64,000 nucleotides of DNA from Treponema sp. Its GTDB lineage: Bacteria; Spirochaetota; Spirochaetia; Treponematales; Breznakiellaceae. How positions within the stretch are numbered: position 1 is the stretch's first letter; each line of letters begins with the position of its first letter. Where the stretch lies: positions 47,631 to 111,630 of the forward strand of contig WRLP01000001.1 in NCBI GenBank assembly GCA_009777535.1, in the 5' to 3' direction. The notes beneath the pieces are model-generated. The model was not told where the DNA came from. It saw nothing but the letters and a program-made list of their open reading frames with translations, and did not search any database. Shown here in pieces: positions 1 to 64,000 of the stretch. The position numbers were made by a program, and so were the translations under genes.

Positions 1-166
1 AGCGGCGCCCTTCATTTTTAATGCCGCAAACGGAGAGCTTGCCCCTTACATGGAAATTGCCTGGCAGTCATACATCAGCGACAACCGCGACAGCAATCCA
101 AACGCCGACTTCTCCGCCGGCTTCCGTTTCTCCACCGGAATCAGGTGGTCCTGGCAGGTGCGATAA
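1..166 (+). CDS. 3' end of a CDS entering from the left edge (C-terminal ~54 aa, alternating beta-strand-like pattern; function not assignable)
   Basis: Frame 2 is open from the window edge to TAA at 164-166 (...NADFSAGFRFSTGIRWSWQVR*). It has no start in the window, so it is absent from the ORF track. Confidence 0.3.
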   Translation, partial: AAPFIFNAANGELAPYMEIAWQSYISDNRDSNPNADFSAGFRFSTGIRWSWQVR

Positions 167-167
167 C

Positions 168-1280
168 CTATTTCTTCACCAGGTATTTGCGCATATCAAT
201 TGCCACTGCAACAAGTATAATTGCGCCCTTGATGATAAACTGCATGTCGCCCGAAACACTCAGCCATTGCAGCGCGACACTAATTATCTGCAAAAGTATT
301 ACGCCGGTTATTATCCCGCTGATCTTGCCTGTGCCGCCGGTAAAGCTCACGCCGCCGATAACGCAGGCGGCTATGGCATCCAGCTCGGCGCTGACACCGG
401 TAGACGGGCTGTTGGATCCAATTCTGGCCGCTTCTATAAAACCGGAAAAACCGTAAAGTATGCCGCCTATCATAAATATCATAACAGTTGTTTTCATTAC
501 AGAGATGCCGGAAACATTTGCCGCTTCGGCGTTTGCACCTACCGCATACATGTTTTTGCCAAGGGTTGTCTTGTTCCAGACAAACCACATTATCGCCGCG
601 GCCACAATCGCATAAAACACATACAGAGGGATTGCATTGCCCCTGAAATCCACCGTGTACTTTACCACGTCCTTGTATCTGTCGGTCAAGCCTGATATTG
701 GGCCGCCGCCGTTTGTGCCTAACTGAACATACATCAGCACAAGTCCGTACAGAATCAACTGGGTAGAAAGGGTTACGATAAACGGATGTAGTTTGAATTT
801 CGCCGTGCAAAAACCGTTAAACAGGCCAAATGCCGCTCCAACAGCCATCGAAAGCAAAAGCACTAAAACGATGGGGGGAGTATTCAGGTTGGGGAACATT
901 TTTACGCTGTACTGTTCCAGGGGCAGCTGCAAAAGTGATGCGCAAATACAGGCGGTAAAACCCATAATTCTGCCGGCTGACAGGTCGGTGCCGGTTAATA
1001 CTATAATGCCGCCGACACCCAGCGCCAGGAACAGCGCTGACGCCGCCCGTGTTAGAATATCAATTATTGATCTGAAAGAAAGAAAAGTATTGGCATAATT
1101 ATTCTGTATGCTGTAAATCTGTACATGGATTACTACCAGGATAATTATTATATAGATGGCGTTCCTTACAAGAAAGTCGCCGCAGTATGCCAGTTTTTCC
1201 ATTCTGCCGAGAGCCCTGTAGTTCTGCCAGCGCTGCTTAAATATTCCGGTAAAACGCGAGAATACGCTGTTTTCTTTCAT
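168..1280 (-). CDS. mglC: Sugar ABC transporter permease (MglC/RbsC-type, galactose/methyl-galactoside family)
   Basis: 370-aa polytopic hydrophobic protein. It lies immediately downstream of the MglA-like ATPase, and a GGGAGA RBS precedes the ATG. Confidence 0.85.
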   Translation of the reverse strand: MKENSVFSRFTGIFKQRWQNYRALGRMEKLAYCGDFLVRNAIYIIIILVVIHVQIYSIQNNYANTFLSFRSIIDILTRAASALFLALGVGGIIVLTGTDLSAGRIMGFTACICASLLQLPLEQYSVKMFPNLNTPPIVLVLLLSMAVGAAFGLFNGFCTAKFKLHPFIVTLSTQLILYGLVLMYVQLGTNGGGPISGLTDRYKDVVKYTVDFRGNAIPLYVFYAIVAAAIMWFVWNKTTLGKNMYAVGANAEAANVSGISVMKTTVMIFMIGGILYGFSGFIEAARIGSNSPSTGVSAELDAIAACVIGGVSFTGGTGKISGIITGVILLQIISVALQWLSVSGDMQFIIKGAIILVAVAIDMRKYLVKK

Positions 1281-1296
1281 TTTGATTTCTCCCTTG

Positions 1297-2793
1297 TTAC
1301 ACGCATTTTGCCGCCAGAGTCATTATTTCTTCCTGTGTTGCTGATTTTGCGTCCAGGCTGCCTGTCATAAAACCGCCGGACATAACGATTATCCTGTCGC
1401 AGATGCCGAGCAGCTCCGGCAGCTCGCTGGATACCATGATGATCGAGTTTCCCTGTTTTGCAAGTTCAATCATTAGCTGATATATCTCGTATTTCGCGCC
1501 CACATCTATACCGCGGGTAGGCTCATCAAGCAAAAGAATATCCGGCTCCGTCAGCATCCAGCGTCCGAAAATAGCCTTCTGCTGATTGCCGCCGGACAGC
1601 GAGCGTATCAGTGTTTTCTGACCCGGTGTTTTAATTTTTAAGGTATTAATCGCCCAATCGGCATCAGCGCTCATTTTCCCGCTGCTTATGTAAAAGTGCA
1701 AACGTTTATATTTTCTGATATTCGCCACCGTTATATTTTCGCGGACACTCAATATGCTGAAAATCCCCGTAGCGCGCCGCTCCTCTGTAAGCATGGCAAA
1801 GCCGTGTTTTTTGGCGCGGTACGGTTTTCCGGTTTTTATCTCTGCGCCGTTTTTATATATTCTGCCCGATTTTAATGTTAAAAGACCAAACAGGCTTTCC
1901 AGGGTCTCGGTACGTCCGGAGCCGACAAGCCCCGCAACACCAAGTATCTCTCCTTTTCGCAGCTCAAAAGAAACATCTTTTAAATTACGGTACTGAGCGG
2001 TGAGTCCCTCGACTCTTAAAACTGTTTCCCTCGGTACATTATCCTTCGGCGGGAAAACATTGTTCAGTTCGCGCCCAACCATCATGGTGATGATTTTATC
2101 GGTGGTAAGATCCGATGATGGAAAGGTGCCCACCATTTTTCCGTCGCGCATAACGGAAACCTCATCGGAAATCCGCAGTATCTCGTTCATACGGTGGGAT
2201 ATGTATATAATGGCGCAGCCCTGATCGCGCAGATTCCTGATTATGCGGAACAGATGCTCCACTTCGACCTCTGTCAGCGACGAAGTGGGTTCATCAAAAA
2301 CAATAACCCTGCTGTTATGTGAAACAGCCTTGGCAATCTCCACCATCTGGCGCTGGGATACCGACAGGCTTCTTATAACGGCTTTTGGGTCTATTGAAAT
2401 GTCCAGGTTATTAAAAATGTCCAGCGTATTCTGGTACATCTTCCTGTGGCTGACATACACGGGCGGCAGGCCGGGGAAACGTCCCAGCCAGATATTTTCC
2501 ATTACGCTGCGCGTGTGCACCTGATTCAGTTCCTGATGCACCATGGAAACGCCGTTTTCCATTGCCTGTTTTGGATTGGCAAAGCTCACCTTTTTGCCGT
2601 CCAGGATATATTCACCGGAATCTGTGGTGTATATGCCAAACAGACATTTCATCAGTGTAGATTTCCCCGCGCCGTTTTCGCCCATCAGGGAATGAATGGT
2701 TCCTGGGCGGACGTCAAGGCTGACCTTATCAAGGGCCTTTACTCCCGGGAAGGATTTGCTTACCTGGATTATTTGTAACAGATAGTTTCTCAT
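1297..2793 (-). CDS. mglA: Galactose/methyl-galactoside-type ABC ATPase with two fused ABC domains
   Basis: 498 aa. Walker A GENGAGKST, the signature motif (LSGGNQQK) and a second ABC half are present. The N-terminus (LMGENGAGKSTLMKCLFGIY...ENGVSMVHQELN) is MglA-like. Confidence 0.9.
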   Translation of the reverse strand: MRNYLLQIIQVSKSFPGVKALDKVSLDVRPGTIHSLMGENGAGKSTLMKCLFGIYTTDSGEYILDGKKVSFANPKQAMENGVSMVHQELNQVHTRSVMENIWLGRFPGLPPVYVSHRKMYQNTLDIFNNLDISIDPKAVIRSLSVSQRQMVEIAKAVSHNSRVIVFDEPTSSLTEVEVEHLFRIIRNLRDQGCAIIYISHRMNEILRISDEVSVMRDGKMVGTFPSSDLTTDKIITMMVGRELNNVFPPKDNVPRETVLRVEGLTAQYRNLKDVSFELRKGEILGVAGLVGSGRTETLESLFGLLTLKSGRIYKNGAEIKTGKPYRAKKHGFAMLTEERRATGIFSILSVRENITVANIRKYKRLHFYISSGKMSADADWAINTLKIKTPGQKTLIRSLSGGNQQKAIFGRWMLTEPDILLLDEPTRGIDVGAKYEIYQLMIELAKQGNSIIMVSSELPELLGICDRIIVMSGGFMTGSLDAKSATQEEIMTLAAKCV

Positions 2794-2833
2794 CTAAACC
2801 CTGTTGTAAAAATGGGGAATTGGGAACAGGGAA

Positions 2834-2936
2834 AAAAGTAAAAGGTACAAAGCAGAAGTGAAAAGTGAGAAGAGCTCAGTAGAAATTTCCCGCCACTGGC
2901 TCTTCTCTTTCTTAACTTTTACCTCTTACTTTTTCT
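2834..2936 (-). repeat. Long imperfect inverted repeat (stem-loop) in the mglB-mglA intergenic spacer
   Basis: gagaagagc (2867-2875) pairs perfectly with gctcttctc (2899-2907). The flanking A/G-rich and T/C-rich arms are partly complementary. Confidence 0.45.
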
Positions 2937-2937
2937 C

Positions 2938-4050
2938 TTATTCAACTATGGCGTAAGGTACGCGGATTTTATCGACGCCCCTGTCAACATTGTAGCCGGA
3001 AGTGTTGGAGAACACATTCCGGCCGCCGGCTACATTCTGGGCCAGTTCCAATATGGTTCTGCCCATTGCAACAGCATCCTGTAAAACAGTACCGGTCATT
3101 CTGCCGGCGCGAATTGCTTCTACGGCTACAGCGGTTGCATCAACGCCGAATACCGGTATGTATCCAGTTCCTGCCCTGCCTGTATTAAAGCCCTGTTCAT
3201 TCATGGCTTCGATGGCGCCGATGGCCTGATCATCGTTGTTGGCCATTATCAGCTCAATGGAGCCATTGGTAAGGGAGTGGGCAGCCAGAGCGGTGCGCAT
3301 AAGGTTGGCCGCATTGGCAGCCGACCAGTTTCCGTAGAGGAAGAAGTTGCTTATTCCGTCATTCTCGTATTGAGTGCTGGTTTCGTTTGCAGCAGAAGGC
3401 GCCAGTGTGAGCCTGCCACCGAGGAGCCTGTTTGCTTCTGTTACGGAAAACTTGGTGCGGCCAAATGCTTCTGCATTGCCATGCTCGCCGCGGAACATGA
3501 TGTACCTGATTACACCGTCGCCGTCGAGGTCATAGGTTGATCTGCTGCCGTTCCAGTTTTCATCTTTAAGCAGGAAGTTTGCGACTGCCTGACCCTGCAT
3601 ATAACCGGCCTCGTCCGCATCCGTACCTACAAAGCAGGCATTGTCGTAAGAATTGATTACTGCATCCGAAACTTCCCGGTTAAAGAAGATAATCGGTACA
3701 TTGGCATTTTTGGCCATGTCTACGATGTTCATGGCAGCATCTTCGGAGCCTGTTGTAACGATGTTTACAACCAGCAGTTTTGTTCCTTGTGTAATGGCTG
3801 TCTGTACCATCTGGGCCTGTAAATCCTGCCTCTCCTGTGAGTCGTGGTGGGTTACTCTTAGATTGGACATGGTCCTGACCTGCTCGTCCATGGAGTTGCG
3901 TACACTGGCCAGATAGGTATCCGCAAAAGAGTACCAGAACACATCTACACTGGCGGCGCTGCTTTCACCGCTCTGCTTTCTGCATCCGGAAAATGTAAAA
4001 ATAACACCCGCCAAAAGCAAAATCAGCATTAAACCTGCGATTTTCTTCAT
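2938..4050 (-). CDS. mglB: Periplasmic sugar-binding lipoprotein (MglB-like, PBP type I)
   Basis: 370 aa. It has a signal peptide with lipobox FSGC, a periplasmic binding protein fold pattern, and is the first gene of the mglBAC-order operon. Confidence 0.85.
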   Translation of the reverse strand: MKKIAGLMLILLLAGVIFTFSGCRKQSGESSAASVDVFWYSFADTYLASVRNSMDEQVRTMSNLRVTHHDSQERQDLQAQMVQTAITQGTKLLVVNIVTTGSEDAAMNIVDMAKNANVPIIFFNREVSDAVINSYDNACFVGTDADEAGYMQGQAVANFLLKDENWNGSRSTYDLDGDGVIRYIMFRGEHGNAEAFGRTKFSVTEANRLLGGRLTLAPSAANETSTQYENDGISNFFLYGNWSAANAANLMRTALAAHSLTNGSIELIMANNDDQAIGAIEAMNEQGFNTGRAGTGYIPVFGVDATAVAVEAIRAGRMTGTVLQDAVAMGRTILELAQNVAGGRNVFSNTSGYNVDRGVDKIRVPYAIVE

Positions 4051-4159
4051 TTGAATCCTCTCCTTGTGATATGTGATTTTTATCAGGTTAAACTATTTTC
4101 AAGGATTTGTAAACATGGGGAGGGGAGACGTGGATCTGCCGGGTTTGTCCGCCGAAGCA

Positions 4160-4188
4160 TTGACAGAAAAAGTTAATAAAATTAAGAT
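4160..4188 (+). promoter_or_regulatory. Candidate sigma70 promoter for tRNA-Gly
   Basis: TTGACA (4160-4165), a 17-nt spacer, then TAAGAT (4183-4188), about 12 nt before the tRNA 5' end. Confidence 0.4.
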
Positions 4189-4200
4189 TTACACAGATTT

Positions 4201-4271
4201 GCGGCCGTCATATAACGGTATTATCCAAGCTTCCCAAGCTTGTGACGCGGGTTCGACTCCCGTCGGCCGCT
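4201..4271 (+). tRNA. tRNA-Gly (anticodon CCC)
   Basis: Folded by hand. Acceptor GCGGCCG/CGGCCGC; D-loop AACGGTA; anticodon stem CAAGC/GCTTG with loop TTCCCAA; T-arm GCGGG-TTCGACT-CCCGT; discriminator T. CCA is not encoded. Confidence 0.93.
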
Positions 4272-4441
4272 TTTACTTATTGTGTTACAAAAACTCCCTA
4301 TCTTGTTACCTTGTTTTTTTCTGCCGGGCGCGCTGGTTCGCCTAAAGGCTTACCGCATTATTCTAATCGGGGCATTTGCTGTGCGCCACGCCGTTTCCGA
4401 ATTAGTCATCCACACGGCTTGATCCCGTGCATTGTCGGGCG

Positions 4442-4453
4442 CCGTCGGCCGCT
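4442..4453 (+). repeat. 12-nt direct repeat of the tRNA-Gly 3' end (ccgtcggccgct)
   Basis: Identical to 4260-4271. A T-arm-like hairpin cacgg-cttgatc-ccgtg sits just upstream (4412-4428). Confidence 0.5.
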
Positions 4454-4538
4454 AAGGTTTTCAAAAAACGAAAAGAATCCTTGATAAAAACAATGTTTTT
4501 AATTAACGCGCAATGCGGGAGTCGAAGGGTTTCCTCTT

Positions 4539-4706
4539 CGCCAGCGTTCCACTGCTGCGGCAATTGCAGAAAGATGCCCAATAAAATACTTGAGGGGTGC
4601 CTGTGGCAAAAACGCTGCCCCCGCGCAGTGTTTTTGGCCACAGGCAGGCCCCCCAGAATTATCTTTAGGCATCTTTCTGCTGTTTCCATAGTCGTGGATA
4701 GCGCCC
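4539..4706 (+). other. Conserved structured element, copy A (candidate ncRNA or repeat element)
   Basis: The conserved 5' block cgccagcgttccactgc..ggcaattgca and 3' block ccatagtcgtggata are shared with 32746-32991. A perfect 13-bp helix joins 4566-4578 and 4668-4680. There is an inner hairpin at 4599-4646. Confidence 0.4.
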
Positions 4707-4717
4707 GCCGGGCGCGA

Positions 4718-6004
4718 TTACTCCGGCAGGTATCCGCAGGCAGCGGCGTAATCATCGCAGAGATCCCCAATGCGGCTGTAAATAACAGAAAGCGGATCGT
4801 TGCGAAGGTTACCGGCCATATACCGGCGGTACTGTGCCGGAAAAAACTGGCTTAAAAGGGCAGGGGGAATTTCGGGCACATTCTTAATGAGCGTTTCTAT
4901 TGCCTGCTGTACCTTCTTCCCCGGCAGATAGTAACGGCAGCGATCCGAATAACTATAAAACTTTTTGTATTCAATTTCTTCGCTGGTGCCGGAATAATAT
5001 TTTTCCCAATACTGTTTTGAATTGTTCATTTCGTCTAACAAAGTTTTCTTCAAATTTGATCGTGAAGGCGGCGGTGTAAGAATTTCCTCGACCGCTTCGA
5101 GCAGAAAGAGAGCTTCTCTTAATACAAAGGTGAGGGCAGGCCCAACTTTAAGAATAGCAACGCCGTCCCTGACCATTTCGGCAAGGTTTCCAGGGCACTG
5201 ATAATCGGTAGAGTGCCCCTCGAAGACTATGCCCGGCACCGTTTTCAGTGCGCCTGTCAGCTCCGCCGCTTTTTTCGCATCGTAAAAGCAGACAAAATCA
5301 TCCCCGAATTCCACACCCGGCTGAACCACAAAGGCAGCAACATCGTTAAAATCAATTCCGGCTTTTAGAAATTCATCTTTAAAGATTGACACTTGCTCAA
5401 GAAAATCGCCGGCACATGTTGGCGTAACGCTGTCTTCATGCTCTTGGCTTCCGCCGGGGATGGGTACTTCGCTGCCGATAACAAACATCGGACGCTTTGC
5501 CTGGTTCGGCATACTCCCGAAACTCTCATATACCGCCCTGGCCAATATCGCACCCCGGCGGGCGCATACTCTTGGGTCCAGAGGCCCCGCAGGATCATCT
5601 GCGAGCTTCATGCTGGTATCAAGATGTATCTTGGTAAAGCCCGCCAGAGTGTATGCCCGCACCATGTCAACAGCTTTTTCCATAGCGGAACTTTCCGGTT
5701 CTTTCTGCCAGAGCAGGGGCCCCAGATGATCCCCGCCCAGAACGAGTTTTTCATCACTCATGCCTTCTTCACCGGCGAGCTTTTGCACCCAGGCCATGAA
5801 TTCGTGTGGGCGTATTCCGGTGTATCCGCCGAATTGATTCACCTGATTCGATGTACTTTCAATAATAAGGGGATATTGATGGGCAACGGCATGACGAATT
5901 GCCGAGCGCAGAACCAGTTCGTTGGCGGAACATACCGAATAAAGGCCTGTTTTTTGCCCGCCCCTGTTTTTTTCTATCATTGTTTTTAACGGATTTTGGG
6001 TCAT
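4718..6004 (-). CDS. GatZ/KbaZ/AgaZ-family protein (tagatose-bisphosphate aldolase accessory subunit / tagatose-6-P epimerase-like)
   Basis: 428 aa. The N-terminus (GLYSVCSANELVLRSAI...PLIIESTSNQVNQFGGYTG...GGDHLGP) is typical of the family. Confidence 0.8.
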   Translation of the reverse strand: MTQNPLKTMIEKNRGGQKTGLYSVCSANELVLRSAIRHAVAHQYPLIIESTSNQVNQFGGYTGIRPHEFMAWVQKLAGEEGMSDEKLVLGGDHLGPLLWQKEPESSAMEKAVDMVRAYTLAGFTKIHLDTSMKLADDPAGPLDPRVCARRGAILARAVYESFGSMPNQAKRPMFVIGSEVPIPGGSQEHEDSVTPTCAGDFLEQVSIFKDEFLKAGIDFNDVAAFVVQPGVEFGDDFVCFYDAKKAAELTGALKTVPGIVFEGHSTDYQCPGNLAEMVRDGVAILKVGPALTFVLREALFLLEAVEEILTPPPSRSNLKKTLLDEMNNSKQYWEKYYSGTSEEIEYKKFYSYSDRCRYYLPGKKVQQAIETLIKNVPEIPPALLSQFFPAQYRRYMAGNLRNDPLSVIYSRIGDLCDDYAAACGYLPE

Positions 6005-6113
6005 GATTACTTATATTGCATTTCTTTTTTTTCGACAATGTTGCCGGCTATTCGGGCTGTTTTAACTGAAACTAAATACCCCCCCCAAGCGTTGATTTTT
6101 TATCTTTTTTCTG

Positions 6114-6142
6114 TTGACAACTGTATTTTTAGAGGTTAAAAT
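6114..6142 (+). promoter_or_regulatory. Near-consensus sigma70 promoter of the CUT1 ABC/GH4 operon
   Basis: TTGACA (6114-6119), a 17-nt spacer, then TAAAAT (6137-6142). An AGGAGG RBS at 6188-6193 precedes the ATG at 6202. Confidence 0.55.
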
Positions 6143-6150
6143 CTTACATG

Positions 6151-6173
6151 GTTAATTGCGTATGTTAATTAAC
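6151..6173. promoter_or_regulatory. Candidate operator (inverted repeat GTTAATT-N9-AATTAAC, including the 10-bp palindrome GTTAATTAAC)
   Basis: It lies directly downstream of the -10 element. A ROK-family regulator is encoded in the same operon. Confidence 0.3.
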
Positions 6174-6201
6174 TACATAAAATTTCAGGAGGGTACTTAA
6201 G

Positions 6202-7491
6202 ATGAAAAGGACTTTACTTGTGTTGTTTGTCGTAATAATGGCTTTATCGTTAGTTACGGCATGCTCCAGAAAGGCAAGCAGTACAGACGGTAGAATCGTT
6301 GTGCAGTTTTGGGGCCATGTAAACAATGCGTGGAATGAATCCCACAGGGCAACAATCGAAAAATTTAACGCATCTCAGTCAGAAATTGTCGTTGTTCCAA
6401 CTTTCTTCCCCTATGATGACTTCGAGGCAAAGATACAAACTTCATTGATAGCAGGCGGTGAAGGTGCGGATCTATACGAGGTTTGGGGAGGATGGGGTCT
6501 CGATTTTGTGGAGGGCGGCGCACTTAGTCCAGTGCCAAGTAATTTGATTGCCGAGCTCTTGAATGATTGTTATGAGCCTGTTCTGGGTTCATTCCGCGAC
6601 GGAAATACATACTATGGGATCCCGGTGGAATTTAACAATGAATACGGAGGCATGCTGGTCAACAAGCCGCAATTCGAAAGGCTTGGAATTCCTTATCCTA
6701 CTACCTGGGATGAGATCGTCAACGTTGCACGGAGAACTACGGTTAGGAGAGGCAATACCTTTGATATGAGGGGCCTTGACTTTACAACCGATGACACTTT
6801 GACTCACACTTTCCTTTCCATGATACTTTCCCAAGGCGGGCAGTATTGGGTAAACAACAGATTCAGGTTAACTACGCCGGAGGCCGAGCTGGCTTTGCAG
6901 ACTCTGGTGAATTGGGTAGTTGTGGAACAGTTTACAAATACCGATTCGGCCACTGGCGCACAGGGCGATGAGATCGACGGCGCTCACTTTCTTGGACAGG
7001 ATAATGCTATGATGGTCCCCCGCGGGCCATGGGTAATCTCGTTGCTGGATGAGGACTATGGTAAAGAGTACGGCGTAGATTTCGATTTTATCAAATTCCC
7101 GTTCTACGGCACTGTTCCGGCTTTCACGGCTGAGACTGGATGGAGCATGTGCGTACCTAAAGATTCCAGAGTTGCCGAAGCAGCATGGACTTATGTCGAA
7201 TTCTTCCTTAGGCCGGAAAACTTGATGCAGCACAATATTAAATGCGCCCAGCTTCCGCCCCGCAGATCTGTGGCCGCAAACCCCGAATTTGTAAGACAAT
7301 TGCCTTACATGGCGCCCCTGATGGACATTCTACAGTATGGTAAATTTATCGGACCTTTCAATACTGACGTGCTTAAGTTAAATCTGCGCGATGTATATGT
7401 CTCTCTTTGCCTTAGAGATGGCAGATACCCTTCAGTAGCAGCCGCATTGGCAGCTTTGGAAAACAGGCTTAATACAGAACTCAGGCTTTAA
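6202..7491 (+). CDS. ABC transporter extracellular solute-binding lipoprotein (family 1, CUT1 sugar type)
   Basis: 429 aa. It has lipobox LVTAC and is followed by MalF/MalG-like permeases. Confidence 0.85.
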   Translation: MKRTLLVLFVVIMALSLVTACSRKASSTDGRIVVQFWGHVNNAWNESHRATIEKFNASQSEIVVVPTFFPYDDFEAKIQTSLIAGGEGADLYEVWGGWGLDFVEGGALSPVPSNLIAELLNDCYEPVLGSFRDGNTYYGIPVEFNNEYGGMLVNKPQFERLGIPYPTTWDEIVNVARRTTVRRGNTFDMRGLDFTTDDTLTHTFLSMILSQGGQYWVNNRFRLTTPEAELALQTLVNWVVVEQFTNTDSATGAQGDEIDGAHFLGQDNAMMVPRGPWVISLLDEDYGKEYGVDFDFIKFPFYGTVPAFTAETGWSMCVPKDSRVAEAAWTYVEFFLRPENLMQHNIKCAQLPPRRSVAANPEFVRQLPYMAPLMDILQYGKFIGPFNTDVLKLNLRDVYVSLCLRDGRYPSVAAALAALENRLNTELRL

Positions 7492-7584
7492 GGTTCAATT
7501 TTAAATTGTTAATAAGGCGGGGAATTAAGCTTCCTCGCCTTATGCTAAAATCACTCTGGTATTTATAAAGCGAAGGTGGCGAAA

Positions 7585-8460
7585 ATGAGAAACAACCGCT
7601 TTGTGGCAATAGTGTTAGTGCCTGCGCTTTGCTTGCTGACTCTCTTTATTGTAATACCCATTTGCGGAAGCTTTTTCTTTTCGCTGTTTGATTATAATCC
7701 TCTTAGGAGCAGCAATCCATTTTTAGGATTTGATAACTATAGAAGGCTGTTTAAAGAGGAAATTTATTTAATATCGCTTCGCAATACTTTAGTTTTCGTA
7801 TTAACAACAGTTGCTATTAATATTGCTATAACATTGGTACTTGCGCAATTAATTTCCTGTATAGAACGCAAATGGATACGAAATTTATTTTTAGCTTCAA
7901 TATTTCTGGCTTGTGTCGCGCCTATCGCTAATTCTGCAGTGGTTTGGTCACGCAGTATTTACGCTTCCAGAGGCGGGCTGATAAATATGGCATTGGCGGC
8001 ATTGGGGGGTGAGCCAATAAACTGGATAGGGAGCCCTGCCATGGTAATGCCTGCACTGATCATATTCACTACCTGGGCAGATATAGGCTACAACACTATA
8101 TTATTTACTGCCGGCGTTGACGGAATCCCGAAAGATTTCTACGAAGCCGCCGAAATTGACGGCGCAGGTCCTGTGCTTTGCTTTTTTAAAATTACGCTGC
8201 CGCTCCTGGGCCGCATATTTGCGTTCGTCTCAATAATGACTTTGATATCACACTTTCAAATGTTTGCGCAATTTGAAATCATAGCGCGCAATGGAGGCCC
8301 GAGCAGGGCTGGTCAGGTGCTAACAACTTATATCTACTACAGCGGTTTTAGGGCGAAGGATATGGGTTATGCGTCGGCAATTTCTGTCACCTTGTTCATG
8401 ATAATTTTGACAGTCACACTGGTGCAGCGGCGCCTTAACCGGGTTGATTGGGAGTATTAA
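7585..8460 (+). CDS. Carbohydrate ABC transporter permease (MalF/UgpA-like)
   Basis: It is polytopic, with the EAA loop motif (FYEAAEIDGAGP). The ATG at 7585 follows a GAAGGTGG RBS; the ORF track's alternative start is GTG at 7576. Confidence 0.85.
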   Translation: MRNNRFVAIVLVPALCLLTLFIVIPICGSFFFSLFDYNPLRSSNPFLGFDNYRRLFKEEIYLISLRNTLVFVLTTVAINIAITLVLAQLISCIERKWIRNLFLASIFLACVAPIANSAVVWSRSIYASRGGLINMALAALGGEPINWIGSPAMVMPALIIFTTWADIGYNTILFTAGVDGIPKDFYEAAEIDGAGPVLCFFKITLPLLGRIFAFVSIMTLISHFQMFAQFEIIARNGGPSRAGQVLTTYIYYSGFRAKDMGYASAISVTLFMIILTVTLVQRRLNRVDWEY

Positions 8461-8461
8461 A

Positions 8462-9265
8462 ATGCGCCGGATTTTCATGTATGCTTTTCTTTCGAGTCTT
8501 GCCCTTATTATGATTATCCCCTTTTTGTGGATGCTCCTTCTTTCTTTTAAATTTCAAGCTGAAATTTCCATGGCCAATACCATTTTGCCTAATGTGTGGA
8601 CTCTACGCAATTATTTTAGAGTATTTGAAACCGTACCTATTATTCGCTGGTTCCTTAACAGTGTGGCAGTGACAGTGTCAGCCACTGCTATTATTTTATT
8701 TACGAGTTCGCTGGTGGGTTTTGTATTTGCAAAATACGAATTCCGCCTAAAAAACGTTTTATTTTGGTTTATCCTTGCTACTATGATGGTGTCTCCCCAA
8801 ACAACAATGATCCCTTCCTTTATTTTAATAACCAGACTTCGCCTTTATGACAGGCTACCATCCCTTGTTATCCCCGGAATGGTCGGCGGTTTTGGCATCT
8901 TTTTATGCAGGCAGTTTATCGAAGATATTCCTAACAGCCTGTGCGAGGCGGCGCGAATTGACGGTGCAAAGGATTTTTATGTTTACTTTAGGATCATTCT
9001 GCCGCTGATTCGTCCAGCCATTGGCGCTTTAACCATTTTTACTTTTTTACAGTATTGGAATGAATATATGCTTCCGCTACTTTACCTTAACAGAATAGAA
9101 AATATGACAATGTCCCTGGCTATTTCATTCTTTTCCACACAGCGTACTACTGATATAGGCGCCATAATGGCTGCAGCTACACTGGTTATGCTGCCGGTGG
9201 CAATAGTTTTTTTGATGTTCCAAAAGCAATTTATTAAAGGAATTGCTATTGCCGGTTTAAAATGA
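8462..9265 (+). CDS. Carbohydrate ABC transporter permease (MalG/UgpE-like)
   Basis: EAA motif (CEAARIDGAKDF). The ATG at 8462 follows GGGAG and comes right after the upstream TAA. Confidence 0.85.
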   Translation: MRRIFMYAFLSSLALIMIIPFLWMLLLSFKFQAEISMANTILPNVWTLRNYFRVFETVPIIRWFLNSVAVTVSATAIILFTSSLVGFVFAKYEFRLKNVLFWFILATMMVSPQTTMIPSFILITRLRLYDRLPSLVIPGMVGGFGIFLCRQFIEDIPNSLCEAARIDGAKDFYVYFRIILPLIRPAIGALTIFTFLQYWNEYMLPLLYLNRIENMTMSLAISFFSTQRTTDIGAIMAAATLVMLPVAIVFLMFQKQFIKGIAIAGLK

Positions 9266-9273
9266 GGGAGGGT

Positions 9274-10590
9274 ATGAAAAAGATCGCTTTCATCGGCGCC
9301 GGCAGCTTTGATTTTACCCGTGAACTGGTAAGGGATATACTTAGTTTCCCTGCCTTTGAGGGGATCGAGCTTGCTCTGATGGATATTGATTCCCAGAGGC
9401 TTGATTTCAGCCGCAGGGCCTGCGAGAAGATTGTAGCGGCCGGAAAATATAGGGCTGCGGTTACCGCAACCTCTAATCGGGCTGAGGCTCTTAAAGGCGC
9501 TGATGGTGTTCTTATTACAATTTTATCAGGCGGCGCTTCCGTTTTCCGCAACGATGTTGAAATCCCCAAAAAGTACGGTATTGATATCTGCGTTGGCGAT
9601 ACCCGCGGGCCTTCCGGGATTTTCCGGTTTTTGCGTACTGCACCCGTTATGCTTGATATTTGCCGTGATATAGAAAAGCTGTGTCCTGATGCCGTTGTAT
9701 TGAATTATACCAATCCAATGGCCATGCTCTGCCGTTATCTGCAAAGCGAGACAAATCTAAAAATTACGGGCCTCTGCCACAGTGTTCAGGGTACCGCCGA
9801 AATGCTGGCCCGCTGGATAGGCGCCGATTTTGAAAACATTTCCTTCCTCTGCGCGGGGATAAACCATCAGGCGTTCTATCTAAAATATTTAAATAACGGT
9901 AAAGACGCTTACCCGGATATTGCCAGGGCAGTGCAAAAACCGGAGGTTTACGGCGAGGAAATGGTACGCTGTGAAATGTATAAAAATCTGGGGTATTTTC
10001 CAACTGAATCATCGGGGCATAATTCTGAATACAATCCGTGGTTCCGGAAAAATTCAGCCGAGATTGAAAAATACTGTACGCATGGTACAGGCTGGAATCC
10101 CGGTAAACATGCTTATATCCTTAATGAATACCTTGAAAGGGAACATACCTGGCAGAATGATATAAAGAATTGGCTTAATGAAGATGAAATATGTGTCAAG
10201 CGGGGGAAGGAATACGCCGCGTATATATTTAACGCTATATTCGGCGATCACACTCCCTTTCAGTTCAACGGTAATCTCCGCAATTTTGGCCTTATCGACG
10301 GCTTGCCGGAGGGTTGCTGCGTCGAAGTTCCGGCTGTTGCATGTAAAGACGGTGTTTTTCCCATGCATGTTGGAAAGCTTCCGCCGCAGCTTAATATTTT
10401 AATCGGAAACAGCGCTCAGTGCGAAGAACTGGCGGTCAATGGCTGTATTGCGGGAGACAGGGAGATGATTTATCATGCCATTCTATTTGATCCTTTGACG
10501 ACAACTCAACTGGATATGGCTGCGACCCGCAAAATGACGGGCGAATTGTTTGACGCAAACAGATCTCTGCTTCCCCAGTTTTACAAATGA
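9274..10590 (+). CDS. Glycoside hydrolase family 4 (NAD/Mn-dependent alpha-glucosidase/alpha-galactosidase type)
   Basis: It has an N-terminal Rossmann motif (KIAFIGAGSFDF), NYTNPM, and the GLCHSVQG catalytic-Cys region. GAGGGAGG is the RBS before the ATG at 9274. Confidence 0.85.
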   Translation: MKKIAFIGAGSFDFTRELVRDILSFPAFEGIELALMDIDSQRLDFSRRACEKIVAAGKYRAAVTATSNRAEALKGADGVLITILSGGASVFRNDVEIPKKYGIDICVGDTRGPSGIFRFLRTAPVMLDICRDIEKLCPDAVVLNYTNPMAMLCRYLQSETNLKITGLCHSVQGTAEMLARWIGADFENISFLCAGINHQAFYLKYLNNGKDAYPDIARAVQKPEVYGEEMVRCEMYKNLGYFPTESSGHNSEYNPWFRKNSAEIEKYCTHGTGWNPGKHAYILNEYLEREHTWQNDIKNWLNEDEICVKRGKEYAAYIFNAIFGDHTPFQFNGNLRNFGLIDGLPEGCCVEVPAVACKDGVFPMHVGKLPPQLNILIGNSAQCEELAVNGCIAGDREMIYHAILFDPLTTTQLDMAATRKMTGELFDANRSLLPQFYK

Positions 10591-11738
10591 ACCATACAAG
10601 CCCCAAACAAATCGGCGATTATAACAGGAATCAGATGCTGTCTATCCTCCGTGAAAGGGGGCCGACATCCCGGGTGGAATTGTCGGGGCTTTTGGGAATC
10701 AGTCAGACGGCGGTTACCAGGAATACTTCCAAGCTGCTGAGTAAAGGCATTATCCGCGAATGCGGCGCAAAGCTGTCTCCGATGGGGAGGAAACCTGTCC
10801 TCATGGAATTATGCAGCGATTTTTGCTATGTGCTTGGTGCTGACATTGTCGGTGGGACGCTTAAGGTTGCGCTGGCGGATTTATTGGGAAATATTGTCAA
10901 ATATTATGAAGAACCTGTTCGTCTTACCAAAGGCGCTCATGCAGTCTTAATACAGCTCCTTGCTGCACTGCGGAATGTTGTCGCGGAATCCGGTGTATCC
11001 ACGGAAAAAATATGGGTAGCTACTATAGGCACTTCCGGTATTTTTGATCCTGAAACAGGAAAAAGCAAGTTCGCGTTTTTTACGGAGGGCTGGGAAGAAA
11101 TTGATATTCGTAAAGAGGTTTTTAATTTTATTTCCGTTGAGACTCTGATCGAAAACGATGTTAACCTGGATGTGATCGGCGAAAGCTGGAAAGGTGTGGG
11201 CAGGCATTACGAGAATATTCTCTATGTCAAGCTGGGTCAGGGTCTTGCCGCACGATTTGTTATAAACGGCAAGCTGGTTCGCGGTGAACATAAAATAGCA
11301 GGGGAAATCGGCTATATGATGCCGGGCTTGCCGTCGGAAGATGCAATTAATTATGAAAACATGCTGTGCAATGATGCTGCCTCTACGAGATACACAAAGC
11401 TTGGCGGAAGCGGCAAAGCCAATACCATATCGGATATTTTCTCTCTTGCAGACAGCGGCGACGAAGCTGCAAGCGCGCTGGCAAGCCAATTGCTCGATGA
11501 ATTCGCGGTGGTGCTGCTTAACAGCGCCGTGGTGCTTGATCCCCAGGTAATAATTCTGGGTGGCGATGCATCCTGTTTTGGAGAAAAGGAAATAGCCTTG
11601 TTAAAACAAAAAATAGAACGGCACCTGCCGCTTACCCGGCATATTGTATCTTCAATGCTTGATAAAAAGGCATGTCTTTACGGTGCTGTTAAAATGGGGC
11701 TTGACCGGGTTGAGGGGTTAATAACTGATATCTGGTGA
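10587..11738 (+). CDS. ROK-family transcriptional regulator
   Basis: 383 aa. It has an N-terminal wHTH (RVELSGLLGISQTAVTRNTSKL) followed by a ROK sugar-kinase-like fold. Its start overlaps the upstream stop (ATGA). Confidence 0.8.
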   Translation: MNHTSPKQIGDYNRNQMLSILRERGPTSRVELSGLLGISQTAVTRNTSKLLSKGIIRECGAKLSPMGRKPVLMELCSDFCYVLGADIVGGTLKVALADLLGNIVKYYEEPVRLTKGAHAVLIQLLAALRNVVAESGVSTEKIWVATIGTSGIFDPETGKSKFAFFTEGWEEIDIRKEVFNFISVETLIENDVNLDVIGESWKGVGRHYENILYVKLGQGLAARFVINGKLVRGEHKIAGEIGYMMPGLPSEDAINYENMLCNDAASTRYTKLGGSGKANTISDIFSLADSGDEAASALASQLLDEFAVVLLNSAVVLDPQVIILGGDASCFGEKEIALLKQKIERHLPLTRHIVSSMLDKKACLYGAVKMGLDRVEGLITDIW

Positions 11739-11766
11739 AATATGAAAACAAACAAAGGAAGAGACT

Positions 11767-12726
11767 TTGCAATATTATGTTGGAATTGACGGCGGAGGAA
11801 CGAAAACTGCCGTTTGTGCTGCAAGTGTGGGTAATTCCATACTACGTTACTCGAAAACATCCGGCGCTTCATGGCGTGAACACGGGGTGTGGAAAGTGGC
11901 GCAAAACCTTAAAGAAGCGGTAGTCGATCTTATTGGAGACGAATACAACTGCGTTGCCGGAATCGCAATGGGTCTTCCATGCCATGGTGAAAGCGCCGAA
12001 GGCGACGGGGCATTGGAGCGGGCGCTCCGTGAATTGTTCGCCGGCATTCCGCTTTACTTTACCAACGATGTCGAGGTTGGCTGGGCCGGGTCGATGGCCC
12101 TGGCTCCCGGCATTAATATCGTAGCCGGCACGGGGGCCATTGCTTTCGGCAAGGATACACACGGCAAGACTGTACGGTGCGGCGGCTGGAGCGAGTTTTT
12201 TGGCGACGAAGGCTCGTGTTACTGGATGGGCCGGAAAGTTATGGAATTGTTTTCAAAACAATCGGACGGCCGGATGCCAAGGGATGAACTCTACGAGACT
12301 GTCCGCCGTGAGTTAAGGCTGAAAGACGATATCAGCTTTATAGACCTAATTCTTACCGAGTATGTCGCCTATCGCAAACAGGTTGCAAGCCTTCAGTTTT
12401 TGGCGGAAAAGGCGGCTTTGGCAGGTTCGCCCAGTGCATTGGCCCTCTATAACGAAGCTGTAAGCGAATTACTGCTGCTTGTTACGGCAATTCGAAACCA
12501 GTTGAATTTTATCGAAAAGCCGTGGACTGTTTCTTATTCGGGCGGGCTGTTTAAGGCGGGTAAATTTGTTTTACCCCGGTTTCGGATGGAGATTGAAAAA
12601 GAAGGCGGCCAGGTATCCACCCCCTGTTTTACTCCTGTTGAAGGAGCCGTCCTGTTGGCGTTTCAGCATTTTAACCCGGACGGTCTAATAAAAGCGCAAA
12701 AGCTGATGAAGGAGAAAAAAAAATGA
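11767..12726 (+). CDS. BadF/BadG/BcrA/BcrD-type ATPase (N-acetylglucosamine-kinase-like sugar kinase)
   Basis: The phosphate-1 motif YVGIDGGGTKT is at the N-terminus. It uses a TTG start with an AGGAAG RBS. Confidence 0.75.
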   Translation: MQYYVGIDGGGTKTAVCAASVGNSILRYSKTSGASWREHGVWKVAQNLKEAVVDLIGDEYNCVAGIAMGLPCHGESAEGDGALERALRELFAGIPLYFTNDVEVGWAGSMALAPGINIVAGTGAIAFGKDTHGKTVRCGGWSEFFGDEGSCYWMGRKVMELFSKQSDGRMPRDELYETVRRELRLKDDISFIDLILTEYVAYRKQVASLQFLAEKAALAGSPSALALYNEAVSELLLLVTAIRNQLNFIEKPWTVSYSGGLFKAGKFVLPRFRMEIEKEGGQVSTPCFTPVEGAVLLAFQHFNPDGLIKAQKLMKEKKK

Positions 12727-13907
12727 CGAATTGCATGACGTTTTTTGGACAGGATGAAGATTTTTTTAAGGAAAAAAGCTGTCTTAATACGGCTTGTGAG
12801 ATTGCCGGACAACCCGGGCTGTGGAAAGTATTGGGCGGGATTCTGCTCGAACAGAAACAGAATATTACCGGATTTATGAGCCGCCTTGGCGATTTGAATA
12901 AAATAAGAATCATATTAACCGGCGCCGGCAGTTCCGCCTTTATCGGCGAGGCGCTCGCTTCTTTTGTCGCAAAAAGCACAGGTATTAAATGCGAGGCTAT
13001 ACATACAACCGATATAGTTTCCGCTCCACAGACGGTGTTGTTCGCAGACATTCCAACCCTTTTGGTTTCCTTCGCCCGTTCCGGCAACAGCCCGGAATCC
13101 ATGGGGGCCGTGCAGTACGCCAGGAAGGTAATAAAAAATCTGTTCGAAGTTGCCATCGTCTGCGACGGCTCCAGCAAACTGTACAATATAACGGCGGAAA
13201 ACGAAAAAAATCTTATCCTTGTAATGCCGGAAGGATCTAACGATAAGGGATTTGCCATGACCTCCAGTGTAACCTGTATGCTCCTGGCGGGATTTGCGCT
13301 GCTTAATTACCAAAAAATAGACGAGATCGTGCATGATATAAACAGGCTTTGTGATAATGCCGGGAAAAACTTCCTGCCCTTGTCGGAGATGGCGCTTAAT
13401 TATGCGAAAAAACCTTTTAACCGGGCTGTTTATCTTGGATGCGGGGCTTTTAAGGGGCTGGTACACGAAGGCTCGCTTAAAATGCTGGAGCTTACCAACG
13501 GGGAGGTCAACGCCGGTTTCGACAGCGCAACCGGTTTCAGGCATGGTCCCAAGGCTGTTATCAATGGCAGTACGCTTAGCCTTCATTGTATTTCAAACGA
13601 TCCATTCACCGCAAAGTATGACATCGACTTGTTAAATGAACTTTACCGGCAGAAAAACAAAAACATGGTTGCTGCTATCTGCCCCGACAGCGTGGATGGC
13701 ATTCAGGCGGATGACATAATCCCTGTTACATCACATGGGTACGGTTTTGCCGCCGATCTGTGCGTAGGCATTAACGCCCTGGTGTTTTTCCAGATGCTTG
13801 CCATGCATAAATCCCTGGAGCTTGGCATAACAACCGATAATCCGTCGCCGGGGGGGCAGGTCAACCGGGTGGTTAAGGGTGTTATCGTATATCCCTATGA
13901 AGGATAA
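12723..13907 (+). CDS. agaS: AgaS-like double-SIS sugar-phosphate isomerase/deaminase
   Basis: 394 aa. It has the TACEIAGQPGLW N-terminal motif and the SIS motif ILTGAGSSAFIG. Its start overlaps the upstream stop (ATGA). Confidence 0.75.
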   Translation: MTNCMTFFGQDEDFFKEKSCLNTACEIAGQPGLWKVLGGILLEQKQNITGFMSRLGDLNKIRIILTGAGSSAFIGEALASFVAKSTGIKCEAIHTTDIVSAPQTVLFADIPTLLVSFARSGNSPESMGAVQYARKVIKNLFEVAIVCDGSSKLYNITAENEKNLILVMPEGSNDKGFAMTSSVTCMLLAGFALLNYQKIDEIVHDINRLCDNAGKNFLPLSEMALNYAKKPFNRAVYLGCGAFKGLVHEGSLKMLELTNGEVNAGFDSATGFRHGPKAVINGSTLSLHCISNDPFTAKYDIDLLNELYRQKNKNMVAAICPDSVDGIQADDIIPVTSHGYGFAADLCVGINALVFFQMLAMHKSLELGITTDNPSPGGQVNRVVKGVIVYPYEG

Positions 13908-14526
13908 AATTCACTCTGTCATTTTCGATCTGGACGGCACTCTTTCCGATTCAGCGATTTTAACTGTTACCGCCCTGCAAAAAATTGCGCCCTTGCACGG
14001 GCTGCCAGTGCCGTCCGAAGAGGCAATAAAAATCGCCACCGGCAACCCCAATCCCGAATTTTATTACCTGTTGTTTCCCGGTTTCCCCCGCGAAACGATC
14101 GCTGAAATCGGCGGTCTTGTGGAGGAAGAAGAGCTGCGCATACTCCCCTCGGTCAGCGGCAGGCTGCTGTTCAAGGGCTGCCGTGAAATGCTCGAATGCC
14201 TTAAAGAGCAGGGAATTCGCCTGCACATCGCCAGCACCGGCGACAGGGATCATGTGTTTTCAGTCCTTGGCGAGACAGGAATCGCACAGCTTTTCGATTC
14301 GGTTTCCTGCGAGCGCCCTGTTAAGACCGAAATGCTGCGTGAAATAATCGGGGATGACTGCAAGGACTGCTTCCTTATGGTGGGAGATATGCACAAGGAT
14401 CACGAAGCGGCACGGGCAAACGGCATTTTATCGGTAGGGGCCTGTTATGGTTACTGCACGCGGAATACCGCCGGCTTTGATTACTACATTGATGCGCCCG
14501 ATGAACTGCTGAAAATGCTGCACTGA
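13897..14526 (+). CDS. HAD-superfamily phosphatase (phosphoglycolate-phosphatase-like)
   Basis: It has the DxD motif VIFDLDGTL and the later motif GDMHKD. The alternative GTG start is at 13879. Confidence 0.8.
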   Translation: MKDKIHSVIFDLDGTLSDSAILTVTALQKIAPLHGLPVPSEEAIKIATGNPNPEFYYLLFPGFPRETIAEIGGLVEEEELRILPSVSGRLLFKGCREMLECLKEQGIRLHIASTGDRDHVFSVLGETGIAQLFDSVSCERPVKTEMLREIIGDDCKDCFLMVGDMHKDHEAARANGILSVGACYGYCTRNTAGFDYYIDAPDELLKMLH

Positions 14527-14535
14527 TGTTAGGCG

Positions 14536-15687
14536 CTAAGAGGGGGAATCTTTCTTGGTTTGAGTTTCGTTGAGTTCCGGGGTCCAGATAGTGCTGCAGT
14601 TTCGCCCCCGTCTCTTTGAAGTGTAGAGAGCTACGTCAGCACGGCGGACTATTTCTTCAACATCAGCATTTGTATTTTGATCAAAGGAAAAAATACCCAA
14701 ACTGATCGTTACCTGCGGCAGAGGGACACCCCAGGGAACTTTCATTCCGGCAATGCTTGTCCTTAGGCGTTCAGCAACCGTCCAAACTGTGTTTTTATCC
14801 GAATGGGGAAGCAATATAGTAAATTCCTCGCCGCCGAAACGGGACGGTATATCATCATTTCTTACTCCCTGCCTGATCATGTGGGCCAGATGTTCCAGCA
14901 CCTTGTCGCCGGCAAGGTGGCCGTAACTGTCGTTAAAATTTTTAAATCTGTCGACGTCCATCACAATAATGGAAGATGTATAGCTGTTGCGCTTTGTGCG
15001 GGAAATCTCCTCGCAAAGGCGGGTCATAAAAAACCCATGGTTGTACAAGCCTGTTTTTATATCGCGTAACGAGTGCTCGTAATGCAGATGGTTTTTAATG
15101 GCCTGGGAAACAAAGCACATAAGCTGCTGCAGATAACTCAGTTCGTTTACATTGTACCCGCCTTTTTCGGTTTTTCTTCCGACCAGGATAATTCCGTACA
15201 ACCCAAATTGCCCAAGAATGGGGACAACGATTTCCGGATCTACTTCCTTAAATGGCATTACGGCTTTATCATCTTTCAGTTCAAAAGCCAGCAGTTCGAA
15301 GTTTATCGGCCTGGGATACTGCCGGAAGAATGATTCCAAGGGGGCGATTGAATCCACCTTTATTTTCATGTCAACCGGCTCGTGGTTCTTGTATGATTTG
15401 ATTGTAATGTCTTCCCTGTTTTGAATCGGCTTCCAAAGAAACGCTATGAAGGAGGGAAGGAAGTGATCCGATATCTGAAAAACCGTGGCGTCCAGAATTT
15501 CATCAATGCTGGTATGGTTAAAAATATCCAAGCCCCTGTTAAGAAGACTTTTGTATGTGTTTACTTCCTGATGCATGTTTTCGATATATTCAAGTATGCC
15601 TAGTTCCTGAAGAAGATCAACGTTTCCGGCTATTTTAGAGTTGGCCAAAAGTTCTTTATTTTCGTTATTCAATAATTCTTTTATCAT
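14536..15687 (-). CDS. Diguanylate cyclase (GGDEF domain with N-terminal sensory region)
   Basis: The active site is GGEEF, with an RxxD I-site (RNDD) five residues upstream. Confidence 0.85.
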   Translation of the reverse strand: MIKELLNNENKELLANSKIAGNVDLLQELGILEYIENMHQEVNTYKSLLNRGLDIFNHTSIDEILDATVFQISDHFLPSFIAFLWKPIQNREDITIKSYKNHEPVDMKIKVDSIAPLESFFRQYPRPINFELLAFELKDDKAVMPFKEVDPEIVVPILGQFGLYGIILVGRKTEKGGYNVNELSYLQQLMCFVSQAIKNHLHYEHSLRDIKTGLYNHGFFMTRLCEEISRTKRNSYTSSIIVMDVDRFKNFNDSYGHLAGDKVLEHLAHMIRQGVRNDDIPSRFGGEEFTILLPHSDKNTVWTVAERLRTSIAGMKVPWGVPLPQVTISLGIFSFDQNTNADVEEIVRRADVALYTSKRRGRNCSTIWTPELNETQTKKDSPS

Positions 15688-15696
15688 TATTACCTG

Positions 15697-16269
15697 TCAA
15701 GTTACTGAAAAGCGCTCGCATATACTGCGGCGCCATTCACTGTGGTTTTCCTTGTTCTCCCATTCGAATATTTTCTTTATTTTGAAGTCCGCTGCTTCGG
15801 CCGGGAGGCTTCTGCGGCCGTTTGTTATGTGATCATCGGCATCCTGGAGACCGTTGTGCTGAACAACCCCGAAGCGGCCGCCACCGATATAACAGATTGC
15901 TTCCTGGCTGCCAAGGGCTTCGGTTTCATTAAGCCTTGCAAGTACACAGTCAAAGTGTACCGGAAGCCCGGATGTTTTATCGGAAATTGCCGTTGAAATA
16001 TCCTTGATTGGCCTGCCGCACCACGAGCAGTCAGGCGCAGGCATGGGGCCGTCGGGAACCTTTGGCGCCGTCCAGACACTACGCTCGTGCATGCTCATTC
16101 GGTTTTTTTCCAGCCTTCCGTCGGCAAGCAGGTTTTCCTCGGGTTTTCTGGAATTTCGTTTGTCCCTGTTTCGGCTGGAATCCTGCCTCGACGCTTGAGA
16201 ATCATCCCTTTTTCCGAAATAATGTGAACGGTTTCTGCGATTATTTCCGCTTTTTCCGCCGCCGCTCAT
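15697..16269 (-). CDS. Hypothetical protein with a basic disordered N-terminus and a CxxC...HxDC putative zinc site
   Basis: 190 aa. A strong AGGAGG RBS lies 8 nt before the ATG. The N-terminus is R/K/S-rich, followed by CSWCGRP...VHFDC. Confidence 0.55.
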   Translation of the reverse strand: MSGGGKSGNNRRNRSHYFGKRDDSQASRQDSSRNRDKRNSRKPEENLLADGRLEKNRMSMHERSVWTAPKVPDGPMPAPDCSWCGRPIKDISTAISDKTSGLPVHFDCVLARLNETEALGSQEAICYIGGGRFGVVQHNGLQDADDHITNGRRSLPAEAADFKIKKIFEWENKENHSEWRRSICERFSVT

Positions 16270-16414
16270 GTTTTACCCCCTCCTGGGTTATATCCATCAA
16301 TTCTTTACTAAGCACAAGAGCCAGCCGCTGGACTGCCGCGTGGAGATAATCCTCGTCATTTATACGGCGCCTTAATTGTTCCAGCTTCACAGAACTCAAG
16401 GCTTGCCCTACCAT
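16241..16414 (-). CDS. Possible small ORF (57 aa) coupled to yraN
   Basis: Its ATG overlaps the YraN stop (ATGA at 16411-16414). It reads MVGQALSSVKLEQLRRRINDEDYLHAAVQRLALVLSKELMD... and is below the ORF-track size cutoff. Confidence 0.3.
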   Translation of the reverse strand: MVGQALSSVKLEQLRRRINDEDYLHAAVQRLALVLSKELMDITQEGVKHERRRKKRK

Positions 16415-16782
16415 CATACATTCTCCGTAAAGGCAGACGCAAGATGGGAGACAGAATCATCCTTTCCAACAAATACTACATCAAACCGAATAGTCATCCT
16501 ACTATATTCTCGATGCCCTGAAAGGAAATACTTAGCGGTTTCGATTATCCGGCGCTGCTTTTTTTCATCAAGACTGTACTGAAGATCTTCCATGCCGAAT
16601 ACCGACCAGGATTTTACCTCTACAAACACAATCGTTTGGCCTTCCAGGGCAACAATATCCACTTCTCCGTTCCTGGAGCGCACATTTTTCGCGATTATTC
16701 TCATGCCGGACGCTTCCAGGGCGTCCGCTGCCCGTTCCTCCCCCTTTTTTCCCAACCCTGCGCTATGCATTTGTTCTGGCAA
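16414..16782 (-). CDS. yraN: YraN-family (UPF0102) endonuclease-like protein
   Basis: 122 aa. It has GKKGEERAADALE...GEVDIVA...VFVEVKS, a restriction-endonuclease-like core. Confidence 0.8.
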   Translation of the reverse strand: MPEQMHSAGLGKKGEERAADALEASGMRIIAKNVRSRNGEVDIVALEGQTIVFVEVKSWSVFGMEDLQYSLDEKKQRRIIETAKYFLSGHREYSRMTIRFDVVFVGKDDSVSHLASAFTENV

Positions 16783-17965
16783 ATTCTTCCGGGTCTATTG
16801 CTTTTGATATAAACAGGGTCTTATCGTGAAGGAGATCTATGGCTGTATTTTCTTCGGCTTTGGGAGCTTTACCGGCTTCGTCCCTTATCAACTGAATCTT
16901 GGGTCTTAGCGATGCATCGGGGTTTACTTCCACGACCCTGGCAACAGCGCCATTGTTTAGCTGTACTATTGAGCCAATGGGATAAATCCCCATTATTTTC
17001 GCAAAAGCTTTAATTACAGCCGGATCAAAGCGGCGGGAGTTATCAGCAAGCAGATTTTTCATCGCCTGGTAGCCAACCATTGAATTGCGGTATGACTTCT
17101 TGCTTACCATTGCCTCGAATGCGTCGGCTACTGATACAATGCGGGCGCCCTGGTCTATTGACGGCCCCGGCAGCCGGTCGGGATAGCCCTTGCCGTCCCA
17201 GCGCTCATGATGCTGTTGGACTATAAAGCTGATCTCCTGCGAATAAAAGAGCTCCTTGGACACAATCCTAGCCGCCAGGCTGGTATGACTTTTCATCTGC
17301 TCAAGCTCTGAATCGGATAACCCGCCCCTTTTTTCACGAATTTCTTTTGGAAGTTTTAACATACCGACATCATGCAGCATGGCGCCGGTTAATATATGCA
17401 ATATTTTATGATTGGCCAGTTTGAGCTCCTGGGCGATTAATGCCGAAAGGATAGCTGTATTTATCGAACTTTTGGCAAGCTCGTAGCCGGATACTTCTCC
17501 GCCAAGAATAAACCCGACGAAGCTGTTCCTGTGATCCCGTAACTCCTGCAGTAATTGAGTGCTGATATTGTCTATTGCCCGTACTTCTACCGAGGCGCCT
17601 TCTACAATGCCGTTTAATATTTGATCCAGTTTGTCTATAAGGCTCTTGTAAGCGCGATAGGGGCCGGTATTTCCCTGAACCTCGGTTATGGAGAATTTAA
17701 GGGTACTGCCCTTCCTGTCTGCGCCGGCTCCATTATTTGGTTCCCGGCTGCCGGAAACGGCTGATATATCTGTTTTTTTAGGTTTTTTTTCCGCTATTAT
17801 TTGACCATTTGTCGTTACTTCTACAACTCCCCATAAATTGAGCTGCTCTATATCTTTTTCCCTTATTGGGCACCCTGCCGGCACAAGAATGGAATTTTCT
17901 TCAATAAAAACAGGTTCTGAAAAAATGAGACCGGGTTTTAGAGTATTTACCTCTATTTTTTTCAT
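16763..17965 (-). CDS. HD-GYP domain c-di-GMP phosphodiesterase
   Basis: It has LHDVGM and HHERWDGKGYP motifs. The preferred start MKKIEV (ATG at 17965) overlaps the upstream TGA. Confidence 0.85.
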   Translation of the reverse strand: MKKIEVNTLKPGLIFSEPVFIEENSILVPAGCPIREKDIEQLNLWGVVEVTTNGQIIAEKKPKKTDISAVSGSREPNNGAGADRKGSTLKFSITEVQGNTGPYRAYKSLIDKLDQILNGIVEGASVEVRAIDNISTQLLQELRDHRNSFVGFILGGEVSGYELAKSSINTAILSALIAQELKLANHKILHILTGAMLHDVGMLKLPKEIREKRGGLSDSELEQMKSHTSLAARIVSKELFYSQEISFIVQQHHERWDGKGYPDRLPGPSIDQGARIVSVADAFEAMVSKKSYRNSMVGYQAMKNLLADNSRRFDPAVIKAFAKIMGIYPIGSIVQLNNGAVARVVEVNPDASLRPKIQLIRDEAGKAPKAEENTAIDLLHDKTLFISKAIDPEEFARTNA

Positions 17966-18219
17966 ACTGTTTCCCTCTGCGCAAAGACAAAAGCCAATAT
18001 TTTGGCTGTCGCTTCCCAGCACCAAACCGGAATAATATCGCCAACATTAACCGACGAGTTAAGCAATGCCGCCAGCGCCGCGTCTTCAACGACTGTAACG
18101 CCTGCTTCCTCGGCCAGCAGAATTATCCGCTCGGCTGTCCTCCCCTGTCCGGAAGCCAGCAGGCGAGGAGCGGTGTCCTCCGCTGAATAACTGATGGCCG
18201 AAGCGATTTTCCTCTTCAT
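17962..18219 (-). CDS. FlhB C-terminal-domain-like protein (EscU/YscU/HrcU switch-domain family, YlqH-like)
   Basis: 85 aa (APRLLASGQGRTAERIILLAEEAGVTVVEDAALAALL...GDIIP). It has no TM domain and no NPTH autocleavage motif. Confidence 0.75.
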   Translation of the reverse strand: MKRKIASAISYSAEDTAPRLLASGQGRTAERIILLAEEAGVTVVEDAALAALLNSSVNVGDIIPVWCWEATAKILAFVFAQRETV

Positions 18220-18220
18220 G

Positions 18221-19264
18221 CTACACCTCTTCGTTGATGGAAGGCAATACCGTTTCCTCGGATACCGCATCAAATTGAAAGGATTCCCTGAATTTTTGCA
18301 TTGTGATATGTTCGGGGGTAATGCCTAAAAGCTGCGAAAGTTCGGCGGCGTACATTTTCAGGATTCTTTCGGGCTTTACCGGGTCAAGAAATACCCGCAA
18401 ACGGGGATTTTTACCGTTTCCCGAGTTTAACGCAAACAGCCAGCGCTGCTTTGGACTGCCTTTATCTGCTGCATTTTCGCCGCCGGAGCCGGTTTTGACA
18501 ATGTCCAGAAAAAATTGGCCGGCATTATAACCGCTCTGCTGTCCCGGGACTGCCGCTTCGTTAAGCAGAATTTTAAGGCACAGGCGGTACTCATCACCCT
18601 GTTCCTTAAAATTGAAGGGGAATACCAGCCAGCGTTGTCCATTCCTGCCCGGGAGCCGGTTCATTACCGCAAGCAGGGGATTTTTTTCCCCCGCTTGCAG
18701 CGCACGCTCCTTAACATCGGAAAACCCGCCGATCTCCGCTGCTTCTTCTTCCTGCTTTTCAGTCTCGTCTTGCCCCCGCTTTTTTTGATTTTGTCTTCGC
18801 CGCTCTTCGCCGCCTGGGGGTTCTGGTTCCATTGCCGCTGCATAATTTTCCAGCCCTTCCGGGGTAAGCTCCACTCCCTTGCTTGCAGCGGCAAGAGCGG
18901 CAAATGCCAGGCCCGGCAGCTGATGCCCCTTTGGGGACAGAGCTTCGCCTGCAGGAGCTTCTTTTGTGGTTTCAGCCTGTTCTGCCTGCCCGGCGGAAAT
19001 AATCTGACGGCGAATTTTAGACAAAAGCTGCTGATCAAGCGGAAGAAAAAAAAAGCGGGCAAATGTAAGGATAGAGGCCGAAAGCCTGTCTGCCGGCAGC
19101 CCAAGGGCGCCGAAAATCGCACCCTGATTAACTTTTATCTGGGGTGCATCGCCTTTTGATATTTTTACGGAGCTGGGGCTGCCGGTTTCTGCCTGGAGTT
19201 TTTGCGGCTGCCTGGGCTCCGGTTGAGTCCTGGTGGCAGGGACAGAAAGCCCCGGTACCTTCAC
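18221..19264 (-). CDS. Hypothetical protein, possibly FliK-like (hook-length-control C-terminal-like)
   Basis: 347 aa with a P/Q/E-rich middle region. Assignment rests mainly on position directly upstream of the FlhB-C-like gene; the sequence call is weak. Confidence 0.4.
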   Translation of the reverse strand: MKVPGLSVPATRTQPEPRQPQKLQAETGSPSSVKISKGDAPQIKVNQGAIFGALGLPADRLSASILTFARFFFLPLDQQLLSKIRRQIISAGQAEQAETTKEAPAGEALSPKGHQLPGLAFAALAAASKGVELTPEGLENYAAAMEPEPPGGEERRRQNQKKRGQDETEKQEEEAAEIGGFSDVKERALQAGEKNPLLAVMNRLPGRNGQRWLVFPFNFKEQGDEYRLCLKILLNEAAVPGQQSGYNAGQFFLDIVKTGSGGENAADKGSPKQRWLFALNSGNGKNPRLRVFLDPVKPERILKMYAAELSQLLGITPEHITMQKFRESFQFDAVSEETVLPSINEEV

Positions 19265-19266
19265 AT

Positions 19267-19680
19267 TTAACTCTGGGAGTTTTCTGTATTCTGATCTGCG
19301 GCAGCGGCCCGGCGGGTTTCCGCCTTGGAGCCCTTCTTGGTAACGAGCTCTCTGATCTTGGCGGCCTTGCCGATTTTTTCCCTGATGTAATAGAGTTTGG
19401 CACGGCGGACCCTTCCGGGGCGGACCAGTTCAACCTTTACGACCCTGGGAGAATGAAACGGAAACACACGCTCAACGCCCACGCCGTAAGAATTTTTCCG
19501 TACCGTGAAGCTCTTCCCTACACGGGAATTCTTCATCGCGATAACCAGGCCTTCATAAATCTGGACGCGCTCATTCTTGCCTTCAACTATTTTGAAGTGT
19601 ACCTTAACGGTATCACCAACCTTAAAATTGTCGGGTTCTGATTTCATCTGAGCAGCTTCTATGGCTCTAATCTCGTTCAT
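19267..19680 (-). CDS. rplS: 50S ribosomal protein L19
   Basis: [16 protein letters not shown]...[11 protein letters not shown]...SFTVRK...GVERVFP. Confidence 0.95.
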
Positions 19681-20426
19681 TGTTTATCTCCTTCACGATC
19701 AGCCAAAATCTGACGATCAATTATGCTGTTTATTTCCCCATTAAAAAGCCCTTGCTCTTTACCAAAACTGATCAAGTCCGGCCTTAGCTTTAGGGTTTTT
19801 TCGACCCGCTTTTCGAGACGCCATTTGCGTATATGCTCATGGTGCCCTGACAGCAGCACTTCGGGGACTTTCAATGTATCATAAATTTCCGGTCGTGTAT
19901 ACTGGGGGTACTCCAAAAGTCCGCCGGAAAAACTTTCCTCCTCCAGGGACTCGCGGCAGATTACCTTGTCAATAAGCCTGTAGGTAGCGTCGATTATTAC
20001 CAGGGCGGCTGCTTCTCCGGAAGAAAGAACATAATCGCCCACAGAAACCTCATCGTCTATATATAGATCGATTATGCGCTGATCAATGCCCTCGTAGCGG
20101 CCGCAGAGCAGAATCAGCTCTTTTTCCCCGGCAAGCTCCCGCGCCATGGCCTGGTTAAAGGGCCTGCCCGACGGTGAAAGGCAGATACGGCGCCCGGCGC
20201 CGCCTGCAGCTTGCAGGGCGCGGCCAAGCGGCTCCGGCAGCATTAACATTCCCGGCCCGCCGCCATAAGGCGCGTCGTCGCAGGTTTTGTGTTTATCAAG
20301 AGCAAAGTCCCGGATATTGACAGCCTGGTACTCGATTATGCCACGCTGTATGGCCTTTGCCATTATCGAGCTTGCGAAAAAGGCGTCTGTAATTTCCGGA
20401 AATAGTGTTAGAACCGTATATTTCAT
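19677..20426 (-). CDS. trmD: tRNA (guanine37-N1)-methyltransferase
   Basis: [11 protein letters not shown]...[11 protein letters not shown]...[10 protein letters not shown]...SIGDYVLSGGE-like motifs. Confidence 0.95.
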
Positions 20427-20932
20427 TCTAATATCCAGAGATTTTTTAGTGTTACGCTGCCTTCTTTGGGGTTAATTTCCGGAAAAAATTCCTTTCGGAA
20501 GGGGATCAGTTTTATCTCTCCGCTGTGCAGTCTAACTTCCACAAGGTCGCCCCCGCCGCCTTCCACAATGTCCTTAATGCTGCCGATGGCCTCTTTTTCC
20601 GCTTCCGCCAGAACCGGCAAACCCTTTAGATCTTCAATATAGAATTCCCCCGATTGCAGAGGAGCCGCTTCATCCCGTCCGGCGAGTAACTGCGCGCCGG
20701 TCATGGTTTTTGCCTTTTCGGGGGTTGTTATCCCGGTGAAACGCACCAAAACATGGGTTCCGGAAGCCTTACATTCTTCTATTTCGAGACGCTGTTCAGA
20801 TTCGCCCCGCCGGACGGTTATTGATTTCAGTTTTAACAGATGTTCGACTTCGCCGGAAAGCGGCCGTACCTTTACAAAACCATCGAGTCCAAAAGGAGGT
20901 CCAACCAAGGCGACGATGAACTTATCAGTCAA
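20423..20932 (-). CDS. rimM: 16S rRNA processing protein RimM
   Basis: 169 aa (GPPFGLDGFVKV...FYIEDLKG). It sits in the conserved position between the KH gene and trmD. Confidence 0.9.
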   Translation of the reverse strand: MTDKFIVALVGPPFGLDGFVKVRPLSGEVEHLLKLKSITVRRGESEQRLEIEECKASGTHVLVRFTGITTPEKAKTMTGAQLLAGRDEAAPLQSGEFYIEDLKGLPVLAEAEKEAIGSIKDIVEGGGGDLVEVRLHSGEIKLIPFRKEFFPEINPKEGSVTLKNLWILE

Positions 20933-21158
20933 GTATTTCCAGTACCGTGTGTTTGCCGGATCTGGCGGAAGCGGCCTGAAGCACCGTTCTTATTGCCTTG
21001 GCTATTCGGCCATGTTTGCCGATAACCTTGCCAATATCATCTTCCCCGACTCTTAGTTCCAGGATTGTCGATTTTTCGCCTTCGACTACGTTGACCTGCA
21101 CCCTGCCCGGGTCGTCTACAAGTGATTTCGCAATATATTCAATCAGATCCTTTTCCAT
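20925..21158 (-). CDS. KH-domain RNA-binding protein (YlqC/UPF0109)
   Basis: MEKDLIEYIAKSLVDDP...GKVIGKHGRIAKAIRTV. The shorter start is chosen by family length; the ORF-track start is 21191. Confidence 0.85.
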   Translation of the reverse strand: MEKDLIEYIAKSLVDDPGRVQVNVVEGEKSTILELRVGEDDIGKVIGKHGRIAKAIRTVLQAASARSGKHTVLEILD

Positions 21159-21216
21159 TTTAATACCTTTTCCCTTAAGGGCGTTAATCATGCGGTGATT
21201 TACACACCAATAACCG

Positions 21217-21468
21217 CTATTTTACCGTAATATTCTTTTTGTTGAAGATTCTGCGTACTGTGTCTGTAGTAGTCGCGCCTTTTGCCAGCCAAGCTTTTGC
21301 TTTTTCAGCATCAAAAACAATCTGCTTGTCTTCCTTTTCGATAGGGTGATAATATCCAAGTTCTTCAATGGTTTTTCCATCTCTGGGAACCTGCTTGTCC
21401 ATAACCACGATACGGTAATAAGGCCGTTTTTTTGTACCAAACTTCTTGAGCCGTATTCTGACGCTCAT
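21217..21468 (-). CDS. rpsP: 30S ribosomal protein S16
   Basis: MSVRIRLKKFGTKKRPYYRIVV... Confidence 0.95.
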   Translation of the reverse strand: MSVRIRLKKFGTKKRPYYRIVVMDKQVPRDGKTIEELGYYHPIEKEDKQIVFDAEKAKAWLAKGATTTDTVRRIFNKKNITVK

Positions 21469-21621
21469 TCTTAAGTCCTCCTGCTCTTTCCCGTTCCCCC
21501 GATATACCGGAGAACATTGGAATAGTCTGAATTATAGGCATTTGATGGATTTTAGTCTAGGCTTTTAACCGCTTTTTTGTAATTTAACGACGCTTCCCAT
21601 TCCCATGTATCCGTTTTTTCC

Positions 21622-21629
21622 TGTATAAT
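21622..21629 (+). promoter_or_regulatory. Candidate -10 element (TGTATAAT) for the AGCS symporter gene
   Basis: TATAAT at 21624-21629 is preceded by TG. An AAGGAG RBS lies at 21646-21651. The -35 is weak. Confidence 0.35.
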
Positions 21630-21657
21630 GCTTCGATGATTACCCAAGGAGTTCTGA

Positions 21658-23043
21658 ATGGATTATATTGAAGTCGCTCATAAGGTTAACACCCTGGTTA
21701 ACGATTTTGTATGGGGACCGTACATGCTGGTTTTTCTGGTTGGAACCGGCGTACATTTTACGATTTATACAGGGCTTTTTCAGGTAGTCAGGATCAAAAT
21801 TTGGTGGAAAGCCACATTTGGGCAGATTTTTAAGAAAATGTCCAAGGAAAAACTGGATGATGGCAATGTTACACCTTTCCAAGCGGCGACAATGGCCCTT
21901 GCGGCTACCATTGGTACCGGTAATATTGTCGGCGTAGCGACGGCAATTTATACCGGCGGCCCGGGTGCAGTGTTTTGGATGTGGGTTTCCGGTTTTTTTG
22001 GCATGATGTTAAAGTACGCCGAGATTGTTCTTGCGGTAAAATTCCGCGAAACCGATGAAAACGGTACGCATCACGGCGGGCCGATGTATTACATAGAAAA
22101 AGGCCTTAAGTTAAAGTGGCTGGCGGTTATTTTCGCGATTTTCGGCACGCTGGCCAGCTTTGGCATCGGTAACATGGCTCAGGCGAATACCATATCTTTG
22201 TCCCTTAATCAGACTTTTGGTATTCCTTTAATAGTTACAGGTATTGTCATTTCGGCCTTATGTCTTTTTGTTATAATTGGGGGCATTAAACGCCTGGTAT
22301 CTGTTGCGGAAAAGCTTGTCCCTTTTATGGCGGTATTCTACTTTATTGGTTCCATTATTGTTCTGGCAATGAATTCTACCAGGCTGCCAGGTGCGTTTAG
22401 TGTTATTTTTGAAAATGCATTCTCTCTAAGACCGGTGGCCGGCGGCGTTTCCGGCTATGTTATTATGCGGGCAATGCGTTTCGGTATCGCAAGGGGCGTG
22501 TTCTCCAATGAAGCCGGAATGGGTTCAGCGCCCATTGCCCATTCCGCATCGAGAGCCAAAGATCCTGTAGAGCAGGGGCTCTGGGGTGTTTTTGAAGTCT
22601 TTGTCGATACAATGATCATCTGCACCATGTCGGCTCTTGTTATTCTAACCAGCGGTTTATATCAGGGAGATTTAGCGGGTGTTCCGCTTGTTATAGCCTC
22701 TTTCTCGCAGAGCCTTGGATCCATCGGCGGTATTTTTGTTACTATTGCGCTTTTCTGTTTTGCCGGTTCCACAATCCTTGGCTGGTCGTATTACGGGCAG
22801 CAATGTCTGCGTTATCTGACAGGAGACAATAGGGCTGTCGATATCGGCTATAAGACTGTTTTTTCACTTCTGATTATTGTCGGTGCGGTTGGAGGCTTGA
22901 CATTTGTTTGGGACATTTCGGATACGTTAAACGGACTTATGGCTATCCCGAACCTTACTGCACTGCTGCTTCTGAACAAGATGGTTATCAGTCTGACGAA
23001 AGAGTATATTACGAAAAGAAGGTTAACGTCCAAGCGCCGTTAG
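21658..23043 (+). CDS. Alanine/glycine:cation symporter (AGCS family)
   Basis: 461 aa, polytopic (VTPFQAATMALAATIGTGNIVGVATAI, SNEAGMGSAPIAH). Confidence 0.9.
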   Translation: MDYIEVAHKVNTLVNDFVWGPYMLVFLVGTGVHFTIYTGLFQVVRIKIWWKATFGQIFKKMSKEKLDDGNVTPFQAATMALAATIGTGNIVGVATAIYTGGPGAVFWMWVSGFFGMMLKYAEIVLAVKFRETDENGTHHGGPMYYIEKGLKLKWLAVIFAIFGTLASFGIGNMAQANTISLSLNQTFGIPLIVTGIVISALCLFVIIGGIKRLVSVAEKLVPFMAVFYFIGSIIVLAMNSTRLPGAFSVIFENAFSLRPVAGGVSGYVIMRAMRFGIARGVFSNEAGMGSAPIAHSASRAKDPVEQGLWGVFEVFVDTMIICTMSALVILTSGLYQGDLAGVPLVIASFSQSLGSIGGIFVTIALFCFAGSTILGWSYYGQQCLRYLTGDNRAVDIGYKTVFSLLIIVGAVGGLTFVWDISDTLNGLMAIPNLTALLLLNKMVISLTKEYITKRRLTSKRR

Positions 23044-23840
23044 GACCGGGCATTTTTTTCTTCTACTTCTTTTTTTCGTTTTCTGAAGAAAAACCGGGGC
23101 AGGTAAATCAACAAGCCGGAAGCGGCATATACCGAAAATACTATAAAAAAAATGTTTTGCGGATATACCAGTATCAGCAAAATTAAAACAATTAATACTG
23201 CGAAAAGCTGTATTGTCTTTACCCTGGTTAGTTTTAGCCGCTTGAAAGATATATACGGAATATTGGATACCATAAGAAATGAAAGGGCGACAATGACAAT
23301 CGGCATTACGGTAAAGAATGTTGGTATTAAGGTCATCAGCACAGGAATGGTTTTGAAGTTCAGGGCATATTCTTCCGGGCCCAATAGCTCGTAACTTAAA
23401 ACAAAAGAAATTATCACTCCCGCAGAAGCCGGGGTGGGAAGCCCGATAAAATGTTTTTGAACTTCGCCGCTTTGGGCGAGTACGTTAAAGCGGGCAAGAC
23501 GCAGGGCGCTGCAAAGAACAAAAAGCACAGCGATGGCAATCCCGATTCTGCCCATGCTGTTCAGTACCAGCATATACATCATTACCGAGGGGGCCACTCC
23601 GAATGAGACAAGATCGCTTAGCGAGTCCAGTTGCATGCCGAACTCGCTGGAGGTTTTCGTCATTCGGGCGATTCTGCCGTCGAGAATGTCGCAGGCAAGG
23701 GCGCCAATCAGGAACCATGCCGCCCGTATGAACTGACCTTCGCCTGAGGCAAAAATTGAAAGAATGCCGAAGGTCATGTTTCCACAGGTAAAAAGGGAAG
23801 GTATGACAAATATCCCTTTTTTAATTGCTGGCATCTTCAT
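23040..23840 (-). CDS. pssA: CDP-diacylglycerol--serine O-phosphatidyltransferase
   Basis: CDP-alcohol phosphatidyltransferase motif DILDGRIARMTKTSSEFGMQLDSLSDLVS. Confidence 0.9.
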   Translation of the reverse strand: MKMPAIKKGIFVIPSLFTCGNMTFGILSIFASGEGQFIRAAWFLIGALACDILDGRIARMTKTSSEFGMQLDSLSDLVSFGVAPSVMMYMLVLNSMGRIGIAIAVLFVLCSALRLARFNVLAQSGEVQKHFIGLPTPASAGVIISFVLSYELLGPEEYALNFKTIPVLMTLIPTFFTVMPIVIVALSFLMVSNIPYISFKRLKLTRVKTIQLFAVLIVLILLILVYPQNIFFIVFSVYAASGLLIYLPRFFFRKRKKEVEEKNARS

Positions 23841-24475
23841 TTTGTTCCCATCACTGTAATACCGGCCCTTACCTTATCGCCCGGCTTAACCTTAATCTCC
23901 ACACCGGACGGCATATACAGATTCACCTGGGAACTGAATTTTATCATCCCGATTTTATCCCCGGCATTCAGGGTGTCTCCGGCTTTTACCCATGACACAC
24001 AACGCCTGGCCAGAAAACCCGCAATCTGCCGGACTGTATATATGCCGTCCGCGCCCTGTATGGTTATAATGTTCTGCTCGTTTAGGGAATGCGCCCGCGG
24101 ATCCCATGCCATTAAAAATTTTCCGTCCTGGTGCTTTACGCTGGTTACAGTTCCTTCGATCGGCGAGCGCTGCAAATGGACATTGAAAACAGACAAAAAA
24201 ACCCTGATGATTTTTTCATCTCCTTCTTCCAGTTCCATTACCGTACCATTGCATGGAGACAGAATAATATTATCTCCCTGCGTTATTTCTATTTTTGGAT
24301 CCCGGAAAAAAAACATGCAGAACAATGCGAATACTACAAGAATAATTCCAATGCAGGTAAAGGTGATGCCGGCCGGCGAAGTTCCCATGCCTTTAATCCG
24401 AAAAAAAACGATCATTGCCAGGCCGGCAAATAACGGGGGAATAATAAAAGGATAACCTTCTTTCAGAACAGGCAT
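23837..24475 (-). CDS. psd: Phosphatidylserine decarboxylase (short form)
   Basis: 212 aa. It has an N-terminal TM segment and PSD-family core, and its stop overlaps the pssA start. Confidence 0.85.
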   Translation of the reverse strand: MPVLKEGYPFIIPPLFAGLAMIVFFRIKGMGTSPAGITFTCIGIILVVFALFCMFFFRDPKIEITQGDNIILSPCNGTVMELEEGDEKIIRVFLSVFNVHLQRSPIEGTVTSVKHQDGKFLMAWDPRAHSLNEQNIITIQGADGIYTVRQIAGFLARRCVSWVKAGDTLNAGDKIGMIKFSSQVNLYMPSGVEIKVKPGDKVRAGITVMGTK

Positions 24476-24520
24476 ACTAGCTATAAATTAAGTATATAGT
24501 GAGAAAACCGGCGTTTCAAT

Positions 24521-25267
24521 CTAAGGAATTACTATTTCTGAAACCGTATTTCCATCTGTGGAATAAACACGTCTTGGATTGTGCGGGTCTACATAGCGCT
24601 GACCCCGGTGGAAAAATGCATACTGGTATCTTCCCGGCGGCAGCGGAAGGTTTAAGGTATAAACCCCGGCAGGGGATTCCCTTAGTTCATACATAAAGGG
24701 ATCCCAGCCATTAAAACTGCCCGCTACAGTAACGGTTTCCCCCGGCGGCCCCCTGAACGAAAAGCTGAGGGTTCCGCTCTGCCCGCCGAGAATGTCCGGC
24801 GTTGGGGTTCTGGGCGGAACGGCAAGCACCGACCAGAGGAGCCCGGAAACCGGATCTTTTCGGGTAATTGGATTGGCGGGATCGGTTGTCCACAGGCCGT
24901 TGATGACCAGCCGGTATTCGAGTTCCCTAATGTTTTGGGGTATCTGATGCACATAAAACAAAATACCCGAATCTTTATACGGATCGGGGACTTTTCTGCC
25001 GTGCGGAATTGGCGCGCCAAGAGGGTCTTGCGGTACCATTAATTGCCTGAACCAGTAAACTTTGGAAAAATCTTCATGGGCGAATGCGACGCCGGCCCTC
25101 CTCAGGCCGGAAGAAGCGGTAAAAATCACGGAATCTTCAAAAACAACAGGCGCGCCGGGCCCGGGAAGGGTTAAAAGACGGTCGATAAGCTGATACGATT
25201 CCCAATCGGCCGCTGCGGAGAAAACGGCAGTTACGGTAAAGAATACGAGTACTTTAATCGTTTTCAT
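24521..25267 (-). CDS. Secreted protein with a glycogen-binding (CBM48/E-set, AMPK-beta-like) domain
   Basis: It has a signal peptide. VTVAGSFNGWDP...GVYTLNLPLPPGRYQYAFF is typical of CBM48/E-set. Confidence 0.7.
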   Translation of the reverse strand: MKTIKVLVFFTVTAVFSAAADWESYQLIDRLLTLPGPGAPVVFEDSVIFTASSGLRRAGVAFAHEDFSKVYWFRQLMVPQDPLGAPIPHGRKVPDPYKDSGILFYVHQIPQNIRELEYRLVINGLWTTDPANPITRKDPVSGLLWSVLAVPPRTPTPDILGGQSGTLSFSFRGPPGETVTVAGSFNGWDPFMYELRESPAGVYTLNLPLPPGRYQYAFFHRGQRYVDPHNPRRVYSTDGNTVSEIVIP

Positions 25268-25308
25268 ACATTCTTTACAATTATCGGCCGATATTCAATT
25301 ATCTTAAT

Positions 25309-28300
25309 ATGCCCTCTTTAAGTGCACTTGGCGAATTCAGAGACTCTTTTGGCAATATAGGCGGTGAGAGAGCCGCTCTTATGACTAAAAAACTGCCCGT
25401 TGATGATCTTGACCTTCCCGAAAACGAAGCCCCTCCCTTTGTTCCCCTTTCTTACGATAATTCTGCGGCCGAGGATGCCCTGTTTTCCAATGAGACCTTT
25501 CTGAGCAAGTTTGAAAATGTTCTTTTTGAACCTCAGCCGGAAGAACCAGGGATTCAGGTTGATGATGGTGACAATTTAGATTTTAGCGCCTTTCTGGATA
25601 CGATACCGGAAGATATATCCCCGCCGCCCGTCGACGATGTTGATTCTGATTTTGATATACCGACCGACGATCCTTCGGATATTGAAGCCTTTTCTCCGGA
25701 TACTGATGTTGAAGTTGAAAGCGAACAATTTGACGCCCAGGACATTGAAGAACCGGAAGATGCACTGGACCTTGGCGGTGAAAATATTGACGGCAGTTTT
25801 ACTTCGGACAGCGTCAGCTTTGAAGGTCTTGATACAGCGGAAGAAGACAGCCTTGACGGTTCCCAAACGGACATTGAAAGTGAAAACCTGGATCTTGATC
25901 TTGGGGATTTTAATCTTGATGCTAAGAGCGCTGAAAGCGGACTTGATTTTGACAGCATGGATCCGGGCAGCGAGCTCCCGGACACCAGTGATGAGAGTTT
26001 TGCTGCCGAAACAGAGAGCGTCTTTGACGGCATGGACCTGGGCAGCGATCTCCCGGATATTAGTGATGAGAACCTGGATTTGGGCGGCGAGAGTTCCGGG
26101 GATTTTGATATTATGGGCGACATTCCACAAACCGAATCCCCCGAAGAAACCATGGAAATCGCCGCCGGGGATGCGGGTGAACCGCCGGAACCGGATTCTG
26201 ACTCCCTTGATTTAGGTGGAGAAGAAGCCTTTCAATCAGGGGATTCTTTTGATTCATTCGACCTTGGCGGAGAGACCGGAGGGGGAGAAGCCATCGACCT
26301 GGAATCCGAATCGCCTTCAACAGAGGGTGATGATTTCGGCGGAACGGACTTTACACTTCCCGGGATTGACGATCTCTTTAAAAAACCCCCAAAGGGCGAA
26401 GAAACAATACCTGCGGCAATAACATGGGACGGGGAAACAAAAACCGATGATGTCGAGGAAATCCGGCTAAGCGAAGATGAACTGAACAGCCTGCAGAAAA
26501 CGCTTTCCGGATATCCCCTGAACCTGCGAATTGCCTGTCAGGAATTAATCGCCGAGCATGTGCTTGCCCCCGATCAACTGTCAAAACTTATCCGGCTTCT
26601 TGTTGGAGGCGCTCCCGCGAAAGAAGCGGCTGCCATGGCAGGAAGTATTCTGGGAAAGACAATTGTCATTCCAAGAGGTTTCGAGAAGAGTACCGGCGAG
26701 GCTCTGGAAGCCGAACAGGCCAGTTTCGCATATATCTTTGTGCATAACTTTCTTCCTGTTTTAAGGCTTTTTGCGATTATTGCTGTATCCGCCGCGTGCG
26801 TCTTTTATCTTGGATACAAATTTGTTTATAACCCGCTCAGGGCCGAAGCGATATACAAGCGCGGATACGAGAGAATTTTTGCAGGTGAATACCAGCGGGC
26901 AGACGATCTTTTTGGCGATGCTTTCAGAATTTACCGCAACAAAAAGTGGTTTTATCGATATGCGGAAGGTTTCAGGGATGAACGGCGTTATATGCTTGCG
27001 GAAAATAAATACGATGAACTTTTGCGGTATTATCCCAGGAATAAAAAAGGCGTGCTGGACTATGCTGATTTGGAAACAAACTATCTGCTGAATTATGCCA
27101 AGGCTGAAAGGCTCCTTCAGCAGGAGCTTCTGGACTATGCCCCCAATGATGCCGAAGGGCTGCTTGCGTTAGGCGACAATTATCTTGCCTGGGCAGATTC
27201 GAATCCTTCGAGATTCGGGGATAAATACGAAGATGCGCGCTATGCCTACTCCCGCCTCTTGGACAGATATGGGTGGAAAGCGCCGGTAGTTGAGCGGATG
27301 ATGATATATTTTATCCGTACCGACAATCTTAAGGAAGTTCTCCACACAAAAGCCTGGTTCGATGAAAACAAAAAGCGGCTGCTTTCCGCTGTTACTCTTG
27401 CTGAACTTGGCGGCTATTTTCTTGACAAGCAGCTTCAGGAAGTCCGCGGCGTGCCGGATGAGTATATCGAAAGCATCGAAGGCGTCAGGGCGCTGTTGCT
27501 GCAGGCTGTCAGGGAAGAGCCGTCTTTGCCGGAGCCTCATTATCATCTTGCCCGCTACTATGGAAATCTTGACAATACATACGAAGAGCGCCTAACGCTC
27601 GAAAACGCAATTCGTGCGTTTGATGCCGCAAGGGAAGAATCTGTGCGCCGGCGCGTTTACAGGATAGACACCCACAGGCGGTATGCCGATTTGCTTATTA
27701 ACAACAGGGAATTTTTCCCGGCGGAAGAGCAGCTTGTAAGGGGCATCAATCTGTATGAAGAATTCCTTTCGCGGAATCTGGTTGCCGCCTCGCCGGAATA
27801 CGGCAGGCTTTATGCCGGCCTTGGAGATCTGGAGTATTTTGTAAAAAGCGGCAATATGGAAATGGCCCTGAATTATTATCACCGTTCAGAGCAGAATGGA
27901 TGGGCGCCGCCGGAGATACAATACAGGATGGGAGCGGCTTATTATCAACTGGAAGACTGGAGGAATGCCCTTGAATATCTTTTTATGGCTTCCGCTGAAT
28001 TGCCGCTAAACCGCCGTATGCTTTTTGCCCTTGGGAATGCAGCCCTCAAGCGCGGGGATTATTTCGCCGCCCAGGGCTATTACAACCGTCTTTTGGATAT
28101 ACTGGAAAATCAGCGCACCCGCCTGCCGGTGCTGCTGCCCAACGACCGCCCGGAATTCCTGGAACTGGGCGAGCGCATTATGATGGCTCGTAACAATGCC
28201 GGCGTAGCGTACGAGGCCCTGGCCAGACAAACCGGCAATCGTAATTACCGCTCCCGCGCCCTTGCCCTGTACGCTGAGTCGGCCCGTGCATGGGACTCAA

Positions 28301-28488
28301 TAACCCGTAATCCCACTACCATGGTACGTTTAAATCCTTCCGGTGAATTTGGCTCTCCGGGCGTTAATCTTGGTTATTTGAATGCAAATAATGCTCTGCG
28401 GCCCGCCAGTACATACGAACCGGAGATTTTTATCAGAATAGACAGGGATGTACTGGAACCTTCACCGTGGGACAGGCTGCTGCCCTAG
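25309..28488 (+). CDS. Large TPR-repeat protein with an acidic low-complexity N-terminal region and one TM segment
   Basis: 1,059 aa. Residues ~30-380 are D/E/S-rich with four (L)DLGGE repeats. A hydrophobic segment (FLPVLRLFAIIAVSAACVFYLGY) is followed by multiple TPR-like helices. Confidence 0.75.
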   Translation: MPSLSALGEFRDSFGNIGGERAALMTKKLPVDDLDLPENEAPPFVPLSYDNSAAEDALFSNETFLSKFENVLFEPQPEEPGIQVDDGDNLDFSAFLDTIPEDISPPPVDDVDSDFDIPTDDPSDIEAFSPDTDVEVESEQFDAQDIEEPEDALDLGGENIDGSFTSDSVSFEGLDTAEEDSLDGSQTDIESENLDLDLGDFNLDAKSAESGLDFDSMDPGSELPDTSDESFAAETESVFDGMDLGSDLPDISDENLDLGGESSGDFDIMGDIPQTESPEETMEIAAGDAGEPPEPDSDSLDLGGEEAFQSGDSFDSFDLGGETGGGEAIDLESESPSTEGDDFGGTDFTLPGIDDLFKKPPKGEETIPAAITWDGETKTDDVEEIRLSEDELNSLQKTLSGYPLNLRIACQELIAEHVLAPDQLSKLIRLLVGGAPAKEAAAMAGSILGKTIVIPRGFEKSTGEALEAEQASFAYIFVHNFLPVLRLFAIIAVSAACVFYLGYKFVYNPLRAEAIYKRGYERIFAGEYQRADDLFGDAFRIYRNKKWFYRYAEGFRDERRYMLAENKYDELLRYYPRNKKGVLDYADLETNYLLNYAKAERLLQQELLDYAPNDAEGLLALGDNYLAWADSNPSRFGDKYEDARYAYSRLLDRYGWKAPVVERMMIYFIRTDNLKEVLHTKAWFDENKKRLLSAVTLAELGGYFLDKQLQEVRGVPDEYIESIEGVRALLLQAVREEPSLPEPHYHLARYYGNLDNTYEERLTLENAIRAFDAAREESVRRRVYRIDTHRRYADLLINNREFFPAEEQLVRGINLYEEFLSRNLVAASPEYGRLYAGLGDLEYFVKSGNMEMALNYYHRSEQNGWAPPEIQYRMGAAYYQLEDWRNALEYLFMASAELPLNRRMLFALGNAALKRGDYFAAQGYYNRLLDILENQRTRLPVLLPNDRPEFLELGERIMMARNNAGVAYEALARQTGNRNYRSRALALYAESARAWDSITRNPTTMVRLNPSGEFGSPGVNLGYLNANNALRPASTYEPEIFIRIDRDVLEPSPWDRLLP

Positions 28489-28551
28489 CTCTCAGCGGAC
28501 TTGTTTGAACCTTTTTTGCCCGGCCGGGGCTGAAAACCCGCGGCCAGAGCT

Positions 28552-28818
28552 TTAGAATTCGTGCTTGTTTATGGGACTGTGCTTACAGCCCATTACCTGG
28601 CCGCCGATGACGATTCCGCAATAAATGCACTTTGAGGCTCCATGGCCGTGGATGTGCTTTCTCGTGGGAGCCTGAAGGCAGCCATAACCGTAGGCCGTTC
28701 CGCCGCAGTAGATGCAGCGTCTTTCATTGGTATTATGTTTATGCAGGCCATTGGTGCTGTTGCGGCTGGGACAGCCGGGACCAAATTTTTTAGAATCGCA
28801 GTAAACGCACTTAGACAT
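28552..28818 (-). CDS. Small Cys/His-rich protein with three tandem CxYC...GC...H(x)H zinc-knuckle-like repeats
   Basis: The AGGAGG RBS favours the start at MSKCVYC. The repeats are KCVYCDSKKFGPGC.., RCIYCGGTAYGYGC.. and KCIYCGIVIGGQVMGC... Confidence 0.6.
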   Translation of the reverse strand: MSKCVYCDSKKFGPGCPSRNSTNGLHKHNTNERRCIYCGGTAYGYGCLQAPTRKHIHGHGASKCIYCGIVIGGQVMGCKHSPINKHEF

Positions 28819-28929
28819 AGAATAATCCTCCTTCTTCAACTTATCGGCATTTTACCGTAATTATATCGTTCTAGTACAGAATCAGGGTAAATTCGGATAT
28901 TGTCAATACCGGTAATGCCAATACTGCAT

Positions 28930-28958
28930 TTGACACCGGCTTCCCGGCGTGGTAAAAT
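28930..28958 (+). promoter_or_regulatory. Near-consensus sigma70 promoter of the second CUT1 ABC operon
   Basis: TTGACA (28930-28935), a 17-nt spacer ending in TGG, then TAAAAT (28953-28958). Confidence 0.55.
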
Positions 28959-28994
28959 GCAAATTTAGCCATCAAAACTATTAGGAGGTCATTG

Positions 28995-30326
28995 ATGTTA
29001 ACAAAACTTAGGATTGTGGGACTCGTTCTCACTGTATTGATTGTAGGCTCCCTGTTTACGGGTTGTGCCAAAAAAGACGACCGTACAACACTCAGGGTAT
29101 TTTACTACCTGGAAGCTACAGCGCCCAATGCCATCGCCGATGCCAACAACTGGTTCAGCACTTTTGAAAGGGAAAATCCGGATGTAAGGCTCGACAGGGA
29201 AAACCTGTTTGACGAGCCCTTCCATGATAAGCTGAGGACTTATGCCGCAGCGGGAAATCTTCCCGATGTAATGTTTGTCTGGCCGTCGGGACGCTCGGAT
29301 TACCTGCATGATCAGGGGCTTCTTAAAGACCTGACGCCGTTTGTAAGCCGGGATAACATCAGGGGCGATTATCTGCCCTTGACGATGGATCCGTCCCAAC
29401 AGCAGGCTGGCTATCTGGCCATGATTCCCCAGGGAATTACCACTACCCATGCCTTCTTTATCAACATGGAAGTATTGAACGACTGCGGTCTGCAGCCGGC
29501 AAGGACCTACGCTGAATTAGTGGCGCAGGTACCTGTATTAAGGGCAAATGGTTATGAAACGATTATCATTCCTGCCCAAAGCGAATGGGTTATGCAGAGC
29601 TGCCTGTTCTCCATGGTCGCCGGACGTTTCTGCGGCGAAGGCTGGGAGCAGAGAATTCACAGCGGTCAAGCCAAATTTACCGATCCTGATTTTGTAGCAG
29701 CCCTTGATTTTATCAGGCGCCTGTATGCCGACGGTGTAATCCAGAGATCCGCTGTGGGTATTGAATACGGCGACGGCCCCGGATTGTTTGCGAACAACAG
29801 GGGAGCTTACTACATTGACGGCGACTGGCGGGTAGGCGCATTTATTACCGATTCGGATACCGGAGAGGCGCTGATAAGCCCTGTTAAGCAGGAGAATATC
29901 AGAATTGGCGTATTCCCCAGTATTGAGGGCGCAAGGATCAATTCTTCAAGTTCGGTAATTCTTGGTGTTGGATATGCCATGGCGGCATCCATTCCCGAAG
30001 GCTCAGCCAGGGAAGATGCGGCGTGGCGGCTTGTTAAATACATGACCGGCAAGGCCGTTTCCGAGCGAAGAACCGAAACCGGCGGCACTCCGACTCCGTC
30101 CAGAACCGATTTGGACTTTGGCGCAATGCAGCTTGAGCCCATGCAGAAAGCAATCGGAAACCTTGGCAATGAATTCGCCACCGCGACAGTTGTAATTGAC
30201 GGCGTGTTCCCCTCCGAGGTTTATGAGCCCATTAACAGGGGATTGATACAGATCGCTACCGGTGACAGATCACCTGCTCAAGTAGCTGCTGATGTTCAGG
30301 GGGCATTTGACACCTGGAGCAGATAG
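28995..30326 (+). CDS. ABC transporter extracellular solute-binding lipoprotein (CUT1 sugar type)
   Basis: It has lipobox FTGC. An AGGAGG RBS lies 6 nt before the ATG at 28995. Permease genes follow. Confidence 0.85.
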   Translation: MLTKLRIVGLVLTVLIVGSLFTGCAKKDDRTTLRVFYYLEATAPNAIADANNWFSTFERENPDVRLDRENLFDEPFHDKLRTYAAAGNLPDVMFVWPSGRSDYLHDQGLLKDLTPFVSRDNIRGDYLPLTMDPSQQQAGYLAMIPQGITTTHAFFINMEVLNDCGLQPARTYAELVAQVPVLRANGYETIIIPAQSEWVMQSCLFSMVAGRFCGEGWEQRIHSGQAKFTDPDFVAALDFIRRLYADGVIQRSAVGIEYGDGPGLFANNRGAYYIDGDWRVGAFITDSDTGEALISPVKQENIRIGVFPSIEGARINSSSSVILGVGYAMAASIPEGSAREDAAWRLVKYMTGKAVSERRTETGGTPTPSRTDLDFGAMQLEPMQKAIGNLGNEFATATVVIDGVFPSEVYEPINRGLIQIATGDRSPAQVAADVQGAFDTWSR

Positions 30327-30357
30327 ACTACAATTTAAGTAAGGGCAGGAAGGTATT

Positions 30358-31260
30358 ATGAGAGACAGTTTGTTTAAAAAAGAAGAAAGAACTGCTTACA
30401 TAGTACTTGTAGCGCCTGCCCTGCTTCTCTATCTGTTTGTAATGGCTTTCCCCACGGTTTTTTCCGTGTTTTTGAGCATGTCCACATACCGTGGGGGAAG
30501 AGTCCTGGACCTGAAAAATCACGGGTTTGGCGGCCTGGCGGCTTACAGGGAAATTTTTACTGATCCATTTTTCTTTGTAGCCCTAAAGAACAATATTTAT
30601 ATTGTTCTTATTTCCGTCTTTGGCCAGATACCTCTGGGATTTATTCTCGCCTATATACTCTCGCGCGGGCTCATAAAAAAAACCGGTTTTTTTCAGACCA
30701 TGATTTATCTGCCCAATGTAATTTCGGCCGTAATTATCGGAATTCTTTTCAGCAGATTTTTCCTGGGTTCTCACAGCCTTTGGCTCGAGATTGTCAGAAT
30801 GTTTTTTAATCCCGAAGCCATTTATATACCAAGCAGAATGGATATTATTCCCGTTCTTGTCGTAATATTGTGGATGTATACAGGGATATATATGCTGATA
30901 TTCCTGGCGAATTTGCAAAAAATAGACACATCTGTTATCGAAGCCTCAAAGATCGACGGGGCAACCGAAATGCAGACCCTGCGCTATATCATTCTTCCGG
31001 CTTTGTCCGGCGTAATTGTAACCTGTGCGATTCTTGCGATTTCGGGCTCTCTTAAATCTTTCGATCTTATCTTTGTGATGACTGAAGGAAGGCCTGCCGA
31101 CAGCACAAGTGTTCTTTCCATCTACATGTATAAAAAAGCCTTCAGACAGGCGCCCAATTATCCGGTGGCCAATGCCATATCAACGGTGATGGTTATTATC
31201 TGCTTTATACTCATTGGCGTTACACGATTTACGGAAAAACGTTTTTCTTCGGGAGATTAA
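30358..31260 (+). CDS. Carbohydrate ABC transporter permease (MalF-like)
   Basis: Polytopic, with EAA motif (IEASKIDGATEMQ). Confidence 0.85.
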   Translation: MRDSLFKKEERTAYIVLVAPALLLYLFVMAFPTVFSVFLSMSTYRGGRVLDLKNHGFGGLAAYREIFTDPFFFVALKNNIYIVLISVFGQIPLGFILAYILSRGLIKKTGFFQTMIYLPNVISAVIIGILFSRFFLGSHSLWLEIVRMFFNPEAIYIPSRMDIIPVLVVILWMYTGIYMLIFLANLQKIDTSVIEASKIDGATEMQTLRYIILPALSGVIVTCAILAISGSLKSFDLIFVMTEGRPADSTSVLSIYMYKKAFRQAPNYPVANAISTVMVIICFILIGVTRFTEKRFSSGD

Positions 31261-31261
31261 A

Positions 31262-32104
31262 ATGAACGATATTCGAAAGACAAATATGTATGCTTTGACC
31301 CTCATGTATTTTTCCGTAATTGTATTTACCATTTTGGCCGTTTATCCCATTTTCTGGCTCCTTGTCAATTCGTTCAAAACAACCCAGGATTATATGCGTT
31401 CAAGCAAACTTGCCCTTCCGACAACCTGGTTTTACAGAAATTACACCCTTGCGTGGCGGGATGGCGATTTTGCCACCCTGATTTTTAACAGTGTGTTTTA
31501 TACTACGGTTACTGTGTTTTCCATTATCATTTTAAGTTTTATGGCGGCCTTTGCTTTTGCTAAACTTCCTTCCGGAATAACGCCTGTCCTGCACGGCAGT
31601 TTTATCATAGGCATATTGATAACCCTTCAATGCATCATGGTTCCGCTTTTTATAATGATAACGGCAGTTGGTTTAATAAATACCAGGCTGGGGGTACTTA
31701 TTCCCTATATCGGTATTGGGCTTCCAATGGCAGTCTATCTTGCAACCGAGTACATTAAGGGCATTCCCAACGAGGTGCTTGAATCCGCCCGGATTGACGG
31801 CGCCAAATATCTGCGCATTTTCCGCAGCATTATCCTGCCAATGGCCGCGCCTGTAGCTACAACGGTTGCCATACTCACCGTTACCGGAACATGGAACGAG
31901 TTTATGTTAATCAATATTCTTGTATCTTCGGACAGCCTAAAATCCCTGCCCATTGGAATGAGGATGTTCTCCGGTTCTTTGGCCACCGATTACGGCAAAC
32001 AGTTCGCCGCACTGACAATCGGAATGCTGCCCATGATAGTCTTTTATATCATTTTCAGAAAACAGATAACCAGAGGTGTTTCCGCCGGCGCAGTCAAGGG
32101 CTGA
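31262..32104 (+). CDS. Carbohydrate ABC transporter permease (MalG-like)
   Basis: EAA motif (LESARIDGAKYLR). The ATG at 31262 comes directly after the upstream TAA. Confidence 0.85.
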   Translation: MNDIRKTNMYALTLMYFSVIVFTILAVYPIFWLLVNSFKTTQDYMRSSKLALPTTWFYRNYTLAWRDGDFATLIFNSVFYTTVTVFSIIILSFMAAFAFAKLPSGITPVLHGSFIIGILITLQCIMVPLFIMITAVGLINTRLGVLIPYIGIGLPMAVYLATEYIKGIPNEVLESARIDGAKYLRIFRSIILPMAAPVATTVAILTVTGTWNEFMLINILVSSDSLKSLPIGMRMFSGSLATDYGKQFAALTIGMLPMIVFYIIFRKQITRGVSAGAVKG

Positions 32105-32155
32105 GACGCCACGCGATTCGGGTCAGGTGGCTGCACTGGTATGCCCTGGGCTGCT

Positions 32156-32374
32156 TTATGCTACTTGATAAATCACTGGGCGGTATTGTGGACTCGGTAT
32201 ATCTACATTTGCGTTTCTTGCTTCTTCAAGCCACAGTTTTTGTGCGATTAAAACTTGTTGCAATGCCTCATTCGGCGTTGTGCCAAACGCACTACAGTTT
32301 TTCAAGTCGGGAATATCGGCGATATATCCTTCATCATCATCGCTATAGAATATATTAATATGATAGTCTTTCAT
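32156..32374 (-). CDS. hicB: HicB-family antitoxin (short UPF0150 form)
   Basis: 72 aa (YHINIFYSDDDEGYIADIPDLKNCSAFGTTPNEAL). Its start overlaps the hicA stop (ATGA). Confidence 0.8.
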   Translation of the reverse strand: MKDYHINIFYSDDDEGYIADIPDLKNCSAFGTTPNEALQQVLIAQKLWLEEARNANVDIPSPQYRPVIYQVA

Positions 32375-32636
32375 TGTTTTTCCTCCATTGTCAAATTATA
32401 TTTTTCCACCAACGAGAAGAACTGCTTAATTTGATACGGCTTTGCTTCTCCATTTACATTCTGAATATTGATGATTTCTGCAACTGCTTCATTCTTGTAA
32501 ATACTGTGACTTCCTTCGCTCCTTGTGCGGTAAAACCCCAAGCCGAACAAAATGTTCGGCAAGCTTCAAGAATAACAATAAAGTCATTGTATTTTACATT
32601 CTTTTGGCTGTTCAGTATCTGTTGAAACAGTTTCAT
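32371..32636 (-). pseudogene. hicA: HicA-family toxin gene interrupted by a 20-nt palindromic insertion (frameshift)
   Basis: The N-terminal part (MKLFQQILNSQKNVKYNDFIVILEA) and the C-terminal part (LGFYRTRSEGSHSIYKN...YQIKQFFSLVEKYNL) are in different frames. Deleting 32543-32562 restores an 81-aa HicA-like ORF. Confidence 0.65.
32543..32562. repeat. Palindromic 20-nt insert inside hicA (gccgaaca-aaa-tgttcggc plus 1 nt)
   Basis: It forms a perfect 8-bp stem with a 3-nt loop, located exactly at the frame junction. Confidence 0.6.
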
Positions 32637-32745
32637 TTTATTCACACCTATAATCATACCATTGCTAACTGTATTTCGCAAGGTAACGGCTAAATTCGGT
32701 GTCTGGTTTGGCTCTTCAAGGTAGGGTTGTTAATTTCCTCCCCTA

Positions 32746-32991
32746 CGCCAGCGTTCCACTGCTTTGGTAATTGCAAAAATATATGCCAGAAAAGGTAAAA
32801 ATTATAAATTAAAAGGTAATTCTTGTCCGCAATCATTGTTTGTTTTCATCATTTGTAGCCTTCGAACCTCGGTTTTTCTCTTTAATCTTTCATCTTTTAC
32901 CTATTCGTTATTACCTTTTCCCTCTGACAGGCCCCCTATTGCCTGTTATAGGCATATATTTTTGCAGTCGCCATAGTCGTGGATAAGCCCC
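32746..32991 (+). other. Conserved structured element, copy B (candidate leader RNA or repeat element upstream of the giant operon)
   Basis: It carries the same conserved 5' and 3' blocks as 4539-4706. A perfect 15-bp helix joins 32773-32787 and 32951-32965, with compensatory changes relative to copy A. It ends 60 nt before the ATG at 33051. Confidence 0.4.
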
Positions 32992-33050
32992 ACTAATGCA
33001 TATCTCATCTGCGCGCCATATATATTCATATAACTTTTTGGAGGTTGTGC

Positions 33051-34040
33051 ATGAGGTTTAAGAAAAAATGTTGGGTTTTTGCTGCGGCGGTGTTATTAAT
33101 TATCGCCTGTAAAAGTGAAAACGATTCTTCGCATTCAACGGCGGCTGTAAATACCGGGGAATGGGCTCAGTCAACGGCTGTCTCTTTTGCGCCGCAGGAT
33201 AATTCGGAGCAGCTTCGTTCGCTGGACGAACTCGCCGAGCTGGAAAGATCCGGCTTCTGGTATCAGGGACTGGCTTTGGCTGAATCCGGTCTGCGGGAAA
33301 GTATCGGGGACTATGCAGGGGCGGTCGCCGCCGCTTACAAGGAACTTGCATGGGCCTATGGTCTTGGAATTATTCAAAAGGAAGATTTGGAACAGGGGCT
33401 TTTGAATGTGCTGGAGCAAAAAAAGGAAGATGCCGTGATATTGACTGCCGGCGCAATTCTTTCTTTTGCCAGGGGGCAGTGGGCCGATGCTTTGGCGGGG
33501 TTTGGCAGTATTTTTGAAGATATCGAAGAACCGGATGGATTTGGCCGCTGGATGCTCCTGGTCTGCTCCCTGGAAAGCAATGGAGACGACAGGCGAACTG
33601 CGGCGGCGTACCGGTCTATCAGGGCACGTTATGCGCAGTTTCCGGAGTACTGGTATCGTGGAGCAAGGGCTTTTTCCGGTCCTTTTGCCGCAGATTATGC
33701 CGAGCGTTGTATTGGTATTGCGCCTTCAGGGCCGTTTGCCGGTGAGTGCCGTGCGATACTTGCCGCTTCCACCGGGCTTAAAGCCGAAGACGGGCTGTCT
33801 CTTAAGACCAAGGCTGAGATTGAGGAGATCATATCCAGCTCACTAAGAGAGGGCCAGCCGGAAATTCTTGGTTCACTGCTTCCCCTGATTTCCCTTCCCG
33901 ACAACCCGTACACCGTTTATGCAGTGGGAGCCCTGCGTGCGCTGTCTGCCGCGCCGGTATACAGGGAGTTTTTCGGTTCGCAGGCTGAAGTTTCCGGGGG
34001 GCGCCTGGCGGAACGGCTGGCCTATATAAGCAGGGGCTGA
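33051..34040 (+). CDS. Lipoprotein, alpha-helical (TPR-like), unknown function; first gene of the giant operon
   Basis: It has lipobox LIIAC. A GGAGG RBS lies 6 nt before the ATG at 33051. Confidence 0.7.
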   Translation: MRFKKKCWVFAAAVLLIIACKSENDSSHSTAAVNTGEWAQSTAVSFAPQDNSEQLRSLDELAELERSGFWYQGLALAESGLRESIGDYAGAVAAAYKELAWAYGLGIIQKEDLEQGLLNVLEQKKEDAVILTAGAILSFARGQWADALAGFGSIFEDIEEPDGFGRWMLLVCSLESNGDDRRTAAAYRSIRARYAQFPEYWYRGARAFSGPFAADYAERCIGIAPSGPFAGECRAILAASTGLKAEDGLSLKTKAEIEEIISSSLREGQPEILGSLLPLISLPDNPYTVYAVGALRALSAAPVYREFFGSQAEVSGGRLAERLAYISRG

Positions 34041-34041
34041 T

Positions 34042-34698
34042 ATGAAAACAAAAAAAGAAAATTGGCGTATAACAGCACTCTTTGCAATTTCTTTCGCCGG
34101 CGTTGTGCTTTCAATTTCCTGCGCTTACAAGGCTGACAGGGAAACCATACACCTGTATATCCGCGCTTCGGAGTTTTATACCGCCGGTAATTTTGCAGAA
34201 ACCTGTAATGTCCTTGATGGAATAGAAAAATTTCCTCCGGCTCTTGTATTGAAGGGCAAGGCCGAATATTTTTCCGGCAGGCTCGATGATGCGGAAAAAT
34301 CTTTCAGGCTGGCGGTTAAAAAACGGCCTTCGGCCTTCGAGGCAAGGCTGTATCTTGCGAGAGTTATCCGTGAAAAAGGAGACCTTGCCGCAGCGATGAA
34401 AATTACCGAGTCTCTGTTAGCTGACTATCCGCAGGATATCAGAACATTGTATCTTGCCGCGGAACTCGCAGACGAAATGGGAAACGGCGCCGAAGCGCTG
34501 CTCCTGATGGACAGAGCCGCAGAATTTTCTGCGGACTGTGCGATGATTCTGCTGGGAAGGGCCAGAATGCGGTGGGTGTTGGGCAGGGGCGCCGATGCTC
34601 TGGAGGATCTTAGCCGTGCAAGGGCAATGCTTCCATGGAACACTCCGTTGGCTAATTCGATCATAAATCTTGAAACACGTATCAGGGAGGCACTGTAA
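34042..34698 (+). CDS. TPR-repeat lipoprotein
   Basis: It has lipobox SISC and TPR-like helices (AEYFSGRLDDAEKSFRLAVKKRP...). It starts 1 nt after the upstream stop. Confidence 0.7.
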   Translation: MKTKKENWRITALFAISFAGVVLSISCAYKADRETIHLYIRASEFYTAGNFAETCNVLDGIEKFPPALVLKGKAEYFSGRLDDAEKSFRLAVKKRPSAFEARLYLARVIREKGDLAAAMKITESLLADYPQDIRTLYLAAELADEMGNGAEALLLMDRAAEFSADCAMILLGRARMRWVLGRGADALEDLSRARAMLPWNTPLANSIINLETRIREAL

Positions 34699-35264
34699 TG
34701 AAAAACTTCATTATCAAAATTATATTTTTTTCTTTTTTTGCAATGCTGCTGCTTTCTTGTGAGGGGCTGCCAATTAATTATTCGCGAAGCCAATCATGGC
34801 TTCTTCCCAAAGCCGGCAGCGAAGAAGCGCAGGGCAAAACCTGGACAACCCTTTGTATTTTAAATGTGAGTGTAGACAGAACCGGAGGCTGGGATTCGGT
34901 GGAAAAGGAAACCGCCGGTCTTGCGCCGTTTTACTTTTGGAAAAGGGGCTGCCGTGTAGTCAGCGCCGGTGAAGCGCCTGTTTATGCGGCGGAGATTCAG
35001 GTAAGGGAAAGGGAATTCGGTCTTGGGTGGCGGACGAAGAGATCCCTGGCTGTGGAAGTTCGTATATGGGCTTATGGTGATGCGCCCGGGCCGGACACTG
35101 CACCAGTGGAAAGAAAGGCGCCGCTGGCTGCCGGAAGGGTTACTGCCATGGGGGAAAGGAGTTTTTCTTCATCGGATACAACTGGCCGCCTGCTTTCCAG
35201 GGCAATCAGCAAAGCGGCAAGAAAATTGGCTGTGTACGAAAGGAGCCTCTTAAATGCGAACTAA
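34698..35264 (+). CDS. Lipoprotein, unknown function
   Basis: It has lipobox LLSC. Its ATG overlaps the upstream TAA. Confidence 0.65.
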   Translation: MKNFIIKIIFFSFFAMLLLSCEGLPINYSRSQSWLLPKAGSEEAQGKTWTTLCILNVSVDRTGGWDSVEKETAGLAPFYFWKRGCRVVSAGEAPVYAAEIQVREREFGLGWRTKRSLAVEVRIWAYGDAPGPDTAPVERKAPLAAGRVTAMGERSFSSSDTTGRLLSRAISKAARKLAVYERSLLNAN

Positions 35265-36642
35265 AGTATTTTTATTCTTGCTGATAATTCTTTTTTCCGT
35301 AGCCTTGTACGGAGTCGAAACGCCTTACTCCCTTACTTTTACCGGGGCTGCCGAGCTTGCCCTGGCTTCATCTCCTGATCTGCGGCATGCCCATGCCTCC
35401 CAAAAACTGAAGGAAAGGGCATGGACAATGGGGCTGCGTGCATATTTCCCCCGGATAAGCCTGGACGTATCAGAAAACGATCGTTTGCAGCAAATTGGCG
35501 CTGACTCTTTTATTAAAAATTACGGAATTAGCGTTGACCAGCTTCTTTGGGACGGCGGCAGAACTTCAATGTCGCGTAACCTTGAACGGTTTGAACTTGG
35601 GCTTGCTTCTTCCGCCCTGCAAAGAATGGCTTCGGAAATTACCGAAAGCGCCCTTGCCGCCTATCGAAGCGTGCTTTCTTCCAGGGCCATTTTGGTTATA
35701 AGGGAAGAGGCTCTTGTTGTCCTGGGTGAACAGCGGCGGATTCTGAGCGAAGAAGTTGATTTGGGGCTTGCCCTGCCTGTGGACCTTGCAAGGGCGGATA
35801 TCAGCCTTTCTGAAGCAAAAATTGATCTTGTTTCCCTGCGCCTGGACCTGGAGGAAATGGAAAAACAGTTTGCACAGCTTCTTGGTCTGGAATTTCTGCC
35901 CGTTCTGGAAGAAAAAGTCGATATCAATCACCCTGTTGTTTTTCCGATGGCTGAAGCTGCCGGCGCTTTGGCAAGAGAACGGAATCCTGATTTAGTTCAG
36001 GCCAGATTTTCTATTGTTAAAAAACAGGCCGAGTTAAAATATATTTCTCACTCATGGCTCCCCAATATCAGGCTTACCGGCGGTTTTGGACTAACAGGCC
36101 AGCAGTATCCGCTAACACGTTATAACTGGTCGGTCGGAATCAATGTCGATTTTTCCGGCCCGTGGTTTCAGAACCGCGCCGGCGCCCAGGCGGGCTGGGA
36201 GCCTCCTTACGACAGAACCGCTATGGTTCAGAACAGCTTCAGTCCCCTGCCCGATCCTGCCGCAGGCCTCAATAAACATCAGGCCTTGCTGGCCCTGGTT
36301 CTTGAAAGGGAAAAATACAATGCCGCTTTTGAGCAGATCGGGCGCCTGACCGTAAGGACTGTGGAAAAGTGTTCTCTTGCCGATCAGAAACGGCTCCTGG
36401 CGCTTGAAGCTGTTTCTCTTGCCGCCGAGCGCTGCCGTATTGATGAATTGAGGCTTGGTCTGGGGCAGATAACCCGGTTAAATCTTATGGAAAGCTTCAT
36501 TGAATATATGCAAAAAGAGATTGCCGTTGTTGAAGCCGCTGTTTATCTGCTTGAAACAACAAGGGAGCTGGAACGTATCCTGGATTTCAGGCCCGGCGAG
36601 TTGGCGGCATTTGCCGCAGTCTATCCGGAGGAAAATTTATGA
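35254..36642 (+). CDS. TolC-family outer membrane efflux protein
   Basis: 462 aa with a signal peptide. It has the two-repeat OEP pattern (LTFTGAAELALASSPDL...; second half ...ARERNPDLVQARF). Confidence 0.8.
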   Translation: MRTKVFLFLLIILFSVALYGVETPYSLTFTGAAELALASSPDLRHAHASQKLKERAWTMGLRAYFPRISLDVSENDRLQQIGADSFIKNYGISVDQLLWDGGRTSMSRNLERFELGLASSALQRMASEITESALAAYRSVLSSRAILVIREEALVVLGEQRRILSEEVDLGLALPVDLARADISLSEAKIDLVSLRLDLEEMEKQFAQLLGLEFLPVLEEKVDINHPVVFPMAEAAGALARERNPDLVQARFSIVKKQAELKYISHSWLPNIRLTGGFGLTGQQYPLTRYNWSVGINVDFSGPWFQNRAGAQAGWEPPYDRTAMVQNSFSPLPDPAAGLNKHQALLALVLEREKYNAAFEQIGRLTVRTVEKCSLADQKRLLALEAVSLAAERCRIDELRLGLGQITRLNLMESFIEYMQKEIAVVEAAVYLLETTRELERILDFRPGELAAFAAVYPEENL

Positions 36643-38000
36643 CGCGTAATTTTTTTATATGGGTATTTGTATTGCCGGCGCTTGTCTTTTCCGCCTGTGC
36701 GGAAAAGGGACACAGCGAAATTGAAGCCAGGAAGGTAAGGGGGGCGGCTGCTGTTATCCGGGAATTGCCGGACGAAGCGGAAGGTTTTGGCACTCTTTCA
36801 TTTCTGGCCAAGGTTGATATTACTTCTTCGCAAGAAGGGGTTATCAGTAAATTGTATTTCCGTGAAGGTGATTATGTCCGGTCCGGGGCACAGGTGCTTT
36901 TGATTGAGAATCCGCAGATTAAACTGGCGGTGGAAAGGGCGGAAAACAATTATTCCCAGGCCCAGGCTGCCTGCGATTTGGCGCGTTCAAGGCTTTTAGA
37001 AGGAAAGTTCATGGCCGAAGCTCAGTTACTCGCAATAGAAAAATCCGAAGCTGAACTGCTTCTTATTAAGAGAAAGTGGGAAGAAGATAAACGCAAGTTT
37101 TTGAATCAGGAGACGCTTTACAATGCCGGAGGGATTAACACCGAAGCAATTCTTGTCAGCCGCTTTAACCTGGATATGGAGTGGGAACAAATTCTGATAA
37201 TGGAAAAGGAGCTGTGTATCCGCATGATTGGCTGCCGCGACCAGGACTTGTTGAGCGCGGGAATTCCCGTTCCGTTAGACGAAAATGAGCGCCGCAGTGC
37301 GCTTGTCTCGCTGATGACACTGAGTCTTACTGCGGAACTAAATGCGTCCATCGCCCGGTTTGAAGCAGCAGAGAAAGAACTTTCTTCCGTCAGAATTGCA
37401 CTGGAAGACTTAAATGTAAGAGCTCCGGCTTCGGGCATTGTGGGAGCGCGCTATTTGGAAGAGGGCGAACGAGTCAAACCCGGGGATAAAATTTTCAGTC
37501 TTATGGACACGGCTTCCCTTTATGCGTTTTTTCCGGTACGCGAAAAAGACGCAATCAGAATAGAAAAGGGAATGGCGGCTTTCGTAAAAATCGACGGAAC
37601 GGGCGAAGTAAGGGAAGGCGTTGTGGACCTGGTTTATCCGCAGGCGGATACCCAAAGTTTAAGTTTTCTTGTGCGGGTGCTGCTCAATGATTCCGGTAAT
37701 GGAGGCGGCACTTCCGCCGGTAACAGGCTAAAGCCGGGAATGTTCGCGCGCAGTTCTGTAACACTTGGCCCGCCGCGCCCGGCGGTTTTTATTCACGAAT
37801 CTGCGGTTTTTAACAAAAAAAACGATGAAGGCAGTGTTTTTGTTGTTAATGGCAGTGTTGCCGGGCAGCGGGCAGTAAAACTGGGGCCTGTTACCGGCGA
37901 AGAGAGAGAAATTATTTCCGGCCTTAATGCCGGTGAAATTGTTATTTTACGGCCGGAATCTGATCTGCGGGAGGGTGCTTATGTGGCGCTGGCTGAATAA
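36639..38000 (+). CDS. Efflux RND periplasmic adaptor (MFP/HlyD family) lipoprotein
   Basis: It has lipobox FSAC, a lipoyl-like motif (GDYVRSGAQVLLIEN), a coiled-coil hairpin and a beta-barrel region. Its start overlaps the upstream stop (ATGA). Confidence 0.8.
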   Translation: MTRNFFIWVFVLPALVFSACAEKGHSEIEARKVRGAAAVIRELPDEAEGFGTLSFLAKVDITSSQEGVISKLYFREGDYVRSGAQVLLIENPQIKLAVERAENNYSQAQAACDLARSRLLEGKFMAEAQLLAIEKSEAELLLIKRKWEEDKRKFLNQETLYNAGGINTEAILVSRFNLDMEWEQILIMEKELCIRMIGCRDQDLLSAGIPVPLDENERRSALVSLMTLSLTAELNASIARFEAAEKELSSVRIALEDLNVRAPASGIVGARYLEEGERVKPGDKIFSLMDTASLYAFFPVREKDAIRIEKGMAAFVKIDGTGEVREGVVDLVYPQADTQSLSFLVRVLLNDSGNGGGTSAGNRLKPGMFARSSVTLGPPRPAVFIHESAVFNKKNDEGSVFVVNGSVAGQRAVKLGPVTGEEREIISGLNAGEIVILRPESDLREGAYVALAE

Positions 38001-39420
38001 TGTGTCTCTTGTGCTGTTATGCGTCATAGCGGTATCCTGCGGATTTGCGGATTTACGCCCCATAGAAATCCGGACTGATCCCTGTGATTACGAGTCTCTG
38101 CTTCCGGACGCTTACACCCCTGTGATGCTTTCCTTTAATACCGGAATGAGAAAGCATGACACCGAAGGGATTATGCAAATCAGCTCCGATGCAGGAGTGG
38201 TAAACGGAGATCGTTACTGGAAGGGGAACGATCTTTACTTCGTACCTGTGCAGGGGTGGACTGCCGGTGCCAGATATACACTGAGCCTTTCCGGAATAGT
38301 CCGCTCGACGGACGGGAGGGAGCTGCGGGTAGAGCGCTTTGTCCCGTTTTTCGCAGTCAATAAAAGTCCGCCGCCGCTGCTGGAATGGTTTAGCCCGGGC
38401 GAAGACGCTTCAGTGGGAACAACGGACACAGTTATGGAATTCAGGTTTTCCAGCCCCATGGAAAGGCTCAGTGTCGAGACAGCCCTGACTGTCGACGGAA
38501 TGGGAAACAAAACATTCGAGTGGCTGTTAGACGATACACATCTGCGTGTTATTCCGGAAAAGAACCTTATCGCATGGACTACGTACCGCTGGACTCTTAA
38601 AGAAAGCGCCAAAAGCAGGGACGGAGTTCCGCTGCCCGGGGCAATTTCTTCCCGGTTTGTAACAAATCTGGATCAGGTGATGCCGCAGGTAACCAGAGCG
38701 TTTCCGGTACTGAATTCCATGGGGCGCTGGCTTCCCACCGGAGCAGAATTATCAACAGGGCTGGGTTCCGGACAGGCCATTGCCGTTGAGTTTAACAAGG
38801 TAATGGACGAGAATGTTCTGCGTTCAATGCGTTTCGAGCCTTCCATTACCGGAAGAACGGAATTGTTATCTGAAAAAACAATTATTTATATATTTAACCG
38901 CAATCCCGAACCAGAAACGGCATATACCCTTGTTGTTTCAGGAGATACAAAAGACAGCGAGGGCCTGAAAATCGGAGAAGACTACAGAATCAGTTTTATT
39001 CCCGATATTCCATTTTTGAAAATTCTATCGTTTAACGCTGACAATGCTCCCTCACTTATGAATTTTGGTCCAAGCGGCGATATGGGCGCCCTGGAAGTTC
39101 CGGTCGATCCGGCATTCGGAGAGTTTTCGTTTACCATTCGTTTTTCGGCACCCTTCGGTAATGAAGAAAAACAGAATGCCGCGTTAAAGATTTTTCTTTT
39201 TCCCTTTTTCCCGAAAAATCTGCCTCCCATTGCCCTGCGTTCGGCCAACTGGATTTCCAGCGATCGTTTGCGCATGACATGGGAGGGCCTTAGGGCGGGA
39301 AGCAGCGGCGAACCCAATTATTACAAGCTGCTTATTCCCGGCGGGAAGGGAGGAATAGAAAACGGACAGGGAATGTATTTAAGGGAAGATCAATTTCTTT
39401 TTTTGGAGGCAATAAAATGA
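37981..39420 (+). CDS. Ig-like (SbsA/Big_5-type) repeat lipoprotein
   Basis: It has lipobox AVSC. There are repeated ~100-aa modules ending in motifs such as YTLSLSGIVRSTDGREL, YRWTLKESAKSRDGVPL and YTLVVSGDTKDSEGLKI. Confidence 0.65.
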   Translation: MWRWLNNVSLVLLCVIAVSCGFADLRPIEIRTDPCDYESLLPDAYTPVMLSFNTGMRKHDTEGIMQISSDAGVVNGDRYWKGNDLYFVPVQGWTAGARYTLSLSGIVRSTDGRELRVERFVPFFAVNKSPPPLLEWFSPGEDASVGTTDTVMEFRFSSPMERLSVETALTVDGMGNKTFEWLLDDTHLRVIPEKNLIAWTTYRWTLKESAKSRDGVPLPGAISSRFVTNLDQVMPQVTRAFPVLNSMGRWLPTGAELSTGLGSGQAIAVEFNKVMDENVLRSMRFEPSITGRTELLSEKTIIYIFNRNPEPETAYTLVVSGDTKDSEGLKIGEDYRISFIPDIPFLKILSFNADNAPSLMNFGPSGDMGALEVPVDPAFGEFSFTIRFSAPFGNEEKQNAALKIFLFPFFPKNLPPIALRSANWISSDRLRMTWEGLRAGSSGEPNYYKLLIPGGKGGIENGQGMYLREDQFLFLEAIK

Positions 39421-40991
39421 ATCCCGTGATGAATAACTGCTCTGTTAGAGATACGGATATAAAAATCATAATGGTTTTTATTCTGTTGTTTATTCCTTTA
39501 TATTTCAGCTCCTGCGATATACTAAGATCTTCTCCTTTCGAGGTTTTAAGATGGAGCCCCGGTGAGCATTATCATGCTGATCCGCACGAGATTGCGGTGT
39601 CACTGAGTTTTTCCCACGAGCCTGACCGACAGAGTGTTGAGCGTCATTTTTCCATGAGCGAAGATAACGGCAGTGTAAAAGGGGTTTTTCTCTGGGAAGG
39701 AAAAAAGATGCTATTTATTCCACTGGCGCCGCTGGAAAAAAACCGTGATTTTATTTTAACCCTTTCTGCCGAGGCAAAAAGCACCGCGGGCCTGTCCATG
39801 GATAAGGGCTTTACCGGCTGTTTCACTACCCGGCCTGCATCGCTTCGCCCGTTTTTGGTTTCATTTTATCCCGGAATGAACGAAGAAATAGATGATACAA
39901 GGGTAGAGGTGAACCTGATTTTTTCAGTTCCTGTTTCTCACGGCTCGTTATACGACAATGTTTCATTTGTTCCGGCGAAAAACGGCTCATGGCGGCTGGA
40001 AGACGGCGGGCATAGGGCAATTTTTACTCCTTTTGAACCCTGGGCACAGCATAGGCGCCATGAGCTGCATGTTTCTGCATCATTGGCTGAAATTTACGGA
40101 ATGTCCATGGGAAAGGATTTTATAAGCACATTTGTTACCGGTACCGACCACGAGGATCCTGTTCTTGTTGAAGCATGGCGCCTAACCAGCGGCAATTCTT
40201 CCGTACTTCTGGAAGCCGGAACTGCCGGCATCCTGGGCGGCAGCGGAACGTTGATCGAAAACAGGGGCTGGGAAAAGAACGATCGGCTTCTTTTAAAGTT
40301 CTCAAAGCCGGTAGACAGCCTCTCGGTGAACAGCTGCCTGAGCGCAGAAGGGGCGGCGGGACTTGTCATGGATACAGCGCCGCTTTTCAATAAGGATTTT
40401 ATATTCAGCTTCGAAACAATACCGGTTTATGAAAGCCGCTTTACGATCAGACTTAAAGAGGGAGTTAAGGATTTTGCCGGCAATGAGAGCGAGGATGAAT
40501 ACGTCTTTAGAATTTATGCAAATGGCAGCCAGTCAATGCCGCCGGTACTTGCGGGGATAAGGCTTCCAATGGCACCGGGCAGTTTAACAGATCCTGATCT
40601 TGTAAGTTTTGATGTTAATTCACTTTTTGAACACCTTCCCGTGGCAGATGGAGTAAATAATTTTCCTTCCGGCGAAGAGGTCAGAACCTGGATTGAGTTT
40701 TATTTTTTTACGGCGCCGGGAGCTTCCATTGATCAGTTTTCATTCATGGAATTGTTCCGCATCGACACAAGCAACAATGTTCTTGCCTTTTCACCTCGCC
40801 AGGTAAAGACCGGCGGTTTTTCTGTTTCTCAGCCGGCAGGTGAATGGCAGAATCTTGTGCGCATTGAACTAACGGGAATTCTTGTCAATTCAACGAATTT
40901 CGGAGTTGTTAACTTCCATATCCAATCCGGATTAAAAGACAGTTATGGAAATAAAAATGAAAAAACATTTATTGTTTCCCTTTTAAAGTAG
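39417..40991 (+). CDS. Ig-like repeat lipoprotein (paralogous architecture to the preceding gene)
   Basis: It has lipobox FSSC and modules such as FILTLSAEAKSTAGLSM and FTIRLKEGVKDFAGNES. Its start overlaps the upstream stop (ATGA). Confidence 0.65.
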   Translation: MNPVMNNCSVRDTDIKIIMVFILLFIPLYFSSCDILRSSPFEVLRWSPGEHYHADPHEIAVSLSFSHEPDRQSVERHFSMSEDNGSVKGVFLWEGKKMLFIPLAPLEKNRDFILTLSAEAKSTAGLSMDKGFTGCFTTRPASLRPFLVSFYPGMNEEIDDTRVEVNLIFSVPVSHGSLYDNVSFVPAKNGSWRLEDGGHRAIFTPFEPWAQHRRHELHVSASLAEIYGMSMGKDFISTFVTGTDHEDPVLVEAWRLTSGNSSVLLEAGTAGILGGSGTLIENRGWEKNDRLLLKFSKPVDSLSVNSCLSAEGAAGLVMDTAPLFNKDFIFSFETIPVYESRFTIRLKEGVKDFAGNESEDEYVFRIYANGSQSMPPVLAGIRLPMAPGSLTDPDLVSFDVNSLFEHLPVADGVNNFPSGEEVRTWIEFYFFTAPGASIDQFSFMELFRIDTSNNVLAFSPRQVKTGGFSVSQPAGEWQNLVRIELTGILVNSTNFGVVNFHIQSGLKDSYGNKNEKTFIVSLLK

Positions 40992-40998
40992 GAAAATT

Positions 40999-43900
40999 AT
41001 GCATGGATTGATCAACCTTTTTGTCCGCCGTCCGGTAACAGTAATCATGATTTTATCTGCTCTGCTTATAGCTGCAGGTTTTTCTGTTTCAAAACTTCCT
41101 CTGGATAAATTGCCCGAATTTTCTGTTCCACGGGTAAACGTGGAAACAGTTTATTCCGGCATGGCGGCAGGCGACATTAGAGCCCTGGTAACCATTCCCG
41201 TGGAAGATGCACTGTCTCCCGTTAAGGGACTGCAGCGGATACGCAGTATTTCGCGTGATAATTATTCCCTTATCAGCATGGACTTCCGCTGGGGAACGGA
41301 TCCAATGACTGCGGCCGTCCTTGTTCGTGAGGCAATCGACGCTGTTTATCCGGGACTTCCGGAAGGTGTTCACAAGCCAATTGTAACTTCCGCAGAAGCA
41401 AACAATGAACCCCATGCCATTGTGTCGGTATATTCGCGTAACAATGGCGGAAGTTTTGCAAGGAACCTTGCTGAATATGAACTAAGGACAAGGCTTAGAA
41501 GAATAGACGGGGCCTCCTCGGTAATTCTTGTCGGAGGTGAAGTTGCCGAGGAACAGCTTCAGCTTGATGTTTCCAGACTTGCCGCTCTGGGCTTAAGTCC
41601 GCAGGAGTTTACCAGGCTGCTTTCTCAGGAAGCTGCCGACATTCCTGCCGGAACTGCACGCGAAGGAAAAACCGAATTGATAGTTGTCAGTTCCGGCAGG
41701 CCGGATTCGGTTTCTGAACTTCGTTCAATGATCCTCCCGCTGGGCGCCGGGACATTAAAGGCAGGTGATGCGGGTTCGTTCATAACTGCCGCCGGCCGCA
41801 GAGACAGTATTTTTGTGCATAACGGCATCGAGGCGGCCGCTCTGGAAATATACCGCAGACCCGGCGCAGATCCGGTTCGGCTTTCCAGAGAAATACAAAA
41901 AGTTGTTAAGGAAAGTAACTCGCTTTTTTCCAGAGACGCTGATGTTCAACTGGTTTACGATTCTACACCTTCCCTGACAGCCGGCATTAAAGGCCTTTTA
42001 ATCTCTGCCGGCCTGGGTGCGGCGGCGGTTATATTTGTATTGATTATCTTTATTCGCCGTGTTCTGTACAGTCTGCTTGTGGCTTTTTCTATTCCCGTGT
42101 CCGCCGCCGCCGGTATTTGCGTTCTTTTTATTCTTGGGAAGTCTCTCAACGGCATGAGCCTGGGGGGCCTTGCCCTTGGCATTGGGCTTGTTTCCGATGT
42201 CAGCGTAATTGTATTGGACTTGCTCTGCAGCTCTTTTGATAATAAAAACAATAGGCCCGAACCGCAGGAAATAAGCAAAATAACCGCTACAATTGCCGGA
42301 TCCAGTTTTGCATCTACCATGACTACAATTCTGGTTTTTGCGCCGATTATTTTTCTTCCCGGTCCATTGGGCAGCCTGTTCGGTGATATTGCAATTACCC
42401 TTGTTGTGTCGGTTTTTACAGGCTGGCTTTATGCCCAGTTCTGTCTGCCCTCACTGTACCGTATGTTTTTTAAATATGGAATGACAGCTAATATTCAAAA
42501 ACCAATCAAATTAAAATATCTATCAATGCTTAACAATATCAATCCTGAAAAAAAATACCGCAGTATCCTTATTCACTCTTTGCGCCGGCCGGTAAAAATT
42601 TTTACTGTTGCTGCCCTAGCCAGCGCCATTGGCGCCCTGATACTTTTGCTGCAGCCTGTAACATTTATCAGGGCGGACGAAGCAGAAGAAGTGCGGATTT
42701 CCGCTGTTTTCCCTTCGGGAACTCTGCCGGAAGCGATGAGTAACGCAGGAACGGAAATATCCCGTATTGTATCAGGGCTGCCAATGGTGGAAACAGTTTT
42801 CGGAAGGGCCGGCGCGGAAAATGAAGATGTCGGCCGCAGGGCGGAAATTGACTATAGGAGGGAGGAGCTTATTTTAAGCTGTACTTTGAAGAGAGGAGCC
42901 AGGCCGGCAGAAGCCGTAACACAGATAAATTCAGCGCTCGAACAGTTTTTTGATCGTGAATTCAGCTATTATGTGCATCTGCCCAGGGATAGAACTGAAG
43001 TCTTATTGGGATTGTCTTCACATAACAGTTTTGTTGTCAGCGGAAAAGACAGGGAAGAGGCGCTGGATCGCTGTGCGCTTGTGGAAAATTTTTTTAACAC
43101 TGCGGCGGTTCCTGCGTTAATAAAGTCCGGCGGCCAAAGACCCGAGCTTAGAATGTATCCAAACAGGGAAGCGGCAGCCTATCTTGCCCTGCCCGCCATT
43201 AACATAGCGGAAACCCTTTATACCCTGAATGAAGGAGTCGTGGCTGTTACTCTGGAGATTGAAGGCAGGCCGCTTGATGTGCGTGTAACAGGGGCAGGTG
43301 CGGACAACTCGGCCGAAGAGATAAGTTTTCTGGAAAATATTCCGCTGAAAACACCGGAGGGAAAAACAGTCTTTCTCGGATCGGTAGGCAGGGTAGAGCG
43401 CAGGGAAACCGAGGCAGCCCTTGCCCGCCTTGATCGCAGCGACGTTGTCTATATGGATATTGCCGCAGCGGCAGGAAAAACAGCCGTAAAGTTAATAAAG
43501 GAAATTACCTCCCGCCATTCATGGTTTTCCGGAGCTGATGAATCGGTTTTCAGCCTTTACCGTAACTCACTGATTGTTTTTGTGCTTTTGGTACTTATCC
43601 TTCTTTACATGGCGATGGGCGCCCAGTTTGAATCTTTCTTACTGCCGGTAATTCTTATGATGAGTATTCCGCTTTCCCTTTCCGGCGCGGGCCCCGCTCT
43701 TTTAATATCCGGCGCCGGAGTTGATTCCGGCGCTGTTATGGGGCTGGCCGCGCTTTTCGGCCTGGTAGTGAATAACAGCCTGGTTCTTTTTGAAATAAGC
43801 GAAGAAAAAATAAACCAGGGCGTTCCGGTATCCGGCGCCGTATACACCGGCGCCTGTGAAAGACTGCGCGCGGTACTGATTACGGCGTTAACCACGGTTT

Positions 43901-44082
43901 TCGCATTGTTGCCGCTGGTCATAAGGCCGCTTATGAATTCACAGAAATCAATGGCGGCGGCAATGATGGGAGGGCTTGCCGCATCGACTATCCTTAGTCT
44001 TTTTGTTATTCCGCCGGTTTTAATACGGTTTTTTAAATGGAGATTCCGTAAGGGCGAAAATTTCCCAGGAGGGAGCAGATGA
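40999..44082 (+). CDS. RND-superfamily efflux transporter permease (AcrB-like), divergent
   Basis: 1,027 aa with the 12-TM, two-large-loop pattern. N-terminus FVRRPVTVIMI...; TM4 region GIGLVSDVSVIV. Confidence 0.85.
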   Translation: MHGLINLFVRRPVTVIMILSALLIAAGFSVSKLPLDKLPEFSVPRVNVETVYSGMAAGDIRALVTIPVEDALSPVKGLQRIRSISRDNYSLISMDFRWGTDPMTAAVLVREAIDAVYPGLPEGVHKPIVTSAEANNEPHAIVSVYSRNNGGSFARNLAEYELRTRLRRIDGASSVILVGGEVAEEQLQLDVSRLAALGLSPQEFTRLLSQEAADIPAGTAREGKTELIVVSSGRPDSVSELRSMILPLGAGTLKAGDAGSFITAAGRRDSIFVHNGIEAAALEIYRRPGADPVRLSREIQKVVKESNSLFSRDADVQLVYDSTPSLTAGIKGLLISAGLGAAAVIFVLIIFIRRVLYSLLVAFSIPVSAAAGICVLFILGKSLNGMSLGGLALGIGLVSDVSVIVLDLLCSSFDNKNNRPEPQEISKITATIAGSSFASTMTTILVFAPIIFLPGPLGSLFGDIAITLVVSVFTGWLYAQFCLPSLYRMFFKYGMTANIQKPIKLKYLSMLNNINPEKKYRSILIHSLRRPVKIFTVAALASAIGALILLLQPVTFIRADEAEEVRISAVFPSGTLPEAMSNAGTEISRIVSGLPMVETVFGRAGAENEDVGRRAEIDYRREELILSCTLKRGARPAEAVTQINSALEQFFDREFSYYVHLPRDRTEVLLGLSSHNSFVVSGKDREEALDRCALVENFFNTAAVPALIKSGGQRPELRMYPNREAAAYLALPAINIAETLYTLNEGVVAVTLEIEGRPLDVRVTGAGADNSAEEISFLENIPLKTPEGKTVFLGSVGRVERRETEAALARLDRSDVVYMDIAAAAGKTAVKLIKEITSRHSWFSGADESVFSLYRNSLIVFVLLVLILLYMAMGAQFESFLLPVILMMSIPLSLSGAGPALLISGAGVDSGAVMGLAALFGLVVNNSLVLFEISEEKINQGVPVSGAVYTGACERLRAVLITALTTVFALLPLVIRPLMNSQKSMAAAMMGGLAASTILSLFVIPPVLIRFFKWRFRKGENFPGGSR

Positions 44083-47000
44083 CGCATTTTTCTTCCTGGC
44101 TTGGCAGAAAAAAAATGAGCCTTTGCATTCTGGCCGGCATTTGTTCCGTATCGTTATGCGTCATTATTGCTTCCGGTGAAAAAACTGATTATAACGCCGG
44201 AAGTTCTTTTGTTGTAAAAATAAAACATTACGGGCTTAATGCCGCTGAAATTGAGCGGAGCATCAGCATTCCCCTGGAAGATTCGCTTTCGGCAATTGCC
44301 GGTGTGCAGACTGTTCAGAGTTCCAGCGAAAACAATAATTCCAGGGTTTTTATCCGCTTTGATAAGAGGGGAAGAGGAAGATATGAAGCTGTCCGTGACG
44401 CCGTCCAAAGGGTATATGAATCCCTGCCTTCTTCCGTGCAGCGGCCGGAAATCTTAAGTTCAGGTAATTCCAGAATTCCGGTCTGGTCTGCCGCAGTGCT
44501 ATTTCAGGATGGCGATGATGACAGCAATGCTGCCAGGGTAATGGAAAGGATAATAAAGCCAAGACTCGAAAGCATTGAAGGAGCAGGCGAGGTTTTTGTA
44601 TCGGGAACAGGCCTAAAGGAAATAGAAATAATTCTGGATCAGGAAAAACTTGCCGCGCTGGGGCTTGACCAGGCCGCTGTAGCCGCTGCGCTGGCTATGA
44701 ACGATGCGCTGTTTTCGGGCGGAGTCCTTGTGCGGCAGGGCAGGGAAATAATCGTTACAGTAGACGGGCGTTATGATACATTTGCATCCTTTGACGGCCT
44801 TGCCAAAGCGCTGATTCCGCTGGGAGGGGGAAGGGCGGCGGCGCTTTCAGAAATTGCCATGATAGCCGAGCAGGAAAGAATGCCGGAAACTCTTTCCAGG
44901 TTAAATGGAAAAAAGGCCGTTGTAATTTCCATTATGGGAAACCATGACGCGGACTTGCGCAGGCTTTCTAAAAACATAAAAAAAGAACTTGCCGCCCTGC
45001 CCACCGGCGTAGAATTCATTGTTCTTTCCGATTTGGGAGCCGAGGAAGCGGCTGCGTTCCGTTCGGTCTTTAACGCCGCACTGTTGGGCGCATTTCTTGT
45101 AGCCATGATCAGTTTTTTCCTTAACAGAAAAAAAGCGGGTAACACGGCTCTTGCGTTTAACCATGCCGGTTTTTTCTGCGCCCTGATCGTTCCGTCAATT
45201 TGCCTTATATCAACTGCCCTGTTGTCAATCTGCGGCTTTCCTGCAAATCGTTTGGTACTGGCGGGAATAGCAGCCGGAGTCGGCACGGCAGTTGATTCGG
45301 TAATACTCTGCACCGAAAAACTGCGCAAGTGCAGGTCTTACCGGGATGCGTCCGGCTGTCTTGCTGAACTGCGCTCTCCACTGATCGCAGGGGCAATGAC
45401 CACTGTAATCGTTCTGCTTCCGCTATCGGCAATTGACGGAACAGGAGTAATCGCTTTTGCCATTGCGGCGGTTACACTAACGGCCCTTGTAATTAGTCTT
45501 ACTCTTCTGCCCCCATTGCTTCTCTGGGGCATGGGCTCCGCTAAATCAAGTTACTGCATATCAAAGCAAAATACCCGGTTGTCCGGCCGTGTTTACCGGC
45601 GCTTTTTAAGAATTTTATGCAGATTTATAGCTGCAGAAATCAGGCTGTGCGTGCGTTATCCGATACGGGTATTGCTTTCTGCATTTTTGCTTGCCGCTTC
45701 GGCGGTAGTTATGTTTTTCGTTAAAGGTGTGGATACCGGCAGCTATGGTTCCGGAAACTCGGTCTATGCCCAGGTTGAATTTGAAGGAGGCCTGCTTGCC
45801 GAAGAAGCGGATCGCATACTTGCGGATTACGGTGGTAGACTGGCAGCCCAAAAAGGAATTAAAAATGTTGAAACCAGCGCAAGGACAGGCTCGGGATCAG
45901 TTTTAATATCCTTCGATCCCAGGATCTTAAAGGCGCATGATGTCCGTGAACTCGCCGGAAGTATTCCCGTTTTTGACGGCTTTATATTTTTTCCCGAAAA
46001 TTCCGCAAAAGACCGGCACTGGGAGATCAGGGTTTCAGGGGACGAGGAGCAAAAATGCAGAGAGCTTGCAGAAGAACTCGCGCACCTCAGCACCGGCCTA
46101 AAGCTGATTCGGGGGCAGGTTCTTAACTTTAAGAGCGGAAGTAAAAAGCTGCTTCTTTCGCCCGATCGGGAAATGTTAGCGGCGGCGGGGATTGTTTTTT
46201 CCAGTGCTGCCGGCAATCTTCGCATGGGCGTGCATGGGCCTGTTGTATATAAAAGGGTGAATTCTGAAGGTGAAGTTGATGTCCGCCTTAGAACAGGCGG
46301 CTGCGATTATTTTGATAAAATGGCCGGCGTTATGCGCATGCAAACAAGAGATGATGCTCTTGGCTCTCTTGTTTTTAATGCAAACAGCGAAACCAATGCC
46401 GCATATCAGATTAAAACACTGATGAAAACAAGGGAAGAAGTTGAAAGCGCGAGCATTAGGAGGGTCGACCGACGCCGGACAGCTTCCATTACCGTAACCA
46501 CATCTCCAATGGATCCCAGGCGTGTAAAACAATCTCTTGGCGATCTTTATAAATACCTGGAACTGCCACCCGGATACTCTATTGTATTCGACCAGCAGGC
46601 AATCAGCCAGGCAGAGGCATTGACAGGAACTGTCCTTTCACTTGTGTTGGCTGTTGTTTTTTGCTATATGGTTATTGCAGCAATTAACGAATCGTTTGTT
46701 GTTCCGCTAATCGTGCTTTCCGCGATTCCGCCCTCGCTTGCGGTTCCGGGCATCTGCATTGTTCTGACAGGCGGAGCCTTCAGTCTTCCAGCGGCCTGCG
46801 CCTTTATTGCCGTCAGCGGCATGACAGTTAACGCCGCGGTGCTTTGCATCGACGGAATAAGGTCGGTGGTTTGCCAGGACAATTCTGAAGTCTGCGTGGG
46901 TTTTTATCGCGTTATTCGCCAGAAAATGCCCGCCCTGTTGGCTACAACCGGTACAACAATTGCCGGAGCGCTGCCCTTCCTGTTCCTTAGTGAAGATTCC

Positions 47001-47180
47001 AACACACTGATAAGAACCCTTTCGTTGGTGGGGGCGCTTGGTGTAGCAAGCTCATGTTTTTGCGCAATTAGCATTGTTCCCGCGTTTTCTTTGATGCTAA
47101 GGAAATACTTAAAACCTGTTTTACAAAAAAATATTCCGCTTGTGCGGAAGAAAAAATTATTTTCGGAATGTTTAATATGA
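44079..47180 (+). CDS. RND-superfamily efflux transporter permease (AcrB-like), second paralogue
   Basis: 1,033 aa with AcrB-like topology. TM4 region GVGTAVDSVILCTE. Its start overlaps the upstream stop (ATGA). Confidence 0.85.
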   Translation: MTHFSSWLGRKKMSLCILAGICSVSLCVIIASGEKTDYNAGSSFVVKIKHYGLNAAEIERSISIPLEDSLSAIAGVQTVQSSSENNNSRVFIRFDKRGRGRYEAVRDAVQRVYESLPSSVQRPEILSSGNSRIPVWSAAVLFQDGDDDSNAARVMERIIKPRLESIEGAGEVFVSGTGLKEIEIILDQEKLAALGLDQAAVAAALAMNDALFSGGVLVRQGREIIVTVDGRYDTFASFDGLAKALIPLGGGRAAALSEIAMIAEQERMPETLSRLNGKKAVVISIMGNHDADLRRLSKNIKKELAALPTGVEFIVLSDLGAEEAAAFRSVFNAALLGAFLVAMISFFLNRKKAGNTALAFNHAGFFCALIVPSICLISTALLSICGFPANRLVLAGIAAGVGTAVDSVILCTEKLRKCRSYRDASGCLAELRSPLIAGAMTTVIVLLPLSAIDGTGVIAFAIAAVTLTALVISLTLLPPLLLWGMGSAKSSYCISKQNTRLSGRVYRRFLRILCRFIAAEIRLCVRYPIRVLLSAFLLAASAVVMFFVKGVDTGSYGSGNSVYAQVEFEGGLLAEEADRILADYGGRLAAQKGIKNVETSARTGSGSVLISFDPRILKAHDVRELAGSIPVFDGFIFFPENSAKDRHWEIRVSGDEEQKCRELAEELAHLSTGLKLIRGQVLNFKSGSKKLLLSPDREMLAAAGIVFSSAAGNLRMGVHGPVVYKRVNSEGEVDVRLRTGGCDYFDKMAGVMRMQTRDDALGSLVFNANSETNAAYQIKTLMKTREEVESASIRRVDRRRTASITVTTSPMDPRRVKQSLGDLYKYLELPPGYSIVFDQQAISQAEALTGTVLSLVLAVVFCYMVIAAINESFVVPLIVLSAIPPSLAVPGICIVLTGGAFSLPAACAFIAVSGMTVNAAVLCIDGIRSVVCQDNSEVCVGFYRVIRQKMPALLATTGTTIAGALPFLFLSEDSNTLIRTLSLVGALGVASSCFCAISIVPAFSLMLRKYLKPVLQKNIPLVRKKKLFSECLI

Positions 47181-50100
47181 AAAATTTCTATTTCGATAAA
47201 ATTACAGCCGCCGTTTTGACGGTTATTTTGGCAGTTGGTATGCTTCCGGTAAATGGGTTTACCCAGGCATTTCCGGCTCCTTCGCCGTCTTCAAAAACTT
47301 CAGATTCCCTTTATGATGTCCGGGGTTTTGACAGAACGGTCTTTGATTATCACTTTAGCAGAGCCGACAGGGAACTGAGTCCGGATCGCTGGCTTGCGGA
47401 AGCGAAGCAGGGTATTAATATGGCAATTTGCGCCTGGGAATTATTTGCTTCGTCTTTATATGACAATCCTTTTCTTCTCCAGGGGGCAAGGGCAAAAATA
47501 GAAAAGTGGAGCGGCGAAGAACTCGAAGAGCGTTTTTCTGAATGGCTCGCCGGCCGTTTTTTCGGCGAAGCTGTCGAAAATGCCATGACCGGAATATCAG
47601 GACTGTTAGGCGATACTCAAAAACAGTACACATGGCATTTGGATACGGCTGGAAATATTATTCTGGAGGATAAGACAGGAGATCCCCTTGTAATACGGCC
47701 ACACGAGAGTGCGTTTATATTTGATTTGGAAAAATGGAAAAACGATGCGGCGAACCATATTAATTCGGAAAGTGCTTTTTTTAATGACGCGTTAACCGCT
47801 CTTTATCCGGAACTGCTGGCTTATATGCCGGCTGAACTGCGCCAAAGCATGAATTCGGTGATTCTTGGAACCGGCTCAACCTTAAAAAATTTTGTTAAGA
47901 GGGAATTTGAAAACATTGCCGCAAGGGAAGAGCGCCTGTTTATCAGCCGGCGGACAAGAGATGTATGGAGTCTGCGCAATAAAAGCGATGAGGAGGCGGC
48001 AAGGATCGTTACCGAAAGGCTGATAAGTGAAGCTGAAGAAGTATGTATAAGGGGAATTAATGATTTAAACACAAAAATTGAGGAAGCTTCCGCCGGCACC
48101 GGGGATCTGGCTTTTTTGGGCGAAGAATGGCTGCGAATGTATCAGGAACAGTTTGACAGGGGGCTGCGGGCCTGGGAAGATGCGGAAGAAAGATTTTTTA
48201 TCAGGAGAATCGAGTGGGAGCAGGAGTCGCTCAGACTTTTCTCCGAGGGAGAAGATGTCTGGCTTGCGGCTTATCATCAGTTGGAGGAAGAGCGCAGGAA
48301 GTGGGAATTAAAAGCAAAAGAGTTATTCGAGTCCGGTGAAGCGTTGTTCATGAATATTTCAGAAAATCTGGAGAAGGCGATTACTGCCGCAAGGGCCGAA
48401 TTTGAATATAACATGGCAATGCGGATTGGAAGCGGGGCCGCAAAAGCCAAGGCCCTGGTCGATATGTACCTGACCAGCGGCTCTGCGGCTTTGACTATCA
48501 GGGATAACATTCTGTTTTGGCAGAAACAGATTGCGTACGGTGATCCGCCGGATCCATCGGAGGCCCGTTTTTCCCAATGGCTTGCCGGTGAAAGACTGAA
48601 TTTTTGGATAAAGGCAGAAACCAATGAAAAAAGGTGGATTGGATATGACGATTATGTTGAACAGCTGGAAGCATTAAATTATATTATAATAACAACAAGG
48701 GATCCGGCGGAAAAAGCTTTCGCTACAGTAAACTACAATAATTTGTATAACAGATTTATTGCTGCCCAAATATACTTAATTCAAATTCAGGACATTATTG
48801 AAGATATCGTTGCCGGAAAAACAGTAACAGATGCGGAATTTGAATTTGCAGAGGGTAATGGTTCATTGGGCCTTTTTGATCGCGCCCGTTTTAATAATAT
48901 TTCGGAAATAACCAAATTATATGAGTTATATCTTTCGTACATGGCCAGAGCAACAGAAACAAGAGAAATAATTATTGAAGATTTCAGTGAGTTAATGGGA
49001 ACCGGAGCGCTGAAAGATATTATTTCGCCTAATGCATCAAGCGAAGATTTTTGTCTCGATGAGTACCAGCTGGAGCTAATCAGGGCAAAAGCGCTCGTGC
49101 TGTACTGGGAACGAAAGACATACATTGCAGAAGCGGTATCCGCCTATGCGAAGGATCTGAGCGCCGGAAGAGTTACAGAGGCGGAAGGAATACAGGCCTG
49201 GGAAAACGCCAAAACCGCCTACAACGAGTCACTGGAGAGGTATGAGACAGAGTTAAACCTGTTAGCCGAAGCCGGCGAAGACATGAAAAACATGCAAAAA
49301 AAGCTGGACAGTTTAAACGCTGAGTTAAAGTATGCTGAAGAAAAGTTAAATAAAATGAATTCCGATTATTCCGCTATTATTGCCGCTTCCATTACCGATC
49401 GTGAGGATCAGCTGCGGCTGGAATTAGATGCAAAGTATAATTTTCTTGTTACGGAATACAGACTGCTGTCTCCAAATGGCGGCGCTTCAGTCTATAGTGC
49501 AGCCCTGAATTATGGCATGAATATGGAGAGAGCCTGGCGGATTGAAAATGCCCAAATTGCCCTTTTTGATCTTGTTAATGGAAAGAACGAAGGTGTCGGC
49601 GTTGATGCATTATCTTTATATGAACTTAAAGAAAGAGTTCTTGCCGGACTTGAATCAGAGGTTAGCTTAAGAATTCGTCTTGCCGGTATTAATTTATTTT
49701 CTGATACATTTGACGGCTATCTAAGGTCCCCGAATTCTTCTTACAGTAGTGCGGATTGGTATTCTGGTGTGAAAGGTATTGCCCACACTTATGAATTGGC
49801 AAGGTCCCTGTATGGTGAAAAATTAGGGGAGCAGCTTATTGCCGATTATAAAAACAGTTATTCTATCCTGATAGAAACCCGGCTTGCCCTTGAGATTGAT
49901 GCCCTTGATTTTTTTCTTTATGGAGATTCAGAGCCGGAAAGCATTTCGGAGCTTTTGTCTGAAAGCTGTCTTGTTGATGATATTACCGCCGCAGAGCTTC
50001 TTGAAGTGTTAATAGCTTTTCGAGACAGGCTCAACCACGGAGAAGGGTTTTATTCTTATAACGACGATGAAAATGAAATTATTTACCGGTTCATCTCAGG

Positions 50101-53100
50101 AGAATCTTCCTTTACCGGAACGGAAAATATTGTTGCTGAATTAATAAATGAATTTAATTTCTCCCTTGGCTTGCTGGAATTGTACAGTGAATACGCTTTG
50201 TTTGGTTCATTTACAGCGTGGGAACTGTGGCAGAACACGCTTGTGTCGCTGGAAAGGTTTTTTTCCGAATATGGCCTGGCACTGAATGGAGAATACCTGC
50301 CTGACGCCGATAGAATTTGCGCAAAAATATTCGGGCAATCCGGGAATTTTCTCAATAATGCAGCGGAATTCCTGCGGAATTTTGAACAGTGTTTTCTTTT
50401 TGTACCGGAATGGCTGGAATATGAACTGGATATCTGGAAAACATATTTAATCGATTATATTGCAGCTTATGCGGTGTATTTGGGAAGGCAGCCTTTGGAA
50501 CATTCATCATATTTTGAATCTGAATTGGATAATATGGAGGGCCGGTACAATTTATTTTACGAGAACATCAATTCTATGCGATATATCGATGATTTGTCGA
50601 TGGATAAAATAGAATACGATTATTTAACACTTAAAAACGAAAATATATTGCTCGCTTATAAATATCAGATTGCCGTGGTCTTGGAAAAAATTTCCAAAGA
50701 ATCGGATAACGCAGGTTATGAGAAACATTGGCGCCGGTTCTTATCTGGTTTTTATATTAACAGTATTGATTCCGCGGCTTCTGGTGTTTCTTCATGGAAT
50801 GAGGGTGTAATGCTTGATGCCCTGGAAAAGGCAGTATTTTCTACCGGCCGAATGAATATCGCCTTGGCCATGTACTCTCAAATAAATAATGACATAGTAA
50901 CGGCCAATTCAGAAATACTTTACGGTTTGTATCATAACGAAAATTTAAAGATAGAGCACGGTTTTTCGAGCCTGGATTTTCAGAGAACTGAACTTGCCCG
51001 TCTTGGCAGGGCTTATGATTATTCAAAAATACCATCTATCGATTTAACGGTTGAGGCGGAAAAACATTATGAGGCGCTTGGAATCCAGGAAAATATTTTT
51101 TACGCGCTATGGGATGATTATCTGGCAGAGGCTGAAGAATTTGTTAAAATTGGCAGCCTGTATGACAATCAATACGGCAGACTAAAGTATGCTTACAATA
51201 ATACGGAAAGGCTGCGCTTTGAATATGAAAAACAGGATGCAATTCGAAGATGGGCAAGCACAGCATATCTAGATGCGGGTAATATCGATCTTCTGAACAG
51301 TAAAGATAGGCTTGCCAGAGCGCAAATGGTATTAACTGTTTTGTCAGACATATATGACAATGAAGAACGGCGTCAATATGATAATCCTGAATATCAGGCG
51401 CTGTACCTTAATTACGAACAGTGGTTTAACAATAAGCTGGTAATTGCAAAAACCTATGACGCTCTTCAGTCGTTGATAGGGGAAGAAGCAATAAAAAATA
51501 ATGATATTTACTCACAGTATAATTCAGTGCTTGCAACTCTCGGGCAATGGACATTTCAACACGACTATGACGGGTATAATTCTTCGGCGGACCAATCGCA
51601 GTGGTCAGTTAAAGATATTATTACCGTAAAAAACGGTCAATTGGCATTTTCCAGAGACGAGATGACTCTAACAGGAGTAAATGATTCCAAATCAAAACTT
51701 TTAAATGATTATTTTACATCATCTTATGTTGTCTCCGGCGAAAAGCACATTGTAAGTCAATTTGAAGAATCTGTCAGAAGTTTAAGCCAGAGAATGACCG
51801 GCTATTTCATGAATGCGGAAAAATTTAATCAATGGGGGCTTGCAAGGGATTATCTGATATCTTCCATGATTGCCGCAAACGGAAATTTAAAGTTTTTGTC
51901 AGGTTATTATACAGGAGCCGGAGAACTGGCCGATGGCGGCAGCTTAGGTAGACTGTCTTTCAAATATTCACCGGTTGATAGAACCGAAACAGTCAGGTCT
52001 GCCGCTCATAACAACAGTTCATTTTATAACTCCCTAAGAAACCCGCAAGCCATGCTGAAAAATGCCTGGGAAGGTTTAAGCGAACAGGAAAAAGCCGATC
52101 TTGAATTTTATATTATTCTGACATTGTCCGGCAGGTTCAACAATTATGCAGGCGGGTTTTCGATGATACATACGCTTGATGTTTATCAGAAGGGATACAA
52201 TTTTGTAAGGGAATATTATAAAAAAGCAGATAAAATATGTAATGATCCATTGAAGCTCGGCGGTCTTGGGATATGGAAAGAAATGAGGGATATAAACAAG
52301 ACAACAATGAATCGAATAAATACTGTTCTTAATGAAACAAAGAAAATTGTAGAAACATGGAAACTTGGATTAGCTGAAAATTTAAGGCAAATATCATTGT
52401 ATGCTTCTGAATATACCAGGTCCTGCGCAGAACTGGACGAAATAGAAAAGACACAACCGGATGGACAAAGGATTGTATGGCAGGATATCGAAGATTCTGT
52501 TTCCTGTTTAAAAACGATTTCTGATTATGAAATTACAATTCTGGAAAGTTGCTGGAAAAAAATGCTTGTGGAAACCGGCAGGGCATATACCAGTGTCCCG
52601 GCTGCAATTGCCGATCTGCTTGGCTGGGCAGGGAATACCGAGGTATTAAGCAGGCAGGCTCTGGAATATTTTTGGATTGCTGATGAACAATCACGCAAGA
52701 AGGCGGAAATTGATTTTCGCCTGGCGCAGGAAGCTTATTTTTCCGATGAAATAAGCATAGATACTCTAGAGGCTGCCGCAGAAAATGCTTACGGAAAAAA
52801 CTCCGCAGCATGGAAAAATCATCTTGAAAATTTAGGAAACACAATGATAAGGGATCTGGGCAGTTATTTAAATTCCCACTCAAGTTATTATACGGAGTTT
52901 CAGGCTCTTGGGGAAGATTTGGTTGCCGTAGTTGCAAGGACGCTCCACAGTCGTTATGCGGCGGAACTTGCCGGCAGAGATAACGAATGGAATCTGCAGC
53001 GCATGGACATAGCTGAAAAATATATTGAGTGGCAGATGCTTGCGAAACGGCTTGTGGAAAATGGCAGAAATGACTGGGATAACGGCGTTCAGAAAATAAC

Positions 53101-56100
53101 AGAGGCTCATAGGCAATGGAATGAAAATTTCGTAAACGAATACAACCGGGTAAGCGCTGAGTGGACGGAAACTTATCTGGCCGGGCTGGAAGATAAAAAG
53201 AAATGGCTGGAAATGGTTGGCAATGCGGCAGATAACGCGGCATCCTCCGCCTTTCTGTCTCTTGTCGGCGCTGAGGCGGAACGAATGGCGAGATCAATAG
53301 AAACCAGGGAACCGTTTGGTCTTCGTGATATTGAAGTTGATGCGGATGATCTTCTGGCGGAACTGCTGAACAGTTCCGGAATCCGCAATATGACTAGTGC
53401 ATTTGCTTCAATTAACGCAATTTCCGAAACCGGATCCATCGCGGTCAGGAGGGGTATTGGCGGCTTATCGTCATGGGACGCATCTCTTGCCAGGGCGGCT
53501 GCCGGAGATTTGGCCCGAAAAACCAATTCACAGCTGGCTGCCCAGGAATCCGCAAAACTTGCTTTAGTTACCCGTAATATAGCCGAAGAGGCTGTTAAAA
53601 ACCTTGTCTCCAGCGTGGATTCCGCAAACAATGATTTTCGTGAAAGCATGGACGATACTTTTATCTTTAAGGGGCTTTGGAGAAGGAGCGGAAATAATTA
53701 TGTGAAAGATATAATAATGGGTTCTACCCTTTTTGAACCTGTAATCACAGAAAGAAAAACCATTGCAGGATATTCTGATTACCGGATGGATCCGGTAGAA
53801 CTCAAGGTAAACCTTGATGAAAAATACCTGGCAAGCCTGGACACTCTGGCTCTCAGGAGCATAATGGAAAGTGTCTATCAGGAACTGGAATCCATTGCAA
53901 AAGAAATATTCGGAAATAATTCTGGCCCCGAAAAAATAATCAAACAGGGAATAATTTACAAACGTTCCGGCAATACCAGGGAATCAATGTATGAGGAAGT
54001 ATTGATTGATCTAGAGGAGCGCGATCTTTTTCCGGGAAAATTCGGCGCTCATATCGGATATAGACCGGCAGTAAAGCCCGGTGATCTGAATGGAAATAAC
54101 AAAAATACAATGTTCCATGATCAGGGCAGCGGAGAGCTGGGGCGCCTAATGACCCAGTTCATATATTGGGCAGTAATCGACGGGAAGGGAAGCGCCGAAA
54201 TTTACACGGCCACATGGGAAAAACGCATGTGGGACGACAGCGGCAGCTCATTTGAGGCGCCCAGCCTTCGTACAGCGCTGCAAATAGCCGGTACGGTTGC
54301 GGCCGCAGTTGTTTCGATAGTGGCGGCGCCGTTCACCGCGGGGGCAAGTACTCTGGGCCTGGTTGGATTAATGGCTCTTAATGTCGGCATTACTTCCACC
54401 AGCGAACTGGTTTTCAATGCTCTTGATGTGGGTTATGGCCATAAGACATTTGGTGAAGCGGGTTTTAGTTTTGGAAAGACAACTTTGATAAATACAGTCA
54501 GCAGCGTTGGTTCGGGGGTTTTTGGCGGTGTAGGAAACGCCGGCTTTATTGCCGGCCAGGGGCTTACAAGCGCGGCTGTTGGCACGGCAGCAGGTTCTGC
54601 TGCGGCTACAGTGGCTGTTCAGACTACAATGGCCGGTGTGCAGACCTTTACCACCGGATTGCTAACCAATGCCATAGGCGGAATTAATTACAGCCGTGAA
54701 GGAGGCTGGAGCTACTCGGTGCAGAGCGACAGCGGAAAAGGTCTGCTGATAAACACACTGTCTTCCATGGGGGGAGCCTTTACTACCGGGGCATTCCAGG
54801 CTATTAACACCGGAACCGTTGGAGAAAAAGTTGTGGGCTTTTCCGGATTAAACAGGGAAGACATTGCAAGGCTGAACGGCCTGGCCGGTTCCCTTGCCGG
54901 CGAAGGAATTAATTTTGCCTTTGGAGGTGATTTTACATTAAATTTACTGAATATAGGCTTATTTACAGACAGCAAGTATAACAGCGGGCTGCTGGAATTG
55001 CATATTGGCCGTGACGGTTCCCCGACAATGAACCTTGGAACCGGCGGTGCGAATATCAGCCCTGAAAATATATTAGCGGCCTTTAGGGGCGCGCAGGTCT
55101 GGAATATGAACAACCAAATTGGCAGGTATGGGAGGGATAATGATTTTGACGCATTGATTGCATTAAGGGCGCAATACGGATTTGGCGACTCAACGCAGGT
55201 GGAACAACTCCGCAACATTCTGAACAAAATAGACGAACTATGGACTGAAAGCGGTCAGGGGTATGATGCAAAAACAGAAATGATTGACGGTGTGCGTGTT
55301 GTAAGGCTCGGCAATTATCAGGCTGGAATGAGTGTGGAAGAACAAATGCGCCTTGCCGCGATTCTTGGGCATGAGGCGTACAGAGATGGCATAATTTCAC
55401 CGGATGATTTCGCAGAACTCAAGGATGCATCAATCGCAAGAATACTAATGGGAGACCGGATAAATCAGGACTATCAGTGGTTTTATGCCTATAATGTTGA
55501 TTTTGGTTTCGAGAGTTTCCTGTATGGTATGGCGGAATTATCAGGGTATTTTGAACTGCTTGATAATTATCTGCAGTACACCTACAAAAATGAGGAAGAC
55601 TTCTTTTGGCAATGGGCAAGTACGGGAGGCAATTTCCAGTCTATGGATGAACTAAAAAGCATACCGCTCCTGAACTCAATGTCTGTGGCTAAAGTAGATG
55701 AAATTAACGACGAAAGGTTAGATACTGCATTTGATAAATATAAAGAAGACCTGGCAAAAGAAGAAGACTATACCGGTGATATTGCGGATTTTGTATCAGA
55801 AAAAGGGACAGATGATGTATTAAAAGAAGCTTTTAAAAATGATGCGGGGCTTTTGAGTAAATATGAATATGATCCTATACAAATAGAGTCGATTTATTCA
55901 GATGGCTGCATGTTCATGTCGACAAAATACGGGCTGGAGGCAATTACCGGGAAACAGTTTGATACACTCTGGTTCAATGAGTATATAAAAAATAATAATC
56001 TATACGATGGTGAATCCGATCTTTCAAAATATTTAATGGCCGAAATTATGAACCGCCTTGCAGGAAACCAATATAATGTAACTCTTGTCCAAACGGGTCT

Positions 56101-56446
56101 TCCGGATGCGGCCAGGTTATTTGAATACGGACAGGCAGGTGATATGTATCTTGCCCATCTGCGGATAAAAGAAAACGGGACTGGCGGGGGTTATCATTCT
56201 GTGATGGTTTCCGGCATCGAATACACTTACGATATTATGGGAAATGTTACTGGTATAAGCGCTGTCAATGTAGCGAATCCCTGGGGCAAGGGCAGCTTTA
56301 CCGGAAAAACCAGTTACACAATGGATCAAATTGCCCGCTGGGATATTTTCAGGGTAACCCAGCAAGGACCGTTAACCACGGTAATAAGAGTTCCAAGTTT
56401 TAGGGACAAATTACAGTCTGGGTATTATTATACATTACCTTTTTAG
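47168..56446 (+). CDS. Giant secreted protein (3,092 aa): signal peptide, ~2,300-aa helical region, Gly-rich hydrophobic module, C-terminal papain-like Cys/His domain
   Basis: A single uninterrupted ORF. The alternative start at 47177 forms ATGA with the RND stop. N-terminal signal peptide: KITAAVLTVILAVGMLPVNGFTQA. Confidence 0.85.
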   Translation: MFNMKNFYFDKITAAVLTVILAVGMLPVNGFTQAFPAPSPSSKTSDSLYDVRGFDRTVFDYHFSRADRELSPDRWLAEAKQGINMAICAWELFASSLYDNPFLLQGARAKIEKWSGEELEERFSEWLAGRFFGEAVENAMTGISGLLGDTQKQYTWHLDTAGNIILEDKTGDPLVIRPHESAFIFDLEKWKNDAANHINSESAFFNDALTALYPELLAYMPAELRQSMNSVILGTGSTLKNFVKREFENIAAREERLFISRRTRDVWSLRNKSDEEAARIVTERLISEAEEVCIRGINDLNTKIEEASAGTGDLAFLGEEWLRMYQEQFDRGLRAWEDAEERFFIRRIEWEQESLRLFSEGEDVWLAAYHQLEEERRKWELKAKELFESGEALFMNISENLEKAITAARAEFEYNMAMRIGSGAAKAKALVDMYLTSGSAALTIRDNILFWQKQIAYGDPPDPSEARFSQWLAGERLNFWIKAETNEKRWIGYDDYVEQLEALNYIIITTRDPAEKAFATVNYNNLYNRFIAAQIYLIQIQDIIEDIVAGKTVTDAEFEFAEGNGSLGLFDRARFNNISEITKLYELYLSYMARATETREIIIEDFSELMGTGALKDIISPNASSEDFCLDEYQLELIRAKALVLYWERKTYIAEAVSAYAKDLSAGRVTEAEGIQAWENAKTAYNESLERYETELNLLAEAGEDMKNMQKKLDSLNAELKYAEEKLNKMNSDYSAIIAASITDREDQLRLELDAKYNFLVTEYRLLSPNGGASVYSAALNYGMNMERAWRIENAQIALFDLVNGKNEGVGVDALSLYELKERVLAGLESEVSLRIRLAGINLFSDTFDGYLRSPNSSYSSADWYSGVKGIAHTYELARSLYGEKLGEQLIADYKNSYSILIETRLALEIDALDFFLYGDSEPESISELLSESCLVDDITAAELLEVLIAFRDRLNHGEGFYSYNDDENEIIYRFISGESSFTGTENIVAELINEFNFSLGLLELYSEYALFGSFTAWELWQNTLVSLERFFSEYGLALNGEYLPDADRICAKIFGQSGNFLNNAAEFLRNFEQCFLFVPEWLEYELDIWKTYLIDYIAAYAVYLGRQPLEHSSYFESELDNMEGRYNLFYENINSMRYIDDLSMDKIEYDYLTLKNENILLAYKYQIAVVLEKISKESDNAGYEKHWRRFLSGFYINSIDSAASGVSSWNEGVMLDALEKAVFSTGRMNIALAMYSQINNDIVTANSEILYGLYHNENLKIEHGFSSLDFQRTELARLGRAYDYSKIPSIDLTVEAEKHYEALGIQENIFYALWDDYLAEAEEFVKIGSLYDNQYGRLKYAYNNTERLRFEYEKQDAIRRWASTAYLDAGNIDLLNSKDRLARAQMVLTVLSDIYDNEERRQYDNPEYQALYLNYEQWFNNKLVIAKTYDALQSLIGEEAIKNNDIYSQYNSVLATLGQWTFQHDYDGYNSSADQSQWSVKDIITVKNGQLAFSRDEMTLTGVNDSKSKLLNDYFTSSYVVSGEKHIVSQFEESVRSLSQRMTGYFMNAEKFNQWGLARDYLISSMIAANGNLKFLSGYYTGAGELADGGSLGRLSFKYSPVDRTETVRSAAHNNSSFYNSLRNPQAMLKNAWEGLSEQEKADLEFYIILTLSGRFNNYAGGFSMIHTLDVYQKGYNFVREYYKKADKICNDPLKLGGLGIWKEMRDINKTTMNRINTVLNETKKIVETWKLGLAENLRQISLYASEYTRSCAELDEIEKTQPDGQRIVWQDIEDSVSCLKTISDYEITILESCWKKMLVETGRAYTSVPAAIADLLGWAGNTEVLSRQALEYFWIADEQSRKKAEIDFRLAQEAYFSDEISIDTLEAAAENAYGKNSAAWKNHLENLGNTMIRDLGSYLNSHSSYYTEFQALGEDLVAVVARTLHSRYAAELAGRDNEWNLQRMDIAEKYIEWQMLAKRLVENGRNDWDNGVQKITEAHRQWNENFVNEYNRVSAEWTETYLAGLEDKKKWLEMVGNAADNAASSAFLSLVGAEAERMARSIETREPFGLRDIEVDADDLLAELLNSSGIRNMTSAFASINAISETGSIAVRRGIGGLSSWDASLARAAAGDLARKTNSQLAAQESAKLALVTRNIAEEAVKNLVSSVDSANNDFRESMDDTFIFKGLWRRSGNNYVKDIIMGSTLFEPVITERKTIAGYSDYRMDPVELKVNLDEKYLASLDTLALRSIMESVYQELESIAKEIFGNNSGPEKIIKQGIIYKRSGNTRESMYEEVLIDLEERDLFPGKFGAHIGYRPAVKPGDLNGNNKNTMFHDQGSGELGRLMTQFIYWAVIDGKGSAEIYTATWEKRMWDDSGSSFEAPSLRTALQIAGTVAAAVVSIVAAPFTAGASTLGLVGLMALNVGITSTSELVFNALDVGYGHKTFGEAGFSFGKTTLINTVSSVGSGVFGGVGNAGFIAGQGLTSAAVGTAAGSAAATVAVQTTMAGVQTFTTGLLTNAIGGINYSREGGWSYSVQSDSGKGLLINTLSSMGGAFTTGAFQAINTGTVGEKVVGFSGLNREDIARLNGLAGSLAGEGINFAFGGDFTLNLLNIGLFTDSKYNSGLLELHIGRDGSPTMNLGTGGANISPENILAAFRGAQVWNMNNQIGRYGRDNDFDALIALRAQYGFGDSTQVEQLRNILNKIDELWTESGQGYDAKTEMIDGVRVVRLGNYQAGMSVEEQMRLAAILGHEAYRDGIISPDDFAELKDASIARILMGDRINQDYQWFYAYNVDFGFESFLYGMAELSGYFELLDNYLQYTYKNEEDFFWQWASTGGNFQSMDELKSIPLLNSMSVAKVDEINDERLDTAFDKYKEDLAKEEDYTGDIADFVSEKGTDDVLKEAFKNDAGLLSKYEYDPIQIESIYSDGCMFMSTKYGLEAITGKQFDTLWFNEYIKNNNLYDGESDLSKYLMAEIMNRLAGNQYNVTLVQTGLPDAARLFEYGQAGDMYLAHLRIKENGTGGGYHSVMVSGIEYTYDIMGNVTGISAVNVANPWGKGSFTGKTSYTMDQIARWDIFRVTQQGPLTTVIRVPSFRDKLQSGYYYTLPF
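54270..55060 (+). other. Gly/Ala/Thr-rich hydrophobic (glycine-zipper-like, possibly membrane-inserting) module of the giant protein
   Basis: IAGTVAAAVVSIVAAPFTAGASTLGLVGLMALNVGI...VGSGVFGGVGNAGFIAGQGLTSAAVGTAAGSAAATVAV... Confidence 0.5.
55860..56443 (+). other. C-terminal papain-fold (C39-like / NlpC-P60-like) cysteine peptidase-type domain of the giant protein
   Basis: The candidate nucleophile is Cys in SDGCMFMS (codon 55907-55909). The candidate His is in GGGYHSVMVSG (56195-56197), followed by VANPWG (Asn/Asp position). Confidence 0.5.
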
Positions 56447-56456
56447 GAGGAAAGTT

Positions 56457-56879
56457 ATGAAAAAATTAATATTTATGGTATTCGGTGTTTTTGTTCTATT
56501 TGGACATCTGGAGGCTGAAAGAATAAGGGAGAGGGGCGTCATTATCGACTATGAAATATATGATAACGGCAAACATATTTTTCGAACTAGCATTTGTGAT
56601 GATGATGGCAGCGGCTCTATTAGCTATTATTATTCATTGTATATGCTTAAATCCGCAAGCCCTGATTTTATCAATATTTTTTATGAAAGATACGGCAGTC
56701 CCGGCGAAGATTTTATCCATAATTTTTCTTTCCAGCGTATTTCAACATTTAGTTATGATAAATTTTTGGATGAAGTCAGAGCATTCCTGATAAAAGTTGG
56801 AGAAAGCGAGGAAAAAACCGAGGTTATTGTGTCTCTGCTCTCAGAGTACCGTAGTATTTTATTGTACAATATGGACTAA
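56457..56879 (+). CDS. Small secreted protein (140 aa), candidate cognate partner/immunity protein of the giant protein C-terminal domain
   Basis: An AGGAGG RBS is present and the start is 10 nt after the giant-gene stop. It has a signal peptide (MKKLIFMVFGVFVLFGHLEA) and is visibly AT-rich. Confidence 0.6.
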   Translation: MKKLIFMVFGVFVLFGHLEAERIRERGVIIDYEIYDNGKHIFRTSICDDDGSGSISYYYSLYMLKSASPDFINIFYERYGSPGEDFIHNFSFQRISTFSYDKFLDEVRAFLIKVGESEEKTEVIVSLLSEYRSILLYNMD

Positions 56880-58604
56880 TTATGACTTCCCGATTATCGC
56901 CTCGTAGTTTTTTAACAGGACGCCGTTTTCGCTCATGATAAAGTCGCGGCTGGCTTTCACCCTTAAAGGCATTTTTGCGATAAAGACAGCCGCCGCTTTT
57001 TGCTTGCGTTCACTGTGGTTCCCGTCGCGAAGGAGCAGGTAGCTCAGGATAAGGTCAGTCGCCATTTCGACAAGCCTGCCGGAATGGTAGGTGAGGAACT
57101 GCCCATGTCCTTCGAAGGTTTTCGCATAATTAAGGGCTTCGTCGAAATATGTTCTGGCTTCCCGCACTTTCGCAAGCAAATCCGGGCTGTGGGAATAATC
57201 CGAGCGGTCATATTCGTCAAGGATCATTCCCGCTGTTCCCGATGTTACCGGCCCTATGGCGGCGACAACCTGAAGCTGTGTTGTCCCCTCATAAATGTTG
57301 GTAATCCTGGCGTCACGGTAATGCCGTTCCGCATTGAATTCCTTCATGTAACCCGTGCCGCCATGAATCTGAATAGCATCATAGGCAACCTTGTTGGCCA
57401 TTTCGGTTGTGTAGGCCTTTGCCACAGGTGTAAATAGGTTTGCCAGTTTCGCGTACTTCTTTTTTTCTTCGACTACGCTGCCTTTTTCTTCAGGGTGCTT
57501 TTCCGAGTAATCTTCCAGAACTTCCTTTAAGTCCACAAAACGCGCAGTTTCGTATAACAGGCTTCGGCCTGCCTCCAGCGCGACTTTCATTTCTGTGAGC
57601 ATTTCGAAAACCGGAGGCAGTTCCCGCACAGGCGCGCCGAACTGAATGCGTTTGGCAGCGTAGAGATCGGCTTCGCGGTAGGCAGCCTCGGCGATACCAA
57701 CCGCCTGAGCGGCAATTCCCAGGCGGGCATTGTTCATGAGCCACAGCGTGTACTTTGTAAGCCCCCGCTGCCTTTCGCCCAGCAATTCCGCCGGCGCGCG
57801 GTTAAACTGGAGTTCGCAGGTGGGGGAACCGTGAATACCCAGCTTATGCTCGAGCCGCCTAATAAGCATCTTGTCGTCGCGCTTGTAAATAAAAAAGGAA
57901 AGTCCGCGCGCGCCCTTGCCTTTTTCTTCACTGCGTGCGAGGACAAGGCCGATGGTTCCGCAGCCGTTGGTGATAAAGCGTTTAACGCCGGAAAGGTACC
58001 ACTTGCCGTCGCTGTCCTGTACGGCTTTCAGGTTAACCGCCTGAAGATCGCTGCCTGCATCGGGCTCGGTAAGTATCATCGAGGAATCCCATTCGCCTGA
58101 ACAAAGTTTCGGAAGATAGATTTTTTTCTGTTCTTCCGATGCAAATTTATTGATTGTTTCGGCAATGTCCTGCTGCAGCCCGAAATTAAGAAACGAAGCG
58201 TCCGCCCTTGCGACTATCTCCGCCGCAAAGCACAGAATCGTACTTGGCATATTAAGGCCGCCATACCGCCTTGGCACCGCAAAGCCCATCATGTCGGCTT
58301 TGGCCAGCATATCCAGCGCCTTCTGCGTAGCCGGGTTTAATGTTACAGTGTTACTCGATATGTCAAGGACAGGGCCGGTTTCATCTACCGAAGGGGCATT
58401 TGGAGCGATGAACTCACCGCTAATCTCGCCGATTATTGAAAGCACCATGCGGTAGGAATCACGGGCATCGGCGGCGTCCTTCGGCGCATGGGGGTATTCC
58501 TTTGCCTGCTCAAAATTATCTTCCTTCATCTGTATGATCCGATCCAGATCAAGATGTTCAAGATGGAAAAGAATATCTTCGTTATCGGTTAAAAAGTTTT
58601 CCAT
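56880..58604 (-). CDS. Acyl-CoA dehydrogenase (long form)
   Basis: 574 aa. The ACAD middle and C-terminal domain motifs are present (SMILTEPDAGSD, YEGTTQLQ). It is adjacent to etfAB. Confidence 0.85.
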   Translation of the reverse strand: MENFLTDNEDILFHLEHLDLDRIIQMKEDNFEQAKEYPHAPKDAADARDSYRMVLSIIGEISGEFIAPNAPSVDETGPVLDISSNTVTLNPATQKALDMLAKADMMGFAVPRRYGGLNMPSTILCFAAEIVARADASFLNFGLQQDIAETINKFASEEQKKIYLPKLCSGEWDSSMILTEPDAGSDLQAVNLKAVQDSDGKWYLSGVKRFITNGCGTIGLVLARSEEKGKGARGLSFFIYKRDDKMLIRRLEHKLGIHGSPTCELQFNRAPAELLGERQRGLTKYTLWLMNNARLGIAAQAVGIAEAAYREADLYAAKRIQFGAPVRELPPVFEMLTEMKVALEAGRSLLYETARFVDLKEVLEDYSEKHPEEKGSVVEEKKKYAKLANLFTPVAKAYTTEMANKVAYDAIQIHGGTGYMKEFNAERHYRDARITNIYEGTTQLQVVAAIGPVTSGTAGMILDEYDRSDYSHSPDLLAKVREARTYFDEALNYAKTFEGHGQFLTYHSGRLVEMATDLILSYLLLRDGNHSERKQKAAAVFIAKMPLRVKASRDFIMSENGVLLKNYEAIIGKS

Positions 58605-58615
58605 TGTTATCTCCC

Positions 58616-59629
58616 CTATACTCTGGCCTTGTATGCCTTGATCATCCGTGGAATGACTTCGTTCAGATCCCCGACAATGCCATAATGGGCAATGCTGAAA
58701 ATGGGCGCTTCCGGATCGCTGTTAATTGCAATGATCCTTGCCGAATTGTCCATACCAGCCCTGTGCTGAATTGCCCCCGAAATGCCGCACGCGATGTAGA
58801 GCTTGGGGCGTACCGTAGTTCCCGTCTGCCCCACCTGGTGTTCCTTCCCGATAAAGCCCGCATCTACCGCGGCGCGGGAACCTCCCACTTCAGCGCCGAG
58901 GGTCTGCGCAAGTTCGCGTATCAATGCGAAATTGTCCCTGCTTCCAACGCCGAAGCCCCCCGACACTATAATTTGCGCCCCTTTAAGGTTAACGGTTTTT
59001 TCTTCCAGTACCTGGCTGATAATCTCCGTGGGGAAATCATCCTTCCCCAGAGCGGCGGCAACTTTAACAGTTTCCGCTTTTCGCGAAATGTCAGGCTCGC
59101 CCATGCGCATAACGCCTTCGCGGACAGTGGCCATCTGCGGTTTTTTTTCGGGGCAGACAATCGTGGCGATGATGTTGCCGCCGAAAGCCGGCCGTATCTG
59201 ATAGAGAATGTCTTTGTATTCAGTTTCTTTTTGGGTATGGTCTCCAATTCTAAGGTCTGTGCAGTCGGCGGTAAGCCCCACTTTAAGGAATGACGCAACA
59301 CGCGGGGCAAGATCACGACCCTCCGTGGTTGCCCCAAAAAGAACGATCTGCGGTTTGTACTGCGAGATTACCTGAATCATCAGCTTGCTGTACGGAATCG
59401 GAGTGTACAATTTAAGGCGGGGATCTTCGGCCAGGTAAACCCTGTCTGCGCCAAAGCCTGCAAGGCGTTTGACTTCTTCCCCCGCCTTTTCGCAGAAAAG
59501 GGATGCGCTCACCGTTACGCCCAACTTATCCGCCAGATCCCTCGCCTTGCAGACAAGTTCCAGGCTCACTTCCGCCGCCCGTCCGCCATTTTGCTGAATA
59601 TAAACCATTACGCTGTTTTCTGTATTCAT
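58616..59629 (-). CDS. etfA: Electron transfer flavoprotein alpha subunit
   Basis: It has the C-terminal FAD-binding region (VGQTGTTVRPKLYIACGISGAIQH). The ATG at 59629 is preferred over the TTG at 59647. Confidence 0.85.
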   Translation of the reverse strand: MNTENSVMVYIQQNGGRAAEVSLELVCKARDLADKLGVTVSASLFCEKAGEEVKRLAGFGADRVYLAEDPRLKLYTPIPYSKLMIQVISQYKPQIVLFGATTEGRDLAPRVASFLKVGLTADCTDLRIGDHTQKETEYKDILYQIRPAFGGNIIATIVCPEKKPQMATVREGVMRMGEPDISRKAETVKVAAALGKDDFPTEIISQVLEEKTVNLKGAQIIVSGGFGVGSRDNFALIRELAQTLGAEVGGSRAAVDAGFIGKEHQVGQTGTTVRPKLYIACGISGAIQHRAGMDNSARIIAINSDPEAPIFSIAHYGIVGDLNEVIPRMIKAYKARV

Positions 59630-59639
59630 TGTATCCGCC

Positions 59640-60509
59640 CTATCCAAAAGTATGATCCGCTATTAGATCGTGGATCAGTTCCGTAACGCCTGCCTCGCCC
59701 GGATCAATGTATCTGATGTCGGCGGCGGTCAGAACTACGGAATTGATATGCTTCACCTTTGTCGGAGAACCGGAAAGGCCGCACTGAAGCGGATCGGCGT
59801 TAATGGCCTGAATATCCCAGAGGGCCATCGGGTTTGCAGCCTGGGTTTCTTCCGCAAACGGATCGTTAGGTGATCCGGTGCCAGTGGAAACCGGAGCCGC
59901 TCTTTTATAGGCAAGAGCCTTAATCGCAGATGGAAGCCTCGGCGTTTCTCCCTCTTCTGTAAAGGTAATAAGAACAGGCAATTTTGCCCTTACCTTTTCC
60001 CACCCGCCTTCTATCGAACGTATTGCAGTGATTTCTTTTTTGTTTGGATCCAGAGCTTCGATTTTGGAAACGCATGTTATCTGATTAATGCCAAGTTTTT
60101 CAGCGGTCTGGGGGCCGACCTGGGCTGTGTCCCCGTCGATTGCCTGGCGCCCGCATAACACAATATCATAATCGCCGATTTTATTGATGGCGCATTTTAG
60201 CGCATAAGATGTGGCTAGAGTATCCGCTCCCGCAAAGCCGCGGTCAGAAACAAGGGCGGTAAAATCCGCGCCCCTGTAAAGACATTCTTTAAGTACAGCC
60301 GCGGCCGCCGGAGGGCCCATCGTTATCACGTTGACCCTTGTGCCGGCAATTGCGTCCTTGATCAGCAGGGCAGCCTCCAGGGCATAAAGGTCGTCGGGGT
60401 TAAAAACCGCCGGCAGTGCCGCCCTGTTTACCGTGCCCTCCGGCGTCATTGCCTCGCCGGTTATATTCTTGGTGTCAGGCACCTGTTTTACCAGAACTAT
60501 CACGTTCAT
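59640..60509 (-). CDS. etfB: Electron transfer flavoprotein beta subunit
   Basis: MNVIVLVKQVPDT...NPDDLYALEAAL...VLCGRQAIDGDTAQVGP. Confidence 0.9.
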   Translation of the reverse strand: MNVIVLVKQVPDTKNITGEAMTPEGTVNRAALPAVFNPDDLYALEAALLIKDAIAGTRVNVITMGPPAAAAVLKECLYRGADFTALVSDRGFAGADTLATSYALKCAINKIGDYDIVLCGRQAIDGDTAQVGPQTAEKLGINQITCVSKIEALDPNKKEITAIRSIEGGWEKVRAKLPVLITFTEEGETPRLPSAIKALAYKRAAPVSTGTGSPNDPFAEETQAANPMALWDIQAINADPLQCGLSGSPTKVKHINSVVLTAADIRYIDPGEAGVTELIHDLIADHTFG

Positions 60510-60688
60510 GCTGAGACCTCCATGAAACCATCATAGTAACAAGATCGCGAATAAACAAGTAGACAAAAATGAAAACTTTGTCAATATAAAAGGCGGTAGG
60601 TTGTTAAAAGAGTAGAATTAATGCGGGCTGGTGCTTGCACCTTTTTGTAAATTTTTAGTCAAAAGGTTTAAATTTTATAAAATAAATG

Positions 60689-60697
60689 TGATATAAT
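60689..60697 (+). promoter_or_regulatory. Candidate extended -10 promoter element (TGaTATAAT) for the FN3 lipoprotein gene
   Basis: TGATATAAT at 60689-60697. An AAGGAG RBS at 60744-60749 lies 6 nt before the ATG at 60756. Confidence 0.4.
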
Positions 60698-60755
60698 CGC
60701 CATAAGAGGAAGCTTGGGTTTTTGAAAGATTATTCGAATAAAAAAGGAGCAAATT

Positions 60756-63700
60756 ATGAGAAACAGTATTGTTATTGACAAAGGAGACGGTAGTATGGTA
60801 AACTGCAATAGACCAGTCCCCAGTCCCCAGTCCCCAGTCCCCAGTCCCCAGTCCCCAGTCCACTTCAAAAATAGTAGATTCTTTGCAATTCTTGCTGTTT
60901 TAGCACTGACTCTGGCGTTTATTGGCTGTCCGGACGACGGCGGCAGCGGGAGCGGCTCCAGCGAAAAAATCATTGACAGTATATCTATCACGATGCCGGA
61001 CAAGGAATTTTTCGTCATTGATGAAGATTTAGATGAAGCAGCCCTGCGGCTCCTGTTTGAAGACTTCGTAATAACTGTCAATTACGTTGATGGTACGAGC
61101 CAGCTTGTTGGGATTGAAAACTGTGTTGTTACAGGTTTTGATCCTGATAAAGAAGGCGAACAAGAAATAACCATAAGATATGGGGGCAGAGGCGGCAAAA
61201 GTGTAACCTTTACAGTATACGTTTACTCCGCCGAAAATTTTGTTCCCGTAGAAGGAATCAGTCTTGATAAAACAGAGATTACGATACCTGCCGGCGGTTC
61301 TGAAACCCTTGAACCGTTATTTGATCCCGATGACGCAACCGAAAAGCGCGTAAGGTGGGAGAGCGATAATCCCGCTCTTGCCGCCGTTGACGCTTACGGC
61401 GTCATCACTGTACCGGAAGGGGCTGCGGGAGGCACCGCAGTCATAACCGTAACCACCGTTGACGGCGGTCATCAGGCAGCATGTGTTGTTACCGTGACGA
61501 CAGACGGTGAGCCCGTACAGGACCTTGAAGACCTGGCTGTGGATTTAACAGCCGGAGACGGCAGGGTAACGCTTGCTCCGCAGGCGGCAGCAGAAGGTTT
61601 CGTCTTTTATTACAATAAGAGCGCTGCCCCTGTTGCGGCGCCGGCTTACGGTGCGGCGATCACTACAATTACAGGAGCTGCCGTATACATCACTGTAACA
61701 GACATTGCCGGAACGAACGGCACGCCAATATTCGTACAGGTTTACAAGGTAGAAACAACGGATAATACTATAACAGGCTTTGGGCAGAATGATGCAACGC
61801 CGGTAACGACTCCGTCGGCGCCCGGCAGCTTTACGGCAACAGCGGGTAATGCCCAGGTTATTCTTACATGGGTGAAGTCCGGCGACGGCGGCAGCGTGAT
61901 TACGAAGTATCAGTATTCCTATGGTGCTGCAGGCGGCTATACGCAAAACTGGATTGACATTCCCGGCTCTAACGCAGATACCACTACCTGCACTGTAACC
62001 GGTCTTGCGAATGGCACAAGCTACACATTTGAAGTGCGAGCGATTAACGCCATTGGAAACGGCGCAAGCTCCGGTACACAGACAGCGGCGCCTACGCCGG
62101 CTGCGACAGAACCGGCGCCGCCCAGCGGCTTTACGGTAACTGTGGGCAACGCTCAGGTTACGCTTTCATGGACAACGCCCAGCAATGGCGGCAGCGCGAT
62201 TACAAAGTATCAGTATTTATACAATCCTGGTTCGCCAACATGGACGGACATTCCCGGTTCAGGGCCGGGCACTACGAGCTATACTGTAACAAGCCTGACT
62301 AACGGCACAAGTTACACTTTCGAGGTGCGCGCAGTTAATGCCATTGGTAACGGGACAAGCTCCGGCCAGCAAATAGCAACGCCGGCAACAACGCCCGCTG
62401 CGCCAGGCAGCTTTACGGCAGTGTCTGGCAATGGTCAGGTTACGCTTTCATGGGCAACGCCCAACAATGGCGGCAGTGTGATTACAAAGTACCAGTATTC
62501 TTATGGTGCTGCAGGCGGTTATACGCAAAACTGGACTGACATTCCCGGCTCTAACGTAGAGGCCACGAGCTATACTGTAACAAGCCTGACTAACGGCACA
62601 AGTTACACCTTTGAAGTGCGCGCGGTGAATGCCATTGGAAACGGCGCAAGCTCCGGCACACAGACAGCGACGCCTACGCCGGATGCGACAGTACCGGCGG
62701 CGCCCGGCGGCTTTACGGCAGTGCCGGGTAACAGTCAGGTTACGCTTACTTGGACGACGCCCGGTAACGGCGGCAGCGCGATTACAAAGTACCAGTATTC
62801 TTATGGTGCTGCAGGCGGTTATACGCAAAACTGGACTGACATTCCCGGCTCTAACGTAGAGACCACGAGCTATACTGTAACAAGCCTAACTAACGGCACA
62901 AGTTACACCTTTGAAGTGCGCGCGGTGAATGCCATTGGAAACGGCGCAAGCTCCGGCATACAGACAGCGACGCCTACACCGGCTGCGACAGCACCAGCGG
63001 CGCCCGGCGACTTTACGGCAGTGCCAGGTAACAGTCAGGTTACGCTTACATGGACGATGCCCAGTGACGGCGGCAGCGCGATTACAAAGTATCAGTATTT
63101 GTATGTTCCTGGTTTATCGACATGGACTGACATTCCCGGTTCAGGTGCAGGTACTACTAGTTATATAGTAACAGGCCTCGCAAACGGCACAAGTTACGCC
63201 TTTGAGATCCGCGCGGTAAATGCAGTGGGAAATAGCACAAGTTCCGGCTCGCAAACGGCAATGCCGGCAACAACGCCTTCAGCTCCTATCGGTTTAACAG
63301 CAACGCCGGGTGCCGGGCAGGTTACACTTTCGTGGGCGACGCCAAACAACGGTGGCAGCGCGATTATAAAGTATCAGTATTTGTATGTTCCTGGTTTATC
63401 AACATGGGCTGACATTCCAGATTCAGGTGCAGGCACTATAAGTTATATAGTAACAGGCCTCGTAAACGATACAAGTTATACCTTTGAGGTTCGCGCGGTA
63501 AACGCGGCTGGCAATGGAACAACTTCCGGCCAGCAGACAGCTACGCCTACACCGGATGCGACAGTACCGGCGGCGCCCGGCAGCTTTACGGCAATGCCAG
63601 GTAACAGTCAGGTTACGCTTACATGGGCGACGCCCGGTGACGGCGGCAGCGCGATTACGAAGTATCAGTATTTATATAATCCTGGTTCGCCAACATGGAC

Positions 63701-64000
63701 GGACATTCCAGGTTCAGGGCCGGGCACCACGAGCTATACTGTAACAAGTTTAACAAATGGTACAAGTTACACTTTTGAAGTTCGTGCGGTGAATGCCATT
63801 GGTAACGGTGAAAGCTCCGGCCAGCAACAAGCGACGCCGGCAACAACCCCTTCCGCGCCAGGCAGCTTTACGGCAGTGCCGGGTAATGGTCAGGTTGTTC
63901 TTTCATGGGCTGCCCCTTCAAATAACGGTGGGTCGGCTATTACCGGTTACGAAGTTTCAAGCAACAGTGGCGGGACATGGGTATCGGCCTCAAGCGATAC
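60756..64000 (+). CDS. Large surface lipoprotein with a Big_2 Ig-like domain and at least 8 tandem fibronectin type III repeats (partial, runs off the right edge)
   Basis: I translated it by hand and the frame is open from the ATG at 60756 to the window end. It has no stop, so it is absent from the ORF track. Lipobox LAFIGC; Big_2 at ~61245-61500; FN3 units such as APGSFTA..GN.QV.L.W..P..GGS.ITKYQY...SYTFEVRAVNAIGNG. Confidence 0.85.
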   Translation, partial: MRNSIVIDKGDGSMVNCNRPVPSPQSPVPSPQSPVHFKNSRFFAILAVLALTLAFIGCPDDGGSGSGSSEKIIDSISITMPDKEFFVIDEDLDEAALRLLFEDFVITVNYVDGTSQLVGIENCVVTGFDPDKEGEQEITIRYGGRGGKSVTFTVYVYSAENFVPVEGISLDKTEITIPAGGSETLEPLFDPDDATEKRVRWESDNPALAAVDAYGVITVPEGAAGGTAVITVTTVDGGHQAACVVTVTTDGEPVQDLEDLAVDLTAGDGRVTLAPQAAAEGFVFYYNKSAAPVAAPAYGAAITTITGAAVYITVTDIAGTNGTPIFVQVYKVETTDNTITGFGQNDATPVTTPSAPGSFTATAGNAQVILTWVKSGDGGSVITKYQYSYGAAGGYTQNWIDIPGSNADTTTCTVTGLANGTSYTFEVRAINAIGNGASSGTQTAAPTPAATEPAPPSGFTVTVGNAQVTLSWTTPSNGGSAITKYQYLYNPGSPTWTDIPGSGPGTTSYTVTSLTNGTSYTFEVRAVNAIGNGTSSGQQIATPATTPAAPGSFTAVSGNGQVTLSWATPNNGGSVITKYQYSYGAAGGYTQNWTDIPGSNVEATSYTVTSLTNGTSYTFEVRAVNAIGNGASSGTQTATPTPDATVPAAPGGFTAVPGNSQVTLTWTTPGNGGSAITKYQYSYGAAGGYTQNWTDIPGSNVETTSYTVTSLTNGTSYTFEVRAVNAIGNGASSGIQTATPTPAATAPAAPGDFTAVPGNSQVTLTWTMPSDGGSAITKYQYLYVPGLSTWTDIPGSGAGTTSYIVTGLANGTSYAFEIRAVNAVGNSTSSGSQTAMPATTPSAPIGLTATPGAGQVTLSWATPNNGGSAIIKYQYLYVPGLSTWADIPDSGAGTISYIVTGLVNDTSYTFEVRAVNAAGNGTTSGQQTATPTPDATVPAAPGSFTAMPGNSQVTLTWATPGDGGSAITKYQYLYNPGSPTWTDIPGSGPGTTSYTVTSLTNGTSYTFEVRAVNAIGNGESSGQQQATPATTPSAPGSFTAVPGNGQVVLSWAAPSNNGGSAITGYEVSSNSGGTWVSASSD
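60813..60861 (+). repeat. Perfect heptanucleotide tandem repeat (CCAGTCC)x7 inside the 5' coding region
   Basis: It is 49 nt, counted base by base. It lies between the start codon and the signal-peptide hydrophobic core and lipobox. Confidence 0.9.
61818..64000 (+). repeat. Tandem ~275-300-bp coding repeats (FN3 modules), several with long identical nucleotide stretches
   Basis: Unit starts are near 61818, 62115, 62398, 62698, 62998, 63283, 63579 and 63853. For example, 62508-62560 and 62808-62860 are nearly identical. Confidence 0.85.

Follow-up and report, generated by a model that had tools for sequence, protein, structure and literature searches.

A conserved RND operon of termite-gut Treponematales linked to a giant, probable polymorphic effector

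Results

Gene content and layout of the operon

The window, a 64,000-nt stretch of contig WRLP01000001.1 of Treponema sp., contains eleven plus-strand ORFs spanning positions 33045-56879. They were designated g1 to g11.

33045..34040, plus strand: g1, lipoprotein of 329/331 aa and first operon gene (lipobox LIIAC)
34042..34698, plus strand: g2, TPR lipoprotein of 218 aa (TPR_16, TPR_14 and TPR_19; lipobox SISC)
34698..35264, plus strand: g3, accessory (non-core) lipoprotein of 188 aa (lipobox LLSC)
35254..36642, plus strand: g4, TolC-like outer-membrane factor (OMF) with a signal peptide (PF02321 OEP, 102 bits, two stretches)
36639..38000, plus strand: g5, RND-type periplasmic adaptor (MFP; TIGR01730 RND_mfp, 160.8 bits)
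37981..39420, plus strand: g6 (Big5a), Ig-like (Big_5) lipoprotein of 479 aa (PF13205, 58.6 bits)
39417..40991, plus strand: g7 (Big5b), Ig-like (Big_5) lipoprotein of 524 aa (PF13205, 56.3 bits; lipobox FSSC)
40999..44082, plus strand: g8 (RND1), AcrB-type RND permease (PF00873 ACR_tran, 468 bits, residues 5-1007)
44079..47180, plus strand: g9 (RND2), divergent second RND permease (ACR_tran, 273 bits) whose stop overlaps the start of g10
47177..56446, plus strand: g10, giant protein of 3,089 aa (Sec signal peptide; body conserved, tail variable)
56457..56879, plus strand: g11, ORF of 140 aa with a signal-peptide-like hydrophobic N-terminus

Junction spacing ranges from -20 to +10 nt. A 1-nt gap separates g1 from g2 (34040/34042), the ATG of g3 at 34698 overlaps the preceding stop by one base, g4 starts 11 nt inside g3 (35254), and g6 overlaps g5 by 20 nt (start 37981). 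ATGA overlaps were found at 36639, 39417 and 44079. The g7/g8 junction lies at 40991/40999, the giant begins at 47177 (ATGA overlap) or at 47168, and 10 nt separate it from g11 (56446/56457). The eleven plus-strand ORFs, tight junctions and gene content described in the original prediction were all recovered by this re-analysis. The absence of ABC exporter, TpsB and T6SS/T7SS-type genes that it had reported was also borne out, as none was found near the operon in the window.

Start sites were refined by comparison with homologues. The ORF listing places the start of g6 at 37927; an alignment of 12 orthologues instead begins at 37981 and has the lipobox Cys20 in every sequence. The start of the giant was assigned to 47177, as the Met at position 4 of the longer form (M4) is invariant in 20 homologues and an identical database protein has 3,089 aa. 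For g1, TTG at 33045 and ATG at 33051 are both candidates. Approximately 420 nt of non-coding DNA with a terminator-like hairpin (32940-32954) precede g1, and the upstream neighbours are an ABC sugar importer and a hicAB-like pair. A convergent acyl-CoA dehydrogenase gene and EtfAB lie downstream. Another terminator-like hairpin is located within the MFP gene (37770-37795), which we counted against the reading preferred below.

Lipoproteins and the tripartite pump

A lipobox-like Cys was found in g1, g2, g3, g5, g6 and g7, and the g5 adaptor is probably a lipoprotein. No match to g1 was obtained in Pfam, NCBIfam or PDB. Likewise, g3 matched no Pfam or NCBIfam family and nothing significant in PDB, and g6 had no significant match in PDB. 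The second Ig-like lipoprotein, g7, resembles a paralogue of its partner g6 and is conserved across loci.

Both g4 and g5 are conserved across loci. The score of g4 against TIGR01844 (84 bits) is under the cut-off of that family; g5 exceeds the cut-off of TIGR01730 (94.9 bits) and also matches HlyD_D23 and HlyD_3. Permease, RND-type MFP and OMF are therefore encoded together, as in a tripartite RND efflux pump of the HAE-1 type such as AcrAB-TolC or MdtABC. The best PDB match of RND1 is MdtB (5e-55). Neither permease could be assigned to an NCBIfam RND permease subfamily, the best match being NF033617 at 379.7 and 187.1 bits against a cut-off of 1250. SecD/SecF matches in NCBIfam reached approximately 22-32 bits, in the C-terminal transmembrane part, against cut-offs of 148-1249. 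Identity with SecDF was rejected because both proteins match ACR_tran end to end and the SecD/SecF score reflects a shared likeness of transmembrane domains. The SecDF analogy drawn in the original prediction thus gives way to two full-length AcrB-type RNDs.

Alignment with E. coli AcrB showed that the D407 equivalent alone is retained in both permeases. RND1 keeps one TM4 Asp, lacks the D408 equivalent and has Asn for K940. RND2 has a single TM4 Asp, with Asn at K940 and Pro at R971. At 7 loci, the two paralogues each have Asn for K940. The R971 position varies among RND1 proteins; in the RND2 orthologues it is Pro at 6 of the 7 loci and Ser in locus L048. Both paralogues have a non-canonical proton relay. 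Since only one Asp remains, K940 is Asn and R971 is unconserved, how these RNDs are energised is uncertain, and this too was counted against the preferred reading. The two paralogues presumably form a hetero-oligomer.

Conservation of the gene neighbourhood

The conserved order is lipoprotein, TPR lipoprotein, OMF, MFP, two Big_5 lipoproteins, two RNDs and the giant. When loci were anchored on Big5a, all 41 informative metagenome loci had the order g1-g2-(g3)-OMF-MFP-Big5a-Big5b-RND1-RND2-giant, and no cluster without a giant was found among them. All long loci anchored on Big5a have a g1 orthologue 5' of the TPR gene, and all keep g2. As g3 was present in only 6 of approximately 45 long loci (L058, L063, L064, L065, L072 and L092), it was regarded as accessory. 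To look for the module beyond this phylum or beside a different cargo, a Big5a profile search was run; the top 120 matches were all orthologues.

When loci were anchored on the giant, the RND pair was directly upstream in 34 of 41 informative species-level genome loci, and this linkage persisted among giants as little as 30% identical, with Gracilinema and Termitinemataceae among the carriers. The genes g6 to g10 are contiguous in 73 loci. The order spans 30-60% protein identity, with recurring start-stop overlap or near-abutment of RND2 and the giant. Occurrence of the same order in more than 70 independent loci places the arrangement far beyond chance. Whole-operon duplications were detected inside single MAGs (L008 with L021, and L018 with L019).

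The other seven of the 41 giants are orphans beside housekeeping genes, and a second locus was undetected in those MAGs. RND adjacency is therefore not obligatory, a result that we counted against the preferred reading. In L006, an MMPL-type RND gene is found 3 kb 5' of the orphan giant; because it is missing from L024 and the remaining orphans, we treated it as a coincidence. Co-divergence of pump and giant was weak (Spearman 0.2-0.43, from identities relative to the window only) and was therefore not used as an argument.

The original prediction had proposed a dedicated RND-linked envelope system and, alternatively, an ordinary pump that shares an operon with the giant gene. By the test of neighbourhood conservation that it had itself suggested, the linkage in 41/41 and 34/41 loci strongly favours a dedicated link and makes the alternative unlikely; the orphan giants show that the dedicated linkage does not extend to obligatory adjacency. 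No published description of this system was found in the literature.

The conserved body of the giant

More than 200 homologues of the giant were found, with lengths of 2,600-3,260 aa, and the family forms 534 clusters at 50% identity. A coverage map showed that the body is conserved up to approximately residue 2750 and that the tail is variable. The giant has no relative in Pfam, NCBIfam or PDB, with Pfam and NCBIfam giving sub-threshold coiled-coil noise alone, and a profile of 20 giants matched nothing among PDB sequences. Membership in a Leptospira 'longest protein' family was unsupported by Pfam/NCBIfam. Two features of the body were defined, followed by a C-terminal cassette.

54266..54397, plus strand: conserved hydrophobic Gly/Ala-rich hairpin, aa 2367-2410
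54812..55777, plus strand: conserved pre-tail domain, aa ~2549-2870 (pLDDT mostly 80-94)
55787..56446, plus strand: C-terminal cassette, aa ~2874-3092, with a predicted papain-like Cys2914/His3010/Asn3037 peptidase domain

The N-terminus was hydrophobic in all 20 aligned giants (that of the window and 19 homologues). Beyond the signal peptide, the hairpin is the sole hydrophobic segment. Its 19-residue Kyte-Doolittle windows score 1.67-1.95 in the window's giant, and the same aligned position is hydrophobic in 20/20 giants (maxima 1.4-2.2). AlphaFold2 predicted helices there with low confidence. The pre-tail domain holds the motif LGHEAYRDG, which is near-invariant apart from its His. Foldseek gave weak, non-significant matches of this domain to minigluzincin, CapP and MATCAP, and no significant match for an 843-residue model of the giant.

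A swappable C-terminal cassette

The last ~300 residues of the giant form a swappable cassette, with at least 7-10 tail classes among the giants. The window's tail has no Pfam match, and its profile gave only chance caspase matches in PDB. C2914, H3010 and N3037 are invariant in sets of 40 and 18 tails of the same class. In the AlphaFold2 tail model (pLDDT 79), the Cys immediately precedes helix 41-54 and the His is located on a strand. Foldseek matched this model to staphopain (prob 0.99, target TM-score 0.51), to CdiA-CT 8ssk (prob 0.93) and to phage peptidases or endolysins (prob 1.00, 0.97 and 0.72). The E-values of these fold matches are weak (8e-4 to 2e-2), which was counted against the preferred reading. 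With its Cys/His/Asn residues and modelled fold, the tail agrees with a papain-like cysteine peptidase, whose substrate may be wall or protein.

Pfam identified M23, M15_4 and CHAP domains in sibling tails, and a YkuD-like motif is readable in the L046 tail. Giants with 80-90% identical bodies bear unrelated tails, and tails diverge far faster than bodies (for example, 89% body versus 40% tail identity). The loci L131 and L132 share 88.8% DNA identity over 12.8 kb, ending abruptly at approximately codon 2604 of the giant. Judging by these sequences, recombination has exchanged cassettes of peptidase and cell-wall-hydrolase types among the giants. A conserved N-terminal region joined to recombining, unrelated C-terminal domains is what characterises polymorphic toxins, and the giant has both. 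Orphan tail cassettes 3' of giants were limited to a single fragment in L012 and a 73-bp remnant in L131. Such cassettes are common in cdi and rhs loci, and their near-absence here was counted against the preferred reading.

Partner genes downstream of the giant

The class of the downstream ORF tracks the class of the tail (odds ratio 25, Fisher p 2e-13, uncorrected for phylogeny). The next gene usually encodes a lipoprotein, partners mostly bear a lipobox or signal peptide, and some have SH3_3 wall-binding domains. In L003, L012, L019, L028 and L031, the downstream region contains stacks of genes homologous to partners of different tail classes. The position of the locus beside Etf genes is stable across clades. 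In the window, g11 occupies the slot that tail-matched lipoproteins hold at other loci. It is an ORFan, with no homologue in 5.8 billion proteins, and is an insertion, because Etf genes directly follow the giant in the TIM-1 clade. We regard g11 as a weak candidate for the cognate partner or immunity protein of the giant.

No partner gene follows the giant in the TIM-1 clade, where Etf is directly 3', or in L006, L024 and L131, and the tail subclass of the window groups with L006 and L024. These two observations and the ORFan status of g11 were counted against the preferred reading.

A conserved body, a swappable tail, a co-varying partner and orphan arrays together make up the architecture of a putative toxin/immunity system. 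The original prediction had, in one of its readings, called the giant a structural protein and had not noticed its polymorphic tail. Because the tail recombines and exported partners co-vary with it, the giant is recast here as a probable toxin, that is, a polymorphic effector.

Discussion

Comparison with known systems

Polymorphic toxin systems include CdiA/CdiB two-partner secretion, Rhs and MafB (Zhang et al. 2012, PMC3482391). Like the giant, these toxins join a large, conserved N-terminal part to a C-terminal toxin cassette that recombines; CdiA and MafB also have a Sec signal peptide. Their loci have a cognate gene immediately 3' and orphan immunity-like genes, of which the partner genes and arrays at giant loci are candidate counterparts. 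However, known repeat and trafficking domains, FHA and RHS among them, are absent from the body of the giant, which has no Pfam or PDB match, and the companions of the giant are RND, MFP, OMF and lipoproteins in place of TpsB, T6SS, T7SS or PVC. Orphan tail cassettes are almost absent here, and the partner is missing in some clades. For the known trafficking modes (T5SS/TpsB, T6SS, T7SS, PVC, TcdB/TcaC and MuF), we found no domain in the giant and no genes in the window or related loci.

Type 1 secretion of RTX adhesins and toxins resembles the operon in placing a giant substrate gene beside MFP and OMF genes. It was rejected because neither the operon nor the conserved loci have an ABC exporter, and the giant has a conserved N-terminal Sec signal and lacks a C-terminal signal or RTX repeats. 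Two-partner secretion (T5bSS) was rejected since no TpsB/Omp85 or TPS-domain Pfam match was found in the operon proteins or the giant, and T6SS and T7SS since no defining gene is present. The periplasm-acting effectors of T6SS and X-T4SS (Tae, M23 and L,D-transpeptidase-like), whose immunity proteins are periplasmic or lipoproteins, resemble the giant tails in their repertoire of wall-degrading domains paired with exported lipoprotein partners; the delivery apparatus is wholly different, and in the giant the effector domain forms the tail of a Sec substrate of 3,000 aa.

Pumps of the MdtABC-TolC type share with the operon an OMF, a lipoprotein MFP and two adjacent full-length AcrB-type permeases. 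In contrast to these pumps, the relay D407/D408/K940/R971 is cut to one Asp with Asn at K940, four or five extra conserved lipoproteins are present, and the pump cluster is obligately tied to a 3,000-aa secreted protein instead of a regulator. The lipoproteins exceed the needs of an efflux pump and were counted in favour of the preferred reading. MacAB-TolC exports the Sec-delivered enterotoxin STII in two steps, and known substrates of RND pumps are only small or lipidic (PMC8277102). As in the route proposed below, Sec takes the MacAB-TolC cargo across the inner membrane and a tripartite complex expels it through a TolC-type duct, whereas its motor is of the MacB ABC type with a cargo of ~5-10 kDa, compared with an RND pair and a proposed cargo of ~340 kDa here.

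The RND-superfamily proteins SecDF and eukaryotic Dispatched, which releases lipidated Hedgehog, act on proteins. They are a precedent for RND-fold motors that move or release polypeptides at the outer side of a membrane, but the RNDs of the operon are 12-TM AcrB-type pumps with MFP and OMF. We know of no RND pump that moves a protein, which was counted against the preferred reading.

Proposed function and alternatives

We interpret the locus as a lineage-specific envelope system of termite-gut Treponematales, in which a specialised tripartite RND assembly would be coupled to an effector of ~3,090 aa. The assembly would consist of the OMF, the lipoprotein adaptor, two RNDs, two Ig-like lipoproteins and two or three helical/TPR lipoproteins. 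We give an even chance to the reading that a dedicated machine built on RND permeases would export or display a polymorphic effector delivered by Sec, transport being read from gene context only. Somewhat below this we place the fuller proposal of a new protein-secretion route, in which heteromeric RND, adaptor, TolC-like duct and lipoproteins might export or display the 340-kDa toxin for contact-dependent killing in the termite gut. In the proposed mechanism, Sec would carry the giant into the periplasm, and the RND machine, driven by the proton-motive force, would pick it up, possibly by the hairpin, on the periplasmic side of the inner membrane. The giant may then be exported or surface-displayed through the adaptor and outer-membrane duct, with the lipoproteins as a periplasmic scaffold. 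The tail would attack the wall or envelope of neighbouring bacteria, and the partner lipoprotein would shield producer and kin in the periplasm.

The giant may instead be a periplasmic partner of the pump and not its cargo, held in the inner membrane by its hairpin, with the RND complex exporting a small molecule or lipid or acting as a trans-envelope anchor. The lengths and domain layouts of RND, MFP and OMF are ordinary, known RND substrates are small or lipidic only (PMC8277102), and a hairpin 2,360 residues past the Sec signal could be a stop-transfer anchor. We nevertheless consider this unlikely, as it leaves unexplained the swappable toxin-like tail with its immunity-like arrays and the joint duplication of whole operons with the giant, and four conserved extra lipoproteins with a non-canonical relay are unlike a routine drug pump. 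More doubtful still is a self-directed role of the giant as a periplasmic scaffold for remodelling or tethering the peptidoglycan of its own cell, with lipoproteins that regulate or localise the hydrolase and tails that reflect wall chemistry or phage pressure. It would account for the action of every identified tail family on cell walls, the SH3_3 domains of some partners, the several loci without a partner gene and the stable position beside Etf genes across clades. Yet unrelated tails occur on near-identical bodies with a sharp recombination breakpoint, tails diverge faster than bodies (89% versus 40% identity), and stacked orphan partners from other tail classes are the signature of a conflict system and not of housekeeping.

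Self-protection by the RND machine, which would clear mislocalised toxin or toxic wall fragments like the immunity transporters of bacteriocin loci while the giant exits by lysis or vesicles, seems improbable to us. Pump and toxin are strictly co-inherited, and the partner-less loci of the TIM-1 clade retain the pump; however, orphan giants without a pump exist, the dedicated lipoprotein partners already fit the immunity role, and an RND pump in such a role is without precedent. A coincidence, in which an ordinary multidrug efflux operon lies beside an unrelated large gene, is very improbable. Each pump component matches a standard efflux family, but the order is kept in more than 70 loci at 30-60% protein identity, the overlap or near-abutment of RND2 and giant recurs, and the lack of any giant-less Big5a-anchored cluster contradicts it.

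If the RND complex handles the giant, this would be the first case of protein export or display powered by RND pumps, would add a new mode of trafficking to those of polymorphic toxins, and would widen the range of cargo thought movable by RND motors. It would also point to a weapon used by spirochaetes against other bacteria in the termite hindgut, whose spirochaete communities are among the densest known. To our knowledge, no interbacterial weapon has been characterised in spirochaetes. Even on cautious readings, the locus reveals a large unannotated family, with more than 500 clusters at 50% identity and no Pfam, NCBIfam or PDB relative, and a set of new lipoprotein families that includes candidate immunity proteins. 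Cultured carriers are Treponema sp. TIM-1 and, judged by names in the protein search, R6D11 and R8-4-B8.

Operon layout and gene content

The original prediction placed eleven ORFs on the plus strand, and all of them were found, arranged as it had described. At the ten junctions between them, spacing varies between an overlap of 20 nt and a gap of 10 nt; those at 36639, 39417, 44079, and 47177 are ATGA overlaps. Two starts were refined. Big_5 lipoprotein A (Big5a) starts at 37981, from which 12 orthologues align with an invariant lipobox Cys, and the giant gene starts at 47177, where M4 is invariant and the identical database protein has 3,089 aa. Profile searches in Pfam and NCBIfam also bore out the predicted gene content, as listed below. 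Lipoproteins g1 and g3, the terminal 140-aa ORF g11, and the giant had no match in either database.

Operon proteins identified by profile searches
Operon, plus strand: TPR lipoprotein (g2)
Operon, plus strand: TolC-like outer-membrane factor (OMF)
Operon, plus strand: RND-type adaptor (MFP), TIGR01730, above cut-off
Operon, plus strand: two Big_5 Ig-like lipoproteins (Big5a and Big5b)
Operon, plus strand: two full-length AcrB-type RND permeases (RND1 and RND2)

Approximately 420 nt without coding sequence precede g1, as does a terminator-like hairpin (32940-32954). At its 3' end, the operon runs stop-to-stop with a convergent cluster of acyl-CoA dehydrogenase and EtfAB genes. The g11 stop (ending at 56879) abuts the acyl-CoA dehydrogenase stop (56880) with zero spacer (56877-56882), and therefore any terminator must sit within a coding region. 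Consensus scans showed no excess of strong internal terminators in the operon. A G+C-rich hairpin with six GC pairs and a T-run was observed at 37770-37795 (plus strand), inside the MFP gene, with the Big5a start about 190 nt further on; it may be there by chance, or may be an internal attenuator setting stoichiometry. Midway through the giant gene (48000-54000), the G+C content fell to 0.39-0.43, versus 0.47-0.50 in the remaining operon, and GC skew was strongly positive over the same interval.

Conservation of the gene neighbourhood

The window derives from a Treponema sp. MAG, and its giant is 100% identical to FWG99_00470. When the giant profile was run against GTDB genomes, one for each species, 45 loci were obtained, almost all from termite-gut Treponema or Spirochaetaceae MAGs; among the others are the isolate Treponema sp. 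TIM-1 (locus L025) and one MAG each of Gracilinema caldarium and Termitinemataceae. Strains R6D11 and R8-4-B8, judging by their names, are further cultured carriers. As judged by tblastn with the window proteins, 34 of the 41 loci whose upstream DNA was informative had the order MFP-Big5a-Big5b-RND1-RND2-giant, and the order from MFP to giant was kept down to about 30% giant identity. Two protein-identity look-ups, for which gene calls and Pfam labels were independent, agreed on the neighbourhood. When metagenomes were searched with the Big5a profile, 80 loci were obtained, and the giant followed in all 41 that extended beyond RND2. These results indicate that the link is bidirectional: the conserved neighbourhood that the original prediction proposed as a check holds from either anchor. 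They exclude adjacency of pump and giant by coincidence, and make unlikely the alternative raised at the outset, an ordinary efflux pump merely sharing an operon with a periplasmic structural protein.

The genes g1, g2, OMF, and MFP were present in every Big5a-anchored locus with enough upstream DNA, whereas g3 was present in only six, which leaves a core of ten genes. Together, these data show a conserved ten-gene module in which an RND/MFP/OMF set and four lipoproteins are joined to a giant with a Sec signal.

In the seven exceptions (L006, L024, L039, L043, L045, L046, and L047), the giant lies beside housekeeping genes (such as dnaE, recG, and gidA) and transporters, and no second locus was detected in the MAGs concerned. 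An MMPL-type RND-superfamily transporter is encoded 3 kb upstream of the L006 giant (4372-7062). In the related L024, dnaE, yggT, and recG occupy that place, and the MMPL gene is therefore probably there by coincidence. Complete loci also occurred in L010, L018, and L019, on contigs labelled as a 'Brevinematales' MAG and 'Fibrobacteria bacterium GUT31'. Their proteins are about 55-70% identical to Treponema counterparts, and the contigs are probably mis-binned Treponema contigs.

Variable tails on a conserved body

More than 200 homologues of the giant were found, with lengths of 2,600-3,260 aa. An exhaustive HMMER search with giant residues 2250-3092 gave 534 clusters at 50% identity, and the best 150 of the 534 were all giants or giant fragments. 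Among 120 homologues, query coverage was complete to residue ~2750 and then dropped to about half. At least seven unrelated classes can be told apart in the final 220 residues, or at least ten once genome loci are added. By Pfam, sibling tails include M23 (several kinds), M15_4, and CHAP; in the tail of L046, a YkuD-like motif, 'HSSTYQVSDGC', was recognized by eye.

Bodies sharing 80-90% identity along 1,200 residues can carry unrelated tails, as in the homologues P0014 and P0033, and tails of the same class diverge far faster than their bodies (for example, 40% versus 89% identity). The DNA of the P0014 and P0033 loci (L132 and L131 form this pair) is 88.8% identical through the RND pair and the giant gene, with similarity lost at giant codon ~2604. 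The unrelated tails on alike bodies, the tail divergence, and this DNA breakpoint are sequence evidence for exchange of tails by recombination. Only two displaced pieces of giant genes were found: a 73-bp body remnant (aa 2433-2454) downstream of the L131 locus at 14999-15071, and a tail-like fragment in L012 at ~21437-21802, 3.4 kb downstream of the giant.

The window tail (aa ~2874-3092) had no Pfam match. Cys2914, His3010, and Asn3037 are invariant in its class. When the tail was modelled with AlphaFold2 (pLDDT 79), the structure matched staphopain (prob 0.99) and a CdiA-CT toxin (prob 0.93); it also matched models of phage peptidase, lysozyme, and endolysin (prob 1.00, 0.97, and 0.72). The E-values were weak, at 8e-4 to 2e-2. 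We call the tail a predicted papain-like peptidase that would cut peptidoglycan or protein.

Residues 2549-2870 of the giant are confidently modelled as a folded domain, in which the motif 'G-x-EAYRDG' is nearly invariant. A metallopeptidase label for this domain was rejected because the motif His is not conserved. Apart from the signal peptide, the only hydrophobic stretch in the giant is a Gly/Ala-rich, hairpin-like segment of ~40 residues (2367-2410), conserved in position across 20 aligned sequences (the window and 19 homologues).

Partner genes downstream of the giant

We then compared the ORF just 3' of the giant, the partner, with the tail class. In 27 loci, partner classes tracked tail classes: the partner class was shared by 20 of 49 same-tail pairs versus 8 of 302 different-tail pairs (odds ratio 25, p 2e-13, a statistic that ignores shared ancestry). 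Most partner ORFs start less than 100 nt from the giant and bear a lipobox or signal peptide; L003, for instance, pairs an M23 tail with a lipoprotein. These results show that the giant combines a recombining hydrolase tail with tail-matched exported partners. Further downstream in L003 (19446-22285), L012, L019, L028, and L031, genes that follow one another on the same strand encode homologues of the partner lipoproteins found with other tail classes, in stacks resembling the orphan-immunity arrays of toxin loci.

A partner gene is missing in the TIM-1 clade, L006, L024, and L131. The window tail subclass clusters with L006 and L024, and no g11 homologue was found anywhere in the protein search. 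The partnerless loci, this grouping, and the ORFan g11 count against a simple toxin-partner picture. In the TIM-1 clade, Etf genes come straight after the giant, which suggests that g11 was inserted and arrived together with the tail. Naming it as a candidate immunity protein is only a guess, and one we lean slightly against. In L014, L019, L131, and L132, some genes after the giant encode SH3_3 (bacterial SH3, wall-binding) lipoproteins, which is unusual for an immunity protein. The first downstream gene in L012 encodes a BspA-type LRR protein.

The RND pair and possible function

In seven loci, both RND paralogues keep a single TM4 Asp (AcrB D407), have lost D408, and carry Asn at K940. R971 varies among RND1 sequences; in RND2 its place is taken by Pro in six of seven orthologues and by Ser in L048. 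Both scored far under the NCBIfam cut-offs. By sequence, RND1 and RND2 are a distinct RND lineage, and energy coupling cannot be assumed.

By their defining tests, the operon is not a T1SS, TPS, SecDF, or canonical HAE-1 pump, and the likeness to SecDF raised in the original prediction did not hold up. The nearest precedent for the proposed transport step is MacAB-TolC, which moves enterotoxin II, brought there by Sec, and cargoes as large as ~10 kDa out of the periplasm (PMC8277102); the motor in that system is an ABC transporter. The literature searched contained no description of protein transport by an RND pump. Every part of the system is of a known kind, and the combination fits none of the polymorphic-toxin trafficking modes listed in PMC3482391. 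We class it as a polymorphic effector system whose RND-based companion machine is undescribed; the stronger reading, a new secretion route, is a tentative proposal, somewhat short of an even chance.

In the mechanism that we propose, the RND machine would export or display the giant, the tail would attack neighbours, and the partners would give immunity. More speculatively, the conserved hydrophobic hairpin might be a handle recognized by the RND pump at the outer leaflet of the inner membrane. Alternatively, the giant may be a docked partner of the pump and not its cargo. The giant may also remodel the wall of its own cell, or the pump may be a self-protection device.

Other features of the window

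Features outside the operon
4201-4271, plus strand: single tRNA gene, the sole Rfam match in the window
25309-28488, plus strand: 1,059-aa ORF, directly 5' of the ABC sugar-importer operon
28992-32104: ABC sugar-importer operon (SBP and two permeases)
32156-32562, minus strand: hicB-like (72 aa) and hicA-like (63 aa) toxin-antitoxin pair

The 1,059-aa ORF lacked both a Pfam match at E<=0.001 and an obvious signal peptide. The hicB-like and hicA-like genes overlap and lie just 5' of the operon, with Pfam E-values of 2.5e-5 and 1.1e-5, respectively, and scores slightly below gathering.

Follow-up and report, generated by a model that had tools for sequence, protein, structure and literature searches.

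A giant protein encoded in a 64,000-nt stretch of Treponema sp. DNA (hereafter the window) belongs to a family of more than 200 homologues from termite-gut Treponema and other spirochaetes. Its gene is almost always the last large gene of an efflux-pump-like operon, and its end is swapped among at least ten unrelated classes. The end co-varies with the next gene, whose product is usually secreted or a lipoprotein, a pattern that fits the logic of polymorphic toxins and their immunity proteins. The reading towards which we lean is that of a polymorphic toxin that hydrolyses the cell wall and is handled by an RND-type envelope machine dedicated to it; the toxicity, the export route and the membrane activity are what we infer. 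An initial annotation of the window had proposed polymorphic toxin logic, and this interpretation is supported by the varied ends, their swapping, the co-varying downstream gene, a hydrophobic module predicted to be helical and a real difference in composition. The system is near-universal across termite-gut Treponema assemblies, and we found no description in the literature of such a giant paired with an efflux-pump-like operon.

A conserved operon that ends with the giant and its partner

The giant gene stands in a conserved operon of 11 genes, which in the window comprises:

33045..34040, + strand, predicted lipoprotein of 331 aa with a …LLIIAC lipobox, first gene of the operon
34042..34698, + strand, TPR-repeat protein of 218 aa (Pfam TPR_16, TPR_14, TPR_19), found at the same position in locus L134
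34698..35264, + strand, protein of 188 aa with no Pfam or NCBIfam family match; a 182-aa ORF lies at the same position in L134
35254..36642, + strand, TolC-like outer-membrane factor, OMF (Pfam OEP, E 4.7e-29)
36639..38000, + strand, periplasmic adaptor or membrane fusion protein, MFP (Pfam HlyD_D23, HlyD_3)
37927..39420, + strand, Big_5 (bacterial Ig-like) protein a, 497 aa (Pfam Big_5, E 1.2e-15)
39417..40991, + strand, Big_5 protein b, 524 aa (Pfam Big_5, E 6.1e-15)
40999..44082, + strand, RND permease 1 (Pfam ACR_tran, E 6e-140)
44079..47180, + strand, divergent RND permease 2 (Pfam ACR_tran, E 4e-81), whose stop overlaps the giant's start
47177..56446, + strand, giant protein, of 3,089 aa if translated from the likely start and of 3,092 aa if from 47168
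56457..56879, + strand, secreted partner of 140 aa, a candidate immunity protein

A tripartite set is encoded together here, with two ACR_tran genes, an HlyD_D23/RND_mfp adaptor and an OEP protein. The adaptor scores 160.8 bits against NCBIfam RND_mfp, above the cut-off of 94.9, and lies upstream of the giant in about 38 loci; the OMF has a TolC-family NCBIfam match under the curated cut-off, and its gene is also present in L134 and L135. Neither RND permease reaches the NCBIfam cut-off for a curated efflux subfamily, the best scores being 380 bits for permease 1 and 187 bits for permease 2 against a cut-off of 1250. The 331-aa lipoprotein has no Pfam or NCBIfam match; several of the 120 listed among its 517 homologues lie on contigs that equal giant-bearing contigs in length, and locus tags put the gene 9 genes upstream of a giant.

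About 38 genome loci share the identical order MFP-Big_5-Big_5-RND-RND-giant, the order of the two Big_5 genes is conserved in all RND-linked loci, and the full 11-gene operon recurs in L134 plus L003. Immediately upstream of the giant there is an RND gene in about 84 of 93 unique loci (about 90%). In a relative at 23% identity, from a genome of 61% GC, the OMF-MFP-Big_5-Big_5-RND-RND block is inverted and still adjoins the giant. There are also about six orphan giants with no RND operon next to them (L007, L008, L037, L043, L045 and L047), and P0311 is a further case. The RND genes, originally treated as mere flanks, are in fact the most conserved partners of the giant and belong to the same operon.

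The central part of the giant gene and the small gene after it had been judged by eye to be AT-rich, and computed values bear out a low GC for both genes: GC is 0.432 in the giant (GC3 0.415) and 0.345 in the small gene (GC3 0.340), against 0.46-0.54 in the remaining operon genes and 0.515-0.534 in the acd/ETF genes. In 62 of 62 loci GC is lower in the giant than in the RND genes upstream of it, with a mean gap of 7.6 points, and the giant's low GC is a family-wide trait, not a signal of transfer specific to the window. Within a locus, GC is lowest in the partner gene.

Layout of the giant protein

The open reading frame at 47168-56446 on the forward strand (3,092 codons) is genuine. The likelier start is the ATG at 47177, which would give 3,089 aa; at 47177-47180 the giant's start and the upstream RND stop share ATGA, and a database protein of 3,089 aa agrees with this choice. 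The protein is divided as follows:

47177..47269, + strand, signal peptide or signal anchor, MKNFYFDK-ITAAVLTVILAVGMLPV-NGFTQA (Kyte-Doolittle peak 1.96)
47270..54262, + strand, conserved, non-repetitive body of about 2,330 aa, delimited by the conservation profile and invariant columns
54263..55087, + strand, Gly/Ala/Thr/Ser-rich hydrophobic module, recognised by composition and hydropathy, with about six 25-aa amphipathic helices and then a small beta unit
55088..55609, + strand, conserved pre-tail domain with an [H/Y]EAYRDG motif and a DYW-type motif (here YKNEEDFFW)
55610..56443, + strand, variable tail of class 0, a helical linker and a putative papain-like cysteine peptidase domain, suggested by fold match and triad
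55907-55909, 56195-56197 and 56276-56278, + strand, Cys, His and Asn of the class-0 triad

Over its whole length the giant has no match in Pfam, NCBIfam, PHROG or PDB sequences; the usual delivery domains, which the initial annotation had not recognised either, are absent at the level of any significant Pfam or NCBIfam match. The N-terminus is signal-like, as first described, with hydrophobic ORF residues 12-30 followed by TQA|FP, and may be either a signal peptide or an uncleaved anchor. A similar N-terminus is found in distant homologues from genomes of 32% to 61% GC.

The body contains many invariant Trp, Tyr and Glu columns, and its conservation profile has three indel-prone stretches. Some 2,300 aa had been described as free of internal repeats, and a BLAST self-comparison indeed gave nothing off the diagonal at E<=10. 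Its composition (L 10.4, E 10.0, A 9.5, Y 5.4, W 2.2 and P 1.5%) is accompanied by alpha-like hydropathy periodicity in 44% of windows, as against 16% with a beta-like one, which weakly backs the earlier impression of a helix-like pattern.

An abrupt switch in composition had been noticed near the end of the body, and it is found at ORF residues 2366-2640 (nt 54263-55087), where Gly, Ala and Thr make up 17, 12 and 10% and charged residues fall to 9%, from 26% before the module. Hydropathy peaks at ORF residues 2373-2402, 76% of windows are alpha-periodic, and the module is kept in all homologues. The helices and the small beta unit come from an AlphaFold2 model of low confidence (pLDDT 55), which predicts the module to be helical instead of soluble beta-structure. 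The GxxxG-type spacing reported for this region does not exceed what its composition gives: 5 GxxxG were counted against 7.2+/-2.2 in shuffles, and 39 [GAS]xxx[GAS] against 36.9+/-3.8.

A globular C-terminus was also claimed, and AlphaFold2 agrees with a mean pLDDT of 82. The pre-tail domain, in which the recombination junctions fall, is modelled at pLDDT mostly 80-94 and has weak fold matches to the IrrE, SprT and selecase zincins. We rejected its assignment as a zincin metallopeptidase: HExxH is absent, and the motif is [H/Y]-E-A-Y-R. Its first residue is H in 82 sequences and Y in 31; of the 116 sequences that have a residue at the second position in the comparison with HExxH, 113 carry Arg and 3 carry Lys.

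The tail in the window is best explained as a papain-like Cys-His-Asn peptidase, a prediction drawn from fold and triad. It has no Pfam family match; Foldseek gave staphopain at a probability of 0.98, but with E 0.03 and TM 0.49, and a fold match to a phage 'Peptidase' reached E 6.6e-4. The triad is invariant in 61 of 61 class-0 tails, which we count as a sign that these are probably active enzymes. A search with the tail gave 74 matches in 1.84 billion representatives, nearly all of them giants or giant fragments, suggesting that class-0 ends hardly occur outside this family, unlike the shared domains of classic polymorphic toxins.

Exchange of the ends among homologues

The first 2,740-2,810 aa or so are common to all giants. 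Among the 119 homologues listed the body aligns in every one, alignment coverage drops to about half beyond query residue 2762 or so, and the ends fall into 7 classes; cassette swapping is seen among them, and the C-terminus is not uniform. Clustering of 90 unique loci gave 11 end clusters, two of them doubtful. The initial annotation had suggested a variable C-terminus of about 200 aa; the ends do vary, over a longer stretch of about 280-450 aa that starts between the [H/Y]EAYRDG and DYW-type motifs. Half of the ends are class 0, and the diversity is therefore modest. The end types that could be identified are M23, M15_4 (above the Pfam cut-off), CHAP (weak), DUF261 and the papain-like class 0; most of these classes belong to cell-wall peptidase types (M23, M15_4, weak CHAP) or have a papain-like fold, and two further classes are without assignment. 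The families M23, M15_4 and CHAP are themselves widespread.

A neighbour-joining tree of the body requires at least 34 changes of end class, against a possible minimum of 6, and giants that are 87-90% identical in the body carry unrelated ends. P0033 and P0014, with 90% body identity and unrelated ends, illustrate the process at the DNA level. Their loci are 88.8% identical from the RND genes through giant residue 2604 or so; past this shared region neither the tails nor the downstream genes are related, and 86 nt left over from the downstream gene that was displaced follow the inserted cassette. The DNA breakpoint of swapped ends maps to about residue 2734. In 7 swapped pairs the junctions cluster at the DYW-type motif (query residues 2811-2874), and two conserved motifs mark the junction, [H/Y]EAYRDG and one of the Y-D-S-S-x-D-Y-W type. 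Several full operons with different ends occur within a single assembly, in WQWU01 (L009, L014) and again in LIUH01 (L019, L029).

The downstream partner

Under strict clustering, tail class maps almost one to one to the family of the downstream protein. Of 70 downstream proteins, 61 have signal-like N-termini, and 30 of these 61 look like lipoproteins. In the window, the AGGAGG ribosome-binding site of the partner overlaps the giant's stop codon. This 140-aa protein has no homologue in 5.8 billion proteins and is unrelated to the usual class-0 partner family, and the evidence for co-variation comes from other loci. A nearby ORF is absent in 14 loci; the gene next to tail cluster 5 encodes ETF-beta, and in L135 SelR is next to the giant, with no partner-like gene in either case.

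Comparison with known systems

Polymorphic toxin systems, as surveyed by Zhang, de Souza, Anantharaman, Iyer and Aravind (2012; PMC3482391), resemble the giants in that an N-terminal carrier is conserved, a motif marks a sharp junction, enzymatic cassettes recombine at the C-terminus and an adjacent partner gene co-varies. The giants differ in that the carrier is a new family without a TPS/FHA, RHS/YD, PAAR/VgrG or LXG/WXG trafficking domain, in that the assigned ends are cell-wall peptidases or papain-like and not nucleases or deaminases, and in the tie to an RND operon; RND or efflux is not mentioned in the portion of the survey's text searched (PMC3482391). A CdiA/CdiB or Rhs/YD toxin was rejected as an identification, the giant having no TPS, FHA or YD/RHS Pfam match and no internal repeats, and no CdiB-like gene appears in the locus tables inspected. 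Type VI secretion delivers amidase and peptidase effectors (Tae/Tai, Tse/Tsi) that have periplasmic immunity proteins. As cell-wall hydrolase toxins neutralised by secreted or lipoprotein immunity proteins from adjoining genes, these resemble what is proposed for the giants; the giants differ in their Sec-type N-terminus and their length of about 3,000 aa, and none of the loci inspected had type VI genes nearby.

In pumps of the MdtABC type, too, one operon supplies an OMF and an MFP together with two paralogous RND permeases. The giant operon differs in that the giant, the lipoprotein, the TPR protein and both Big_5 proteins are constant additional members, and in permeases that score far under the subfamily cut-off. 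A review of tripartite systems names protein cargo for the ABC type and none for the RND type; MacAB-TolC carries the Sec-exported enterotoxin STII from the periplasm out through TolC (PMC8277102). MacAB-TolC thus sets a precedent for the proposed passage by Sec to the periplasm and then by a tripartite pump through TolC, but its energiser is a MacB-type ABC protein and not RND, and its cargoes are at most about 10 kDa, against about 350 kDa for the giant.

Alternative explanations

FtsEX, a type VII ABC system of cell division, is another transporter-like complex that works with helical proteins ending in an M23, CHAP or NlpC/P60-type domain (EnvC, PcsB and RipC, the partners being 400-500 aa), and its activation of EnvC (LytM/M23) and PcsB (CHAP) is the model for a housekeeping role. 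The giant would then be a regulated autolysin that remodels the cell's own wall, its hydrolase end switched by conformational coupling to the RND complex, and the downstream secreted protein would be an inhibitor or regulator, not an immunity protein. The assigned ends (M23, M15_4, weak CHAP, papain-like) are cell-wall peptidase families or folds, and a helical body with an M23, CHAP or papain-like end parallels the FtsEX partners (PMC8277102); the tight linkage to an envelope-spanning transporter, the absence of the partner gene from some loci and the near-universal occurrence in termite-gut Treponema also speak for this role. We nevertheless regard it as unlikely: at 87-90% identity the ends and the downstream gene are exchanged together, as is typical of conflict systems but not of housekeeping enzymes; one assembly can contain several complete operons that differ in their ends; turnover among partner genes is very fast (the window's is an ORFan, and partners have the lowest GC); and the transporter is RND, not FtsEX. 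To our knowledge, FtsEX partners show no strain-level cassette swapping and have no immunity-like partner.

It is quite improbable that the giant is simply a Sec-exported bacteriolytic enzyme, secreted or at the cell surface, which serves nutrition or general antagonism and whose gene merely shares a promoter with an ordinary efflux pump. The RND, MFP and OMF genes do match efflux families, and the orphan giants show that the gene can exist apart from the pump. Yet the linkage holds among proteins 23% to 48% identical and across an inversion, both permeases lie far under every curated efflux subfamily cut-off, two Big_5 genes, the TPR gene and two genes without assigned function always accompany the RND/MFP/OMF genes, and duplication within assemblies covers whole operons and not the giant alone. 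Phage T5 Pb2 has a long helical region, membrane-inserting segments and a C-terminal wall-degrading metallopeptidase, and it provides a mechanistic model for crossing an envelope. The giant shares this layout of a helical region, hydrophobic segments and then an M23 or other peptidase, and its tail fold matches phage 'Peptidase' models. Descent from such a tape-measure protein, or from a 'polyvalent' protein of a conjugative element, is nonetheless highly improbable, as the 64-kb window contains no phage or conjugation genes, tblastn found no match in 50,697 phage and 72,556 plasmid records, and the giant, with no PHROG match, has a Sec-type N-terminus and a fixed position in a chromosomal RND operon. 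A phage tape-measure protein with a lytic domain was rejected as an identification on the same lack of PHROG, phage or plasmid matches and on the giant's transporter and metabolic neighbours.

Proposed mechanism

On the polymorphic toxin reading, the giant would be the carrier of a toxin that degrades peptidoglycan; past the junction running from [H/Y]EAYRDG to DYW, one of at least ten unrelated end domains is installed by recombination. Sec would take the giant to the periplasm, and the partner protein would hold the hydrolase end harmless in the producer. The RND/adaptor/TolC/Big_5 machine might then export the giant, or mount it in or across the outer membrane. On contact with a neighbour, the amphipathic module could enter the outer membrane of the target, and the hydrolase would be passed into the target's periplasm and cut its cell wall, while kin with the matching partner gene would survive.

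A giant, predicted exported protein and its family

The features of the window considered here are:
33045-56879: operon of eleven tightly packed or overlapping genes
47177-56446 (+): giant protein, 3,089 aa
55088-55609 (+): pre-tail domain of the giant
56457-56879 (+): partner gene, 140-aa protein, candidate immunity gene

The open reading frame that the initial annotation placed at 47168-56446 (+) is real; what was observed there is largely borne out, and the polymorphic toxin interpretation attached to it is supported. Two in-frame ATGs lie at its 5' end; since the second, at 47177, shares an ATGA with the stop codon of the upstream RND permease gene (RND2), and also begins an identical database protein of 3,089 aa, the start first chosen is probably 9 nt too early. 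The overlap, in the region 47168-47180, suggests translational coupling. The N-terminus is signal-like, as had been described, with a single strongly hydrophobic segment followed by TQA|FP, and could be either a cleaved signal peptide or an uncleaved anchor. The body of about 2,330 residues has no internal repeats in a BLAST self-comparison; L, E and A are abundant, Tyr makes up 5.4%, Trp 2.2% and Pro just 1.5%, and in its alignment-averaged hydropathy, alpha-type periodicity is nearly three times as frequent as beta-type. Conservation along the giant is highest over the N-terminal 470 aa.

At ORF residue 2366, counted from 47168 (nt 54263), the composition switches abruptly to a hydrophobic module with 17% G, 12% A, 10% T and 9% charged residues, which is kept in all homologues with a mean column identity of 59%. 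The GxxxG-type spacing also claimed for it was rejected, neither GxxxG nor small-xxx-small pairs being enriched over shuffled versions of the module. AlphaFold2 models six helices of ~25 residues followed by a small beta unit, at low confidence (pLDDT 55, too low for a fold search), and alpha periodicity marks its averaged hydropathy in 76% of windows; on these grounds the module is predicted not to be soluble beta structure. Transmembrane-like hydrophobicity is reached by ORF residues 2373-2402 only, and membrane insertion is plausible.

Searches of Pfam, NCBIfam and PHROGs with the giant returned sub-threshold noise only, and profiles of the full-length and tail alignments found no match at E<=10 among PDB sequences, so that the carrier family appears to be without annotation in everything searched. 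In a large protein collection there are 223 homologues at E<=0.001 (identity 38-48%), those with names all coming from Treponema metagenome-assembled genomes. A scan of species-representative genomes yielded 46 loci, carried by termite-gut Treponema, Termitinemataceae, the isolate Treponema sp. TIM-1, Gracilinema caldarium and a biofilm Spirochaetia genome; a few carrier bins labelled Fibrobacteria or Brevinematales are probably mis-binned. Searching 1.84 billion representatives with the tail domain extended the family to members of 23-26% identity, two of which, with loci examined, lie in DNA of 61% and 32% GC; a signal-like N-terminus and the motifs C…H…N-P recur in all four distant members inspected. 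A phage or conjugative origin has no support, the last 815 aa of the giant having no tblastn match in phage and plasmid collections, in line with the PHROGs result.

The AT-richness of the giant, judged by eye in the initial annotation, is confirmed by calculation (GC 0.432, GC3 0.415), as is that of the downstream gene (GC 0.345, GC3 0.340); GC is 0.46-0.54 elsewhere in the operon and 0.515-0.534 in the acd/ETF genes. The giant falls below its own upstream RND genes in all 62 loci compared, by 7.6 points on average, and the partner gene is lower still than the giant in 42 of 52. Because the drop is present in 62/62 loci, AT-richness is a property of the family and not evidence of recent transfer into this genome, and horizontal transfer as a cause specific to the window is rejected. 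It fits either fast-turnover cassettes or the amino-acid composition of the protein.

Exchange of C-terminal ends

The body aligns in all 119 homologues listed, and past query residue ~2762 about half of them still align. Clustering of the last 170 aa gives 7 tail classes among the listed homologues and 11 clusters among 90 unique complete loci; one singleton cluster is probably an artefact, since it ends in a masked (XXXX) stretch and an overlapping 984-aa ORF follows that 'giant'. The ends include Peptidase M23 in several unrelated versions, Peptidase M15_4 (above the Pfam cut-off), CHAP (a weak match), a DUF261-like Cys/His domain, two more Cys/His classes without family assignment, and the putatively papain-like class 0, to which the window's own giant belongs. 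No Pfam family covers class 0, and none recurs among all 19 aligned class-0 tails. Its tail model (mean pLDDT 82) resembles staphopains over the last ~180 aa (Foldseek probability 0.98, E 0.03) and also matches phage 'Peptidase' models (E 6.6e-4), and all 61 class-0 sequences keep its Cys, His and Asn. In the window's giant the tail covers ORF residues ~2815-3092, with this Cys at 2914.

Directly before the tail lies a well-modelled domain with weak fold matches to small or minimal zincins (IrrE, SprT, selecase). Its motif [H/Y]EAYRDG appears to contain a degenerate HExxH, and since the HExxH equivalent reads [H/Y]EAYR, we regard the domain as a probably non-catalytic pre-toxin module.

On a neighbour-joining tree of the body (2,156 well-aligned columns), the 7 classes require at least 34 changes of tail, where the minimum possible is 6 and shuffled labels give ~53. 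Unrelated ends are found on closely similar bodies, as in the homologous proteins P0033 and P0014 (90% identity in the body) and P0031 and P0027 (87%). Between the P0033 and P0014 loci an uninterrupted DNA identity of 88.8% extends from the RND genes up to residue ~2604 of the giant, the position of the [H/Y]EAYRDG motif; past it, the tail and the following genes are both unrelated. Beyond the inserted tail-plus-partner cassette, 86 nt from the 5' end of the downstream gene that was displaced persist as a remnant (locus L052 17388-17473 against L053 14949-15034), which resembles the displaced modules at other toxin loci. In seven swapped pairs protein similarity stops at query residues 2811-2874, in three of them exactly past the motif Y-D-S-S-x-D-Y-W. 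Together, these sequence comparisons point to end swapping that is both recent and frequent.

A co-varying downstream gene

Under strict clustering, the families of proteins encoded downstream of the giants map to essentially one tail class each.

Downstream protein families and the tail classes of their giants
Family 0, 24 members: all papain-like class 0
Family 1, 6 members: all the class typed by the homologue P0024
Family 2, 6 members: all one M23 class
Family 3, 5 members: 4 another M23 class, 1 class 0

The weak co-variation obtained from loose clustering was false, the families having been merged, with at least one link traced to SH3-containing neighbour genes; stricter clustering resolved it. 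A signal-like N-terminus is present in 61 of 70 downstream proteins, 30 of these 61 having a lipobox-like motif. Exceptions include an ETF-beta gene downstream in four loci of one tail class, and 14 loci without a nearby downstream ORF. The window's own partner is predicted to be secreted, and its gene has an AGGAGG site overlapping the stop codon of the giant. Among 5.8 billion proteins it matched only itself, and an HMM of the family that usually partners class 0 did not recognise it, so that only its position marks it as a candidate immunity gene.

SH3_3-domain lipoproteins of ~340-360 aa recur just downstream of several loci (L052 16195-17217; L053 14959-16002; L019), after the partner gene in some and in its place in others.

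A conserved RND operon

The pairing of the giant with an atypical RND operon, which the initial annotation did not make, is the more interesting finding. The eleven genes of the operon encode, in order, a lipoprotein, a TPR protein, an unknown protein, a TolC-like outer membrane component (OMF), an adaptor (MFP), two Ig-like Big_5 proteins (a and b), RND permeases 1 and 2, the giant and the partner. About 38 genome loci, with giants as little as 30-35% identical, show exactly the order MFP-Big_5-Big_5-RND-RND-giant, and ~84 of 93 unique loci have an RND gene directly upstream of the giant. All eleven genes recur in the same order in another genome, homologues of the first lying nine genes before a giant there, and two assemblies each contain two complete operons bearing different tails. 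In the 61%-GC relative (locus L135), whose giant is just 23% identical, the OMF-MFP-Big_5-Big_5-RND-RND block (1-9892 (-)) is inverted and divergent from the immediately adjacent giant (10001-17833 (+)), which is followed by a SelR/MsrB gene, not a partner-like one. Genes outside the operon vary from locus to locus. This conservation argues that the RND genes belong to the giant's system as one conserved unit. For every curated RND subfamily, the scores of the two permeases are far under the cut-off.

About six giants are orphans without an adjacent operon. One (L007, 3666-9726) lies behind TetR, an MMPL-family RND transporter, a LolA-like gene and an unknown gene, and its closest relative (L008) lies behind dnaE, a YGGT gene and recG; an MMPL/LolA-like alternative context, not being common to the two, was dropped.

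Some neighbouring genes may also be recorded. The gap that separates the sugar ABC transporter genes from the operon start has a low GC of 0.40 and contains two small overlapping ORFs of 72 and 63 aa (32156-32562 (-)), HicB/HicA antitoxin-toxin-like by eye only; at the same place, just upstream of the operon, locus L134 of another genome has a divergent TetR-family regulator gene (9206-9874 (-)). A 1,059-aa ORF of the window (25309-28488 (+)) has no Pfam match at E<=0.001.

Discussion

Judged from sequence, the giant and its partner show the pattern that PMC3482391 defines for polymorphic toxin/immunity systems. As in such systems, the carrier is conserved and a motif marks the junction; the enzymatic ends recombine, the adjacent secreted partner co-varies with them, and one genome can carry several differently armed copies. 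Unlike them, it has no known trafficking domain, all of its assignable ends act, or plausibly act, on the cell wall, and it is tied to an RND-type tripartite system. The searched text of the polymorphic toxin survey makes no mention of RND or efflux (PMC3482391), and a review of tripartite pumps names protein cargo for ABC-type systems only (HlyB, and MacB with Sec-exported STII), RND-type systems being listed as small-molecule pumps in the literature searched (PMC8277102). In the full-text literature searched, neither the giant family nor a polymorphic toxin linked to an RND system is described.

Beyond gene content, conservation and recombination, we infer a mechanism in which the giant would be exported by Sec, in the periplasm the partner would shield the producer, the giant would be handled by a dedicated RND/adaptor/TolC/Big_5 machine, and the hydrolase end would be delivered into neighbouring cells. 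That the OMF-MFP-Big_5-Big_5-RND-RND set is an unrecognised two-step machine for protein secretion or delivery is put forward tentatively, and we consider it rather unlikely as a whole: Sec would take the ~350-kDa toxin to the periplasm, the proton-driven RND pair would feed it through, or mount it on, the TolC-like channel, and the amphipathic module would deliver the swappable cell-wall hydrolase into neighbouring spirochaetes. We know of no prior case of an RND-type system handling protein cargo, and such a machine would be the first. The main rival, by analogy with FtsEX and EnvC/PcsB, is that the giant may be a regulated autolysin under transporter control, which would account for the hydrolase types and for the linkage to a transporter, but leaves strain-level cassette swapping, fast-turnover partners and multiple copies unexplained.

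A dedicated, duplicated RND set linked to a 3,000-aa exported protein makes the question of whether RND machines can handle proteins directly testable, and culturable carriers exist in Treponema sp. TIM-1 and Gracilinema caldarium. The family also offers a set of natural, putative pairs of cell-wall hydrolase and inhibitor, several of them without family assignment. If the operon does encode such a delivery machine, it would represent a new type of secretion system. With the proposed toxin and its partner, the spirochaetes of dense gut communities would possess a toxin/immunity system of their own, built on an unannotated carrier family.

Follow-up and report, generated by a model that had tools for sequence, protein, structure and literature searches.

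Does a short tandem repeat near the 5′ end of a coding sequence switch the production of a large, putatively surface-exposed lipoprotein on and off in a Treponema? The question is raised by seven perfect copies of the heptanucleotide CCAGTCC lying inside a gene of the window, that is, the whole stretch of 64,000 nucleotides analysed here. Phase variation through coding repeats is textbook knowledge for the mucosal pathogens Neisseria, Haemophilus, Campylobacter, and Helicobacter. An excess of simple sequence repeats (SSRs) towards the N-terminal ends of proteins is regarded as a hallmark of phase variation (PMC3315296). The array is likely to work as a translational phase-variation (contingency) switch for the lipoprotein, which is the slipped-strand interpretation proposed in a first-pass annotation of this DNA and supported here by the frame logic of the locus and by the existence of alleles with seven (ON) and six (OFF) copies.

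The Heptamer Array and Its Upstream Region

The repeat itself was delimited by sequence reading, TRF, and repeat searches:

60813-60861, plus strand: perfect heptanucleotide array (CCAGTCC)x7

The extent and perfection attributed to it beforehand hold in both the sequence and TRF (score 98, 100% matches), and its seven perfect units are 7 nt long, a length that is not a multiple of three. A 14-mer search for the array gave 0 matches in 100 dinucleotide shuffles, so that its occurrence is far beyond chance. For units of 2-12 nt, the 64-kb window contains no other perfect tandem array, and no further CCAGTCC arrays were found there; since a single such array is present in 64 kb, a wider set of phase-variable genes is unsupported here. 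The array contains no stop codons in any of the six frames and translates to PVPSPQSPVPSPQSPV, which forms residues 20-35 of the encoded protein.

Upstream of the array, the following elements were read from the sequence, with the help of a promoter scan, ORF reading, and frame simulation:

60656-60697, plus strand: candidate promoter region within the AT-rich spacer of 245 bp that separates the lipoprotein gene from the divergently oriented etfB (minus strand)
60744-60758, plus strand: Shine–Dalgarno sequence AAGGAG (60744-60749), 6-nt spacer, and ATG at 60756-60758 (Met1)
60782-60797, plus strand: second Shine–Dalgarno sequence AGGAG (60782-60786), 8-nt spacer, and in-frame ATG at 60795-60797 (Met14)
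60799-60811, plus strand: stops in the other two frames directly 5′ of the array, TAA at 60799-60801 and TAG at 60809-60811

In the divergent spacer, an extended -10 element, TGaTATAAT, was read by eye at 60689-60697 and may form part of a promoter, and the promoter scan returned TAGTCA-16-TAAAAT at 60656-60683; the promoter of the lipoprotein gene in this region is thus a candidate. The scan also returned a promoter-like sequence, TTGACA-18-TGgTAAACT, at 60775-60804, which ends immediately 5′ of the array and was judged incidental, as a transcript from there would be without a start codon.

The ORF that begins at ATG 60756, whose nearest in-frame stop on the 5′ side is the TGA at 60723, remains open to the end of the window (>1081 aa). 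The first-pass annotation correctly placed this start and its AAGGAG ribosome-binding site upstream of the array but took it for the only supported one, which is wrong, since the in-frame ATG at 60795 has an AGGAG of its own. Judging from the sequence, Met14 is probably the ancestral start: the hypothetical product initiated there with one heptamer would be MVNCNRPVHFKNSRFF, with 14 aa before FF versus 13 in the orthologue P0040 described below. The frame-switch argument is unaffected by the second start, because both ATGs lie 5′ of the array. Moreover, the TAA at 60799-60801 is in the frame of 60757 and the TAG at 60809-60811 in the frame of 60758; therefore, upstream starts in those frames cannot read into the gene.

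The Lipoprotein Encoded Downstream

On the 3′ side of the array, the gene encodes a lipoprotein signal (by pattern) and a large mature protein (by Pfam scan), and one tract of it stands out in the alignment to a close relative:

60867-60929, plus strand: lipoprotein signal-peptide core, made up of KNSR, FFAILAVLALTLAF (h-region), and FIGC (lipobox, Cys58)
60930-64000, plus strand: mature lipoprotein, running off the window, with Big_3, Big_2, a linker module, and at least seven FN3 domains
61059-61223, plus strand: Big_3 domain (aa 102-156)
61245-61490, plus strand: Big_2 domain (aa 164-245)
from about 61812, plus strand: FN3 domains, at least seven
61473-61814, plus strand: mosaic/hypervariable tract within the lipoprotein gene

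The N-terminal part encoded after the array reads KNSR-FFAILAVLALTLAFIGC, in which KNSR is the positive end of the n-region and Cys58 is encoded at 60927-60929. The pattern, with a charged n-region, a hydrophobic h-region, and a lipobox Cys, is that of a signal peptidase II substrate, and the repeat does precede the hydrophobic core and the lipobox, as had been claimed. The n-region, given beforehand as 44 aa, comprises 41 aa from Met1 or 28 aa from Met14, and a length of 28-41 aa is unusual for a lipoprotein signal. The lipobox together with Big_3, Big_2, and seven FN3 domains, across which TRF detects a period of 291-300 (61812-63910), fits an adhesin-like lipoprotein that would be exposed at the cell surface.

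A 158-aa N-terminal protein query retrieved one close orthologue, P0040, with 77% identity and from another Treponema MAG, in which the layout of the signal is conserved (KNIKFFTILAILVLTLAFIGC) behind an ordinary 13-aa n-region without the repeat. Given the short, repeat-free signal peptide of this orthologue, the array appears to be a recent, lineage-specific add-on that is dispensable for export and function and would form no functional part of the protein. With a 335-aa query, all matches were generic Big_2 proteins whose signal peptides are ordinary. The relatives retrieved by a protein-based metagenome scan were all distant (37-65% identity over parts), and their homologous genes carry no repeat.

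Copy Number and Reading Frame

When alleles with different copy numbers were simulated, the gene was ON solely at n = 1, 4, 7, and 10, in line with the earlier statement that seven copies keep the frame and that four or ten would do the same. The stops encountered in the OFF states are the following:

60872-60903, plus strand: TAGTAG at 60872-60877 and TAG at 60901-60903 (frame simulation)

The gain of one unit (n = 8 and likewise 5 and 2) leads to the TAGTAG and the loss of one unit (n = 6 and likewise 9 and 3) to the single TAG, so that both alternative frames soon reach a TAG, as predicted, and are closed by stops on each side of the array. The array thus occupies a 5′-proximal part of the ORF, 3′ of both starts, and a change of one unit truncates the product.

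An in-frame start between the repeat and the signal peptide was said to be absent, and none was found: from the array to the lipobox there is no in-frame ATG, GTG, or TTG, and the only near-cognate codons after the array, ATT (codon 45) and CTG (codons 51 and 53), all lie inside the hydrophobic core. The sequence therefore argues against translation starting 3′ of the repeat, and the reading of the array as a 5′ UTR ahead of a downstream start was rejected on the lack of a canonical in-frame start there.

According to the proposed mechanism, translation would begin at ATG 60756 and/or ATG 60795 and traverse the array to reach the signal core and the lipobox, while slipped-strand mispairing during replication would add or remove 7-nt units. 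With a copy number of 1 mod 3 (1, 4, 7, 10), the lipoprotein would be produced, its n-region carrying a Pro/Ser-rich spacer whose length varies and which would be lost when the signal peptide is cleaved off. In the remaining two copy-number classes, translation would terminate after 5 or 14 further codons and no exported protein would result. This scheme would entail high-frequency, reversible switching within a lineage and an OFF state in which the protein is missing.

The array could instead act at the DNA or RNA level, as a template-strand G-quadruplex (G4), a transcription-tuning spacer, or a 5′ UTR, with its copy number grading expression. The minus (template) strand reads (GGACTGG)7, i.e., G4-N3 repeated, with six GGGG runs and ACT loops, and a 4-layer G4 is predicted for it when quadruplexes are allowed (-31.6 vs. 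-0.8 kcal/mol with DNA parameters). This reading also draws on the promoter-like sequence at 60775-60804 just 5′ of the array and on arrays in the metagenome contig L126 and in other genomes, which adjoin promoters or start codons on the upstream side. However, the G4 energy is a model value, and a G4 effect could coexist with a frame switch. Moreover, the two upstream starts with Shine–Dalgarno sequences make the array coding, and, given the absence of an in-frame start after it and the confinement of near-cognate codons to the hydrophobic core, a transcript from about 60811 could not encode the lipoprotein. An action of the array at this level, in place of a frame switch, is thus considered very unlikely.

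A Six-Copy Allele in a Near-Identical Genome

The comparison of copy number between strains or metagenome bins that the first-pass annotation had suggested was made on one pair of genomes and gave seven versus six copies. The ENA contig ERZ27257348:k141_960827, from a metagenome of another sample, aligns to the window over 36.6 kb and differs from it, once one mosaic tract is set aside, by nine SNPs in about 36 kb, four of them across 25254-46642 and another five up to 61472, with no differences over 34079-57180. The two represent essentially one strain. The sole indel in the 36.6 kb compared is one CCAGTCC unit, the ENA contig having six copies and the window seven, so that copy number differs between close genomes with conserved flanks (two alleles, one event). 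Gene calling on the six-copy allele yielded two pieces in place of the gene: a 46-aa ORF, identical to the simulated OFF product at n = 6, and a remnant that lacks the signal.

As this comparison rests on consensus assemblies, the difference might be an artefact of assembly or sequencing at a stable locus. However, the array of 42-49 nt fits within one Illumina read and within a single k-mer of the ENA assembly (k = 141), its flanks are identical, no other indel is present in 36.6 kb, and the change amounts to exactly one unit, all of which makes an artefact highly improbable. The contigs of a third near-identical genome, JGI 3300002469, end at about 58360 and about 60470, short of the array, and a metagenome DNA search with the 3′ flank ACTTCAAAAATAGTAGATTCTTTGC gave 0 matches. 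The OFF allele could also be a dead end on the way to pseudogenisation and not one phase of a cycle.

Within the mosaic tract at 61473-61814, 55 nucleotides differ from the ENA contig, which is otherwise 99.97% identical, and the codon differences comprise 26 non-synonymous and 18 synonymous ones. Across the 36.6 kb, no other recombinant mosaic tract is present, so that variation is concentrated on the lipoprotein gene.

Origin of the Heptamer

CCAGTCC is a rotation of CCCCAGT, which we take to be the unit of the cyanobacterial repeats called STRR1. These (CCCCAGT)n repeats were reportedly described by Mazel et al. in 1990, and we know of no established function for STRR repeats. The literature searched on the STRR1 sequence yielded no direct confirmation. 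STRR serves as a typing target (PMC5088731). In sequence, the array consists of the same tandem heptamers as STRR1. However, the STRR1 family is characterised by numerous dispersed, mainly intergenic arrays in each genome of heterocystous cyanobacteria, whereas the present array is coding, single in 64 kb, and located in a Treponema. A genome-contig scan with (CCAGTCC)x3 was dominated by Nostocales among the matches listed, with nothing related to the window among them; the cyanobacterial arrays listed recur within single genomes and are mostly intergenic. Outside the cyanobacteria, Caldilineaceae, Gemmatimonadota, Flavobacteriales, and Proteobacteria likewise have CCCCAGT/ACTGGGG arrays, as do Treponema-associated metagenome contigs. 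The heptamer also forms non-coding arrays in L126 and, since such arrays occur there and in many phyla, the origin of the present one may be unrelated to selection for switching.

It is conceivable, but doubtful, that these arrays constitute a cross-phylum class of self-expanding, G4-prone repeats that includes STRR1 and tends to arise near gene starts, and that a single native heptamer in the n-region was co-opted into a switch at this locus, with a template-strand G4 driving its instability.

The array could also be a hypermutable accident, an STRR-like, G4-prone, self-expanding heptamer whose OFF state is a broken gene heading for loss and involves no bet-hedging. The array-less orthologue P0040, the mostly intergenic CCAGTCC arrays of L126 and of many other phyla (among the matches listed), the single array in 64 kb, and the knowledge of just one ON and one OFF allele are all in keeping with such an accident. 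Nevertheless, the array is perfect and contains no decayed units, as expected from ongoing turnover and selection for an intact ON frame. Its position is exact, 3′ of the starts and 5′ of the signal core, both alternative frames are bounded by stops, and the gene it would control encodes a variable, probably surface-exposed protein and also bears a recombinant tract. Taken together, these features render a mere accident unlikely. Mechanistically, an accident of this kind predicts ON/OFF behaviour identical to that of a contingency switch and differs only in whether the switching is selected.

Comparison with Known Phase-Variable Systems

Among known systems, the opa genes of Neisseria carry CTCTT pentanucleotide repeats in the region coding for the signal peptide, as reportedly found by Stern et al. 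in 1986. As in the Treponema locus, a unit that is not a multiple of three lies in the coding region of the leader peptide, and copy number sets the frame, with ON/OFF switching by slipped-strand mispairing in opa and probably here as well. However, the opa unit is 5 nt long and specifies a portion of the hydrophobic core, whereas the Treponema unit has 7 nt and encodes a Pro/Ser-rich n-region spacer upstream of the core; Opa proteins are β-barrel outer-membrane proteins from a multigene family, whereas the Treponema product is a single Big/FN3 lipoprotein; and opa switching has been shown experimentally, whereas the Treponema switch is proposed from sequence. The tetranucleotide contingency loci of Haemophilus influenzae, such as lic1 and hgp, share with the present locus a 5′-proximal coding SSR, a three-state frame cycle with one ON and two OFF states, and an association with genes for surface structures, in the present case a probable one. 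Their 4-nt units are usually present in many more copies than the seven 7-nt units found here, and in some H. influenzae loci alternative ATGs provide two ON frames, whereas both alternative frames are closed in the Treponema gene. General treatment of such contingency loci can be found elsewhere (PMC11868660).

A heptanucleotide coding repeat controls phase variation of pglE in Neisseria (PMC7157529). The pglE gene of Neisseria meningitidis resembles the Treponema locus in its 7-nt coding unit and, if the proposed switch operates, in phase variation by frameshift, but it has another repeat sequence, encodes a cytoplasmic glycosyltransferase instead of an exported lipoprotein, and belongs to another phylum. 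Within the same genus, the poly-G tracts of the Treponema pallidum tpr genes lie mostly in promoter regions and tune transcription. Variation in the length of these tracts governs the expression of candidate surface proteins (PMC7864442; PMC11868660). The tpr tracts are homopolymers, whereas the present array is a heptamer repeat inside an ORF that would act on the frame. The literature searched for Treponema yielded the poly-G tracts of T. pallidum alone and no switch based on a heptanucleotide.

Implications for Treponema

The array is very probably an SSR contingency locus, a well-known kind of switch that is new for this organism. The host is probably a non-pallidum, gut-associated Treponema, and an origin from the termite gut is a guess based on neighbouring IMG IDs in Table S1 of PMC7024585. 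The presence of ON and OFF alleles in two near-identical genomes, together with the recombinant tract, suggests that the lipoprotein is under strong diversifying pressure, which might come from phage, the host, or a partner surface. The Big/FN3 lipoprotein is thus a natural target for functional work. For annotation, the locus carries a warning, since an OFF allele appears as a 46-aa ORF and a signal-less fragment. Moreover, with the array-less orthologue available for comparison, the locus offers a concrete case for the birth of contingency repeats.

Anatomy of the array and frame logic

Reading of the sequence gave seven perfect head-to-tail copies of CCAGTCC at 60813-60861, and Tandem Repeats Finder returned a period of 7, 7.0 copies, 100% matches and a score of 98. 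A probe of two units, with one mismatch tolerated, matched the window only within the array, with 0 matches in 100 dinucleotide-preserving shuffles. When the rest of the 64 kb was scanned for perfect repeats (unit length 1-12 nt), nothing but A/T/C homopolymers of 8-9 emerged. The perfect (CCAGTCC)x7 tract described by the first-pass annotation is, therefore, real and a strong outlier in the window. The elements that surround it are:

60756, + strand: first ATG (Met1), separated by 6 nt from AAGGAG (60744-60749); the nearest upstream in-frame stop is 33 nt away
60795, + strand: second in-frame ATG (Met14), with its own AGGAG 8 nt upstream
60799 (TAA) and 60809 (TAG), + strand: stops closing the two other frames 5' of the array
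60872 (TAGTAG) and 60901 (TAG), + strand: stops closing the two other frames 3' of the array
60927-60929, + strand: Cys58 of the lipoprotein signal, which lies 3' of the array and comprises KNSR, then a hydrophobic stretch of 14 residues, then FIGC

The array is in frame with a long ORF that leaves the window (>1081 aa) and encodes a mature lipoprotein with Big_3, Big_2 and seven FN3 domains. ATG 60756 had been regarded as the only well-supported start, a view that overlooked Met14 and its AGGAG. Between the array and the lipobox there is no in-frame ATG, GTG or TTG, and thus export requires translation of the array; near-cognate codons in this interval are confined to the hydrophobic core. 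The repeat unit is stop-free in all six frames, and the three sense frames of the array share one encoded period, PSPQSPV. Among simulated alleles, those with n = 1, 4, 7 and 10 were ON (in frame) and the others OFF, with OFF peptides of 27-60 aa. Slipped-strand events would change the copy number, whose value modulo 3 would set whether ribosomes reach the signal peptide.

The array could instead act at the DNA or RNA level, since a four-layer G-quadruplex is predicted for its template strand, (GGACTGG)7, and a promoter-like site reaches almost to its 5' edge. Nevertheless, a transcript from that site would lack a start codon, and the predicted quadruplex could contribute to instability alongside the frame switch, so that such a role seems very improbable. 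The site itself, a strong sigma-70-like match (TTGACA-18-TGgTAAACT, 60775-60804) in the N-terminal coding extension, ends 8 nt before the array and may be a remnant or a chance occurrence.

A one-unit difference between near-identical genomes

The flanking proteins indicate Treponema, a >90%-identity cluster mate and one close orthologue both being labelled Treponema sp. MAGs. An exact-protein look-up of the neighbouring EtfB retrieved a metagenomic ENA contig, ERZ27257348:k141_960827, whose full 36.6 kb was rebuilt from three recovered records (L121, L134 and L132) and compared with the window. Both are identical over 34079-57180; 4 SNPs fall within 25254-46642 and another 5 lie up to 61472, and the sole indel in the 36.6 kb is exactly one CCAGTCC unit; thus, the ENA genome has six copies. 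Gene calls on this contig give a 46-aa ORF, the same length as the simulated n = 6 product, and a signal-less fragment that starts at the equivalent of ATG 60993. The comparison of copy number between genomes, which had been proposed as a check, therefore yields a natural pair of 7 (window, ON) and 6 (ENA, OFF).

That the 6-versus-7 difference is an assembly artefact is unlikely, as the array is shorter than one read and than the k of the assembler, and the difference is exactly one unit with no other indel. A single event against ~9 substitutions in ~36 kb would imply a per-locus rate for the 49-nt tract thousands-fold above the per-site substitution rate. With two alleles only known, the array could also be a hypermutable accident, with the same mechanics and no selection for switching; however, the perfect array and its stop-fenced placement argue for maintenance, and this explanation appears improbable.

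The assembly of a third near-identical genome, from IMG/JGI metagenome 3300002469 (contigs L136 and L133/L135), breaks at ~58360 and ~60470, near the lipoprotein locus but before reaching the array, and the lipoprotein 5' region of this strain is absent from the collection. Such breaks would be consistent with an assembly fragmented by allele heterogeneity. Moreover, two overlapping BLAST segments point to a 43-bp tandem duplication at L133 ~1687-1772 (window 29790-29832), where a solute-binding-protein gene is split into ORFs of 288 and 184 aa versus 443 aa in the ENA strain, apparently another gene-inactivating length change between near-identical genomes.

Origin of the array and occurrence of the heptamer elsewhere

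The only close orthologue, P0040 from another Treponema MAG (77% identity), begins MQSKKEYIIKNIKFFTILAILVLTLAFIGC; its n-region has a normal length of 13 residues and the repeat is lacking. Homology between both proteins begins at KNSRFF, three residues past the array, and a Met14 product with a single heptamer would read MVNCNRPVHFKNSRFF, almost the length of the P0040 start. Given this repeat-less orthologue and the near-equal product, we infer that the array probably grew from one native heptamer, that ATG 60795 is probably the ancestral start, and that the array would be an add-on dispensable for the protein.

CCAGTCC is a rotated form of CCCCAGT, the unit of the cyanobacterial STRR1 repeats, and is G4-prone and recurrent across genomes. 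In a three-unit scan of genome contigs, Nostocales dominate among the matches listed, which also include Caldilineaceae, Gemmatimonadota, Flavobacteriales, Acidobacteria, Sphingosinicella, Zobellella and others. Among these matches (L001-L120; for example, L023 1826-1916, L004, L037 2101-2149, L075 and L090), arrays have 3-16 copies in Nostocales and in many non-cyanobacterial phyla, frequently with more than one locus per genome, and most look intergenic in an ORF-span survey. All six arrays read directly are intergenic, several lying immediately upstream of a start codon and ending a few bases before the ATG, and two of the six adjoin other heptamer arrays. Heptamers whose arrays abut those of CCAGTCC include GGCATTA in L023 and GTACTGA in L004. 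A metagenome contig found via a distant homologue (L126, JGI Ga0268262_10021332) carries short, imperfect, inverted heptamer arrays at 1028-1062 and 1131-1158, which flank ~68 nt of a divergent intergenic/promoter region. The second array lies directly 5' of TTGACA, and a distant Big_2 lipoprotein homologue follows ~1.2 kb downstream of the region. The window locus, however, falls outside the STRR definition because it is a single array, coding, and in an organism that is not a cyanobacterium.

Other variation in the lipoprotein gene and the window

Between Big_2 and the first FN3, the tract 61473-61814 has 55 nucleotide differences from the otherwise ~99.97% identical ENA contig (codon changes: 26 non-synonymous, 18 synonymous). 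No other tract in the compared 36.6 kb has a recombinant appearance, and this one looks like a recombination import; its module shares 59-65% identity with modules that are repeated in large surface proteins encoded on other metagenome contigs (L122-L124). Since the array and this tract share one gene, repeat-length and mosaic variation both appear concentrated on the lipoprotein, as expected under diversifying pressure.

The FN3 region forms a tandem DNA array from 61812 to 63910 and on to the window end (period 291-300 nt, ~7 copies, 74-77% identity). The ENA contig terminates exactly at its start, which suggests an assembly break, and variation in FN3 domain number by recombination is conceivable. 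A terminator-like hairpin with a T-run (60622-60648, + strand) lies in the divergent etfB/lipoprotein intergenic region, with no + strand gene upstream. Farther away, a 3092-aa ORF (47168-56446; 3089 aa in both sister contigs) had no Pfam match at E<=1e-3 and directly follows an operon (33045-47180) for a TPR protein, an OEP (TolC-like), a HlyD-type adaptor, two Big_5 proteins and two AcrB-family transporters.

Probable phase switching and related systems

The closest analogies to the array come from Neisseria, in which opa genes carry CTCTT repeats in the leader-peptide coding region. The other is the coding heptanucleotide repeat of Neisseria pglE (PMC7157529). Enrichment of SSRs near protein N-termini has been discussed as a signature of phase variation (PMC3315296). 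The literature found on phase variation in Treponema concerns the poly-G system of the T. pallidum tpr genes (PMC7864442, PMC11868660), and the literature searched for switches of heptanucleotide or other non-homopolymer type in Treponema yielded none. A C8 homopolymer at 6079-6086, between a GatZ-like gene (4718-6004, minus strand) and a divergent gene from 6202, lies ~30 nt upstream of TTGACA and may represent a poly-G/C tract like those of T. pallidum.

The anatomy, the frame logic and a single natural ON/OFF pair in near-identical genomes support the phase-switch interpretation of the first-pass annotation, and the array is probably a slipped-strand translational switch of the lipoprotein. 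Switching would be reversible and of high frequency, OFF cells would lose the protein, and the ON form, presumably surface-exposed, would be exported despite an n-region of 28-41 aa. The locus can be regarded as a functional match to classical contingency loci. Although the mechanism itself is unsurprising, the locus represents a clean, directly testable contingency locus, with an array-less orthologue, in an under-studied spirochaete.
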